This document shows, piece after piece, positions 1-64,000 of a DNA stretch of 64,000 nt; within the stretch, counting starts at the first letter, position 1; each line of letters begins with the position of its first letter. The notes beneath the pieces were generated by a model. The model was not told the DNA's origin, did no database searches, and saw only the letters and a program-made list of their open reading frames with translations. Both the position numbers and the translations under genes were made by a program. Where the stretch lies: positions 63,302,001 to 63,366,000 of the forward strand of contig OZ336885.1 in the NCBI GenBank assembly GCA_965287045.1, read 5' to 3'. The stretch is from Carcharhinus amblyrhynchos. Lineage: Eukaryota.

Positions 1-481
1 CTGCAGGACATACGGTCCACTGTGCTGAGAGAGTGCCTCATATCAAAGGCCTGACATTTAAGTAAATCACAAACACATGAGGGCTTGCCCCAAGAAATTA
101 AGTCTGCCAAGAGGAGAAGGCAACTTAAATGCCGCTTTGAACAGTCAACTAATGCAGAACACGTGCACGTATCATAATTGCATTTTTGAAAGTTTGACGT
201 GACGTTGATTTGAACATTTATTGTATTACGAACGCAAAAAAAAACGCATTTCTTTAGCTGCTGGTGGCAGTCGCTGTTTCTTTTCCACTTAACAATGCCC
301 GCAATACATTGACGTCCCACATTTGCCAAGTCCAAATACCGCCTGAAGTTGTCTTTGCGAATGTCTCAAACTGCGCAGCCGTCAGCGATTATGCCCATGC
401 TATTTTTAGAGGAATAGTGTGGAGATCAACGTGCACTATTCAATCGGAGCAATAGCCAGACATTCGTAGTATTAAAATGAA

Positions 482-484
<3 letters not shown>

Positions 485-564
<80 letters not shown>
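485..564. repeat. (TG)n microsatellite
   Basis: About 40 TG units with one interruption. Confidence 0.97.
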
Positions 565-565
<1 letters not shown>

Positions 566-1574
566 ATATGATGAGCTTCTGTTCATCTTTGAGTTAAACT
601 ATGTTTTTGTCTGACCCTCCACAAAAGTTGCTACATTGATATTCCTTGCCTGACAGCTCATACCGACTTTAATGCAGCGAGATGAATAATCTCCAGGCTT
701 CTACCTAGAAACAACACCTCTCTTGAGGAACATGACACACACAGGACTGATTCACCTTGAAATCTACCTTTCTACGTTTGACTGAGAGATACTGTACTTT
801 CCAGCTTTGGTGGATGTATAAGTAAACATAAAGAAACCTTCCCTGGATGGTGAAACATATTACGCAGTTTTTCGTGTTCGTGGAACAGTTGAGTTTACCG
901 GTATGCCTGCACAGAATATCTTGTTACTTCAACGCGTATACTCTGAAATAGCATAATATGCTCATAACTTCGAAACTGCTGGCAGATTCAACGTAATTCC
1001 GTCCGTTTAAAAGCATAGAAATGACTAAATTTGAAATATCTTTTTTACTTCTCAGTCTATTTCATATTTATTTCATCTGATTAAACATTTTAACATTCGC
1101 AAGGACGTAATAAAAATCAGGTTACCCATGGACTTCCATTCATTGTACGTGGAAGTTGAGTTTATACTCCTGGTGGTGTGTTTGCAATGGGGATTTTTTT
1201 TTGCAGATCACATTGAGTTGGCTGTTTGCAATTGCAAGTTTCTTCACAATAAACATTTTTTTTTTCTCTGGAAATGTTGAAGAAATAGGGATTGCATTTA
1301 CGTTTGCACGCGCTGGTTTGGTAGAACAATAAAATCAACATGCGGAATAGAACTGCTACCACCAACAGTCAATAATCTTTCTAGATGAGTGGAAATGTTT
1401 ATTCTGTGACTTAATTTATTGAGTAATATCCGATTAGCTCATCAGTGCGACGTTTGCCCTCATTCATTAAGTGGCTATCAAAGAAACTTTTTTTTAGCAC
1501 CCGCAGCAAATGTGAACGGTTTACTTCAATTGGGCGCTATTAATAATCGGTTTGTCTTTAGAATGTCGTCGTGT

Positions 1575-1612
1575 CCCCGTCCCCCCCCCGCCCCCCCCCC
1601 CCCCCCCCGCCC
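1575..1612. repeat. Poly-C tract
   Basis: Interrupted C homopolymer. Confidence 0.9.
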
Positions 1613-1984
1613 ACGATTGAATGCTATTCAGCAGACATCTGTTCAGATAGGGTGTCTTTATTTGGGAGCCCTACGAGTTTTGGCAGCACACTGCTGAAAT
1701 TTGAAAAACGTTTGCAAAAAGATTGGCTCATGTGGTGAAATCCCTGTTTTTTTTTTCGTTCAATTGGCAGGTAGTGGAAATCACAAAATGGCTGGAAATT
1801 TGACTCGCAAGGGGTTATTTGACCGTCTACCGCCATTATACTAAAACATCAAATTTGGGCATGAACAATGTTGATGTGTAATAACTTCGTCACAAGCTTG
1901 ACTCGTAAGAGTTTAAGAGGTTTCTTTGGACAGTGCAAAGTTTATTGAAAAAATTTGGTTGAATTGCACCAAAATTTTAAATAC

Positions 1985-2235
1985 AGACTGCACAGTGGCT
2001 CACTCCTCGGATCTACTGGTTTGTATGTCACAGGATCTATACTCTCGATGGATTTGACAAGTTAAATTGTCCAATGATATTCCAACTTGTATATTTCAAT
2101 GAAAATGGGGGCAACCACTTGGGGTTACATGCATATTTTGGGTGTGTCGGCCTTGCTGAGATGTTTTGCGGAGAGTTGCTGCAGACTTGGCGGGCAAATG
2201 GCTTCCTTTTTACGCTGAAGGAAAAGCATGTTTCT
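1985..2235 (+). mobile_element. Highly decayed HE1-like SINE
   Basis: Tail-like gcagacttggcgggcaaatggcttcctttttacgctg and body remnants resembling the copy at 3240-3560. Confidence 0.45.
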
Positions 2236-3116
2236 GCGATTTTGTGAGATCTTAAAATTCACTGGAGCGTTCCTCTACAGAAATTGTGCCACTTTGTCCT
2301 GATGACTATGCGGCATACTTTGTCGGAGATTTTTTTTTGCATCTTGGCGAAAACTATTTGCCAATGAACCTTGAGCGAAAATTCTTTAGTGATACATGTT
2401 GATTGAGCGGTGATATTGATGAAATGTTCCAAATTTGGAATTGGTAATGAAGCATTTTTGTTTAACACATTCATCCATATTCAGGCCATCAACAGGTTCC
2501 GGCTTCCAGTCATCTGAGGCACCAGGACAATAGGGCATTTTCAGTCCCCAGAAATAAATTACGTAAGGTCTTTGCATAGTATATGCATGATTTAATACAA
2601 TAGCACCGAAAGTTTTCTTGAAGTAAACCAAGCGGGATTAATTTGAGCCGTTCTCCAAGATCTGTGTCAAGCATTGATAACCAGTTTCATCTGGTATGTT
2701 TCCACAAAAAAATTTAATGTTTTGCAGTAACTCTGATAGTTCGCTCTGTTTTCTCTAAGTAGGACGATGCGAGTATCTGTATAAATGTTCTAGCGTTCCC
2801 CGTTTCCCAAATTGTTTTATCCAAGTCAGCGTGTTAATTTATTTCTGCATTGTCCCAATGCTTCGTGCTTAACACAACGTGTCATCGACTCCTCTTTGCA
2901 TATTCAGAGGAGTATGCCCTCACTAGGCACAGAGGATGATGTCAGCTTTCAGTGCTGGGTACGTAGTCTTATAAGGGTGTTTTAATTGCAGCCAATCACG
3001 TAGATGTAATACATCTAAGTTATTTATATTGAACGCACAATCGCGCTTTCTGCCGGCCTCTTTCTCATTTAAACGGCAAATGATGCTATCAAATATTTTG
3101 AACTATTTCCACTCAC

Positions 3117-3150
3117 CCTGGTTTCACATTCCCTTCATCATGTCTCAAAG
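3117..3150 (-). CDS. Candidate 34-nt exon, (A)LRHDEGNVKPG
   Basis: cacattctcatgtctatcag|CTTTGAGACATGATGAAGGGAATGTGAAACCAGG|gtgagt. Open in phase 1 but not frame-preserving. Confidence 0.3.
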
Positions 3151-3239
3151 CTGATAGACATGAGAATGTGCGACAACTCAATTAAAAGAAAAACAAACAA
3201 TCAGTGTGATAATGGTTTTATGGTTGGTTTTACACCTGA

Positions 3240-3560
3240 GAGGCGACACAATGGCACATGGTAAGCTCTGCCACCTCACAGTGCCAGGGAACCGTGTTCA
3301 GTTCCATCTCCGGGTCACTGTCTCTGTGGAGTTTGCAATTTCAGATCGTGTCTGCGTGGGTTTTCTCTGGGTGCATCGGTTTCCTCTCACAGTCTAAACA
3401 TGAGTTGTTTAGTTTGATTGCTCATGATATACTGTCCCTTAGGGTTAGGGGATTAGTGGGGTAAATATGTGGAGTTAGGGGAACAGGGCCTGCTTGGGAT
3501 TACCATTTGTGCAGAATCGATGGGCCGAATGGCCTCCTTCTACATTGTATGGATACTTTG
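3240..3560 (+). mobile_element. HE1-type tRNA-derived V-core SINE, near full length
   Basis: tRNA-like head (tggcacatggtaagc...gttcagttcc), V core gtctgcgtgggttttctctgggtgcatcggtttcctctcacagtc, CR1-derived tail gatgggccgaatggcctccttct. Confidence 0.9.
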
Positions 3561-4589
3561 AGCTCGTCAACGTAGGCATATCGAGCACCGCTACATCACT
3601 CCCTGTCACGCCGACCAAAATTTGTACCATGTTCAATGTACTCTATTAGTTTACACTCTCTAAAGAGATGCATTTTACTTCTCTGGATACACTGTAAATT
3701 TTCGTCTTTTGCTGCAACATTCCTTCTGGATAGCAAATATTTCCCTCAAAACACCACTAGGAAAAAATCACTAATAAACAGAAAATGTTGATTGCAACCA
3801 TGTATTGCTTGCCATTTTTCAAACTGCGCATGCAATGCACACATTTTCATTCTTGTTTTTAGTCCTTTCTCATGAATATGAAAGTGGCTAAAAATTCTTG
3901 TTGCTCAAATTTTAAGTTCCTCTTCTCCTGCATAATATTAAAAATCCCGTATTGACTGGCACTGTTATCACATCTTGTCCAATATATTTTCCTATCCAAT
4001 CCCACCCGCACAGAAACATTTCAGTATTGTACAACAAATCTTCGAATGCATCCACCATTTGACATTCTGCAACTGGGTCCGTGGTGCGCATATTTCCATT
4101 TTTGCTGCCGGTTCTTTCACTTGGTTGGTAACTGCGGATAGATTTTCCGGTTACTCGGCTTTTAAAGTTTGTTCTCCTGCCAAGTATTAATAATTCCAGC
4201 TGATTATTGATATCGGCGGGCATGATTTCTTGTTAAACCACCGTATGGCATTGCCATATCCGCGCACCCAACAAAAGATTCGGGTTGGTTTTTAGCCGAT
4301 GTCTCATTGTACTTTTTTTTTCACACGATATTCAATAATTCGAAAGGATAGTCATCGATGTTGGATTGTAATTGATGGTTAAAGTCGAAATTAATTGTGA
4401 GAAAGGATATTCGATCAGATAACGTGGAATCTGCATGGCCAGAGTTGATACATACGAAGGGGAAAAAAAAAGTTTGTGGGTGTCATGTTTCGACTCCCAA
4501 ATTGCCGCGATGATTTTAGGAATGACATAATAAACAAAGTCGATATGCACATGGCAAGGGAGCACTGGTCATCACCAGAGATTTTAACC

Positions 4590-6780
4590 TGCACATTGAT
4601 TAGACAAATCAAATTAGCCACAGTGTTCTCGAAGAGGAATTCCTGAATTATAAATCAGATGGTTTTGCGAGCAATATTTGGGCAAACCAAATATGATCAG
4701 GCCATCTTAATTTGGGCGCTGTTTAATCAGAAGGGAATTGTTGTCAATCAGGCTGTGCGAGACCCCATGGAGATGAACGGAAATAACATGACAGAATGAT
4801 TGATCAAACTGGTGAGTGAAGGAGTTGATTTCGAGACTTGGATGCTGAATTTTACAAAAGGGTACTATGAAGATCTGCTCCGTGTAGTGGATTAATAGAT
4901 TACGAAACTTAATTAAAGGATTGGTGGTGGGTAGGCAATGGCTAACATTGAAGAAACGTATGGGGGATGGACAGGTGCTGTTTCGCCCTCTCTGACTCCA
5001 AAGCAAAATGGGTAAAATTACCAATCCATGGTCTATAATGGAAATTAGAGGTAGCATGAGACGGAAAGAAGAAGCAAGCACATTGGCGAAGAAAAAAAAT
5101 AGATCTGAGAAATGGGAGCAGTTTCAAATTCACCAAAAAAAAAGTGATTGATTAAGCAAGAGAAAAAAAAACACCACATGAAAATAAGCTTCATAAAGTC
5201 TGACACTAAGACATTACATTGATACGTGAAGAGAAATACGTTGATGAATAGAAATGCAGATCTTTACAGAGAGAAAAGTGGAGAATATAAAAAAGTAAAC
5301 AAAAAAGGTTGATCAGCTGAATACATAGGTTGATTACGTTTTCAAGTGGAGGACACAAATCAGACACTAGAAATGTTGGTGAATGGCAGATTTATTGAGA
5401 GGTAGGAACTGAAAGAGAGATCACTATTTTCAGAGAAGTTGTGCTGGGAAAATACATGGGATTGCAGTTGGATAATTACCCAGGATCTTAAAAATCATCC
5501 CAGAATACTGATCGAAATGGCTTAAGAAATGGATGGATTTCGGTCATCTCCCAGGGTTCTTCGACTCTGGAACAACTCCTGCAGATAGGCAGATGGCAGA
5601 TGTCAGTCATATATTTAAAAATGAAGTGGAGTTGAAATCGGGAATTATAGGGCACGAAAACTATCATCGGTAGTGGATAAAAAAATCTCATCCATTATCA
5701 ATGACTTCATAGCAGAACATTTGGAAAACAGTAGCAGGATCAGACAGAATACGCATGGATTTCTCAAGGGGAAATAATGCATGACAAATCCTTTGGTGTT
5801 CTTTAAAAACAATAGAACCCGAAGAGTTCCAAAGGGGAGCCAGACGATGTGATGTGCTTTGACTTTCAGAAAGCTATCGACGACGTCACACGTGATTGAG
5901 TATCATGCCAGATTAAAGCGAATGACATTGGGAATTCTGCATGGAGATAGATTGAAAACTATTTGTCAGAGAGGAAACAAAGCATCGTTATTAATGGGTG
6001 AGAGGGTATAACTTAGGAAGATCAATTCTAGTAGCGTAATTGGCAAGCAGTAGTTCGTGTGGTGCCACATGGACGATTCTCTGACCTCAAATATTCACAA
6101 CATGTATTAATTGTTTGGATTAAGGAACAAGAGGAAGCATCACAAAGTTGGCAGAAAGTAAGTAGTTGGATGCCAGGGTGAACTGTGACGAGGATGCAGA
6201 GACCCTTCAGCATTTTCTGGACAGGTTGGCTGAGTGGTCAGATCAATAGCAGATGGAGTAGAATTTGGATAATTGTGTGGAAATGCACTTTGGAAACAAA
6301 AAAGACGAAGGTGAATTATTGCCTGAATCATTGTACATTGGGAGACCGTAGTGTGCAACAGGATATTATTCTCATTGCGCACCGGTCGTTGAAGGTAAGC
6401 ATACAGCTGCAGATGACAGCAAAGAAGCAAAATGGGGAGCTGATGTGCACTGCGATAGGTTTTGAGCACAGAAACAGGGATGTGCTGTTGCAATTTTGCG
6501 GGGCCTTGGTGAGGTCACCCCTACTGTGTTGTGTGCGGCTTTGGACTTTTCTCTAACGAAGGGTTTTCTTGCTATCAAAGGCGTGCAGCAAATCTTTACT
6601 GCGCTGGTTCCATGGATAGCAAAACTGATGTATGAGGATTGATTGACTATAATTTGATATTTGTTCGTTGGGGTTGAGACGAATGACGAAAAAGTCTCTT
6701 AGAGACTTGCAAAATTCGAACAATTTTATACAGGAATGATAGAGGGAGAATGTTCCCAATGGGTGGATTTCCCAGTAAAA
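4590..6780 (+). mobile_element. Degenerate CR1 LINE ORF2; its 3' end resumes at 8217
   Basis: Decayed NYR, HGF and DFQKAFD motifs plus the CR1 C-terminal GFEHRNRDVLLQ..LVR segment; many stops and frameshifts. Confidence 0.88.
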
Positions 6781-6860
6781 TAGTCTCACAACACCAGGTT
6801 AAAGTGCAACCAGTTTTGTTGATAGTAAACCCACAAGCTTTCAGAGTTCCCAGACGGACG
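6781..6860 (-). mobile_element. Penelope-like terminal repeat fragment
   Basis: gtctcacaacaccaggttaaagt...cacaagctttc, matching the arm at 25045-25160. Confidence 0.8.
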
Positions 6861-6899
6861 TCGATGGCGGGCAATTGATTGGAAGGTGTGACAATGTGT

Positions 6900-8215
6900 A
6901 GGATGTACAAAGATTTGGATAGACAGGGATTTCTTAGGGAGTGTCAACATGGCTTTGTGCGTAGTTGGTCATGTTTGGCCAACCTATTAGAGGTTTTTTT
7001 TTGAGGAGCTTAGCAGGAAAGTAGATGAAGGTAAGGTGGTGGATGTTGTCTACCTGGATTTCAACAAGGCCTTTGACAAGGTCCCACATGGGAGGTAAGG
7101 AAGGCTCTGTCACTAGGTATACATGGGGAGCTAGTAAATTGGATTAGACACTAGCTCTATGGAAGAATCCAGAGATTTGCTGTGGAGGATTGCTTCTCTG
7201 AGTGGAAGCCTTTGACTCGTGGTGCGCTACAGGGAAAGGTGTTGGGTTCATTGTTTGTCATCTATTACAATGATCTGGATGATAATGTGGCCTATTGGAT
7301 CAGCAAATTTGCTGATGACATAAAGTCTGGAGGTGTAGTGGAGAGTGAGAAAGGTTTTCAAAGCGTGCAGAGGGGTTTGGACCAACTAGAAAAGTGGGCT
7401 GAAAATGGCAAATGGAATTTAACGCAGACAAGTGTGGGGTATTGCACTTTGGAAGGACAAACCTAAGTAGAATGGACAGGGGAAATGGTAGAACTCTGAG
7501 CACTGCAGTTGAACAGAGGGAACTGGGAATACAGGTACAAAATTCCCTAAAAAGTGACGTCATAGATGGATAGGGTCATAAAGAGAGTTTTTGGTACATT
7601 GACTTTATAAATCGGAATACCTAGTAGAAAAGTTGGCGTGTTATGGTAAGATTTTATAAGGCAAAGATGCGGCCGAATTTAGCGTATTATGTAAGTTTTG
7701 GTCACCTAGTTACAGGAAGAATGTAAATAAGGTGGAAAGAGTGCTGAGAAGTTTCACGAGGATGTTGTCGGGACTTGAGAAGTTGAATAACAGAGAGAGG
7801 TTGAATACGTTAGGACATTAACCCTGAAACGTAGAAGAATAAGGAGAGATTTGATAGAGGTGTATACGATTGTGAAAGCAGGCAAGCATCTTCCACTGAG
7901 GCGAGGGGAGAGAGAAAGAAAACAGAGGGCATGGGTTAAGGGTGAAAGCAGAAACGTTTAAATGGAATATTAGGGGGTGGGGAGCCTTTCATGCAGACAG
8001 TGTTGGAGGTGTGGAGTGAGCTGCTTGATAAAATGGTAAATTCAGGATCACTTAACATTTAAGAAAAAAACTTTGACAGTTACATGGATCAGAGGGGTGT
8101 GGTGGAGTATGGTCCAAGTACAGGTCAGTGGGATTAGGCAAAAAATGGTTCGGCTCAGACAAGAAGGGCCAAAAGGCCTGTTTCTGAGCTCTAATTTTCT
8201 ATGGTTCGATGGTTC
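6900..8215 (+). mobile_element. 5'-truncated CR1 LINE of a second subfamily, nested in the first
   Basis: [22 protein letters not shown] and ISKFADD motifs; tail ttctatggttcgatggttct. Confidence 0.92.
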
Positions 8216-8216
8216 T

Positions 8217-8515
8217 AACCAGGGGTCAGAGTCCGAGGATTTAGATTAGATGATTTAGGACCGAGATGAGGAAACATTTTTTTCACCCTAACAGTGGTGA
8301 GCCTGTGGAATTCATTATCACAGAAACCAGATGATGTCAAAGCAGTGAATATATTCAAGAAGCGGTAACATAAGTAAAGCTGGATCAAAGGTTATGGAGA
8401 GAAAGCAGAATATGTCTATTCAGTTGGACGACATCCATGATCGTGATATGTAGTGGAGAGGGCTCGAAGGCCTAATAATCACATCCATCTCCTGTGTTCC
8501 AATGTTGCTATGGTT
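8217..8515 (+). mobile_element. 3' end of the interrupted host CR1
   Basis: aaccaggggtcagagt...tttaggaccgagatgaggaaacatttt...ctgtggaattc (TRG.SL, FRTEMR, LWNS). Confidence 0.85.
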
Positions 8516-10189
8516 TTCTGCTCCTATCCCTTTAACCTATAACGTTAGTTTTAATTTATTGTTGTAATAACATCAGTTTTTGATTCAATTACATCAGGCC
8601 GTCGTGAATATCAGAGATTCCGCATTCTTGGTAAAAAAAAACAACCTCTTTGAATCTCCCCTCTTTCGTTTACCATGATACTCAAGGTATGATCCTCTTT
8701 CTTTACCGAAATGGTCTACATGCCTCTCGAGATGCGCAATAATGCTTTCCACTCTTCACAATCTGCCTGAAATTGCGTCGCAAGCCGCTCTGGCCAATTC
8801 TGGCGCAGCCAGTTATCACCAGATCCATGAACGAATGTAAAATCCACTTCTCTTTATTTACCCACATTCAAATGATAATCTGCTTCCACATTATTGCTGT
8901 CGAAGTGAATAAGTAAACGCATGTTCAGACAAAGATGCAAATGAGCCGCTCGCCTGACCAGCAAACTTGCATAGCTACTAGCAGGGTCCAAACAATTAAT
9001 TTTGCTTTATGCACTTAAATATAATTAGTCTTGCTGAACTTCCATGTACCTTCACAACATTCTACACTGTAGATAAACCTGAATCCAACCTATTTGCCAA
9101 TTCCAGCACTTTTTTTTCACCGAACAGTTGTTACACATCAACTGTTTAATATGGCTCATGATACATAACATCAAAATACATACAGAGCTCATGTTGCTCC
9201 GTTCGTATTGTAAAGAACATGAAATTCTTAATGAACTCACTGTAAGTAAGTTCAGCCGTTTGACCGTTTAGCATTCCTGTTCATCCCTTCAGTATGTCTT
9301 AGGAAGCTCGCTCATATTTCCTGAGAGGGTGTTCCAATATAGGACACCGAATTGTGATGGTTGATAGTTTTGTTTGTCGCAATGATGTGAGTATTCTCAT
9401 ATGATACTAGACGCAAAGGGTAACTAGCCTGGTCGTCTCAAAAACAAAATAAAAAATAATTATCTCAAAAAGAAATGTGTAAGTATAAAAATGGACTGGA
9501 ATGTACTCATGTGTGCCGCATAGCTTCACAAGTACGAAGTAGAAGTGCATAACTTGAATACACATTACCACGTTCTTTGAAAAAGTATATACGAGTTTGG
9601 AACACTGTCAGGACTCCATTTTTCATATTTGTCAAATTAATAGATTTATAGCGAAACGGCACAGTATGATTTACACACTATATGATTGAGAGCTTGTTAC
9701 TAGGAGGTTTCTTTCTTTCTTGGCACGCAGAAAACAAACTTTTTCTTTTACAGCCTCCACTTTTTTTTCATTCTTGTCAGCTATGTAGACTGGACTTGCA
9801 ATCTGACTTTGTAATCAAGTCTCACCGATGACCCAATGCAATCTGACAGGACTTAACATTTGCTCAGTGTCAAACCAGACCTTCAGAATGGTAGATGAAA
9901 ATAAAAGTCTGTTTCTACGAAAATGTTACCAATTATACTTTTGATTTACAGTGAAAATGTCTTTTTCTCTCGTTGCCTGCCGGCTACACAGATCCATGAA
10001 ACTCTATTTTTAACAGCACCCCCACCCATGTATAGCAATTGTTTTTAATGAAAGAAAGCATTCTGTGATCCTTATGCAATTAGAACATCTTTGCTGAGAC
10101 CCGCATCTCGACTAACAACTTTTGAAACCTTGTTGGCTTTGAACTAGATAGCACATCAGTGCTGCCGCGTGTAGTATGTTTCATCAATA

Positions 10190-10242
10190 TTATTGTTGTT
10201 GTTATTATTATTATTATTATTACTATTATTATTATTATTATT
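10190..10242. repeat. (TTG/TTA)n microsatellite
   Basis: Tandem trinucleotides. Confidence 0.93.
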
Positions 10243-10490
10243 TCATACAAAGCGTCACATATCGATTAGAGAACCAGCAGCTTTCATTGCTAATCAGGAA
10301 AATTGTTTTTCTTCAAGTCGCTCGTCAACATCGTTTGTAACCTTAATATTTGTTTCTGCCTTTAAGTGATTCAATTTAAAAAAAAATGAAAACAGGAAGA
10401 AAACGTTTTTAATGAATTGAGAGCAAGAACGTTTGATATGTGTGTCAATGAATTCCACAAGGAGAGAACGTCGGTAAAGTGGCTATAAAT

Positions 10491-10502
10491 GGGATTGCTG
10501 CC
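10491..10502 (+). promoter_or_regulatory. Possible TATA box (ggcTATAAATggg) about 0.9 kb upstream of the plus-strand exon
   Basis: TATAAAT with G-rich flanks in non-repetitive sequence. Motif match only. Confidence 0.15.
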
Positions 10503-10919
10503 TCACTGTGCCCGAAACAGAGTTTTGATAGTCTGTTTTTGTCTCAGTGTTTGTGGTGTCTGCTCGATCTGCCTGTCTCTGCCTGGGTTTCCCCAACATG
10601 ATTGATGTTCTCCCACTGTTCGAAGGATAGGCTAAATTGTGAAAGTTTTGAAGGGTGTATTGCAAGAAATTAACTGCAATGTGATTTCCTCTGAGGGGAA
10701 AACATTTCAAATTTGATGGAAAAACTGGCAGAGATTTAATAAATAAGAAATTGTGGGTCAATTTGCTTTATCACACTAAAACATGGATTGTTTATATTGT
10801 ACTCGCCTGCATGTGCAAGTTCTTTTTTCAATTTGCCCATTTCTGTTCAAAAATATTGCATACAGTTATTGTAGTGCAATAAAGACTGTTCTATTTCCAC
10901 CCGATCTCCCTCTACCTCA

Positions 10920-11062
10920 TACACACACATACACAGCACGCACACACAAAGATAAGCACACACATATATGTGCGCTCTCCAACACAGATGAGCTTGCATG
11001 CACACACCAACCATACACATACATGTTGGTATGCACACAAAGGCACACATACAGGCACACAC
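10920..11062. repeat. Degenerate (CA)n-rich tract
   Basis: Interrupted CA runs. Confidence 0.8.
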
Positions 11063-11409
11063 AAACTTGGAACTAAAAATCAAAATATTGACCTCAAACA
11101 AAATCCATCAGTCGATCCACAATTTGGCCACAGTTGGTGCAGGAGTTAGGAACGAAATTATTCTCCAATGAACTAACGACAAAACCATGGAATGTGTGGC
11201 GATTAAACTTTGAAACAAACCAAGTACAACATATATATTTTGAAAAGAAGTGAAGTTATTAAAAGCGAATTCGGTCCTAAAACATAAATGACGCTATCTT
11301 TATAACAATCAATGCATAATTTGATGTTGCGTGCATGCGAGTTATTTTAAGTTAGGGGTAATATTAGACCAATGCAGCATATCCTTTAATGATTTATTTT
11401 CCCTTATAG

Positions 11410-11433
11410 GTGGAAAATGATATATCTTAACAG
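11410..11433 (+). other. 24-nt exon on the plus strand, antisense to the microexon gene; contains an ATG at 11417
   Basis: gatttatttttcccttatag|GTGGAAAATGATATATCTTAACAG|gtaagta. Near-consensus acceptor and donor. Confidence 0.45.
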
Positions 11434-12245
11434 GTAAGTAAAGAATTAAAAATATGTACGTTAGACATTAAGATACTGACAAAACTTACACCCTTAAGTT
11501 AATTGTCTTCTAAATCAGAATTGTAAGCTAACAAAAAATCACTTCACAAACATATGTAAGGGTAAAAAGAGATTTAATTTTTTTTATATTATTTGCTGAT
11601 ATTTTGATGTGTCACTATAGTCTTATGATTTATTGTTCATTCAGTCAAAGGCAGATTTCGAGAAAACATAATAGTGAAAAGCATTAGGACAGTGCCATTT
11701 TCTGAGATATTTTAAATCTTTCGGAAGATGTAACGTTTTACCATCAGTGTTACCATGGTTGGAGAATTTCGAAAATGTAAGCATAATTTTTGAAAAGGGC
11801 TCTTTTGCTTTCCAGATAAGATGAATCATGGACAGATTTGGAGTCATGTGCTAATTTACTTAGGCAGTGACGTTCGGGAATCATATTTGAAAGTGCATTT
11901 CAAACTCGGGCTAACGTACCAGTCATTCAGGAAGGCAGGACGTTGTGTTTGCTGAGACAGGAGTTAACTTCTGGATTCTGTGCGCTCATAAATTGTCATT
12001 ATGCTACGGGGTATGATGCGATTGATTCGAATATGTGATAAGTATTATTGCTGAGTTCGATATATTGAAGATGATTGACTTAATGCTGATAAAAGGCGTG
12101 AGTAAGTTATAATAACTCCTATAATTGATCTAATCTGAATTATATACGCCATACTTCATTCAAAATGTCTAGTTGTTGCATCCCAGAAGCTTCCCTGGCC
12201 CTTTAGTGATTTCTCTCAGTGGCCACTGATCAACGCGAAACTTAC

Positions 12246-12347
12246 CTCTTTAAACCGAGACACGGGCTTCATAAGTCTTGCGTTGTCTGAACTTTCGGTC
12301 CTTCTCGGCGACCTTGAAACCCCACCAATAGTAGGGTGGAGTAAAAG
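12246..12347 (-). CDS. Candidate 102-nt exon of the same minus-strand gene; reading frame uncertain
   Basis: tttttacacaagcacag|CTTTTACTCC...TTTAAAGAG|gtaagt. Phase 1 reads AFTPPYYWWGFKVAEKDRKFRQRKTYEARVSV*; phase 0 is open (LLLHPTIGGVSRSPRRTESSDNARLMKPVSRFKE). Strong donor, moderate acceptor. Confidence 0.35.
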
Positions 12348-14226
12348 CTGTGCTTGTGTAAAAATAGTGCCAATTTACAGAATTAAAACTTTTTTTTTCA
12401 GAAATGCAATAAAATGTGATTTAATGTGGCGAACACTTGTTTGTGCTGTACTCCTTCTACGCTTGTCGAGAACGTTTCTCTGTCATTTTCCACGCTTGAT
12501 GTAAAGAGCAGCTTCATTCTCTAGGATATTGCACGAAAGACGAAGCTCAGTTGCAAATGATCCTTGATTTTGTTCTTACAACATTTTTGCTCGTGGAAGA
12601 ACTACTTCTAATCACTTTAGGCGTGTCCATACAAGTGTATCGATAGATGAGTGTTTTCTCATCGAAGAAAAATGCATTCAAAATGTAATGACGTCGAATG
12701 CCGCATCTCTTGATCTGTCACAGAAGAATACTCAATATGAACTCACAAAACTAGGACTGTGCTAAAATCTAGCCGTGTCACTTGCGCGTTCAGATAAAGC
12801 AATTCGGGGGCTGAGGTCTGAACTATCCCTCGATATTCCATCCCCATTTAGTGCCATCTTGGACAATCTTACCTTCAATCTAACAGATGGTTCAGTGCAT
12901 CATTGGATTATTTCAATGAGAAAAAGCGTGTTTCCATTATGCTTATGAATACCGAATAATAAGGGGATTAGCAAAATCAGTTAACATGCTCACACCCTGA
13001 GAATTAGATAATTTCGTGGCAACACTAAATGATGGAGTAAATATCAATATAACAATTATTCCGATTTCTATTCCGGGATAGCTCTCATAATATTGTTTAT
13101 AATACTGTTCGCTTTACCGATTTCAAAGCAAGGTGCCTGCGTATGAAATTAAAAGCGACATGCACAATTCGAGGTGCACTCAAAAATACTTCACACACAA
13201 ATGCCAAAAACATGTCCTGGCGCCGCCACAGGTAGAAATTAAATCGTAAATGGACACAAGAACCGATTCCTCCGCAGTGGGCTCAGTTGAAAGAATAAAA
13301 TGAATGTCCAGGATGACACAGTTTAATTTGAAGAACTGACATCAACCGAGACCCAGACGAGGAACGAATTATGCGAATGGAAAAGCGAGGGCGTCCGTTC
13401 TTTATACATAGTCCTGACGAACTTCTGCCATCTGGAAAGATTACATTCCATGTGACATGTTGCGAATGCAACCCAGGACTTTAACACAGCAAACGTGGTA
13501 GTGGAAATGTGTTTAATATCGCAAATGCTTCGGGGAGGGGGGAGGGGGCATTTCCTAGTGACATTGTTAACATATTTTGGCTGACCACTTGCTTTAACAT
13601 GTTATGTGTCACGTGCATGTATGACTGAACATAAGAATGTTGTTTTTTCGTGCATTTTGTTATATTTTTCACATTGGCCCCCATTTTTCTTCGGAGTTGT
13701 CAGGACTAATTGCTAATCCATGCAATTCCAATCCATTGCTCTGCATTTCACGAAGTTTCAAACGTTTGGAGCTGCACAGATCGAAACATGTGCATTGCCG
13801 GCCATCACACTCCTAATGCGTGCCTTCGAGGTGACACACATATATTTGGAATTCAGATGTTAGTTCATCACTACAGTATTCTGAAATTGTAAATGCTGTT
13901 TAACCACAGATTTTTTTTATAACCTCCGTGTAGGTAAATGCCTGTTCCATGCTCTCACATAGCTAGCGGTCAGTAACAAATTTGATGGCGACGAGACTCC
14001 TAGTTCGTAGGGAGGGTGGGAAGAGTGGCTGCTGAAAGGATATTGTTCATGCGGAAAATATGAGATTGCAGCAGAAGTTCATTCAGTCTTTCCAGCAGTT
14101 GTCAGCATTAAACCCTATCAGGTAAAGCCTATTGGGTTCTGTTCCATTTTCGCAATCCACTTCTAATTATATTTGACCAGCTTGCCTCACAGTAATATAT
14201 CTTCATTTACTTTGATGGATTTGCAC

Positions 14227-14385
14227 ACATGTGGAAACAAATTGAATTATTCGTGACAAGCAACGTGGTTTTGTGAAAGGGATATCATGTATCACGAATA
14301 TGATTTTTTTTCGAGGAACTGAAGAAGGTGTTAGATGAGGATAAGGCAGTGGATGTTGTGTGAACTTCAATAAAGCGATTGGCCA
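14227..14385 (+). mobile_element. CR1 RT fragment; inverted copy of 15184-15342
   Basis: Decayed GFVKG..C and AVDVV motifs. Confidence 0.8.
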
Positions 14386-14489
14386 TTAAAGAGAATTGGA
14401 AACCATCTGGGGTGGAAATCTAAATGAAGTCTGCACACGTTTCCTTACCTGTACTTGTGAATAATAAATACACTTCAGAAAATAAAATT

Positions 14490-16900
14490 CACCCTGCACT
14501 CCAAACAGCATCCTGGCACAACTCTTCTGTATTCTTTGCCAATCATCGATGTCCATCTGGTAGAGTGGTGACCAAAATTTCACACAATATTCTAAATGAG
14601 GCCGAACTAAGGTTCTGTCCAGTTGCAGCACGACCTGCCAATTTTTATACTCAATGCCCCGGACCAATGACGGCAGGCATACTGTAGTCTTTTTTGTCTA
14701 ACGTCTACACCTGTGTGGCCACTTTCAGTGATCTTTGGATGGATATGGCCAGATAGCTATGACTGTGAATACTCGAAAAGCTTCTACTATTTACTGTATA
14801 ATTTCTATTGTTTTGCATCTTCCAAAATACATTATCCGTCTGTTATCCGTCTTAACCTCCATGTGTCATTTTTCTTCCCAGGCCTCCAACCAATGCCATT
14901 TTTTCTCCTCTTCACTCCCTGCAATTCCACTAATTATCTGTTTCATGTGCGAACATGATGATCAGAGAAGCTGCATTTTTCTTCAAATCATTTACACGAC
15001 AGCACAGCTGCCGGCACTGATTTCTTTGGAATGCTACTAGTGAAAGCCTTCCATTCAAGAAAAAAAACACCGTTTTACACGACTTACTATCTCCTATGGA
15101 AAGTCAGTTCTCTATGCTTTTTGCCAGCATCATTCTGGTTCTGTGTGACTCCAAATTTCCGACTAGTCTACCATGTGATAACTTGCCAATGGCTTTACTG
15201 AAGTTCATACAGCATCCACTGGCTTACACTCATCGATCACCTTCTTCATTTTCACTAAAAGCTTGACCATATTCGTCAGGCATGACGTCCCTTTCACAAA
15301 CCATGTTGCTTGTCACGAATAATTCAATTTGTTTTTACATGTTAGTAAATCCTGCCTCTAGGAACGCCAATCTATGATTTCCTGGATCATTTTTGCTTCA
15401 CTTCTTAAACAATGGAACTACATTTGTTAACATTGGTGTCAACCGACCAGAACATAATCTGTAGCAATGGGAATATAACGATTTGTGTCAAGTGGCCAGC
15501 AATTTTCGTTCTTTCCTTCCTCAGTATTCTTGGTCAGACCCCATCAGGTCCTGGGGATTTACCTATTTTTTTTAAGACAAACAATGCCTCTTGCTTTTTA
15601 GCATCGATATAACCCAGGATGTCTACACACGTTTCCAAGCCACTCATCCATTAAGCCCCTCTGTTTGGTGAAAACTAAGGCAAAGTACTAATTTAGAATC
15701 ATGTACACTTCCTCTAGTTCTATGCATAGATTCATTTCCATATCCATGAGTGGACCAACGTTCGGCCTGAATATCCTTTTGTTCTTTACATACGTATAAA
15801 ATGCCTTCAGAGTTTCGTTAATCACGCTTTCCAAGAGCTTCCCATGATAACTTTTCGCCCTCCTAACTCTTTCCCTATTTTATTTCCTATGTTATTTGTG
15901 TTCCTCAAAAGCTTCATTTGCCCTAAACATTTTACAGCTGACGAATGCTTCATTGTTTTCAGCTGCAAGTCTCTCAATTTATCTTGGTAACCAGGGTTTC
16001 CGATATTTGCCACAGTTATCCTTCATTCTCGCAGGTACCTGCTGGTCCTGAAATCCAATCAACGGATACTTGACAGACCGCCACATGTCGGATGTTGGCT
16101 TATCCTCTAACAGTCTCCTCCAAACTACACTGTCCAAATAATGCCCAATGTTGTGGTTAGCTTTTCCCCAGCTTCACACCTTTGCCCATAGAGTATAGTT
16201 GTCCTTATCCACAAGAACCTTGGAACATATAGAATTGTGATCACTATGACAGAGTGTTTAGCACAGCTGCCTTACAGCGCTAATGACTTGGGTTCTATTC
16301 CCGTTTTGGGTCACTGTCTTTTTGTACTTTGCATGTTCTCCATGTGCCTGCCTGTGTTTACTCTGGGTGTTTATTTATTTATTTAATTATTTTTTTCCTT
16401 GTCTCACACAATCGAGACAGGTGCTGTTTCTGTGCATCGTCCATGTTAAATTCTACCTCCGTTTCCCGATCAGGGGCTAGATTTTGACGGCTAAGGGTTT
16501 GCAGCATTAATGTGAGCCTATTTTTGACTAATAAATAAGCATTTATTTTGTTCCTGAAATGCTCCCCAACTGGTACTTCGATCACATGGCTGCGCTCTTT
16601 CCACAATACTAGGTCTAATATGCTCCCTTTCTCCACTTGCACAATTCACATGCTGCTTTAAAAATAAAATCCTCCTGTACGGTCATTACTAATTCTGCCC
16701 GATCGAAGTCCCTGGCTGTAAGTAAGGCCTAGTCAACATAGAGAAAGTTGAAATCAAACACTACAACAGCTCTTTTTTTAATTCGTGTATCTTTCCAAAA
16801 TCTGTCGCTGTATCTGTCCCTCTATCACCCGTTGCTTGTTGTGGGGAGGGTTGGGGAGGAGTGTGGGAGTCTGTAATAAATTCCCGAAATTGTGACTGCA
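14490..16900 (-). mobile_element. Fragmented degenerate CR1 LINE ORF2
   Basis: ORF remnants RGIEYKNWQVVLQL..LVRPHLEYCV and ILDLVL..; PGPDG motif near 15550. Confidence 0.85.
16252..16375 (+). mobile_element. 5' part of an HE1-like SINE inserted in the CR1
   Basis: ttagcacagctgccttacagcgc...gggttctattccc...gggtcactgtc...tttgcatgttctcc. Confidence 0.8.
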
Positions 16901-18112
16901 CACTTTCTGTTCTTGAGCTCTGCCTATTTTGTCTCGCTGCCTGAAACATCCAAGCTGTCTTTCATCAGTGCAGCTTGATATCTTGCTTCAGCAGCAACTA
17001 TTCCAACACATTTTCCACCCCCTTTTATCCTGCCGGAACCATCTGAACCCTGGACTGTTTAGCTGCCAATCTTGTCCCTTTATCAAGGGCAAAAAATATC
17101 TTAGTACCCACGAATCAGTATCAACTTATCTGAATCATCCCTGCTTATCTTATTTTTATTATGCTTTGTCATTCAAATGTGCGTAAGTGAAGTGAATCTC
17201 TTTGTATCTCTTTTTGCCGTTATAATTACTAAATGGAACTCTTGATACGTTTAACGTGGTTCTGCTTCAAACCAATTTCCTCTTATCACGTCAAGCCACT
17301 GAGGTCGATGGTGAGTGGCGTTTACACGAGTTTAGAGTAGCCGGCAGCATTACTTACTCAAACACCATTTGTATGCCCAGAATATGCAGGGGTGGTTCCA
17401 GCTCGCAAATTGCAAATGCATATCCGGCTCAAACATTGATCTGTGAGAGTGCATATTTCCATTAAACATATTTTCAAAGTTAATTATGATGAGAAAAAAA
17501 TGGGTGCCTTGTTTAATAACATTCTTCGAACGAGACAAAAAAAAACAGAATTAGATGGTCCAGATGTCACATGAAAGGGTCCATAATTTCATTATGGACA
17601 CAGTTTATGAAAATACTCGAGAATACATATTTCATTGAGAAGGCAGAAATGAAAAGCTTCGAACTTCATATTTATTTGTAAACCCTGAAAACAATTGTTT
17701 TTTTTTCCAAGACACTTCACATGTTTTATCACAAAAAGTGATAAATTTAAAGTAAAGAATATAACTAATTATCTCAAGATGAAGATTTTGGGACTAAGTA
17801 AGCACGATGATTCCGTCTGCACATTAAGTTTTAGTCAAGAAGAAACTCGACACTATCACAAAACTAAGTCTTTGTCTTTCACCTTCTACAAACCCTCGTT
17901 ATTGACCAACTTCTTGTTACCGCCACTGAATTTACATTACCAGAATAATTTGCAATCATTTACGAAGAAATATCGCCAAAGATATCTGAGGCAAAATACG
18001 TGCAAAACAGGCGATTAATACATAGATTTGCATGGAAGACTAAAAACAGCGAATTAGCATAATTGGTTTCAAGTAAATGAACAGAATGGAAAACAGAGAA
18101 ACGCCATGTTAC

Positions 18113-18139
18113 CTTTCTGTTGCTGTCGCATTTTTACTT
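18113..18139 (-). CDS. 27-nt phase-1 microexon, EVKMRQQQK
   Basis: Minus strand: ctcatctcaattttttcccccag|AAGTAAAAATGCGACAGCAACAGAAAG|gtaaca. Very strong acceptor. Confidence 0.75.
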
Positions 18140-18414
18140 CTGGGGGAAAAAATTGAGATGAGGCCTTGTTCAAGGCAGAAAAGCAATGGAACACGTGGCG
18201 TTTTATTCTGACAATGCAGTGTTGCATTTTAAATTTCACGTTCTGCTATGTTATGCATGCGTTGTTTAAAAAAGTAAATCTAAAAGTACGTATTTTTGTA
18301 CATTCTATCGCATGAAATGACAATAAATGGGATGGAGAGTGTGGTCCTCGTACAAAAACAAACACGTTTCATGGACAGATGCATACATAATAGAACTACG
18401 ACTAACGGTGCTGC

Positions 18415-18490
18415 TGATAATAATAATTAATAAAGGCCATCACCATCATCCATCGTCATCATCGTTACCATCATCATTACGAATATCAAC
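18415..18490. repeat. (TAA)/(CAT)n degenerate microsatellite
   Basis: Tandem trinucleotides. Confidence 0.75.
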
Positions 18491-19154
18491 ATCATATGGT
18501 GACATTATCTCATTACAATTAAATTAGCGGAATCAAGGTAATGTTAATAGATGATCTGATTAAGCAAATGAAAATGTTGCATAATGCATGTTAGTCATTG
18601 TTATACCCTTCAACTAGAGTAACAACATTTGAAGTAGGAAGAGCTGAACAGCGAGTTCCATGGATAAACATTGTTTCATACGGTCACATTACTTACACTA
18701 TCATCTGGACACAGGTCAATTCCTACACGCAGTCCGATTTAAGGGTTATATAGGGTGATGCTGCAGAGGGCAAAATTGTATGTTTCAAAATTTTCTAACG
18801 GATCGGTTGTAAATTGGCCAGAAAATATGCTGGATAATTGAGAGATGTATTGCTGCCATGTTTGTTGAAACAAAAAAAAGCTTTTATTTGAAGTCAGTTT
18901 GCATGACGATGTGGAACAGCCACAGGAATTAAACTTGGTTAAACAAACATATTGTGGTTGGAATAATAAACATCTCTGCTTAAGGTAGGAATGATGCACC
19001 ATACAGGGCACGTCAATGATACGGTTACAAAATGGTGGGAAGTGGCATACCATGACACAGATTTCTACATTATTTCTGTCTTTCTTTTCATACAATGGAT
19101 GGGATAATGCATCATAACTTTAGAAATAACAAAATCATATTATGCCGTTTTTTG

Positions 19155-19710
19155 TTTCTATTCTTTCGTGGGACATGGACATCGCTGGCTGGTCAGCAAT
19201 TATTGCCCATCCCTATTTGCCCTTGGGAACTTGGCGGTGAACTGGCGTCTTGAATTGCTGCACACAGTGTTGTGACATCATGTCAGTTGACGCACACACC
19301 ATTACGGAAGGGATTACAGGATTTTGACCCAGCAGCTTTGAAGCAACGACGACATATATCCAACAAAGATGTTGAATTGCTTATAGCAAGACTTGCAGCT
19401 GGTGATGGTCCCATACATCTATTGTCCTTGTCCTTCAAACTGGAGGTGCTCATTGTTTTGGAAGGTGCTGTCTAAGGATCTTTGGTGTATTGTTTCACTG
19501 CATCAAAGATAATATACACTTCTGCTACTGAGAGTCGGTGGTGGAGGCTGCAGTGCTTGCGGAGATGGTGTAATCAAGAGGGCTACTTTGTCTTGGATAG
19601 TATCAAGTTTCTTGATTTTTTTTTGGAGTTGCGCCCATCATATTCCTGACTTGTGCCTTGTAGATGGTAGATAGGCTTTGTGGATTCTGAAGGTGTTATT
19701 TGCTGCTGTA
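19155..19710 (-). mobile_element. 3' fragment of the same non-CR1 LINE family as 47930-51005
   Basis: Shared tail gctggctggtcagcaattattgcccatccctatttgccc and colinear similarity to about 47940-48500. Confidence 0.8.
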
Positions 19711-20689
19711 GTTGTTTACATGATAGTGTGTTATCAGTTTAAGACGTTTTAGTGCAGGCAAAGAATCAGCAGCTCTTCGAGGCAATTACGTAGGTACTTC
19801 GGGGGAACATCCATTGAATCGAAAAGGGTTTAGGGTCATAAATAATACAAGGCTACCCATCAATGCATTTTAGACATTTTGTCAAATCCAAATTCAATCC
19901 AATAATTCGAACATAGAAACTGAAGCATTTTCTTTGACATTTGCTACCATAATATTCCATTCATATATTGTTGCTAACCAATTTGTGTTGGAAACTGTGA
20001 AATGACAATGTATTTTTTCTTTAACCGCTCTGAATGTCAAATAACGCAATTAAAATAATACATCGTGAATTCCACTTTCTATCCAAAGTTAATGAAAAAA
20101 AATGCATTCTCTCTGGGCAATGAACACGTAAGCAAATCAAAACAAAAAGTTTTTTTTTCAAGTTTTCAAAGATGATGGTTAGATACCAACGAACTACAAA
20201 TAATAAATGGTTCAAGATTGCATTTTGGTGCATACAAATTCAGGAGCAATTTATTAACTGTGTCCGTTGGCATTGTGCAAAATATATTGAAGGGCTAGAC
20301 TTAGCCATACAGATGAGGCATGCAACCAAAAATATACTTCATTTTGGAAAAGAGGTGCATTACTCAGAAATCAACTACGATATTACGAATTTAGTGAGAA
20401 ACATCAGTGTCGCAAAGTTCACAAGTCAAGACGTAATCATAAATAAGGAATGTCTCCGTGATCCCAACAAGTATTACACTTATTCACAAGCGTTGCCGCC
20501 AACTTCTGCAAAATAATTGATCGTATTTCCAAATTTGGAATGATGAGAAAACTGAATGATACCTTCTATAATATTCATTAATGCGCTGCAGTTGTTTTTG
20601 GCAATGGACATATGAATGGCTTTTGGTACTGTGTTTCAGTAACGTCAGATCCAAAAGTTGTGGCTACATGTGATTCAGGGGAGCAAACT

Positions 20690-21665
20690 CGATTGATTGA
20701 GAAGCGTCGGACTGAAGGAAGAATAAATGGGTGGTTCTCTGGCTGACGCAATGCAACTAGTGGTGTGTCACAGTTTTTAGTCCTCGGACCGCAACAATTT
20801 GCAATCCAGAAGCATGTTATTCAAATAGGGACAGATTGTGACATAGCAACATTCGTGGCTGATCGTAACACACATGGGAAAAGAGGGAGAAATGATGTTT
20901 ATCTGCCTGACAGAGATTTTTCTTCGGTATGGGCCAGATGATGGATGAGTCTATCCGTTTGGGTAGAAATAAAAAAAAGAAAAGACAATTTCTTCTCTAA
21001 ATGGAAGTATCATTTAAAATGCCTCTGCACAGCCGAATTTGTGTTTCTTTGCTCATAAACCGCAGAAATTTGGAATGCAGATTCATGTTATGTATACATA
21101 TACATTTATTTGTAAGTGGAATGTTGGAAATTATTGTGATATGACTGGAGAATAAAAGTAGAAAAGTGTTGTTATGACTGCATGGCACATTGGCGAAACT
21201 ACATCTGGAATATTGTGCCAAGTTTCGCTAAAAAAAATTAACCAAGGTTGTGATGGCATTGAACGCAATTCAAACCAGTGTGAGCAGACTCCTGCCTGTC
21301 TTGAAAGAATTGGGATATAAGGAGAGATTAAACCTTTTGACTTGGAGGATGAGAGCAGACCTGATCGTGGTAGAAACATTTTCAGAAGGAGTTGCTAGAA
21401 TGAACAATTAACGAATATTACATTTTATGAATAAATCTTCAGAAAGGGAGTCACAGTACAGTCTCAGAGATGGCAGATTTAAAACTGAGATGAGAAGGAT
21501 CAACATATTACAGAAGGTTGCGAATCTGTGAACTCGCTGCCTCATATTTTAGAGAAGTCTGAATCACTGAAACGTTTAAAAAGGAGACAGGTATATTTCT
21601 AACAAAAAAAATGATTTAAACAGGTGAAATAGGCAGGGGGTTTGGTTTGAGAACAGGGTGGTATC
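20690..21665 (+). mobile_element. Old degenerate CR1 3' half
   Basis: ataaatgggtggttctctggctga...actagtggtgtgtcacag (SGVPQG-like), HLEYC, FKTEMRR. Confidence 0.8.
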
Positions 21666-21790
21666 AGATGTCATTTGACTGCACGGAAAACCGGTTAAAA
21701 ATCGCACATCCGCATACATATTTTCCTATGATCCTATCACAGCACTCAAACTGAAACATCCCTTTATTGCACTGACAATTTCAATTTTTG

Positions 21791-21875
21791 CCCCCACCCC
21801 CCCCCCCCCGCCCCGCAACACACACACAGACACACACACAGACACACACACACACACACCGCACACACATGCACA
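21791..21875. repeat. Poly-C plus (CA)n tract
   Basis: Seen directly in the sequence. Confidence 0.9.
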
Positions 21876-22860
21876 CCACCCTCCTTCTCGGGCGTGATGA
21901 ATGAGTGCAATAAGCAGATTGATTCTTATTTGCATAATACACCATATCAGGAAATCGATCACAAAATACTGGCACAGGTTTTTGCCTCCCGCTAAAACTG
22001 GTATGGCAAATATGGTTTTCTTTACGAATAATTCCACTTCAACTACTTTGCCAATTATGCATTGTATCATGTAAAATTTAGCAGTGAAGTCCTGAGACAT
22101 CGTTGAAGAACAATCACTTATAAAAGTTTGTTTTTCGCAGTCACAAAATTACATGTTTGTGTTTACATAAAATCGTTAGGTTGTCGAATCATTCTATATG
22201 CAAAGGTCACAATATTGAATTGGGACAATTTGCACTAAACAAAATCAAGTGATTAATTTGACCAATCAGCTGAATACCGGCCTGCAAATTGCATTCAGAA
22301 ATGAAAAAAAAACAACCACGAAGTGGAAATTTGTGAAATCATAAGTAAGACAATTAGAAGGCAGATTCCTCTAATGGTATGCAGACTATCATGCTACATC
22401 AGTTATAATGCATAACAACATGCACAGCCCTGTCAAAAAAAAATCTGAACTTACACTTTCTGATTCAACGAAATATTTATGCTTAGGACGTTTCTGGTAA
22501 ATTCACAGGATAATGGGGACAGGAATAGCCAACCAGACCCTTCAGACTTTCCTGCCAATCAGGGGTATTGTGTTTGGTATGTGCCTTAAATGCATACAGC
22601 AATCTTTGAATTCTGTCCATTCCTACCTTTGCTGAACAGAAACAAAAATGATGAATTTAAAAATACCATCTGAACTCAAATGCATAACAACATGTACAAG
22701 ACAAGCCCAGATCGCTGCATATCACCCTTTGGTGCAGAATTCATTCCTTCTGTCTCTTTTGAAGCGTCTGGCCTTATTTCCTTAACCCCATACCCCTCCA
22801 GTTTACAATCTTCGCCCAGTGGATATAAATTACCATTTTAACTCAGCCATTCCTGTTATT

Positions 22861-23453
22861 ACATAAGAACGTAAGAAGATAAGAAATAGGAGCCGGAGTA
22901 GGCCATCTAGCCCTGCGAGCCTGCCCCGCCATTCAATAAGATCATTGCTGATCTGTCGTATTTCAGTTCCACATTTCCGCCCTCTCCCCATAACCCTTAA
23001 TCCCCTTGCCTATCAAAAACCTATCAACCCGCGTCTTAAAAATATTTAGCGAGGCAGCCTCCACCACTTCAACGGGCAGAGAATTCCAGAGATTCACCAC
23101 CCTTTGAGTGAAGAAGTTCCTCCTCAACTCCGTTCTAAACCGCTCCCCCCCCCACCCCCACTTTATCTTGAGGCTGTGCCCTCTAGTCCTACTGTCCTTT
23201 CCGAACGGGAAGAGCCTCTCCATCTGTATCCTACCCATCCCATTCATCATCTTATATGTCTCAATGCGATCTCCCCTCATTCTTCTAAACTCTAACGAGT
23301 ACAAGCCGAGTTTATTCAGCCTCTCCTCATAGTTCAACCCCCTCAACTCCGGTATCGGCCTAGTAAACCTCCTCTGCACTCCGTCCAAGGCCAAAATATC
23401 CTTGCGTAAGTGCTGCGACCAAAACTGCACACAGTACTCCAGCTGCGGCCTCT
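22861..23453 (-). mobile_element. Young 5'-truncated CR1 LINE 3' end
   Basis: Open ORF2 C-terminus RPQLEYCVQFWS...RMRGD.IETYK...FTQRVVNLWNSLP and an 8-mer (TTCTTATG)n-type tail. Closely similar to 55217-55810. Confidence 0.95.
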
Positions 23454-23749
23454 CAGAAACTTCCACCAACGCCACTCTCGACTTCCTAAATGCGGCATAG
23501 AACATGTATAACTTCTGTAATCTGCCCTCCAATGTCCAAAACAGTCCAGTGAACTTGCGTAGATTTCAACGCAAGGGCAATGTAAGCTTTCAATCATTCT
23601 TCCCGGATGTGTTTATAGCAATCTAAATGGGGTTTAACAGATGTGTTGTTTTTTTTTTCAAAATGCAGCAGAACATCTTGATCCTTAAATGCAGATATGA
23701 AGGCCACTCTTTTTTTTTGCTCACTTTAGTGATTTCCGACCTCGTAATG

Positions 23750-24065
23750 CCGTAGATTACATTGCTCCTGCATATTGCAAATGGCTGACTTCCATTCTGA
23801 CGTTGAGTCACTCTGCTTTGAGTTTGCATGTTCTTCACGAACGTTTTCTCAGAGTGTTCTGCTTTTATCCTAAAATGGACAGATCAATCTAAATGTAATT
23901 TTAGTCTCCAGAGTTATGCAAGTTGTATGGATTAGCAATGAAAACTGCCTGGAATTTTTTGGATAGGGCTGAAGGGAGGACACGGACGGCATAGTCTTGA
24001 AGAGTGTTGTGGACTACTCAAAGAGCTGAATAGTTTCATGCAACACTGCAGGGATTGTGTGGTTC
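23750..24065 (+). mobile_element. Decayed HE1-like SINE
   Basis: gagtcactctgctttgagtttgcatgttct core and tail cactgcagggattgtgtggttcc. Confidence 0.7.
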
Positions 24066-24721
24066 CATGTGTCTACATTTTGCTCTACATTTACATTGCA
24101 TGCTAAAGTTTTAAACCCCTCATCACGCAATACTCTTTGGTCAGCTAATGCATTGCAATTCAGAATATCTTATTTTGTCTTTATTTTAGTTATGTCCTTG
24201 GTAGGAGACGTATAGATTACATTTCCCTGAAAATTAAACATGACGTGATAAAAAAGTTTGTGTAAAGCATTTTCTGAACGGTATATTGCACGCTTATTTA
24301 CATTTACAGCTTCTACAACAATATACTCGCACTCCAACGTAGGTAGAAAGTGCAGATTTGTTTGTTATTATATCAGCTGCAAAAGGGAATTGTGAATGTT
24401 GATTTGATAGTCATTAGCACGATTGTTAGGGAGGTTAACGAGAGTAGAGAGTTGAACTCGTTTTGCTGATTGTTTCTGGGATGTGGGTCAAACATTGGAG
24501 AGATGGACGTTTTGTCAATTGGAAATGAAAAACAATTCAGCATGCGGAGATTGGTCTCAATTTGAAAATATCTTCAGGAACAGAACAATTGTTGATATGC
24601 AATGCCGTCATAAATAATTAGGTCGTATGCTACCGCTCGCCCACTGAATGACAACTTATACGCGAGGGTTTTCTTCACTGACATATCGTTTTCCGAACGT
24701 GATAATTCATAGTCTCCTCAC

Positions 24722-24757
24722 CTGAATCGTTTAGTTCTTTATTCAAAGCTGCTATTT
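24722..24757 (-). CDS. 36-nt phase-1 microexon, EIAALNKELNDS (in-frame 30- and 27-nt alternatives)
   Basis: Minus strand: ctttatttattcatcacag|AAATAGCAGCTTTGAATAAAGAACTAAACGATTCAG|gtgagg. Only phase 1 is stop-free. Confidence 0.65.
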
Positions 24758-25044
24758 CTGTGATGAATAAATAAAGTGTTTTGCTCTTCTGTGAAACTGA
24801 ATAACAATAATTTGCGTCACGCCTCCACAAATTTACTCTGTAATTTTAAAGATGTCGCCATGACAGATGAGATACCTAAGTAGACTTCATGTTGGCAAGC
24901 CTTTGTGCACAAAAAAAGGAAAAATCCTGTCACATTCATATCAGAGATATAGAAATATGTTAGCATTAATTACTTACATGGGAACAGCAGTCCTGCCTTC
25001 AAATATAACGATGAGGACATGCTGGCGTTGGACTGGGTAAACAC

Positions 25045-25634
25045 AGTAAGAAGTCTCACAACACCAGGTTAAAGTCCAACAGGTTTATTCGATAGCAAAT
25101 GCCACTAGCTTTCGGAGCGCTGGTCCTTTGTCAGGTGAGTGGGTGATCTGTATGTAAAGCCACAAACTCAATTTACAGAATAATGATTGGAATGCTGGCA
25201 TTTACAGATAATCAAGTCTTAAAGGTACAGGCAATGTGAGTGGAGAGAGCATTAAGCACAGGGTAAAGAGATGTATGATGTCTCCAGACAGGGCAATTAG
25301 CGAAATTTTGCCAATCCAGGCAGATAGTGGAGGATACAGGTAGTGTGACATGACCCCAAGATTCCAGTTGAGGTCGTCCTCATTCGTGCAGAAATTGGTT
25401 CTCAGCCTGTGCTCAGCGACTCTACATTCACATTGTCAGTACGTTTAAGATTTGGTTAGCTGTAAAGTCCGGTATTCAGTCACTAATCTGTAAATTGGGT
25501 TTGCACCTTTATATGCCCTATTTGTGAACAGATCTCCCACTCACCTGACGAAAGAACAGCAGTCCGAAAGCTAGTGATGTTTGCTATCAAATAAACCTGT
25601 TGGCCTTTAACCTGGTGTTGTGACACGTCTTACT
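25045..25634 (-). mobile_element. Penelope-like element remnant with ~115-bp inverted terminal repeats
   Basis: 25045-25160 is the reverse complement of about 25515-25634. The interior on the minus strand encodes a decayed endonuclease C-terminus (VAEHRLRTNFCTNEDDLNWNLGVMSHY). Hammerhead-like CTGANGA..CGAAA motifs lie in the arms. Confidence 0.88.
25538..25576 (+). ncRNA. Degenerate minimal hammerhead ribozyme motif in a Penelope terminal repeat; second copy at 25103-25141 on the minus strand
   Basis: cactcacCTGACGAaagaacagcagtcCGAAAgctagtg; minus copy ctcacCTGACAAaggaccagcgctcCGAAAgctagtg. Confidence 0.6.
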
Positions 25635-26765
25635 TCAAATCTAACCGCATGCATTATGGACATAATGTCTATTTTCATCTCTCCCCAAGATCGTTTGGCG
25701 AAATAAAGATAGATAAATTTCAGATATCATCTGGACCAACGTCAGCAGTTGTGGGCCAATAGCATCTGCACACCCATCGTGGGTAAGGTGGCAGTGACTG
25801 CAGACAAATTGAAAGGGAAGGAAAACCATGGGGTACAATGCTAATTAGACTCACATTGCTATTGTCATTCAACTTTGCACCAGTGAAACGTCACCAGTTG
25901 CCTAAAAGTCAAAAACACTTCAACATCAGTTTAAGGAATCAGGCATGTCAGCATTGTCTCATTGGATGGCCAAAACCCTTATGCAAAATAATGCAGCATA
26001 TTCATGTGCATTCTGAAGAATGCATTTATTTATTCATGCATGTTAATTTTGCAACTGAAAACGCTTGGTTATCAGCAAAGACAACAGCTTAAACTCTAAA
26101 GTCCATGTTAAAAATGTACGTGGATATTTTTCACTTTGTCGCGCAGCTCAATAATTGCAAAGACAGTATATTTCCATGCTGAAATATTGGGACCCATTAC
26201 CCAGCAGCTCGCAACACTACGTGCATCAAAGAGTACATTGAATAGCATCCATAATACCCCTTGATGTTTGGTATGCTACTGATAGAACGATTGGGAGATC
26301 AAATCCTACACCATTGAACAATTATATGGCATGCAGGTGTCAGTCGTTCCTAAAGGATTGTAATGACATCAGAATGTTTTCTTTCTCTTGAGGCAATAAA
26401 CCAATGGAGCGACAGCGTCGCTACTGTGGACAGAGATCACGATCATCATTATTGCTTTCACGTGAAAAAAAAACTGCTTGTTTTTCGTCGGAGTTTTACG
26501 AGTGTCCTAAGGATTAAAGTCTGCTACCCTCAATGATCTGTGATGTTTAGCTGTGCTTGTTAACATGGTGAGAAGTCTTTACGCCAGTCCAACGCCGGCA
26601 TACCCACATCTTGTTAACATGAACAGGTTTGCTCGGTCTGATGCAATCAAATTCATACGTTCTATTGTATCCCCGAACACATTTAATTTCCTCTAATGAT
26701 CCAAGGCAACTGAGGGTTACACAACGCGAATTCAGGAAACACATTTCACTTCATATTATTGTTAC

Positions 26766-26792
26766 CTGAATTCTTTTCGCGTGACTCCTCAT
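26766..26792 (-). CDS. 27-nt phase-1 microexon, DEESREKNS
   Basis: Minus strand: ctttcacgtttaacttatag|ATGAGGAGTCACGCGAAAAGAATTCAG|gtaaca. Confidence 0.7.
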
Positions 26793-28447
26793 CTATAAGT
26801 TAAACGTGAAAGTATTGAACGCACGATTGCAGATCACAACATTGTAATAATAATGCAATGCATCGCTCGTCATAACCAGTTGTTGGGACGAAGCGTCAAA
26901 TTCATGCGTATCTGCATTTTCAGGATTATTAGATGTTCTTTGTCTTTACGAGTGACTTAAACTGAAGGGAGCAAACACTTGTCGGAGGAAAAAAAATCCA
27001 TGCGACCCCATCAATATCGATATCCGCCATCGCTAATGCTGACCAGCAGGAAACTCACTGCGGTGAAGCTCACATCAAATCCCCGAAAAAATTGCCTAAA
27101 ATTTCGATTTGCAGCCGATTACGTAAAAGGATATGTAATGCTCCTCTGCATTAAGATGGTTGTCAGAATGATCAGGACTTGCAATCCAGCGGAAAGATTT
27201 TGAAGCTAAGCAAAGTTCAACTTTTTCGCAGCAAATGGCCAAACAGATGAATATTGTATCCGAATGAATAGACCTTGGTCACAATATCCATGATCCGGCA
27301 AGCGGCTTGTGGTATCAAAGTTGTCAAAATAGGTCCAAGTGTGACAAGTTTCGCTCCTGTATACAGGACGAATTCGATATTTGCTGCTCAGTGAAAGTCG
27401 CACAAGCCATTAAAAACATATCATTGTGCACGTTATACAATGAACTAATGATATGAGATATCAGGACTAATTACATATCTTTTGGAGGATCGTGATCTGG
27501 TGCATCCGCATATAAAATTTGAATTCTCTAACAACTTGATTCACAGCATCCCATGTGAGCGAAATGTAATTTGCACCATTTTTTGTCCTTTCGATGTGTG
27601 AAGACAGAACAACATGTTGTTTGCGATGACGAATGATTTAGCAGTCTGCCTGCAATTAGTCTAAGAAGGATCATGGGCTCCATTTTGAAACGAATTTGAT
27701 AGAAATCAAATTATTCGCATTGCTGTGGTAGATAAGAGAATCTCATACTATTTTGCACTTGAAATCCGGAGTCTTTGGCAGGGATGTCTTTTGAACAAAC
27801 AGTTGGAGCCAATGTTCCTTAGCTGGACATTGAAATTTCGACCAATTTGTTTACTCCAAAGTTATACCCTGGTACACTCATTTCCAAGATGGACAGAGAA
27901 CAAACGCAAGTAAAAGTTCAATAGCTGTATTAATAATAACACTATTAACCCTTAAAATACCCGTATAATACAAAAAGCTACGCCAGATTCACGAATACTG
28001 CCCACGGAGATAGTTTGGTGAAACTGCATGCTCGAATTTCTGAGTCCCTTTAGTCCGTCGTCATGAAGGAGAGTGATGACGGGACCTTCTTCATTCCTTT
28101 CTTCTCTGCTCAGTCTTCCAGATGGACAAGTTCGCCTCCCTCGTCGAGTCTTCACTGTTGTTGTGTCTGAAATGTATATCTTTACCCTCCTACTTGCCTG
28201 CATTTCCAGAAACTTCTCTGGTTTCAGACCAGTCAGATCTTGGGAAGGTGGTCCCAGGATCCCGTCAGTTTCTTGATGTCTGCTTGACATTAAGGGCACC
28301 GGGACTTTCCCTCCAAGTTTCCATCTTCATGTTGTTGCTTACATGTAACCTGTTGCCAGATAAGCGTACGCAGGAACTCTAGGTGACAGAAAGTCTAGCC
28401 CCTATCTGGATTTCTAACAATGGGCCAGTGCATTCCAATGGGAATGC

Positions 28448-29010
28448 ACCTACCTCACTAGCAACGAGTTCCACGCATCCACTGTTGTCTGTGTAAAAAA
28501 AAAATCTGCCCCGTACATCCCCTTTAAAACTTGCACTTGCACCATATATCTCAGCCCCCTGGTTATTGACGTTTCCACCCTGGTGAAAATGTTCTGGCTA
28601 TCCATTCGGTCCACGCCTCTTATTATCTTGTAGACTGCTATCAGGTCTCTCCTCAAACTCCGTCGCTCCAGTGAAAACAAACCAACCTTCTCTAACATCT
28701 CCACATAGCTAATGCCCTCCATGCCAGGCAACACCCTGGTAAATATTTTCTGTTCCTTCTCCAAATCCTCCACATCCTTCTGGCAGTGTGGCCTCCAGAA
28801 TTGAACATTATATTCGAAGTGCAGCCGAACTAAGGTTCTATAAAGCTGCAGCATGACTTGCCAATTTTTAAACTCAATAACCTGGACGACGAATGCAAGA
28901 ACATCATATGCCTTCTTGACTACCATCTCCACCTGCATTGCTACTTTCAGTGACCTGGGTACCTGTACACCCAGATCCCTTTTGCGACTAATATTCTTAA
29001 GGGTTCTGCC
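28448..29010 (-). mobile_element. CR1 ORF2 C-terminal fragment
   Basis: RDLGVQVPRSLKVA.QV...LVRLHFEY.VQFW...LRRDLIAVYKI. Confidence 0.93.
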
Positions 29011-29999
29011 ATTTTCAATATGGAATGCTGTATAGAGATGATACATGATTTCAAATGCACCAAGTACAAAACACATCACTGGAAGCAGTTATCAATTTTG
29101 CAATGTAAAAGGTAGATTCTTGTGTATTGAAACCAAATTTGTTCCAACAGTAAGATGAATCCATTAGTTTCGAAGTAAGAGCAGAATCTAATATAAAAGG
29201 TACATAAACACAGATACTACCTTGATCTATTGCAGGGGAATTTTTTTTCCACATGGGAATTGTTCTTCTGATTTTGGTGAATGATGTGCTTTTGTCACAA
29301 TCGGCATCTTACAACAGACATAACGGAGGACAACCCCTTTGAATTCAGCATCGTGTGAAGGTGGACACTTGCCGTTGAATCGAGATACAGCAGTCATTTT
29401 TGGATCGCTATACATGAGTTTGCTAAACAACAGCATGATAAAACACATTGTAGCATGTTTCGGTTTATAAGAGGATAATTATGTCTCGGTGTGCAACAAC
29501 TTTTAGTGACAACTGTGTACGATTTACAGTCTTAAGTAGAACCTATGTACCGCGACATGAGATTGGTATAATTCAAGTTCTAATGCAAATTCCTGATGAG
29601 TATGAACGTGGCGTTTGTAAGAGGACTATTTATGCAGATAAGGATCACCTTGTACATTAAGTATGTTGGAGACTTACGCCTACACCTTCAGTGTATTTTT
29701 TTGTTACATTGTACTCCTGAACTGAATCTAAATTTGATTCAACTACCTCATCTCCACCAGTGGTATATTCTGGCCCTGTGAATAATCTTGGATCTCAAAA
29801 TGGTTTAATAATAACTGATGCAATGAGGAAACTGTATGACAATATTTGTAAAGCAGGAGTACCACTTATATTGGATTTCACTAAAATGCATTGACTTGAT
29901 CGCTGCCCCGCTCAACATCGGGAGTTTTTCTGTAATTTAACAAAGAATTTGATCAATCGTCAAGTGAAAAGTGCAAAGCAAAAATGGTTTTCTTGTTAA

Positions 30000-30900
30000 G
30001 GTCACCAGAAGAGGAAGTTAATCAATGATTGGCAATGCTAAAAAGGCAGGAGTATACACGGTTAACACTTTCGATTGGCAAATTTGGGCATTCAACTTCA
30101 ACCATTAACGTGGCAGGTTAAGCAAATAATGGCTGAAGTAAGTAACAATAATCAGGGTTTTTTTTAACAACGTGCTGATAAAGACATAGTGGATGTGTTA
30201 TAAGGACATGCTAAAAAAAACAATTTATTAAAGACTAGGTGATTGATGACAGGAAGCCACAGAATAGAATCTTATGTGGTGTTTATGACAATTGAATGTG
30301 AAAGCAACTTAGAGATCGTTTGGAATAAGCCAATTTGGGGACCATACTTTCCTGGATTAAAAATGTACAGTTTGATAATTGGAGTCTTAAACAAAGATTT
30401 AATAATATTTTCTGATGTCAGTTTCGACAATTAGCTAAGATTTGGTTTGCGGATAATTGGAGTGGAAAGTTACGTTAAACGTTAGGATTAATTGCGGGGA
30501 TTCAAATCAATCCAATGATGGATTCAATGGGATGGAGAGTAGCCGAGGCTCAGAACATGGACACAATATGGATTGCATGTGGATGGGCTATGATAATGAT
30601 TTACTTTATGTTAGAGAAAAAAGAGGGAAATTTGGTGGGTACTATTGAAGCGAGTGCCAACAATCAGCAAGAGTAATTGCTTGCCCATATCCCATATATT
30701 CAAATGAACAGGCTTTGTGTAGGTTTAATGTTGATGACAATAGAAATTGTACAATGGAAGTTAGGTGTCTAGATACAGACATTACTGAAGTATCTTACAG
30801 AGGAAAGGGTGAGTATTGCATTACTTCCTCGTTAGACCATGATCTGTGCTTTGGCTTGAAATGTCACTCGCAGTAGGCGCTTTGTTACTCCACAACTGCC
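30000..30900 (+). mobile_element. Very old CR1-like remnant
   Basis: Faint RT-like blocks (atagtggatgtg; aattagctaagatttgg; aaagttacgttaaacgttagg). Boundaries uncertain. Confidence 0.4.
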
Positions 30901-33239
30901 AGTGAAAATAGGATATACTGAATTGGTTGAAATACACCTAAGACAAAAAAAAAATCAAAATGAAATGCAAATGAAATACAAGACATTTTAGGTGAATATG
31001 TTGAGGAATAATAATATCAGTGTCAACCTACGACCTGATCATTTGGCGTACATAAAAACACGTATAATTGCAGATTCACAAATTTTCATTCAAGTGAAAC
31101 AAACTAGCAAGACTATTGATCAGATTATCAAGAATACAAAGTAGAATCGTATATGTGATGATTACATGAATTGGGCTTCCAATCTATAAATGCATCCTTA
31201 TGCCCGAATAGCATCTCATGTTGCAGTATGTATAATTTTGTGTGCTTCATTGTATAAGATTGTGCTAACAATAAGATACATAAAGTGAACGAACGGCATA
31301 ACCAAACATTGAATGAGGAAAGATGCTTGCATGAGAAATTGAGTTGTGTGTAATACCTTAAATGATTTATGTATTATGACTTTAATGCATGTAACGTGAA
31401 TTAATTTAGTGATTGGTTTGAGGTTTGGTCATGGCCCCTGATCCATTTCGCTGTATTCTCAAGGATCAAGAGGAAGGACTGTTGCTGAATGGAATTTTAA
31501 CTTTTTGATAGGCTAAAAGTTATTCAATCAAGCAGACCTGATATTTTTTTCAGCATGCTGGATTTTCCTTTTGGCTAGTGGCCTGGAACTTGTCAGAGGA
31601 CACAAGTTGTTAGATTCAACAGCATGCCCTTGGAAGGGATGAGTTGTGAGCAGACATTTGCAGCCAATGATCCTTAGCTGGGTGCTGTAATGTAATCGAA
31701 ATTAGAGGATGAAGCCTGAAGCGAGAAGTGATGCTGTGGTTGGATTCGTTTGGCCTAATCGAACGACACAATTGTTTTTCTGGTCAATTCACTGGCTGAT
31801 TACTACGGAAACTTCTGAGTTTCAATTCTGCTAACACAAAGTGCTTGTGCAGAAAGGCAGTATGTAGAATCCGGGAACCAAACTCAGAAGAAAAGACATC
31901 TGGGAGGAGACGTGTGCAAAGAACTGATTCTATGTGACAAAAAAAAAATCTGACCAGGTTTTAACTGCAAACGGAAATGAACCTTAAGTTAAGAAAAAGA
32001 ACAGATACCGGGTGTTTGGTTCATGCATTGTAAAAAAAAGGTGTTTAAATCGCCACAGAATAAAGAAAATCGTGTTGAACTATTTAAAGTCGACTTTGTG
32101 TCATTATTCGCTGCAGAGCTTAAAACACGTACGTTTGAACAACACCAGTAACGGGTGAATTGATAAACAGAGTTAGATTCATTAGCCAAGATTCATTTCT
32201 CATTTTTTCAAGTTTGTATTTGTGAAGAAAAAGTCCTCAGTGTACGCAATCCTAAGTGTATGTTAATGGGACCAGCATTGCAAATTGTCACAAACGATTT
32301 AATGATATGTTGACAAACATCTTCATAGTATTAATGGAAGTTTCAACTTATCCGTTTTATTCACCGTCTATTTTTTCCTTTAATTCGAGATCTAAAACGA
32401 AAAGAAAAGGAAAGCACCGTGAAATGAAGCAACATGTGTCATTCAAAATTGTCTCCAGTGGTGAACTCTGTAACATTAAAATCAAAGCACAACCTATTAA
32501 TTCGAAAAGATATGTGATCAGGATATAATTATGTACAAATTATTTTTGTTACAACAAATCAGAAACGCAACTCAAAAAATATCAGGTGCTAATCCGAAAA
32601 CATCTGCGCAAAAATCACGGCATTTTTTTTAGCTTGGAATTTCGTCAACAAGTTTAAAATGGTATCCTTTTTTCGTGTACACAGTAGCTTTCAAGTCTTT
32701 TTTTCCCGAATATCTGCAAAACCCTTTTTTGTCATTCTAGCAGCCGCAGTAACATGTTTTATATCTTAATACATGCTGGTTACACTCGGAAAATTTAACT
32801 GAACTTCGCAGAAGATATTAAACGTTAAAAACTAAATTATTTGCCCATTGCCATGTTAGTTCAGGGACACATTCAGTCATCTTCCATTATCTGGCTCAAT
32901 ACAGCATCTCTTAATGATGGACCTGGTGGAAAAAAAAACGTCTGTCATGCGTTGAGATTTCACCAGAGCCTCAGTTGGAACAGGTTTTCGCTGAAATTTG
33001 AATTTTCCAAAATTTTCTGATGTTTGAAAAAAAAGACAATTTTTTTTTCATCTAAAAATATTACAGCTGGGTCAAGCAAACATATGAACAGTTTTGTAGA
33101 TCAGCGGTAGAAACTTTCTGTTTAAAATGTATTTCTTTAGTGACACAGTAGGCACACATTAATACTGAAAATAGTTTACAGTGAATATCCCCAAAGAAAC
33201 CACATTCCAAAGTACGTTCGAGAACACCGAAAGAGAATT

Positions 33240-33425
33240 GATCATCACAAACGCATCTAACCCGCACGCCCTTCGGAATGTGGGATGAAACTTCACCAAC
33301 CACAGGAAACCAATGCAAAAACGGGGAAATGCGCAAACTACGCGCACAAAGTGATCAAGCCCTGATTCGAACCTCAGCGACTGTGAAGCAGCAATGCTGA
33401 TCACTTGGCACAGTGCTTCCCCACT
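33240..33425 (-). mobile_element. HE1-like SINE, 5' half
   Basis: Reverse complement of the tRNA head (gattcgaacc...gctgatcacttggcac) and of the V core. Confidence 0.8.
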
Positions 33426-33875
33426 GGACAATCTCACACGATCGTCGTCTTGGAAAAGTTCAAATTAGTGAATTAGCTTCAGGATTTATGGATTTCATGA
33501 AATCGTGTGTAATTTGAAGCTTATGAATAGTAGTACAAGTCGACGGCAAGGGACACTGGAGAAAAGGTAGATCCGACAGTAATCGTAACGTTGCTTCACA
33601 CTGCCAAATGCCATTTCTTGCAAGTTGAATTGACATGTTTAAATCTTGAACATTTAAAACAAGAGGAAGTCCCTGCTGTGTTAGGTCACGGATCAACGAG
33701 GAACATGTGCATATGAGAATAATGTCAATAAGCGCAAAGAAAAATAAATGTCCCAGAACGGGAACAGCATCAGGCACAGGATATCACAGGGAAAAAAGAA
33801 TCAATCTTTTGAACATTTAACAGAGCTCTTTTTAAGAGAATAAGTTTCATCTACTCAATGAATATCCATCCTTAC

Positions 33876-33890
33876 CTTTCTTTGCTTTAT
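33876..33890 (-). CDS. 15-nt phase-1 microexon, DKAKK
   Basis: Minus strand: tttttgaacttcttcacag|ATAAAGCAAAGAAAG|gtaagg. Strong splice sites; purine-rich and frame-preserving. Confidence 0.68.
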
Positions 33891-34689
33891 CTGTGAAGAA
33901 GTTCAAAAATACGGTATGTTACAGACCACTCCACACCGCCTTGAGCATGTCATTACAACATCCAGTAAATAAAGCAGAACGAAAATAAGATCAAAAAAAT
34001 ATATGTAGAGGATTCGAACATTAATTCATGGACGCTAATCAGCAATGAACGGCATCGTGGCTGTCTGTATAATCATTCCACATTTCCACAATGAGCAGAT
34101 ACAAGTCAATGCTACAAAATAATATTGATTTCAACGTCAAGCAGCCGATTTCGAAAGGAAAGTCCGCACTTTTACAAGCGCTGCGATCTTCAATTTGAGA
34201 GTTCCATTCCATATTCGTTAAATGTCTCTGTCGCTGCTCATTTGAAGCATTTCGGATACCTGCACTTTCTTACATTCTTATTATCTTAAATCGTCAGCGA
34301 ATTTTAAACTGGACAATTCACATTAATAAGAATAAAACAACTGCAGTGATATAACAGTGGAGCTGAACAAAGAAATGAAGCTAAGCGTATGTTAGTACGT
34401 TCTAAATGTTACTTGACATAACATTTGTGAGAAGACGGTTCGCGTGCTTTCGCTAGACGGAAAATGTAGTCGCAACTGTTGTCTGAATTATGCATCCATA
34501 TTTGTAACATTTAAAATGCATCTAAGGAAATAAAGAGATAAGGACAAGTAAGGGAAAAACGTTTTTCTTTAGTTCAGTTCGGAATCATTACTGAGATGTA
34601 TTTCGAGGGCAGAAGGACATGTTCCTGTGCTGTATTATATTATTTTATTTACCCGTCCTGTGATATGTGTTCAGAGTTCTTAAAAAGTT

Positions 34690-34770
34690 CACCTGTACTC
34701 GAATCGTTGGCTCTATTTCCCTCCACAGATGCTGTCAGACCTGCTGAGATTTTCGAGTATGGTCTGTTTC
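34690..34770 (+). mobile_element. Short terminal fragment of a common shark repeat, probably Penelope-type
   Basis: ctccacagatgctgtcagacctgctgagattttc motif, recognised from memory of shark repeats. Confidence 0.55.
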
Positions 34771-35399
34771 CGAGGTTAACAAAGCTCATGCTGACACTGA
34801 GTGAATAAAGGGGGAATAGCGTATAAAAGAAAACTCTGAAAACTTCATTAGAACGTTTTTCCATATCTCAGCAGGATATGGAAGATTACAGCGTATCAAC
34901 ATGTTAGGCATGTTACGCAAATTTGACAGGATCAAAATACGTCACAAAATAACACACCGAAACGGGGTTATAAATGTTGAGTCTGTGCATTTGTGTATCA
35001 CTTTGGGATCGAGCGACTCACCTGTAGCGTTTCAACCGGAGGCAACATGATTTCCCTTTCAAATACATAAGCGATAATTATCGTGCACCTAATTGTTGCA
35101 GTGTGCAATCAAGATTATTCGAGGGAGGGCCGCAACTGACTGCTGTTAGCACACTGGTCTTACAGTTTGACCATTAATCCAGAAGTCCATAGGGTTGCAC
35201 TCGTGAGCGAATTCGAAACCCATCGCAGCACATAATGGAAGGTAAGAACAAAATGAGATGTGATCTTGAAAACAGATCTTGTTCATGAAGTTGAATTCAT
35301 TATTCAGTTGTCGTAACCCACTACAGATATAAGAAATGAAAGAAACTGGACAAATCACCCTGTATCTAACTAAGCTGCGGGCATAATAACCCAGCCCTG

Positions 35400-35665
35400 T
35401 CATAGAATCATAGAACTCTACAGTGCACAAAGAGACTGCACAGACTCCATCGGGACTGCACAGACAACAAATCAACCCAGGCCCTACCCCCCACTTATTT
35501 TAGTTGCCAATCCCTCTAACCTACGCATCTCAGGAAACTAAGCGTTTTTTGTTTTAGCATGGCCAACCGCATTTACCCGCACATGTTTAGACTGTGGGAG
35601 GAAACCGGAGAACCCGGAGGAAACCCACGCACGCACGAGGAGAATATGCAAATTCAACTGTCGCC
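35400..35665 (-). mobile_element. HE1-type SINE
   Basis: gactgtgggaggaaaccggagaacccggaggaaacccacgca (V core, reverse complement) and catagaatcataga tail. Confidence 0.9.
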
Positions 35666-36084
35666 CGAGCAAAATCTTTATTTCAAAAATCGTGCAATTG
35701 TGTTAGAATCTGGAGAGCTGTCTCACAGTATTGTCACGGACTAGCATCCTGACGGACTGCTACGTTTTCGGCCACAGTTACTGCTGCACAGTCCCTTTTA
35801 AGCCGGAGGTTTTGTATTGTGTGGCATTACAATCTTGCTAAATGTGATGGACTTCAGATAGATCGACCAGCTCAAACTCATGCATGTGGCATTGCGGTTG
35901 ATCAGACACATACAGAATTGTACTTCAGTGCGCTGTGCAACCTCACATTTTATCGGTGATCAGAAACAATTTTTTTTTGCACATCAATTATAATATGCAA
36001 GCCCACGGAGTGTAATATCCATCAGTATACGCTTTCCACCAAACCAGGTGACCAAACCCAGCTGAATGTAAAATGCAGGCACAA

Positions 36085-36345
36085 TCATAGAAACTATAAA
36101 ATGCAAAAGAGACCATTCGTTCCACCCAATCTGCACTGACAACAACCCCACTTTGTTCCAACGACACAAAATGAGATATTAACTTTGCTCAATCTCCTGA
36201 TATGAAGAGGTAATTTAATTTTACCGATCTTCCTAACACGCGCATACTTGGAGTGTGAGTGGAAACTGGAAAATCCAGAGAAAACGCATACATGCATGAA
36301 GAAAACATACAAATTCCGTACGGGCACTGACCCAAGGATCACAGT
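36085..36345 (-). mobile_element. Decayed HE1-like SINE
   Basis: gagtgtgagtggaaactggaaaatccagagaaaacgcatac core and tcatagaaac tail. Confidence 0.7.
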
Positions 36346-36368
36346 TCAGTACGTCTTGATAAAGAATG

Positions 36369-36499
36369 NNNNNNNNNNNNNNNNNNNNNNNNNNNNNNNN
36401 NNNNNNNNNNNNNNNNNNNNNNNNNNNNNNNNNNNNNNNNNNNNNNNNNNNNNNNNNNNNNNNNNNNNNNNNNNNNNNNNNNNNNNNNNNNNNNNNNNN
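36369..36499. other. Assembly gap (131 N)
   Basis: Run of N. Confidence 1.
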
Positions 36500-37069
36500 T
36501 AACATAAAATGAAGAAAGTAATGGACGCATAAACTTCTTTCGAAATGGGAAAACGCTCAGGAAATCAGAAACATCCGCAAGAGACATGGGGTAATTGTTC
36601 ACGATTTTCTTAACGTTAACATGGAGGCTCAGTCGGCATTTAGGAAGGCAAATGAGATGTTACCATTCATGCTGAGAGTGTTAGAATGCAAGACCGTGGT
36701 TATACTTCTGAAGCTGTATAAGACCCTGTTCAGACCACATCTGGAGTATTGTGAGCAGTCTCTGGGTCCCTACATTAAGGAAGGATGTGCTGACCTTGGG
36801 AAGGGTTCAGAGAAGTTTCGCATGACTGATCCCTTGAATGAAAAGCTTGCCATATGACGAAAGACTGACAACCCTGTATCTGCACTCGTTGGAGCTTAAA
36901 AGAATGAAGGCGTGGAATGTGGGGCGGGAGGGGATTGGGCATCATATTGAAACTTACATGATGCTGCGAGGCCTGGATACTGTGGACATGGTGAGGGTGT
37001 CCTCACTAATCGGAAAAAAATAGAACCAGAAGGCACAATCTCAGGCTAAAGAGACAATCTCTTAAAACT
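36500..37069 (+). mobile_element. CR1 ORF2 C-terminal fragment
   Basis: RKANEML.F..LLKLYKTLFRPHLEYCEQ and IETYMMLRGLD. Confidence 0.9.
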
Positions 37070-38811
37070 GGCTAACCAGTCTATAATTTCCCGTCTGCTG
37101 CCTCTGTCTCTTCCAATACAGCGGATTTACATTCAATACTTTCCACTCCTCAGGTACCTTTTCTGTTTGCAGTGATTATTGAAAGATCACCACAATCTCC
37201 TGCACAATCTCCTCAGCTGTCTTTTGTATAACCCTGTGGGTGGTTCGAGATGGTTCATCCACCTTCAGACCCTTCAGTTTCCCGGAACTTTTTACTGAGT
37301 GATAGCCACTGCACTCAACTGTGACGGTGACTCTCCTGGAACTCTGGCATCCCACTGATGACATCCGCCTTGAAGACTGATGCACAAAAAATTGTTCAGT
37401 TCCTCTCCTATTGTTTTATTTCTTGTTGTTACTTCTCGAGCCTCATTTTCCGGTGGCCCAATGGCTATTTTTGCCTCTCTCTGTCCCTTAACGTTTACAT
37501 TTTGAAAAAAAAACTCTTCCTATCATCTGTTATATTGCAGAATAGATTACTCGCATTTGATCTGCTCGCCCCTACTTTTTTTTTATTTGTTTTCTGCTAA
37601 CTTTTAAATGTATCACACCCCTCTGGCTTCCCAATAATGCTTATCAATTGCATGTTCTTTTCATGTTGCTTCTTTGCTGTCCTTGATTCCTTCGTCTGCC
37701 ATGGATCTCACTCCCTCCCCTTAACATTTTTCCTCAATCTTGTGATGAGTTTATCTTGTCCTCCTCGCAGAACAATCAAACACTCCTGTCATTCCTAGTC
37801 TACTGCCTTCTCTGCTAGGCTACTTTCCAATCATCTCTGGCATCTCATCCCTTATGTTTTTGTAATTACTTTTATTTAAGTGTAATATCGTTCCATCTGA
37901 TTCTAATTTCTGTCTCTTCAACTGCTGGACAAAATCTATCATGTTGTGGTCACTGCTCACTAAAAGTTCGTTCAACTTAACCTCCCTCATCAAGTCTGCC
38001 TCCTTCCACATCATCAAATTCAGAATTGCCTGATCCTTACTCGGTTCTGTCACAAGCTGCTCCACAAAACATTCCACAAATTTCGTTCCTTGGGATCCAC
38101 TACTTACCTCATTTTCCGAGTCCAATGCATATTCAAATGTCCCATGCTTATTATAAAATTAAATATTTTTACATGTCTCTCCTATCGCCTGATTTATTTT
38201 TAGCCCTGCATCATGACTTCTGCTGGGGAAATACGGTGAGGGGATGCTTTGCATGTCTCCCTAGCGTTTTTTTGTTTTCCTTTGCGATTCGTCAGCTCTA
38301 CCCAGTGAGACTCTGTGCCTTCAGAACCTATATCACTTCTTGCTTACGATTTAACATAATTCATCACCAACAATGTAACCCTGCCCCTTTTGCCCATCTG
38401 CCTGTCCTTCCAATAGGACACATGGCCTTGGATATTTAGATGCCAGCCCTGATCCCCGTGCAGCATGTCTCTGTGATGTCTACAACTGGACCAGCCAATG
38501 TCAATCTGTGCAGTAAACTCAATTACCTTGTTCCAAACAGTGCAGGAATTTAGGTATAACACCCTCCGTCTTGGATTGACCACCTCTCTTCTCAGACTTG
38601 TGTTCTGTTTGCTCTGCTTGAGTTTAGATTCCTGCCACTTCCTATACTCTCTATTATATTGCGTGGCCTAGAACCTTTAGCAACTTCTGCTGTACCGTCG
38701 GCTCCATTAACCTGATCTTCAACCCTCTCCTTTAGCTTTGTTTTTTTTTAATCTCCGTACAACTGAGCTCTCCTCCGCCTCTTCTCCCGCTTCTCCCACC
38801 CCCTTCCACCC

Positions 38812-38847
<36 letters not shown>

Positions 38848-38970
38848 CACTATTACGTTTTAAGCCCTTTCTACACTCTAGTTATATGATTCGATCAGAT
38901 TCTGTTTCCACCATGATTCAGATGAAAACTATCCCACTGGAAGAGAAACTCGTCCCCAACAGTGGCATCA
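37070..38970 (-). mobile_element. Degenerate CR1 5' region (ORF1 end, endonuclease, start of RT)
   Basis: RVLYLN..NK..E..AQI, LNIQG..WKDRQ.GKRG.V.L, SDHNMI.F and GNYRLVS motifs. Confidence 0.88.
38815..38849. repeat. (CA)n microsatellite
   Basis: Seen directly in the sequence. Confidence 0.95.
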
Positions 38971-40970
38971 TTTACATAGTCAATGGCGAAAAAAAAATGT
39001 TTGTCCCTTCGTGTCATAATTCTTACCATGAATGTACGATTGCTACTTCACAGATTAATCCAATGACTTGCTGATGGCTCCTGACCAAATTGGGCATCAG
39101 TTAGACTGCATCTGTTCATGCAATTATTTCAGAAACAGAATTTTTTTCCCCCCCAAAAAACTTCATAAAAGCACATCATATGTCTTTACAAAATGTAACA
39201 TTTCAATGAAGTTCTCACTAATTTGTAATATTTCTCCACGAGACAGTAAGCTTCGAAAAAAAAACGTTCAGTAATGTGCAATTTCAGCGAAATCAATTAT
39301 CAACTAGGCTTCTCCGGATGCATAATTGCGACTACCGAAAGTGGAACTTAATGAATACTGTATAACTCCCTTCATATTTCATGTTCACCCTTCCGGACTG
39401 TTGCATATGATGATCCTTTAATTAGTGAACAACACATTCACTCCAAGACACACGCAATCTTGCTCATAGCTAAACGCATACTTAGAAATATGATCTATGC
39501 AAGGTTGTGATGTGGCCAGTAAATGGAAATTGCAGCTATGTGGAAACGTGGGATAACCTGGCTTTTCCTCGTCCGACCTATGGCATATGGTCAAAATCCT
39601 GGACAGAATGAATTACAGCTCTTATCAGAAACGTCATTGATTAGGCGTGTGCGTTTATACCTTGGCAGCAGAATGAGTAGGTAGCTAACGGGACACGTTT
39701 TCAGTCATTAGGAATTTACAGTGTACAGCCTAAAAAAGGCAGGACATTCTTTAATTCTTACCTCAGATAGTATTTATAGAATGACATCAGAAGTACCCTA
39801 AACTCTCATTCTTCCAGATTACATCTGCAAAGTGCCATCACGTTTGGTGACCTGATACAATTATATAACCCAACTGGCCTTCGTAGGTACTGCAAGAATT
39901 CTGTTTGTACACAAGTTTTGAATCTGTTCTAATGTCTTGCCTCGTCCCGATTCTATACCATGGAGACATTCTGCTCCACGCCATTGACTGCCTTAATCTG
40001 CAAACGAATGCAAAAATAAATGTACGCATAAACCCATAAATAATCACTACCAAACACTTTCTTACTCTTCCTTCAAAACATGGCAACATGATATCATCAA
40101 AATTGTGACCGTAGAAAATATAAACTTCCAAAAAAGTACCTTGTCATTGTATGTGTGTTTGAAGACCTTGCAAACGAAGGTTTCCAGAATGAAACCACAT
40201 CAGATTTGACCACTAAATTCAATCAAGGGAACTCCATCACTATGCAATCAAATCTCCTCGACACTGGACATGTTTCTTTTTTCATTACTGACACATACCA
40301 CAATTCAGATAAATATGTAAAAGACAAATTTGTTGTCACACATGCTGTATCTCTTTCTACCTCTTTCTCGCTTTTGTTGTTTCTCGTTCTCTCGAGCCCT
40401 CTTTCTCTATGCATTCTCTCTCTCCCTCTCTTTATTTCTCTTTCCCTCTCTTAAACATACAACCACCCACCCATAGCCAAGCACACGCACAGTCACAAAC
40501 CCAGAAGCTGTATCTGTACCTTAGTTATATGATTCGCCAGCACTCTGCACCCCGCAGGATTCAGATGAAAACTATTCCATCGGAACAGGATCTCGTCCCC
40601 AATATTGGCATCAATCTCATTGTCAACGGAGAAAAATGCGTGTCCCTTCATATTCCCTCCACAGACTATTCCAATGAATTGCACATGGCTCCTGAGCAAA
40701 TTTGACAGCAGATAGACTGGATTTGTTCCTGAAATTAATTGAGATACAGACACTTTTGTTTTCGAGCTTCGTTAAAACTCATAAGTGTCTTGACAAACTT
40801 CAAAATTTCTATGAGGGTCTCACTGATTTGTAACATTTCTCCACACGACAGAAACATTTGAAAACAAAACCTGAAATGATCATTTTAGCGTAATCAATTC
40901 TGAACTGCGCTTGTTCGGATGCAAAGTAGTGATACCAAAAACGGAACCCTCCTGAATCCTGTTTAACACC
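38878..40970 (+). repeat. Diverged direct duplication, about 38878-39370 versus 40522-40970
   Basis: Colinear blocks in both copies: tagttatatgattcg, gattcagatgaaaactat, ctcgtccccaa, atggctcctga.caaatt, tctcact.atttgtaa.atttctccac. Confidence 0.85.
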
Positions 40971-41574
40971 ACCCTATCTGACAAAGCAAAACGTTAACTG
41001 AAAATGTTACCTTGTCTGAAACCATGTCACAAAAAGGAATCAAAATGTTACTGCAACACGTTACTGCGTATTAGCAGGGCAACCAAGTGGAACACAAATA
41101 GAACAATCTGTGATTGAATCCGAAGTCTGAACTTTTTTTTCGATAACTTTAATATTCTGCTCACCTAATTCATAAATTTTCATGTTGAGGGCATCTCTTT
41201 CTGGAAATAAAGCAGACCGAAACACATTTTATGTCCTGCGAAGCACATACCCTAATTTGCTTTCTCCATCGAAGTTCTCTTGTCGCCCTCGTGTCAATAC
41301 AGTGACGGTGCTTGGAATCGAGACATACGCTCTCATTGTAAGTGCTAGGCCATTTAGCTCTGAGGTCAGGGAGAATGTGCATTTTTCGTCAGTGAATAAG
41401 AGCAACACTGTCATCGATATATTCCTACACCTTACACATTGAGGATACCATATCTGTGCCGGAAAATGATGTGAAATATAACACAGCTCTTCATCTCCGG
41501 GTTTTTAGATAAATGTTTATACTGCTATTTGGTCTGCAAATCAGCATTGCCATTTTTACCACATAGCAGTAACA

Positions 41575-42525
41575 GCCGTCATTTTTATAAATGACTTGAA
41601 TGAGGAAGTGGAGGGGTGGGTTGGTAAGTTTGCTGAAGACACAAATGTTGGAGATATTGTGAAAGGTGTGGAGGGATATCAGAAGTTGCATCGAGGCACT
41701 GATAGGATGCAAGACTGGACGGAGGAGTGGCAGATGGACTTCAACCCAAATAAGTGTGCGGTGTTTCATTTTGGCAAGTCCAACAGAATGACAGATTATA
41801 ATATTAAGGGTAAGACTCTTGGCAGGGTGGAAGATCAGGAGGAACTTGGCTTCTGGTTCATTGGATGGTCAAAGCAGCTTCACAGGTAGAGGCTGTGGTT
41901 AAGAAGGTGAATGGTGTACTGGCATTCATCAATCGAGGAATTGAGTTTAGGAGTCGGGACATAATGCTGCAGCTGTATAAGACCCTGGTCAGGCCTCACT
42001 TGGAGAGTTGTGCTCAGTTCTGGTCGCCTCATTACAGAAAGTTTGCGGAAACCATTGAACAGATGCAAAGGAGATTTACAAGGATGTTGCCTGCATTGGG
42101 TGGCGTGCCTTATGAGGATAGGTTGAGAGAGCTCGGTTTTTTCTCCTTAGAGAGACAAAGGATGAGGGCTTATATGATAGAGGTGTATAAGATGATGAGA
42201 GTATTGATCAAGTGGATTCTCAGAGGTCTTTCCCAGCGCTGAAATGGTTGCCACAAGATGACGCGTGTTTAGGGTGCTGGGGAATCGGTAGAGGGGAGAC
42301 GTCAAGGGTAAGTTTTTTTTTTCCACTCGGAGGGTAGTGGGAATGTGGTATCGACTGCCAGCTGTGGTGGCGGAGGCAGATTCTTCTAGGTCAATTTTGA
42401 ATAACTCCATGAAACTTAGTAGGATAAAAGTTTTTGGTAAGCCCAGTAGGTGGGGACACGTTCGGCACAACTTGTGGGTCAAATGCCAGTTCTGTGCTCC
42501 AGTTTTTTTTTGTTTCTATGTTTCT
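41575..42525 (+). mobile_element. 5'-truncated CR1 LINE
   Basis: VGKFAEDT (KFADDT), WQMDFNPNKC, LVRPHLESCAQFWSPHY; tail ttctatgtttct. Confidence 0.94.
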
Positions 42526-42584
42526 TCTTTTATGTATACACATATACCACCCCGGTATATCAGTTTGACACAACATGGAATAGA

Positions 42585-43950
42585 ATAGAGTCATAGATAC
42601 ATAAAAGGACCTTTGGCCCATTGTTACTTCATCGACAGGACCACAAATGACGCAGTAATCCAGTCTTCTTTCACTAGTGTCATATCTTTGACTATAGTAA
42701 CTCCGCAACTGTCCGTCAAAAATTGTTTAAATGTGATAAGATTTGCAGACTCGGCTTCCCAGGTATGCATTAGAGATTCCCAACAATCACACCTTGTTGT
42801 TTTTTATTATAAAAACCTTAATTCCCCTTTGAATTTTCAGCTCTTTACCGTTAATCTAAACGCGGTGTGATTGACCAATCAGCCAAGTTAAAACAGCTTC
42901 TCCCGACATACCTCGTCCATATCACTTACAATCGACCACAATTCAATTCTGTTGCCTCATCGCCGTGTCTGTTCTAGAGAAAATGATCCGGACCGATCTC
43001 GTTTCTTTTATCGATTAAAAACTATTTTCTAGGCGTCATTGAGAATGCGTCCTGTTGCGTCCCTAGCATAGCTACCGAGAGGGATGTGAACATATCTGAA
43101 GACTGCACGTAATATGTGGCCTAATCAACACTCAGTACTTCTTCGGCATTCAGTCCTTGCATTTATTTTGTTTGCCAGGCCTGATGAAAGCAACTGTCTT
43201 CTATGTCTTGAATACACAATTCGCCTGTTCTGCTGAATTCATGAATCTGTAAATAAGCACCACGACCTCCAAATTTTCTTCTGAGCTTCCCGATGTCATT
43301 TCATTTACTAAATAACACGTCGCCTTGTTTCTTCTACAGAATTGCGTCTCCGAGCACTTTTTTTAGGATTAAATGCAAGTTGCAAATGCATTGCTCACCT
43401 GACCAGCCCTTCAATTACTTCCTGTAACCTACGATCATGTTCTTCACGACGAACAACCCTCCTAAACTTGGTTTCGACAAAAAAATACAAAATGATCCCA
43501 GAACTGTTTTTTGTTGTTGTTGTACTCGCATAGCCGTGTTCCACATTCATTCCAACAGCCTTCCAGCAATATACACTCTGTCTTGTTACTCAGCAAATTT
43601 ATTTATTTTTCTTTTTCCCAATTTTCTCTGCCTTTCCAGTGTTGTCGCCTTATCAGTCAACCTCCCATGTGGGGCCTTGCCAATATATTTGCTAAAATGC
43701 ATATAAAAATATTCACTGAACTTCCTCATCCATACATTTGATAACTTTTTTTCAACAAAGCTAATATAATTATCGGAATCGCCTCCGTAAGACAAAGCCA
43801 TGCTGACTACCCCCAAAAAAGCCATAACATGCTCAGTGGATATTACTTATTTTCTTTTTAAGTGTCTCCAGTTGTGCCCAAACCACTAAACCGAGACTCG
43901 CTAGTATGTACTTAACAGCATCATCTCTGAGACCAACGTTTTAAATGGAC
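42585..43950 (-). mobile_element. Old degenerate CR1, 3' half
   Basis: cataga-type tail and reverse-complement remnants (cctcccatgtggggccttgccaat, aaagccatgctgact). Confidence 0.65.
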
Positions 43951-44591
43951 CATCATGAGTCCACCGCTGGTTGATTGGCTACTGTCTCGAGAAGAAGGAT
44001 ATATATGTCAGAGCGCCTCGAATTTCCAGCAAGAAATTGTTCTGTGTCAACACTTTCCGACCTGAACATGTCTAAATGTTTTTAACATGAACATACTGTA
44101 GTAAATGCAAGACATGTACCTTTACAGTAGGGAGAGATGTTCGGTAAGATTTCGATCAGCTGTCGTCATTACCCAGCAGTAGGATTTCGCCCAGCGATGC
44201 AACAACGATGCGTCTGCAGATGAACAAGTGTAAGCACGGGTCGATTTGGCGAACTACCCACTTTGTCCTTGAACAAAAGATGGTGGCAGAGAGAATGATT
44301 CTACATCTAACCGAAACGACACGTAAATTGTTACTTCATGGACAGAAATCTACTGCCGCACTGTTAACAACAACTTGCGTCGGCATCAGATAATTGCTGA
44401 ATAGTTTGTCTTCAAACTTCTGGATTATTTCAACAGTCCATTATTTCTTTTTCTGAGAGTACCTAAAATAACAGTGATAAATGTAGAGAGTAACGTGATT
44501 TTTTTTTCAAGTGTCTCAAGTAAAATTCCAAAGAACACCTCTGTTTTATCTATTTGCAAAATAAGGATTGCAGAATTAGCGTTGTACTTAC

Positions 44592-44618
44592 CTTTATCCT
44601 TGTTCTCTAAATCAGCTT
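44592..44618 (-). CDS. 27-nt phase-1 microexon, EADLENKDK
   Basis: Minus strand: ttcttacttatatttcag|AAGCTGATTTAGAGAACAAGGATAAAG|gtaagt. Consensus donor; only phase 1 is stop-free. Confidence 0.8.
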
Positions 44619-47600
44619 CTGAAATATAAGTAAGAACATTTCCTTGTTCAGCATCAAGCCAATGAAGACGTCTCCTCGTGGCGTACCATGCCACGTTTGC
44701 GTAATAATAGAGCAGAGCTCAGCTCTGTTCAGACTTCAGAATGATTAGTTGAACGCAATATCACTGATGAACTGAAAGACAGAGAGATTCATTTACTTGT
44801 TTATATTCAGTACTGTTTTACCACACGTAAATTTGTATTTCTCAATATCCTGCGGATGTGTCTTTATTGGTGGAATTACCTAAATGCCATGCAATTTTCT
44901 TCTATACATTGGAACTTTCAATATATAAGATCTCTTTTTCTCATCACTTCTCTGAGAGTGTTCGAGCTATCTATGACCGTTCTCCAAATGGACTTTAGCT
45001 TAGACTTGCCGCATTACTTCTATATTTTGTGTACTGCAATGTAGTCAGGTTCATTTGGAAACTTAATTGTATGACTCCTAAACTATTCAAATTTTCGATT
45101 ATTACTGTGGGTTTCTCTGACCTGATCGTTTCAATAACTAATTGACTACTTTGTGCATGGCAAGATGGTACTTCAGTAGAAATTTATTATCATTTATATT
45201 CCTTGCATCAGGGCAACTACCTATCCAGTCACATTGTAAACGAAAGGGCAGAACTGTATAATCTATTCACGTCAAATGAAGTAAACTGTAAATAAAAAAA
45301 AACTCTCCCTCGGAACATGAGTTTAATTTCTTAAATGATGTCGTGGCCTGTAGACTGTGCAGTATTTCATGTACTTACCAAGGCTTACGCAGACAAGAAC
45401 GAAAAATCGGAAGGGTGTTCCAAACTTCAAAAGAAAATTATCAACAGAAAAACAAACAAAAAAAAACACTGAAAATGACAGCAAGGGGATCGAAAAGTTC
45501 AGATATTGAAGACATGTTCAACCAAAGATATTTCATCAATCTGATACAGAGTTCATGTTAGCCTTTCACAGCTGTTTTGTTTTGAATCTAAGTGAATATT
45601 TCACTTTTTGGCGGCAAAGAGGTCAGGTGTGTACACATTAATACAAATATTGTATACCAACTACAGATGCAGATAAAATTAGGACCCAGTTTTAGAATAA
45701 ATTTGTTAGATAAGACAACAACAGTCAGGTTCAAATCCATATGCTGTTTCTTTTTCAGAACAGATATTGAAACATTTCCATTTTGAATAATCAGCTATTG
45801 AAAAGAACGAATTTTGCGATTTTCCTTTTTTATCATTAATGCATTTTAGTCATATCAGTACGATGGGAGCATATCGTCTTCGGATTCATAAGTGTGAAAG
45901 TTACATTACAATGGCTGGAAGTGCATCTGCTACTTACTCCATTTTTTGTTAAGGGATTCAATGTCTATGCAGAAAAAAAGAACAGGGGAAAACACGTTTC
46001 TGCAAGTTAGGATTTTATAACTGGAGCACCACTGAAATTTCTCGGTAATTTTGTCGGCAGATCCGCAAAAGAGTTGGAGAATATCTGATTGTTAATTTCT
46101 GGAAGTGCATTCAAGCAGATGATTTACACTGAATAAAATATATCTAATCCAACTGAATTCCTCAACCAAAATGAGAATCTCGTGGGAAATATATTGTGCT
46201 TTGGAACTAGGTTTGCTCTGCACCTGCAATGGCGACGACATGCAATACATCTTTCAACGTTCGTGCATCTGTGACTGAGTCAATGGACTACGCAAGATAT
46301 ATATATATATGACAGTTTTTGGAACTTCACAAAACTACGCAAGTGAACCTGGAAATTGTGCATTGAGGCATGATGTTCATTTACGAGCTGAATAATTCAC
46401 ATCCTCCGTCATTTCACTGTAGTTTTATTTTCCAAATTGTTCCACAGGATGCAAGTTTTGAGATGCCAAACTTTGTCCAATAATTGAAATTTTAGCAGGA
46501 TTCTGAGGTTTTCACCTTTTCAGAATGACTACGTTCTGGCAATTTTTTTACATGGGTATTGCAAGTTACTGTTGTGCGCAGGACTGGATTCTGTTCAGCT
46601 TTTGTTTTCATGTAATCTCTAGAAATTTTAATGCTAACATGTCCTGGAATAGCTTGGAGGATATAATCTTAATCGGTTGGTGAAGATGTCCAATCCTTTG
46701 ATTTTGAAGGCGTTGGCAAAATGTCTAGCATCACGATAAATATGGTTAAATCACATACATAAGCAGAGGAGTGAGACATCTGCCACATATTAAAAGCAAT
46801 AAGAAATTTAAACGTACGATGATGATTTAAAATATATATGGGTCAACATTTTGGAAATAGTTAAGCTACTTTATAAATGTTTTATAGAATTGTTTTTTTT
46901 GTTGCCTATGACAGATTTCCGTGGTGTGTGATGACAAAGGACGTTCGGATGGAACCGCATTCTAACGGAAGAATGAAACACGTTTTATTGGTAGTGTTTG
47001 TACTGGTGGAGCACTCAGGGCAACTTGATGAAAGGGCTTATACACTGTCCTGATGTTTCGGATGCAATCACCGATGCGGGATCAAGATTTAATTTGTTTT
47101 AGTGACCCGAGGGAAATTTGTGGTAAGAATCAATGTGAACATAGTGGCCAGTCTTCTGATTACTGAGGGATACAGAATATTGCAATAGCCAATAAAGGAA
47201 GATTGGTCCTGAATTTACAGACAAATGAACCAGCAATATGCCAGAAGGTGAGGTGCAATTGGTTGCAATTTATAGCATGTGTTATTGCTTATTTCTGCAT
47301 GTTGAAGATGATGAATTCAAAATGAAGCAAATGTGGATGTATCTAATGAGGGAGTGTATGGTTGATCTGACTCGAAATCTATACTTCAGAACGCATTGGA
47401 GAAGTATGGTTGTGCTATGATTGAGGGGACTACTAACCTTGAATAATTTCTTCCCAGTATTGTTGTTCAAATAAAGTTATGTTTTCAAATTGTAACACAG
47501 GTCTTCGAAAATCACATATTGCCTGAAAGTTTGACAATGAAGAATCACCACACACGGCCCACAATTTTACGTGTCACTAGTGCACATCAAGAGATTTTAT

Positions 47601-47929
47601 TTCCCGTGCAGATTTTGTACCATGTCATAAAATGAAGCTCCAATGCCAAAACGTGCTGGAATGGTAACGAGGGCAACATTATCTTCATCAAACATCCACA
47701 TCGTTTTGACAATTTTGAGAGTGAAAATTATTGACGAAACATCTGAAAATCATTTAGACTGGGGTTCTGGAATATTGAACTCCAGTTGATTTTGTTTTTT
47801 ATCTTGAAATAATAAACAGGAATGCCATTGAGCTAGTGATGACACCAAAGATTGAAGACGTGTCCCACTGATTCCCAATTCTTCACATGTTCTAGCCTCT
47901 CTCGATGTCACAGTCAGCCTTTTTTTTGT

Positions 47930-50900
47930 TCATTTATTTGTGCGACATCAGCGTCGCTGGTTTGCAAAATTTATTTTCCATCCCTAAGTTCCCTAGATAA
48001 GGTGATGGTGAGCTTCCTTCTTGAGTCGCTGCAGTCCAAATTCTGAGGTTTGACCAAAAATGCCGTAAGAGAGGGATTTCCAAGATTTAACCCAGCGACT
48101 GCGAAGGATCATCAATATATTTCCAAGTCAGAATGCTATGGAGCTTGGAGTGGAACTTGCAGTGGTGGATTTTCCCATGTATCTGTTGCTCTTATCCTTC
48201 TAGATGGAAATGGGCGTGAGGTTGGAATGTTCTGCCGAAGGATATTTGGTGAATTGATGTAGTGCATCTTGTGAGCAACACACACTGCTGCTAATGAGCA
48301 TCAGTGTTGGATGATTGATTATTTGGAAATGGAGTGCCAATCAAGCAGGCTGCATTGTCCTAGATTGTGTCAAGCTGCTTGTTTTTTTGTAGGAGCTTCA
48401 CCCACCCAGGCACTTGGGAAGGATTCCATCACACGCCTGAACTGTGCCTTGCAGAGGATGGACAGAATCTGGGGAGTCAGGAGGCAAGTTACTCTCTGTT
48501 CCTAGCATCTGACCTGCTCTTGTAGCCACTGTGTCTATGTGATGTGCCTAATTGAGTTTCTTGTTAATGGTAACCCTTAGGGAGTTGACAGTGGGGGAAT
48601 CAGTGATGGTTACACCATTGAATGATAAGACGTGTTGTTAGAGTGTTTCATACTGGTGATGGTCATTGTCTGGCATGTGTGTGGCGCAAATGTTATTTGC
48701 CACTTACCAGCACAAGCCTGAATATGTTCTTGACCTTGCTGCATTCGAACTTGGGTTGTTCAGTATCTGCGGAGTTGCGAGTGGTGCTGAAATTTGCAGT
48801 GATCTGTGAATATCCTACTTCTGAATTTATGAAGTTCATTGAACGAACAGCTCAGGGACTCCTGCAGAAATATCCTAGAGCTGAAATGATTGATGTTCCA
48901 CCAGCGTAACCATCTTCCCATGTGACAGGTATGACACCAGACAACAGAGGGCTTGCCCGAGAAACATATTGATTCTAGTTTTGCAATGACTCCTTGATGC
49001 CACACTCAGTTGAATGCGGCCTTGGTGATCTTAAGGGCTGTCATTCTCACATCCCCACTGGAATTCAGCACCTTAGTACATGTTTCAGCAAAGGCCGTAG
49101 TGAGGTGACAAGCTGAATGGTCCTCGCAAAACCCGAATTGGGCGTCAGTGAGCAGTTTAATGCTGAGCAGGTGCTGCGTGAGAGCACTGCTAATGACTCC
49201 AGCCAACACATAATGTTTACTGGTGATCAAGAGTAGACTGATTGGGTGCTAACAGGCCGGGCTGGATTTGCCCTGCTTTTTTTTTTGAACAGGTCGTAGC
49301 TTGGTAAGTGTTCCACGTTGTTGGTAGACTTCAATTCTGTATCTCTATTGGAAGAACTTGGCAAGGTGAGCTGCAAGTTTGGAGCACTAGAGGAGGCCGA
49401 GATGTATCATCCACTCGACACTTCAAGCTGAAGGTTGCTGCGAATACTTCAACTTTATCTTTTACACTGGGATCCCAACACAATTCACCATCGCCCCAAT
49501 GGCACGACAGACCCAGCAGAATTTGTGGAATAGTGCTATTAAAAGGGATCTTCCATCATGAAGGATGGGGATATTTGTGGAGCTTCCTCCTGCAGTGAGT
49601 AGTTTAATTTTCTAGCCGTTGGATTTGGAAGGACGGCAAAGCTTAAAGCTGATATTTTATTTGTGGGATCATTTTGGTCTTATTATTACTTGTCGATTTT
49701 GCTGTTTGACATGCAAGCAGCCCTGTTTGCTAGCTTCATCAGATTGACATAGCATGTTTAGATTGCCTACTGCTCCTCCTGGCATGCCTTTCTGGACTCT
49801 CCATTGAACCAGGGTTGATCCCCTGGCTTGATGGTAATGGTGAGTGGGGCATATGCCAGGCCAGATGTTGCAGATTGTGCTGGAATACTGTACCGCTGCT
49901 GTTGATGGCACACAGCGACTCACGGTTGCCCAGTCTTGAGTTGCTAGATGTCCCACTTAGCACAATGATAGTGGCATGCAAGAAAATGGAATTTGTTCAT
50001 ATTGTGAAGATGGGCCGTCGTCTGCGCAGAGACTGTGCAATGGTCTCTCTCAATGATGCTGTCATGGACAGATTCATGTGCAGCTGGTTGTTTGGTAAGA
50101 ATGAGGCCAAATGTTATCTACTCTTGTTGGTTCCTTCAGCACCTTCTGCAGGCCCACTTTCGCATTTATATCCTCCAAGCCCCGACCAGCTGCCGAGCCA
50201 CGCTTTGTGGTGGACATTGGAATGCCTCACCCATTGTGATTTTTACAACCGTGCCAAGCTTAATGCTTCCTCCGAGTGTTATTCAACATAGAGGGACACG
50301 TTTTTATGCACCCGAAGTATGGAGGCATGTGATAACTATGAAGGGGTTTCCTTGTTCGTGTGCAAACTGAAACCACGAGACTTAATGGGGTCCGCAGTCA
50401 ATGTTAAGGACCCCAAGGGAAACTCACGACTGATTGTATGTCACCATTCCTCCAGTTCTGCTGGGCCTGTCGTGACATGGAGTGGAACATATCCAGGGAT
50501 GGCAATGCTGGTATCTGGAGTGTTATCTGCAAGGTATGATCCAGTGAGAATGGTCACGTCAAGCTGCTGCTTGATTAGACTCTGAAGCAGCTCTCCCAAT
50601 TTTGGCACTCGCGCCAATATGCTAGTAAGGATGACTTTGCAGCGTCGACAGGCCAGTCTGTTTTGCTCTTGTCTTTTCTGCTGCCTAGATTGATAACAGG
50701 TGGTGGGGGTCCAGTTTTATTTCTTTGTTGTTTTTTTTTCTACCGATTGTTCCAACCCAGTGACTTGGTCGGTCACGTCAAATGGCAGTTAAGTATCAAC
50801 AAGTTGCGGTGGCTCTAGAGTCACACGTAGGCCAACCCAGGTAAGGACAAACGATTTCCTTCCCTAAATGACATTGTTGACCCATGTTTACAGATTTTTT

Positions 50901-51005
50901 AAAATTCAAATTCCACCATCTGCCATGGCTGGATTTGAACCCCGGTTCCCAGACATTGTCTGGATTAGTAGTGTGAATGTTAATGCCACTAGACCATCGT
51001 CTCAT
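47930..51005 (-). mobile_element. Near full-length degenerate non-CR1 LINE (APE endonuclease + RT, no ORF1 visible) with a tRNA-like 5' head
   Basis: LLTDAQFGF and TAL..KAAFN.VWHQG RT motifs; endonuclease start PKLGEL...LIKQQLDVTILTGSYL...IAIPGY; A-box-like tggtctagtgg and B-box-like ggttcaaatcc at about 50930-51000. Confidence 0.85.
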
Positions 51006-52199
51006 CATCGTTTTTCAAGGACAGGAAATAAAGTCAACACAATTTAGGAATTCAACTATTTTGTATGCATTCATCATTACATTTCGACTTGACAGAACAA
51101 ACACAGCTGCAGTGAGCCGTATTTTGTCCAAGTAAGCCACTTGATAGTTCTGTCTGACTCGCTACGTCTCTCTCAACGATCACACAACTTAGCTACTGAG
51201 GTAGATTGAATGCAACTGTTTTTAATGCATGGACGGACCGTTCACGTCATTCATTCAAAACATTGTGGTGAAAAAAAAACCTGTTACAATGGCAATTTCA
51301 AAATCAAGTCTTCCGGAAACGGTTACGGATTTGGATTTTATCAAAGCTGGTTATTCAAAATTAAAGTGAAAGCGATTTGAAATGTCCATTTTTGGATCCA
51401 TATGCGTCCAACTAGGTCATGTAATGGGCCGTTCTCTGATTGCAGTTGTTCATCCCGTCGAATCAACACTGGCAGTTCAAACAATATAGTAACAGAAAGT
51501 AAAAAACAGAAACATTTTTTTTGATGAGGGGATCCCTGCTCAATGGAGTACCTCCATAAATGTCATAAAATTTGCAGAATGTGATGTGTTTTGTTTGTCC
51601 ACTGCCAAATGCGACATTTTCTGTCTTTTATTGTTATTGTATCACACTGTAAATTGTGTAACAATTTTTTTCATGAAGGCGGTATTGCTTTTCAAACCAA
51701 CGAATATCTTGATCAAAATAAATCGGAAGATCATTTGTCAACACATTATTGTCTGCAGAAAGCTGGTGGAAACTTCAGAATGATCAAATGCGACACAACT
51801 AATAGCTAAAATGTTCGGCCTGTTTGGAGTGACACAGAGATTAAGCAAATGATAAACGTTGTTGTTTTTTCCAACTGCAAATGACTGAAGCAGATTGTTT
51901 TTTTTTGTTTTGATATTTTACTGACATCCCAGCAGATTTCGGAATAATTAAATTCTTCAAACGGTCTCTTTCCTATTTTCAGGTTTCCCTCCAAAAAGGC
52001 TAGCTCAAGTGATTTCATGGCCATTACAATAAAATCCAAATTGTTCCCAGTATCGGAGAAATAAAAGTTCTACATGATTAGAAACTTAGCAGAATTGATA
52101 TTTTGCCGTCAAGGAGGAAATTGCATGACAATTAAAATCCATAAATGAGGAGTGTCATATATTTATCTCTTTTAAGCAGAGAATAATGAAAGCCAGTAC

Positions 52200-52226
52200 C
52201 TTTTTCCTTTCCACCCAGTTGATATT
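52200..52226 (-). CDS. 27-nt phase-1 microexon, EYQLGGKEK
   Basis: Minus strand: attattttttttcttaatag|AATATCAACTGGGTGGAAAGGAAAAAG|gtactg. Strong polypyrimidine tract; same length and phase as its neighbours. Confidence 0.72.
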
Positions 52227-52932
52227 CTATTAAGAAAAAAAATAATTAAACTAATGATGTGTGGTATGAGAAGTCAGGCTAAAAGACAATTCGGCGCAAA
52301 CGAAATATGCATTCAAATATTTAGAAAGACGTATCAATGTGCGCAGTTTTGTAATTAAGATGGTCCCTACACACAAATCTTGGATCTATCTGCGCTGTGT
52401 TGCTTTTGAGGCTCATCGGCTTTTTTTGTGATCCAGATATTTACTTAGAATTTCAACTGTGTTCCTTCCTTACGTTGAAAAACGATATATCTTGAAGAGA
52501 AAAATGACACAACCAATCACATCCGACACATCCGTAAGCTCGATGTATTCAAAAGCTACAGCAAATATTATGAGTAATATCGACGTTAAAAAAAAACATG
52601 TTTTTTTCTTGAGAGGACTTTCCATCCAAACGAATGTTGAACATTTTGTCATAATTTTGATCTGTGGATAAAAATGCAATTCTCCTTGAAATAGCTGCAA
52701 TAAAAAATATAAGATAGTGGTAACATACAAATTATATGATCATCTGCCACACATTATGTCAATGCAGACTATCAGCAAGAACTATGTAGTTAATCTGATG
52801 TTTCATATGTTGTTTTGTTTTTAGTCCACAACGATTATGTTCTTATTCTTAAGCTCATATCAACGGTACAACAGCGGAAATCAAACTGCGCGTTGAATTT
52901 TTGAGGAAAGTCTGTCTGATTTTTGTGTGTGT

Positions 52933-52970
52933 TGGGGGGGGGGGGGGGGTGCGGGGGGGGGGAGGGGGGG
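52933..52970. repeat. Poly-G tract
   Basis: Interrupted G homopolymer. Confidence 0.9.
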
Positions 52971-55216
52971 AGCCGTCAGTGTATCGGTTTGCTAGATCCG
53001 GGAATGGATCATAATGTAATGTTTGTTAATGTTAAAAAAAAACTGCCATATTGAATTGTTTGGTTATGGAAAACATTAACTGCACACGCCGGACCGTTGG
53101 ACATTAAGAACATGGAGCAGAAGATTACTTAATTGAGCAGAGCGGCCATCAAACGTTTCTTGGGATGAAAAATGCTCCGATGTAAACCGCCATACATATG
53201 GACGACATTCTCCAGCTTCAAAATGGCATTCCATAAAGACTAAACGCGTTGGAATACATTTCATTGTAACAACGAAACGGATATTGCGTGTGAAGATAAA
53301 TGGGCTGCACTGTCGAGACATTAACCCAGGGACCACGGATCTCCAACCCCGCACCGCCCCAACCCCGGCTTGCTCGAATGTACTGTTCAATAATTCTAGA
53401 CTCAGATGTCCTTGTCAGCGTTGCACAAACTATTCTCACTGGGCGACTTTGCAAAATAAATTACTTTAAAATTACTCTGGAATATAATCCTGAATGTTCA
53501 GCATAACGCAATACTTGTTCAGCTTTTATGTTCTTGTCTGTCACATTACATTTAAGCCTTCTGTTACGTTCAAGTGAGCAAAATGACATTTTGTCATCTC
53601 AAATCAATTGCAGTTGCCGTTTAACCCTGCTCACAGCTTTGGGGCAGTTCATGGCTTTAAACTAGTTTGCAACTGAAGGCAATAACTTGTATTTCTGAAT
53701 TGCAAATAAACTTCCTGATGCACATTACAAAAAACATGTGTATTGCAGTTATTTTTGCTCTGTCTGGTGTTCTGGGCGTCATGAGCGAGGCCACCATTTC
53801 CACACCTGTAATTGTACATTCAGTGAATGCTTTGCTAGATCATTTCATAGAACAGCGAAGATTGTTTTGTTAAGGGAATTAAATGAAGTCTAAACAAAGC
53901 AAATGTGTCTGAGTTATTTACCGCTGTGACATTTTGGAGCTAGACAGGATGCAAGGGCAAGGTCTAATATTTCCATTGTCACTCCTATTGTGGCGAATCT
54001 GATTTTCCATTTATTTGGCGGATAATTGCACTTAATTTCCACGGGCGGCATCAACGTGATTTCCACATATTTCTACCCAAAGTATGAACCTGGGATTCTT
54101 CCTTAGGAAACATTACCTTAACCTACCCCACCCCCCTCAATCGCACACCTTTCCCGACCAGAGTCTCACTGCGTCCTGCATATCTTCCACGTTGATTGAG
54201 CTCCGGCTTTCCTTCACAATAGGTTCATCATTTCATAATTGGTTTGTTCTTGGGGATTTGACACAAAAAGTACAAGGTCCAATTTGATCTTTGCGCCAAT
54301 CGTGACAGAGGCTAAGAGCTCTTGGGAACATGTGCAACTGAATGCGTCATGCATTGTTTTAAGAACACAACAATTTCCAGCCATTTCTCATGACGCATTT
54401 CCACAGTACGTGTATAATTGCATGGAGTACATTTCGGGAAGTGTACTCGGCCAACTACTTTTGCCATTTTTCACTAGACTGGCATTGTTGGAAAACGTAT
54501 ATTGGCCTTGATTATGTTTCAGCTCGTGGACAACTGACAAATGTGAAATAGAGCTGCTGGCAGTTATTTGTTTTTCGATAGTCAACATGGATTTTCAACA
54601 TATTGTGCCACGCAAACACAAAAACATTTTTGGTAATTTTATTGTGTGATGAAAAGTTGCTGTTTCTGCCTTGCTGGAAATAACATATTACAAACGTAAA
54701 CATGACACAAGGCGCACCTAGTTGCTTTAATGATTCTTGGCAATCAAACAGTTCTGTAAAAATTGAAAATCATTGAACGTATGTTAGTATCATTTTGAAT
54801 ATGTCGGTCTCTCGAAATGAATGCCCCAAATTTAACTGAATTATTACACAGTAAAAAAAAAATCGACACCCGGGCTTGCAATCCATTGATACCTCGTCAT
54901 ATATGGTAACACAATTTAATTATGCAACAACATCAAATCATTTTCCCTACATTCTTATTGCGCTCGCTTTTCTTGGGATGAGCTTGTGCTATCCATTTCC
55001 ATTAACGACAGAACGTTTTCCTCAGCGCAATACAGGATATATTTCGCAGCAATGTTACAAATGAAATTTGAAATGCTGAAATGAAACATGTTTTGCAATC
55101 ATTTCTGCAATACCAGGAAAATAAATTAACATTTGACTTTGAAAGTTAATTTAAAAGTTGTGCCAAATGAGAAGACACTGCAAATTGATTCGCAGGCGAA
55201 TGAACTGCCAGCGGAA

Positions 55217-56461
55217 ATAAGAACATAAGAACATAAGAAATAGGAGCAGGAGTAGGCCATCTAGCCCTTCGAGCCTGCTCCGCCATTCAATAAGATCATG
55301 GCTGATCTGTCGTGGCTCAGTTCCACATTACCGCCCTCTCCCCATAACCCTTAATCCCCTCTCTTATCAAAAACACATCAACCCGCGTCTTAAAAATATT
55401 TAGCGAGGCAACCTCCACCACTTCAATGGGCAGAGAATTCCAGAGATTCACCACCCTTTGAGTGAAGAAGTTCTTCCTCAACTCCGCTCTAAACCGCGCC
55501 CTCCCCCCCCCCCCTTTATCTTGAGGCTGTGCCCCCTAGTCCTACTGTCCTTTCTGAGCGGGAAGAGTCTCTCCATCTCTATCCTATCCATCCCGTTCAT
55601 CATCTTATACGTCTCAATGAGATCTCCCCTCATTCTTCTAAACTCTAACGAGTACAAGACTAGTTTATTCAGCCTCTCCTCATAGCTCAACCCCCTCAAC
55701 TCCGGCATCAGCTGAGTTAACCTCCTCTGCACTCCCTCCAAGGCCAAAATATCCTTGCGTAAGTACGGCGCCCAAAACTGCACACAGTACTCCAGCTGCG
55801 ACCTCACCAATGCCCTATACAGCCGCAGCAAGACCTCCCTACTTTTATATTCAATCCCCCTCGCTATGAAGGCCAGCATCCCATTTGTCTTCCTGGCCAC
55901 CTGCTGCACCTGCAAGCTGGGTTTTTGCGACTCATGCACAAGGACCCCGAGGTCCCCCTGCACCTTCGCCTGCTGCAGTTTTTCTCCACGTAAGTAATAA
56001 TCCTTCCTACCATTATTCCTACCAAAGTGGACCACCTCGCAACTGCCAACATTAAATTCCATTTGCCAGTTCCTGGCTCATTCGCCCAGCCTATCTAGAT
56101 CCTTCTGCAGATTCTCCACACCCTCCGCACAATTTGCCGTTCCACCAGTCTTGGTGCCATCAGCACATTTCGACACCATACACTCGGTTCCCTCCTCCAG
56201 ATCATCTATGTAAGCCGTAAATAGCTGAAGCCCCAGCACCGACCCCTGGGGCACTCCACTAGTCACCAACCGCCAATCCGAATAGCACCCAATGACCCCC
56301 ACTCTCTGCCTACTATTTGACGACCAATCCTCTATCCAAGCTAACACCCTACCCCCAACTCCATGTCCCCTAACCTTCTGCAATAACCTCTTGTGGGGTA
56401 CCTTGTCAAACGCCTTCTGAAAATCAAGAAAGACCACATCCACCGGCTCTCTTCTATCCAC
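55217..56461 (-). mobile_element. Young CR1 LINE, 3' segment
   Basis: [47 protein letters not shown]; (TTCTTATG)n tail. Confidence 0.97.
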
Positions 56462-57460
56462 CTTTGTTTGAAAAGAGGGGAGTACGGTAGGATGAGAGTA
56501 GAATTTGGCGAATGTGGACTGGGGGAGCGCGTTGGAAGGCAGGTCTGCTGAGGAGCAGTGGAGGATCTTTAAGGAGATCTTTCTTGGTGCTCAGCAGAAA
56601 TTTATTCCGATGCTCAAAAGGGACTGCATGAGGAGAAGTAATAAGCCGTGGATAACGAAGGAGGTGAAGGAAAGTGTTAAACTAAAAGCGGAGGCGTTTA
56701 GAGTAGCTAAGAGTAGTGGGCGAGAAGAGGTTTGGGAGAGGTTTAAATTTCAACAAGGATTGACAAATAAGTTGATAAAGAAGGGTAGGAGAAACTATGA
56801 AGCTGGGCTTGCGCTTAATATAAAAAAGGATAGCAAGAGTTTTTATAAATATATAAAAAGGAAGACGCTGGCTAGGGTGAACGTTGGACCCTTAGAGGAT
56901 GAGAAGGGGGACTTAGTGGTAGGGGATGGGGATATGGCTGAGGTCTCGAATTACTTTTTTGTTTCGGTCTTCACGGAGGAGTACGTGAATAATTTGTCGG
57001 GTGTTAGAGATGGAAAGGTGGTAGGACTGGAGGGTCTCAATGACATTATTGTTACTAGAGAGGCGGTGCTCAATAGGTTGGAGGGGCTGATTATGGAATA
57101 GTCCCCAGCACCGGATGGAATGCATCCGAGGGTTCTGAAAGAAATGGCGGAGGTGATAGTGGATGCCTTGGTGGTTATTTTCCAGACGTCACTGTATTCC
57201 GGGGAAGTGCCGGAAGATTGGAAAACGGCTAATGTTACGCCGTTGTTTAAGAAGGGTGCCAGGCAAAAGGCAGGGTATTATAGGCCAGTTAGTTTAACGT
57301 CTGTTGTCGGTAAAATGTTAGAATCCGTCATCAAGGAGGAAATAGCGAGGCATCTTGAGGGGAATTGCTTGATCGAGCAGACGCAGCACGGTTTCGTTAA
57401 AGGGAAGTCGTGTCTGACAAATTTACTGGAGTTCTATGAGGATGTGTCTGGGGCGGTGGT
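56462..57460 (+). mobile_element. Inverted upstream segment of the same CR1
   Basis: KPWIT, SKSFYKYIK, HPRVLKE, PEDWKTANVTPLFKKG, YRPVSLTSVVGKMLE and QHGFVKGKSCLTNLLEFYEDVSGAV. Confidence 0.95.
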
Positions 57461-58544
57461 CTAAAATAACTTTGATTGCTCGTGTTTAATTAAATTTGCC
57501 CCAGGCTGGCTATATCTGATTGGCTGAGGAATTGAGCTGAAGAATGCACATGCGTCCTGAAAGTTGCGTTTTGCAACCTCATATATAGCAATTTGCCTCA
57601 GATTTACCAGCGGAAACAGTTGAGAAGCTACAGAATGTTTGTTCAGCAACGTCCATCAGATGTGACCCTATTGCTTCCTAGAAACTGGCAACAGTTCTGT
57701 TTAATTAAATCAAAGAATTAAACTAATCTTGTATACTTCATAGAACTCATTCGATTATCTTATCTCTTGACAAAAATGTATTTTACAGTTCAGAAACACA
57801 CTGATGCACAAATCATTCCCCTGTGTTATAACTTCATTCCTCCGGAAATTTGTCTGCAATTGCACAGTTAGGCTGAAAAATTGCACTTCTGGCGTTTTCA
57901 TATTTGCACACATCAAGAAATTGAAATCGATTTTCTTTTGTGCAACCATGTATATGTTTTCAATAATAATGCTTCGTAAGTTGCCGATCTACTTGATGTA
58001 AAATATTCATTTGTTTGTAATATACATATATCTGGAATTCAATTCAATGTGTTAACTAAAACAATTAGTGGACTTCTGTTAAGATTGGGTCCTAAACCCT
58101 TACTTCAGAAGTGTTGGGCAGCTGCATTTCATTACTGATTTAAACTTTTAATTTGTCTGGGTTTAAACTAAGTTATAGAGAGACAGTTGAAAGAATCATG
58201 AGCGATTATAAATACAGTTCTACCAGTGCATACATCAAGGTAATGTATACATCAAGATGACAATCAGCAGACCATTTCAATTCGTGTTTCAAACTTAAAT
58301 TCGAATTTAATTCGAGCATGGAAAATAACCGTTGGATCCAACTGGTACGTTTTTGTGTAATTTGCATGACTTTTATGATTGTAAACATCAAATACTGAAT
58401 TGTCCACGTGATGTTCAAGCGCAGACAACATCAGAAATTATTGTCCAGTCACAAATTGTCATATGCATTATATTCCAACCGCTGTTACTGAACTGCTTTG
58501 GCAGAACAAATGTAAGTGTTTTTACGATGAGCTACAGTTGGAAC

Positions 58545-59040
58545 ATTTACGACATGAGCAAGGAAAGAAGAACAAGTAAAACACAGACAGGCAGGCCCTG
58601 GGCCCTCCAAGCACGTGCCAATCATGATGCTCGTACTAAACCTGAAAAAAAAAACTCTTTCCGTACTCGACATGTAACACTTTATTCTGTCCCTATCCAT
58701 ACAGTCATCCAGATGTTACTTAAATGCGACAGAATGCTGTCATTCAAAACCTCATTTGGCAAAACGTTCTGGGCACCCACCGCGCTCTCCGTAAAAAAAA
58801 ACGAAGTCCCCCGCACATTTCCCTTAATACTTGAACTCTCACGCTGAAACTGTGCATCCTTCTAATTGACAATTTCACCCATTGAAAAAAAAAGTCTGTC
58901 CACACTGTTACCAAATGTTACATGCCATTCTGGTATCATGGCGGGCAGAACTGCATACAATACGCAAAATATGGCTTCACCAAGTTGTTATACAGCTGCA
59001 ACATGACTTCCTAACTCTGGCACGCAATGTGAAGCATTTC
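58545..59040 (-). mobile_element. Decayed CR1 3' end with internal deletion
   Basis: Reverse-complement remnants caggccctgggccctccaagc, gcacccaccgcgctctccgtaaaaaa and cagaactgcatacaatac. Confidence 0.75.
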
Positions 59041-60039
59041 AAAACCATGACGAAATCTGATTCTTAGATTAAATCGTTGGTGGTAGTTTCCGTGTGCCTC
59101 CAACGTTTGTTCTTCCGTTTGTTAATGTTGTCGTTTGAGAACATGTTGGACAAGGATACTTAAAGGGAATGTTTATGGGACTTTGTACATGAGAGATAGT
59201 ACTGACATGGGTGGCTGGACTGGGTGTATAACGGAGCAATGTTATACTGGGCACGTTTATATTTGAGCCCTCGATTATGCGCAAATAAAGCCGTCTGAAT
59301 TGACTTCGAAATCGCCCCCTCCTGAACCGACACATGTCGAGGAAGTTGAAAAATATTTTTCTCACTGTTCCCGATTCTATTACATATTATCCAACGGTAG
59401 CCGGAGCTATGGTGAGTAGGCCGCAAGGTAATTGCAAATGAGATAACTTGAACTGATAACCATTACTTCCTTGTGACTACTGGAATTATACTTATTTTCA
59501 AAAGCAATTGCGTGTTGCAGAAGGTATTGTTTGTTTTAGAAATGAACAAAAAAAGGTATGTCAGTTGCAAGCCAAAATCCCAATTTCGTCTTTTGCAGAA
59601 TATGCATTTGATCAGGCACATCTTAAGCACGAATGCAACTCTTAACGTTGGCTTGGAATGCGTGCAATGCTCAACATCATTTCCACTGCCCGGAATATAT
59701 TTCATTTTTTATCAATGTCTCACTCCATTTGACGTAACCTTTGCGGCAGTTAAGCCTGCATTCTCACCAAACCATTCGCCGCTGTTTAAAATTTGATAAT
59801 GCATATGCCACTTTGATCGTTTTTTTTTATTTCCATGCAGAACATTTCTTTTCTTCAGTATTATGTTAAGGGGAACCTAATTTGTGATACTACCTGCTAA
59901 CAACAACTTTATTTTCGGCCAAAACTTTTGAAAGTTTTGCCCTATCTTTTGAAAGATACTGCAACAAGTGCATTCTTTGGCAAATACGCAAACAACGATC
60001 ACGTGCTCAATTTGCATTGAATAGGCAAAAAAACGCTAC

Positions 60040-60066
60040 CTGTCTTTTTATCCTTTAGTTTGTTTT
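60040..60066 (-). CDS. 27-nt phase-1 microexon, (E)NKLKDKKT, of an unidentified K/E/D-rich protein
   Basis: Minus strand: ttttgacttctaaacag|AAAACAAACTAAAGGATAAAAAGACAG|gtagcg. Only phase 1 is stop-free. Confidence 0.72.
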
Positions 60067-63000
60067 CTGTTTAGAAGTCAAAATATTTTACAAACAAAAG
60101 TGAACTGAAATGTACTGTACATAACATAGAATACATCAAAGTATGTGCAAGAAATGCATTAAAAAAAAACTAGTTGTGAAATGGACCATGTGTTGACGTC
60201 GAGCATCAGCAGCAAAGAATACGCTCTGAAAGGATGGTATGCACGAGTTCTTCTTGCCCGCCCGAAAGGCACCTCGTTCAATCTGGGCTCGCTCATGGGT
60301 CTTCTACTTTGCACATCAGGCGATATTAGTACAAGGCCCACATCTCCAACAAGGAGATGAAAGATACGAGGTAGGTGTTCAAAGTGTCAGTACCGTGTAG
60401 AGTGTTTCATTGCGAAAAAAAGTCGAAAGAACACGTTTTTGAAGTGTTCAACTGAATTAATGGGTAAGAACATGTGAAAGAAAAACTTAAGTAATCACAT
60501 TAGGATCTGGAGTGCATTGCCTCCCAAAGCAATGGAGGTTAACAGCTTTACTAAATGGCATATAAGTATCTGAAGAAGAAGAAAAAAATGTGATGAGCAA
60601 TGGGACCAGATGAGATATTCCTCGGACCAAATAGGGACATGATTTACCTGTACAATCTGTACAAAATCTGTACAAAATGTGCTGCATTCGTTAGAATTCC
60701 AAAATTCTATCTCATCTCTGCTCACATTAGGGTTTTTTTTCTTAAGTAGTCCAGATCGACATTTGGCCCGCTACTCAATTCCATTGCAGCGCGAAGAATC
60801 GAGTCTTGGGAACAGCCTGCAAGGACGACTGATGATTTTTGCCGTTCTGCAGATTATGGTTAATGAACTTTAATTATTTTGTTTCATTTCATGTTATTCG
60901 AACTCAGTGCAACTTGGCAAAAAAGTAATTAGTTTTGATATTGGATTGATAAGAACTGTTACATTAATCCTGCCAACAAATTTATATTTTGAGCAGTTGC
61001 ACCCTTCGCAACACAAAGAGATAATAGTTCTGCACAGTTAAATTCGCTCCGGAAACAACGTACCATCGACGAATGGTAAGCGAAATTTGATCTCAAGTTT
61101 TGAAATGCCCATTAGCACTTAGTTTTACGTTGCCACATATTGGGCCATTAGATTGAAGTAATTTACACAGGTACGGAAATGTTCTTCCCACCTAATTTTT
61201 TAACATCTTCCAAGCAATATGTGAGATCTGCAATGGTATAGAAAAAAATACGAAATGTAATTAATCGCATTTCAGCTTAATGTCACTGTGTTTCCCTTTC
61301 GAGCAACATTCATTTCATTTCCGGTCAGAAGTTATGTCGTTCTGAGTAATACTGTGTGTGGTACTGGTCACCAGCATTTCTAAGTGGAAGAAAACAGTTT
61401 ATTATCAAAACGTACAACAACCTGAATAGGAAGCATTGAACAATATCCTTTGGGCGTTGGAAATTGTAGCATTAGGCTTGTAAATTAATGTCATATGAAT
61501 GATTCTAAAGTACAATAGAACGCTACCAATTCCAGAAGCAGCAGGACAGTGGAGCAAAAGATTGCATTGCTTTTGCAAACTGTAATACCGCATCATGAGA
61601 TGGCATGCCTGGTGAGTAGCTTGGCATATTTTTTGAATGTCATTTTAATTTGATTTAATTTATAATATCCACTGTTGTATAATGCCCTTGACTGAAGATA
61701 ACATTTCCTATTTACTTGTGATGGGCTATGAAATAAGGTGCCCTCTGAACTTCGAATAATTGGACTTAACAAGGGCAGTTGGAGTGTCCTGTAACGTTAT
61801 CATCTGTAACAAAAAAAAAGGACTCCAATGGTGGGACAAAGTGATTGTTGCCATTCAAGTAGTCAGATCATGCAGAGAAATGCATGTTGTCGAGAATATA
61901 CACACATTACTTCTATACCAGATCTGAGGCCAAACTTAGAACTTTGAGAATGGATTCAAGTAGGAATATATAGATGTCAATATGTTGTTTGTTTCGCAAT
62001 CCAGCATTTTTTTTAATTTACATCTTGATTTCAAAGTGCATGTCTTCGCCTACCTCTCTTTAGTTTTTCTGCAATGAGATCAGAAATATTTTTCTGTTGT
62101 TATAAATAAGGGTGTATTACTGACCATATGGTAAAATCAGGAATCGTTTCTGCAGTGCGGAAAAACAAACCGTACGAAGGGAACATCATTGTTGAAGCAA
62201 ATGGAGATGGATGGACAAAGACGCTGCCCAAATGCACTGCTATAACACATAGTGTGAGCTGAGATCATTGAGCATCTTGAAATGCCATTGTCATTTTTAT
62301 AGCATTGCATTCAATTCATCATCTGTTTATTTATCGTTTCTACTGACTTTAATACTCCTTGTGTTGTATGATGGTGCTTTCCTTCAAGTTACCAGTTGAT
62401 ATCAAGTTCTGTCACGACAACTTTTCCTCAGGACTAAACCATTTATGACGATATTTGCAGCGTATTAACAGAAGGGCAACTGTTGTGCGGCGTTTCCAAA
62501 TACTAAACTGATGCCCAGTAAAATGAAAACAACTGTTGTGCCCATTGTGCTTCACAGCACCTCAGTTTACCATATAACACAGAGTTGAACAAACTGAACT
62601 AAAGGAGGAAACGTTTTGAGGAATGGCTCTACTCAGTTGTTGGTTTATATGAGATATGAGACAGCTTTCCATGACCTGTTTCTGACGTCGGTATTGTAAT
62701 AGCGCGCCTAAATCTTGGATAGAACCAGAACTTATTGTAGCACTCATGTTGTCAGTACTATCCGTGGAACATTGTCAAAGACTTTGATCTTTGTTGTATC
62801 CATTAAGTTTAGTTGTAATCGGTTTCATTATTAGTGTACTTAGTTGGATGAAACGTTTCACGTGTAATGTTTCACGAGGGCATGGTTTGATGAAAATTTA
62901 CTTAATTTTCTTAATTTACTGGGATTTTTTGCATGTATAACGTTGCCATATTTCGGGATGCTATGTTCTGCACTGACTGGTTGTTGTTTTTTTCGTCATT

Positions 63001-64000
63001 GCAGATGGTGAATTTATTCATTTTGCTCTTCCCTTCGATGATTGGATGTGCTCAAGCTTTCACTTACGAACAGAGTAGGCTTGCAGTACATTTAATGCAT
63101 TCAATGTTATATTGTTTACATCTATGCAGTTTGTCTGCTGATTGGAAATCAAGAAACCTTGTGTCAAGCCTGGAACTGTTTCATAAACAATTTTAAGAAA
63201 TGTCACAATCTCCTCGTGGAATACCCTCCTGAAATTATCATTACAAGTTTGGAGATACGGCGGGTTCAATGCAAATTTGCGAATCGGGTATGTTGCTGGA
63301 TTTTAAACATTCAGTCCCTTTCTCCTCCTTCTGATGGGCCAGAAAGGCACAGAGATGTTCAGTATTTTTTTCCCCCTTCTTTCTGCCCCAAATATTTGTA
63401 AGTCACATCAGCGCCAGTAGCATTTTACACAATATTGTTTCTTTTCATTTTGAAGATACGGTACCTTACCCCCAACTTCCCTGTGGTGACCAGAATGAAG
63501 AATATAGCGATTGGCAGTTGCGTTTGTGACAGGTATATTGCTGAGAAAGATACCGTGTGTCTCAATTTCTTCTTGCTTTCCTCATCTCTAATAATCTAAG
63601 TAATAAGCAGATGTAGCCTCCAGGACGCACAAGATATTTAGGAAATATACTATTGAGCCACTCATATTGTTGCATGTTGAAGCCAGCAACAGAGAGTATC
63701 TTCTATTTCATTGAGTGCCTGCGATTCTTCTAAATGGTTTTCATTATTGTTGAGCGTTGATTCATCATTTGATTTTGAATGTTCACAGATAACAATTAAA
63801 AAAAAAATCGTTGACAATGATTGAACAGATTTGTGGAGTGGAGTTAATTCAGATCAATTCTGGAGAACTCGTTTCCGAATGCACACTGTGTCATGCGTCA
63901 CAACTTTGGAATGGCGTGGCTGTTATAATCCAGGGTAGAAACCACAATAGAGTTTAAGATGTCAGACTCAACAATAATTCTTGAAAATTGAAGTTGGAAC

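Follow-up and report, generated by a model that had tools for sequence, protein, structure and literature searches.

Related protein families

Butyrophilins, such as human BTN3A1, have a heptad region encoded in small exons, followed by a C-terminal B30.2 domain. The sections of two papers cited here describe IgV, IgC and transmembrane (TM) regions, but only few heptads (PMC8813856, PMC5938342). The BG proteins of chicken have an IgV domain and a TM region, lack a B30.2 domain and use 21-nt exons that each encode one heptad. The relevant part of one of these papers reports a long coiled-coil tail built from many small exons, in which 27-38 repeats occur depending on the gene (PMC5938342). The tail is alternatively spliced.

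The PRY-SPRY TRIMs, for example TRIM7, TRIM21 and TRIM39, join a soluble coiled coil to a B30.2 domain. TRIM coiled coils are several times shorter than the rod predicted below. In the micro-exon genes (MEGs) of Schistosoma, short exons whose lengths are multiples of 3 predominate and are separated by long introns, which makes for difficult annotation (bioRxiv 10.1101/2023.06.21.545858). MEGs have 10-20 exons and a signal peptide. In open-licence PMC articles and bioRxiv, we found no description of a microexon B30.2 family in sharks or rays.

Architecture of the gene

The window, i.e., the whole 64-kb stretch of Carcharhinus amblyrhynchos DNA analysed, is the middle of a minus-strand gene of ~494 kb that passes both window ends. 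Its microexon array extends over ~490 kb, with a median intron of 3 kb, and has ~100 predicted exons of 15-36 nt. These are chiefly 36, 27 and 15 nt long (among 98 exons scoring at least 16, there are 50 of 27 nt, 41 of 36 nt and 7 of 15 nt). Upstream of the window are ~59 further predicted microexons, of which the most 5′ (C16:63,642,887-63,642,913) has an in-frame ATG-Gly start. Downstream are ~30 more and one 21-nt exon. The array closes in a terminal B30.2 (PRY-SPRY) exon on the minus strand at C16:63,148,848-63,149,368, which is 153 kb downstream of the window. This exon matches Pfam SPRY (E 9e-11), and a family profile has its best PDB match in the B30.2 domain of BTN3A1 (E 1e-32), with BTN3A3 also among the best. 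Microexons supply ~3,050 of the ~3,570 predicted coding nt, and thus most of the coding sequence. We are highly confident in the predicted architecture of a coiled-coil rod of ~100 microexons with a terminal B30.2 domain.

The sequence-only reading of the window had offered butyrophilin and BG tails as its second lead, and the heptad exons and terminal B30.2 exon place the gene in that neighbourhood. It differs from butyrophilins in that we found neither Ig nor TM exons, that the gene extends over ~490 kb and that its rod is equivalent to ~145 heptads. Unlike chicken BG genes, it uses 36/27/15-nt exons, with three heptads per pair, has ~100 of them and ends in B30.2; no IgV or TM exon was found. 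Compared to TRIMs, no RING or B-box was found, and the coiled coil is built from microexons and is several times longer. In contrast to MEGs, the exons follow each other in an order that respects the register of a coiled coil, and the protein closes with a folded B30.2 domain; the likeness noted is one of design.

Microexons within the window

We predict 13 phase-1 microexons in the window, all on the minus strand. The seven blocks reported by the sequence-only reading are a subset of these, and each lies where it was placed, with YAG upstream and GT downstream. Five are 27 nt long, at 60040..60066 (family score 27.7), 52200..52226 (21.3), 44592..44618 (31.8), 26766..26792 (24.7) and 18113..18139 (21.3). 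The other two are a 15-nt exon at 33876..33890 (30.2) and a 36-nt exon at 24722..24757 (41.3), which has 78% identity with its colinear counterpart in paralogue B. The blocks are therefore mostly 27 nt and always multiples of 3, as claimed. All seven begin with A and end in AG, and phase 1 is the sole stop-free frame of three (those starting at 60040, 44592 and 24722), again as claimed. They were also said to lie outside repeats; none of the 13 exons overlaps tandem repeats or sequence recopied within the 1.22 Mb compared. The exon at 44592..44618 contains a weaker internal acceptor, use of which would yield a 15-nt form (44592-44606).

The six exons missing from the earlier list are of 15 nt at 62054..62068 (24.1), of 36 nt at 61192..61227 (28.4), 54718..54753 (30.6) and 41165..41200 (28.8), and of 27 nt at 45938..45964 (20.0) and 32365..32391 (32.4). 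The first two of these 36-nt exons have Cys at heptad position d, and the exon at 45938..45964 belongs to a second 27-nt class with core positions 1, 4 and 8. Since four of the six fall inside the span of the seven blocks, the 62-aa peptide obtained by joining those blocks is not the full product, although the blocks themselves are confirmed. Similarly, "mostly 27 nt" is accurate for five of the seven, but masks an alternation of 36 and 27 nt across the gene.

Strength of the array signal

The sequence-only reading proposed comparing such exons with the plus strand and with shuffled sequence. With an exon model trained on paralogous genes only, the minus strand of the window has 13 matches scoring at least 18, while the plus strand and all 40 shuffles have none. 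The 488.6-kb array has 75 sense-strand matches scoring at least 20 and no antisense match, and both flanking gaps are empty. With splice signals as the sole criterion, there are 134 sense and 59 antisense candidates, of which 64 and 3, respectively, are 15, 27 or 36 nt long (p 9e-10). Phase 1 is free of stops in 62 of those 64, versus 26 and 34 for the other frames. Judged from the antisense rate, ~3 of 102 predicted exons are possibly false, and one predicted exon was dropped because a stop is created at its junction. The array and the controls for strand, length and frame bear out the original idea of a hidden coding gene made of symmetric phase-1 microexons.

Contigs from run X1 are ~97% identical to this locus. 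Their coverage of the introns is even, and none of the joints listed is an exon junction, so we use them as related DNA only.

Heptad code and predicted rod

The 36-nt exons have core positions a1-d4-a8-d11, and the common 27-nt class continues with a15 and a Lys-rich d18, so that a pair of 36 and 27 nt encodes 21 residues, or 3 heptads. In the 43 36-nt exons, the hydrophobic fraction is 0.77, 0.91, 0.88 and 0.51 at positions 1, 4, 8 and 11, and at most 0.16 elsewhere. Alternations between 36 and 27 nt number 58, compared to 44.6 expected (p 0.003). The power at a period of 3.5 residues is 31.6, versus 14.1+-2.4 with exon order shuffled (maximum 21.3 of 300), and falls to 7.9 once residues are shuffled. 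The rod contains 0.2% Pro, 14% Leu, 19% Lys and 17% Glu. Given three heptads per pair and a 3.5-residue period that is kept by exon order, the predicted product is a coiled coil of ~1,000 residues with a B30.2 domain. If dimeric and straight, the ~145 heptads' worth of rod is predicted to be ~150 nm long. Exon pairs of 27+27 and 36+15 nt would produce stutters and stammers.

It had also been suggested that exon skipping could tune the protein combinatorially. Some RefSeq isoform models of relatives do differ by loss of single 9-residue segments, which supports this suggestion in part. On the other hand, random skipping of lone exons, as computed, erodes the heptad register, whereas skipping of 36+27 pairs mostly preserves it.

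Paralogues and selection

The contig that holds the gene also carries five paralogous B30.2 exons, of which at least four lie behind microexon arrays of this kind; two of these arrays exceed 820 kb, and, from exon density, we estimate ~170 exons in each of the longer paralogues. Paralogue B shares 32 colinear exon pairs with the gene (chain score 38.7 vs 6.6+-1.4), in which identity is 0.69, 0.76 and 0.54 at codon positions 1, 2 and 3. In run X1, the ~520-nt B30.2 exon has 1 difference from the gene, compared to 15 in its flanks (~580 nt; p 6e-4). Of the 375 differences, 40 are listed; the two of these 40 that fall in exons are synonymous, at 52216 in the exon at 52200..52226 and at 44608 in that at 44592..44618. 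We regard these patterns as signs of purifying selection on the array and the B30.2 exon.

In paralogue E, a block of exons of 27-30 kb is doubled, with copies 88-93% identical overall and 94-100% identical in exons. However, 6 of 8 changed codons in the duplicated exons are non-synonymous, which counts against the case for selection. Array growth in the paralogues is evidently by tandem duplication of multi-exon blocks.

Relatives in cartilaginous fishes

The close relatives that have a named source come from five cartilaginous species, all of them sharks, skates or rays; the gene family is likely specific to sharks and rays. Public annotation gives them as B30.2-only fragments or TRIM ligases, with RefSeq labels such as "TRIM39-like", "TRIM69-like" and "A33-like". 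Pfam detects SPRY/PRY alone in three longer relative models, while a control, salmon TRIM39, shows RING and B-box. When we looked for longer homologues, a search with a single sequence yielded 0 of 399 candidates at E<=1e-20, and a profile search yielded 2 of 8000. The skate relative has a predicted fold of long helices and a B30.2 sandwich (pLDDT 69), whose fold matches include TRIM7. Our B30.2 tree has one TRIM as its only outgroup.

Proposed product and alternatives

We propose that the ~100 microexons would be spliced into one mRNA ending in the B30.2 exon, and that the resulting rod may form a dimer. The product would be cytosolic and attached by N-myristoylation of its M-G-x-x-x-S start, with the rod fixing the distance between this N-terminal anchor and the B30.2 heads. 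By analogy with the B30.2 domains of butyrophilins and TRIMs, immune-type recognition of a ligand is conceivable, and the product is likely a soluble, non-transmembrane ligand binder of the butyrophilin/TRIM type. A coiled-coil rod with B30.2, acting as a soluble ligand binder on an N-terminal anchor, is in our judgement the best explanation as a whole, and reasonably probable; we lean slightly towards the cytosolic tether as its mechanism.

The 5′-most microexon carries the M-G-x-x-x-S start, and its ATG is in a strong context. The N-myristoylation consensus requires an initiator Met-Gly at the true N-terminus, and Ser or Thr at position 6. Of the 318 exons of 15, 27 or 36 nt that we catalogued, 2 contain M-G in frame, and the first exon of this gene is among them. 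The paralogues do not confirm such a start: the M-G exon of paralogue C proved to be internal, in three tandem copies, and in both B and C the scan ended short of the 5′ end. A DNA search with the first microexon matched only itself.

The same gene could instead encode a secreted or extracellular protein, with a short signal exon, a disulfide-stapled rod and B30.2 heads that act in plasma, mucus or matrix. Some B30.2 proteins are indeed secreted, for example the vespryns of snakes. Cys occupies heptad position d in 14 of the 43 36-nt exons, and any other position in at most 3, and the skate model XP_055510696.1 opens with a hydrophobic stretch of 17 residues (9-residue hydropathy 3.31). Both observations favour an extracellular, disulfide-linked rod. 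However, the skate start may equally be a translated polypyrimidine tract, as in several intron read-ins of this analysis. Moreover, the Narcine and catshark models begin without a hydrophobic stretch (and without M-G). We scanned 1.22 Mb with the 17 skate residues and found no plausible exon. The 92-kb gap upstream of the first microexon likewise holds no credible TM or signal exon, although short exons with weak splice sites may have escaped. Overall, we consider secretion unlikely, though it is the strongest of the alternatives.

The array could also be an alternative 3′ extension of the upstream paralogue B, in which skipping of B's B30.2 exon would give a longer rod with another head. Strand and phase are uniform throughout, and the 92-kb gap lacks a recognisable coding 5′ exon, as such an extension would entail. 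By contrast, the first microexon has its own well-placed ATG, and the 3′ half of the array is colinear with the 3′ array of B, as predicted for a whole-gene tandem duplicate. We find this extension improbable.

More improbable still is a membrane protein, either a butyrophilin proper or one resembling BG, whose Ig and TM exons were missed, the array forming an extreme cytoplasmic tail. It would account for the phase-1 heptad exons, the single B30.2 exon with best PDB matches in BTN3, and the segment preceding B30.2 in the Narcine relative, which aligns with the corresponding BTN3A1 segment. However, neither Pfam (118 sense-strand ORFs of at least 72 aa) nor patterns found Ig, RING or B-box in the bounded upstream gap; the positive controls, the paralogue B SPRY and LINE RTs, were both recovered. 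Having found no Ig, TM, RING or B-box exon in these 92 kb, we class the gene with neither the classical butyrophilins nor the TRIMs. In addition, none of 35 genome matches to the BTN-type IgC family PF22705 is on C16, yet IgC and B30.2 matches occur together on C46, C53 and C9. The relatives' models have no Ig or TM and a maximal 19-residue hydropathy of 0.02-1.48. A genome-wide V-set search (150 of 1793 scored) was filled by antigen-receptor-like clusters and has no bearing on C16.

The first lead of the sequence-only reading, a divergent triadin-like gene, fits the tiny symmetric exons and the Lys and Glu content, but is contradicted by the closing B30.2/SPRY exon, by heptads, with 14% Leu, that encode a coiled coil instead of an unstructured KEKE region, by scans that found no TM exon, and by matches to the triadin/ASPH N-terminal family PF05279 on C8 and C7 and none on C16, so we dismiss it. 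Chance pseudo-exons or a dead gene can be discounted just as firmly: the array exons are known in Carcharhinus amblyrhynchos as predictions from DNA, but their enrichment by strand, length and frame, the relaxed third codon positions and the conserved B30.2 exon all argue against this.

Implications

The locus points to a cluster spanning several megabases, in which very large and apparently functional genes have largely been missed by annotation. The predicted genes extend the heptad-exon design of butyrophilins and BG to ~100 exons per gene, but their exon code differs and they lack Ig and membrane parts. They are relevant to the origin, in early jawed vertebrates, of B30.2 receptors and of the tails of butyrophilins and BG proteins. 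They also offer a test bed for the splicing of 100 consecutive microexons, and for the building of coiled coils by exon duplication with register kept.

Speculatively, and with considerable doubt, sharks and rays may have a family of "molecular ruler" B30.2 sensors, with genes of 0.5 to >0.85 Mb and rods of 150 to >250 nm. A register-setting 36/27/15-nt code and combinatorial splicing would create various lengths and kinks under few fixed heads. If true, vertebrates would have an equivalent of the diversification of micro-exon genes. This family might then also represent the type of free-standing partner, with coiled coil and B30.2, that has been proposed for the BG tails of chicken.

An array of predicted microexons ending in a B30.2 exon

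The sequence-only reading had recognized seven minus-strand microexons, and all of them are present precisely as it placed them. Its list was nevertheless incomplete, since a scan with generic splice scores revealed six further exons, for a window total of 13 phase-1 exons of 15, 27 or 36 nt. As that reading also held, the exons avoid repeats (0 of 13 overlap one). In window numbering, with positions before base 1 negative, the array of this gene (gene A) occupies the minus strand between +340,913 and -147,520 in the flanking stretches scanned. The window itself corresponds to G000:C16:63,302,001-63,366,000, and the host genome is 2.92 Gb in size.

At a family-model score of at least 14.5, the catalogue for gene A holds 102 exons: 59 upstream of the window, 13 within it and 30 downstream. 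Once one low-scoring 36-nt candidate with a junction stop is removed, the remaining 101 exons form 1,010 stop-free codons. One strong 21-nt exon and perhaps two of 18 nt are additional. The median intron is 3.3 kb, microexons occupy 0.6% of the span, and 77 of 97 junction residues are Glu or Asp. The terminal exon (-152,632..-153,152, minus strand, phase 1, 172 codons plus stop) encodes a B30.2 (PRY-SPRY) domain, recognized as SPRY by Pfam (E 9e-11) and placed among chordate PRY-SPRY clusters in the ESM Atlas (score 0.95). Upstream, across a 92-kb gap, the B30.2 exon of tandem paralogue B (433,740-434,257) bounds gene A, which measures ~494 kb when counted from its first microexon through the stop.

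Within one 27-nt window exon, a weaker second acceptor would yield an in-frame 15-nt form (44592-44606, minus strand, score 17.8), and is a possible alternative 3′ splice site. High-copy repeats lie in introns at 55209-57459, 22860-23452, 28461-29014, 25010-25634 and 41578-42377; the one at 55-57 kb has broken, LINE-like reverse-transcriptase frames.

Controls against chance

A model combining acceptor, donor and residue profiles, the last set separately for each exon class, was trained solely on 87 exons from paralogues B, C, E and F. Over 488.6 kb of gene A, it gave 102, 87 and 75 sense-strand matches at scores of at least 15, 18 and 20, and 3, 1 and 0 antisense matches; in the upstream gap, sense-strand matches at 15 or above were absent. 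The window has 13 such exons in sense versus none in antisense and none in 40 shuffles. The second control applied no coding filter and considered splice-site pairs 9-60 nt apart. Lengths of 15, 27 or 36 nt were found for 64 of 134 sense pairs versus 3 of 59 antisense pairs (p 9e-10). Phase 1 is open in 62 of these 64, and the other frames in 26 and 34 (p 5e-9).

Paralogues and selection

Six close B30.2 exons occur on the contig containing the window (G000:C16), at 60.45, 61.08, 63.07, 63.15, 63.74 and 66.44 Mb. The five besides that of gene A are 38-50% identical to it and one on contig C9 is 32% identical, while the remaining 109 of 116 B30.2 matches are 26-35% identical. Microexon arrays of this type recur in paralogues B, C, E and F; for D and G, coverage was 10 kb. 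The arrays of B (C16, 63.74-64.59+ Mb, minus strand) and C (62.245-63.07 Mb, plus strand), both partly sampled, span at least 850 kb and at least 820 kb, respectively. In their continuously read parts, exon density is 18-20 per 100 kb. Paralogue B has extra 18-nt exons near 64.554-64.558 Mb and, on the opposite (plus) strand at ~63.771 Mb, two inverted copies of one of its 27-nt exons. Paralogue C has extra 42/45-nt exons.

A recent 27-30-kb internal tandem duplication of at least eight exons in paralogue E (61.13-61.19 Mb) and a block repeated three times in C show how the rod grows. In one copy of the E duplication, a core Leu is replaced by Pro. The more distant C9 member (106.38 Mb) lies amid B30.2 clusters and, in a tree, pairs with Scyliorhinus canicula “TRIM39-like” models (support 100/100), which are without RING and B-box.

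Genes A and B share 32 colinear exon pairs (chain score 38.7 versus 6.6±1.4 with shuffled order). Identity at codon positions 1, 2 and 3 of these pairs is 0.69, 0.76 and 0.54, of which only the contrast between positions is meaningful, as pairs were picked by similarity. Run X1, consisting of DNA-like contigs ~97% identical to this genome, differs from gene A once in the B30.2 exon (depth 4.4 over most of it) and 15 times in flanks of similar size. Both microexon differences among the 40 of 375 differences listed are synonymous. The sole B30.2 coding difference (L056:6964, depth 4.4) is Asp here, and Asn in X1 and nearly all family members. The duplicated exons of E are better preserved than their surroundings (94-100% versus 88-93% identity); against these signs of purifying selection, 6 of their 8 changed codons are non-synonymous.

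The predicted protein

Lys makes up 19% of the microexon-encoded part of gene A, Glu 17%, Leu 14% and Pro 0.2%, and the net charge of this part is -17. Hydrophobic residues occupy positions 1, 4, 8 and 11 of 36-nt exons, and position 4 (heptad position d) is Cys in 14 of 43. The common 27-nt class has Leu at position 3 (29 of 47) and Lys at position 6 (30 of 47), and the rarer class has core residues at positions 1, 4 and 8. One 36+27 pair encodes 21 residues, or three heptads. With exons in their genomic order, the 3.5-residue signal reaches 31.6, versus 14.1±2.4 for shuffled exon order; thus, exon order preserves the heptad register.

Only 135 of 5,050 possible exon-to-exon joins would create a stop. 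Random removal of 20 exons lowers the 3.5-residue signal from 32.0 to 24.3±3.8, and removal of ten 36+27 pairs leaves it at 29.5±2.1. Skipping is frame-safe, but not register-safe. With the coiled-coil rise of 0.1485 nm per residue, the predicted rod would be ~150 nm long. An AlphaFold model of a 295-aa skate relative (pLDDT 69) combines two long helices with a B30.2 sandwich, and resembles TRIM7 and BTN3 structures.

The N-terminus

The most 5′ microexon of gene A has an ATG in strong context that begins M-G-x-x-x-S, which fits the consensus for myristoylation; of the 318 exons of 15, 27 or 36 nt catalogued, this and one other encode an in-frame M-G. In paralogue C an M-G exon, present as three tandem copies, is internal, which does not confirm such a start in the paralogues. 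The skate model starts with a hydrophobic stretch, which may be a signal peptide or may reflect intron read-through; the Narcine and catshark models have no such start.

Among 118 sense-strand ORFs of at least 72 aa in the 92-kb gap, Pfam found nothing but LINE reverse transcriptase/endonuclease, the SPRY of B and one sub-threshold match. Pattern and hydropathy scans of the gap found no Ig, RING, B-box, transmembrane or convincing signal exon. None of the 35 genome matches to the butyrophilin-type IgC domain (PF22705) is on C16; most are on C53, C46 and C12, with two on C9. Ordinary B30.2 clusters and these IgC matches occur together on C53, C46 and C9, where they are likely butyrophilin-like genes of the conventional type. 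On C73 and C41, B30.2 clusters are present but IgC matches are not.

Relatives and known systems

Of 872 candidates in a profile search, six reached E<=1e-30: one protein from Scyliorhinus torazame, two from Chiloscyllium punctatum, one from Narcine bancroftii, and two unnamed proteins from Logan. One of the Logan pair clusters with a Leucoraja protein. A search for longer proteins added S. canicula, with salmon TRIM39 far weaker; distant members outside sharks and rays could escape such word-based searches. For bamboo shark and S. torazame, the entries are fragments that cover B30.2 only. In a tree with one TRIM outgroup, gene A falls into a group with B, D and Chiloscyllium GCC29436.1 (support 80/83). 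Predicted RefSeq isoforms differ by one 9-residue segment, with lengths of 289 and 280 aa in Narcine and of 460 and 451 aa in S. canicula.

The suggestion that gene A is triadin-like is excluded: the triadin/ASPH N-terminal family (PF05279) matches C8 and C7 rather than C16. The butyrophilin/BG comparison fares better. In passages of PMC8813856 and PMC5938342, butyrophilins comprise IgV, IgC, a transmembrane segment, a short heptad region and B30.2, and BG molecules comprise IgV, a transmembrane segment and a lengthy tail encoded by 21-nt heptad exons, with “orphan” B30.2 partners proposed for BG. The segment preceding B30.2 in BTN3A1 aligns with that of the Narcine relative, and gene A is like a hugely extended, free-standing version of such a tail with its B30.2. 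By their defining features, however, it falls outside butyrophilins, BG and TRIM alike. Butyrophilin genes are reported in cartilaginous fishes (PMC12841164), whose passages on them do not mention the form of gene A. Schistosome micro-exon genes, as partially described in bioRxiv 10.1101/2023.06.21.545858, have only gene design in common with it. Titles and abstract openings of the literature searched contain no description of this family.

Judging from sequence, gene A, with its predicted splicing, appears to be a real gene whose parts are ordinary and whose scale and exon code are unusual. Genes of its kind are poorly represented in the annotation of its relatives.
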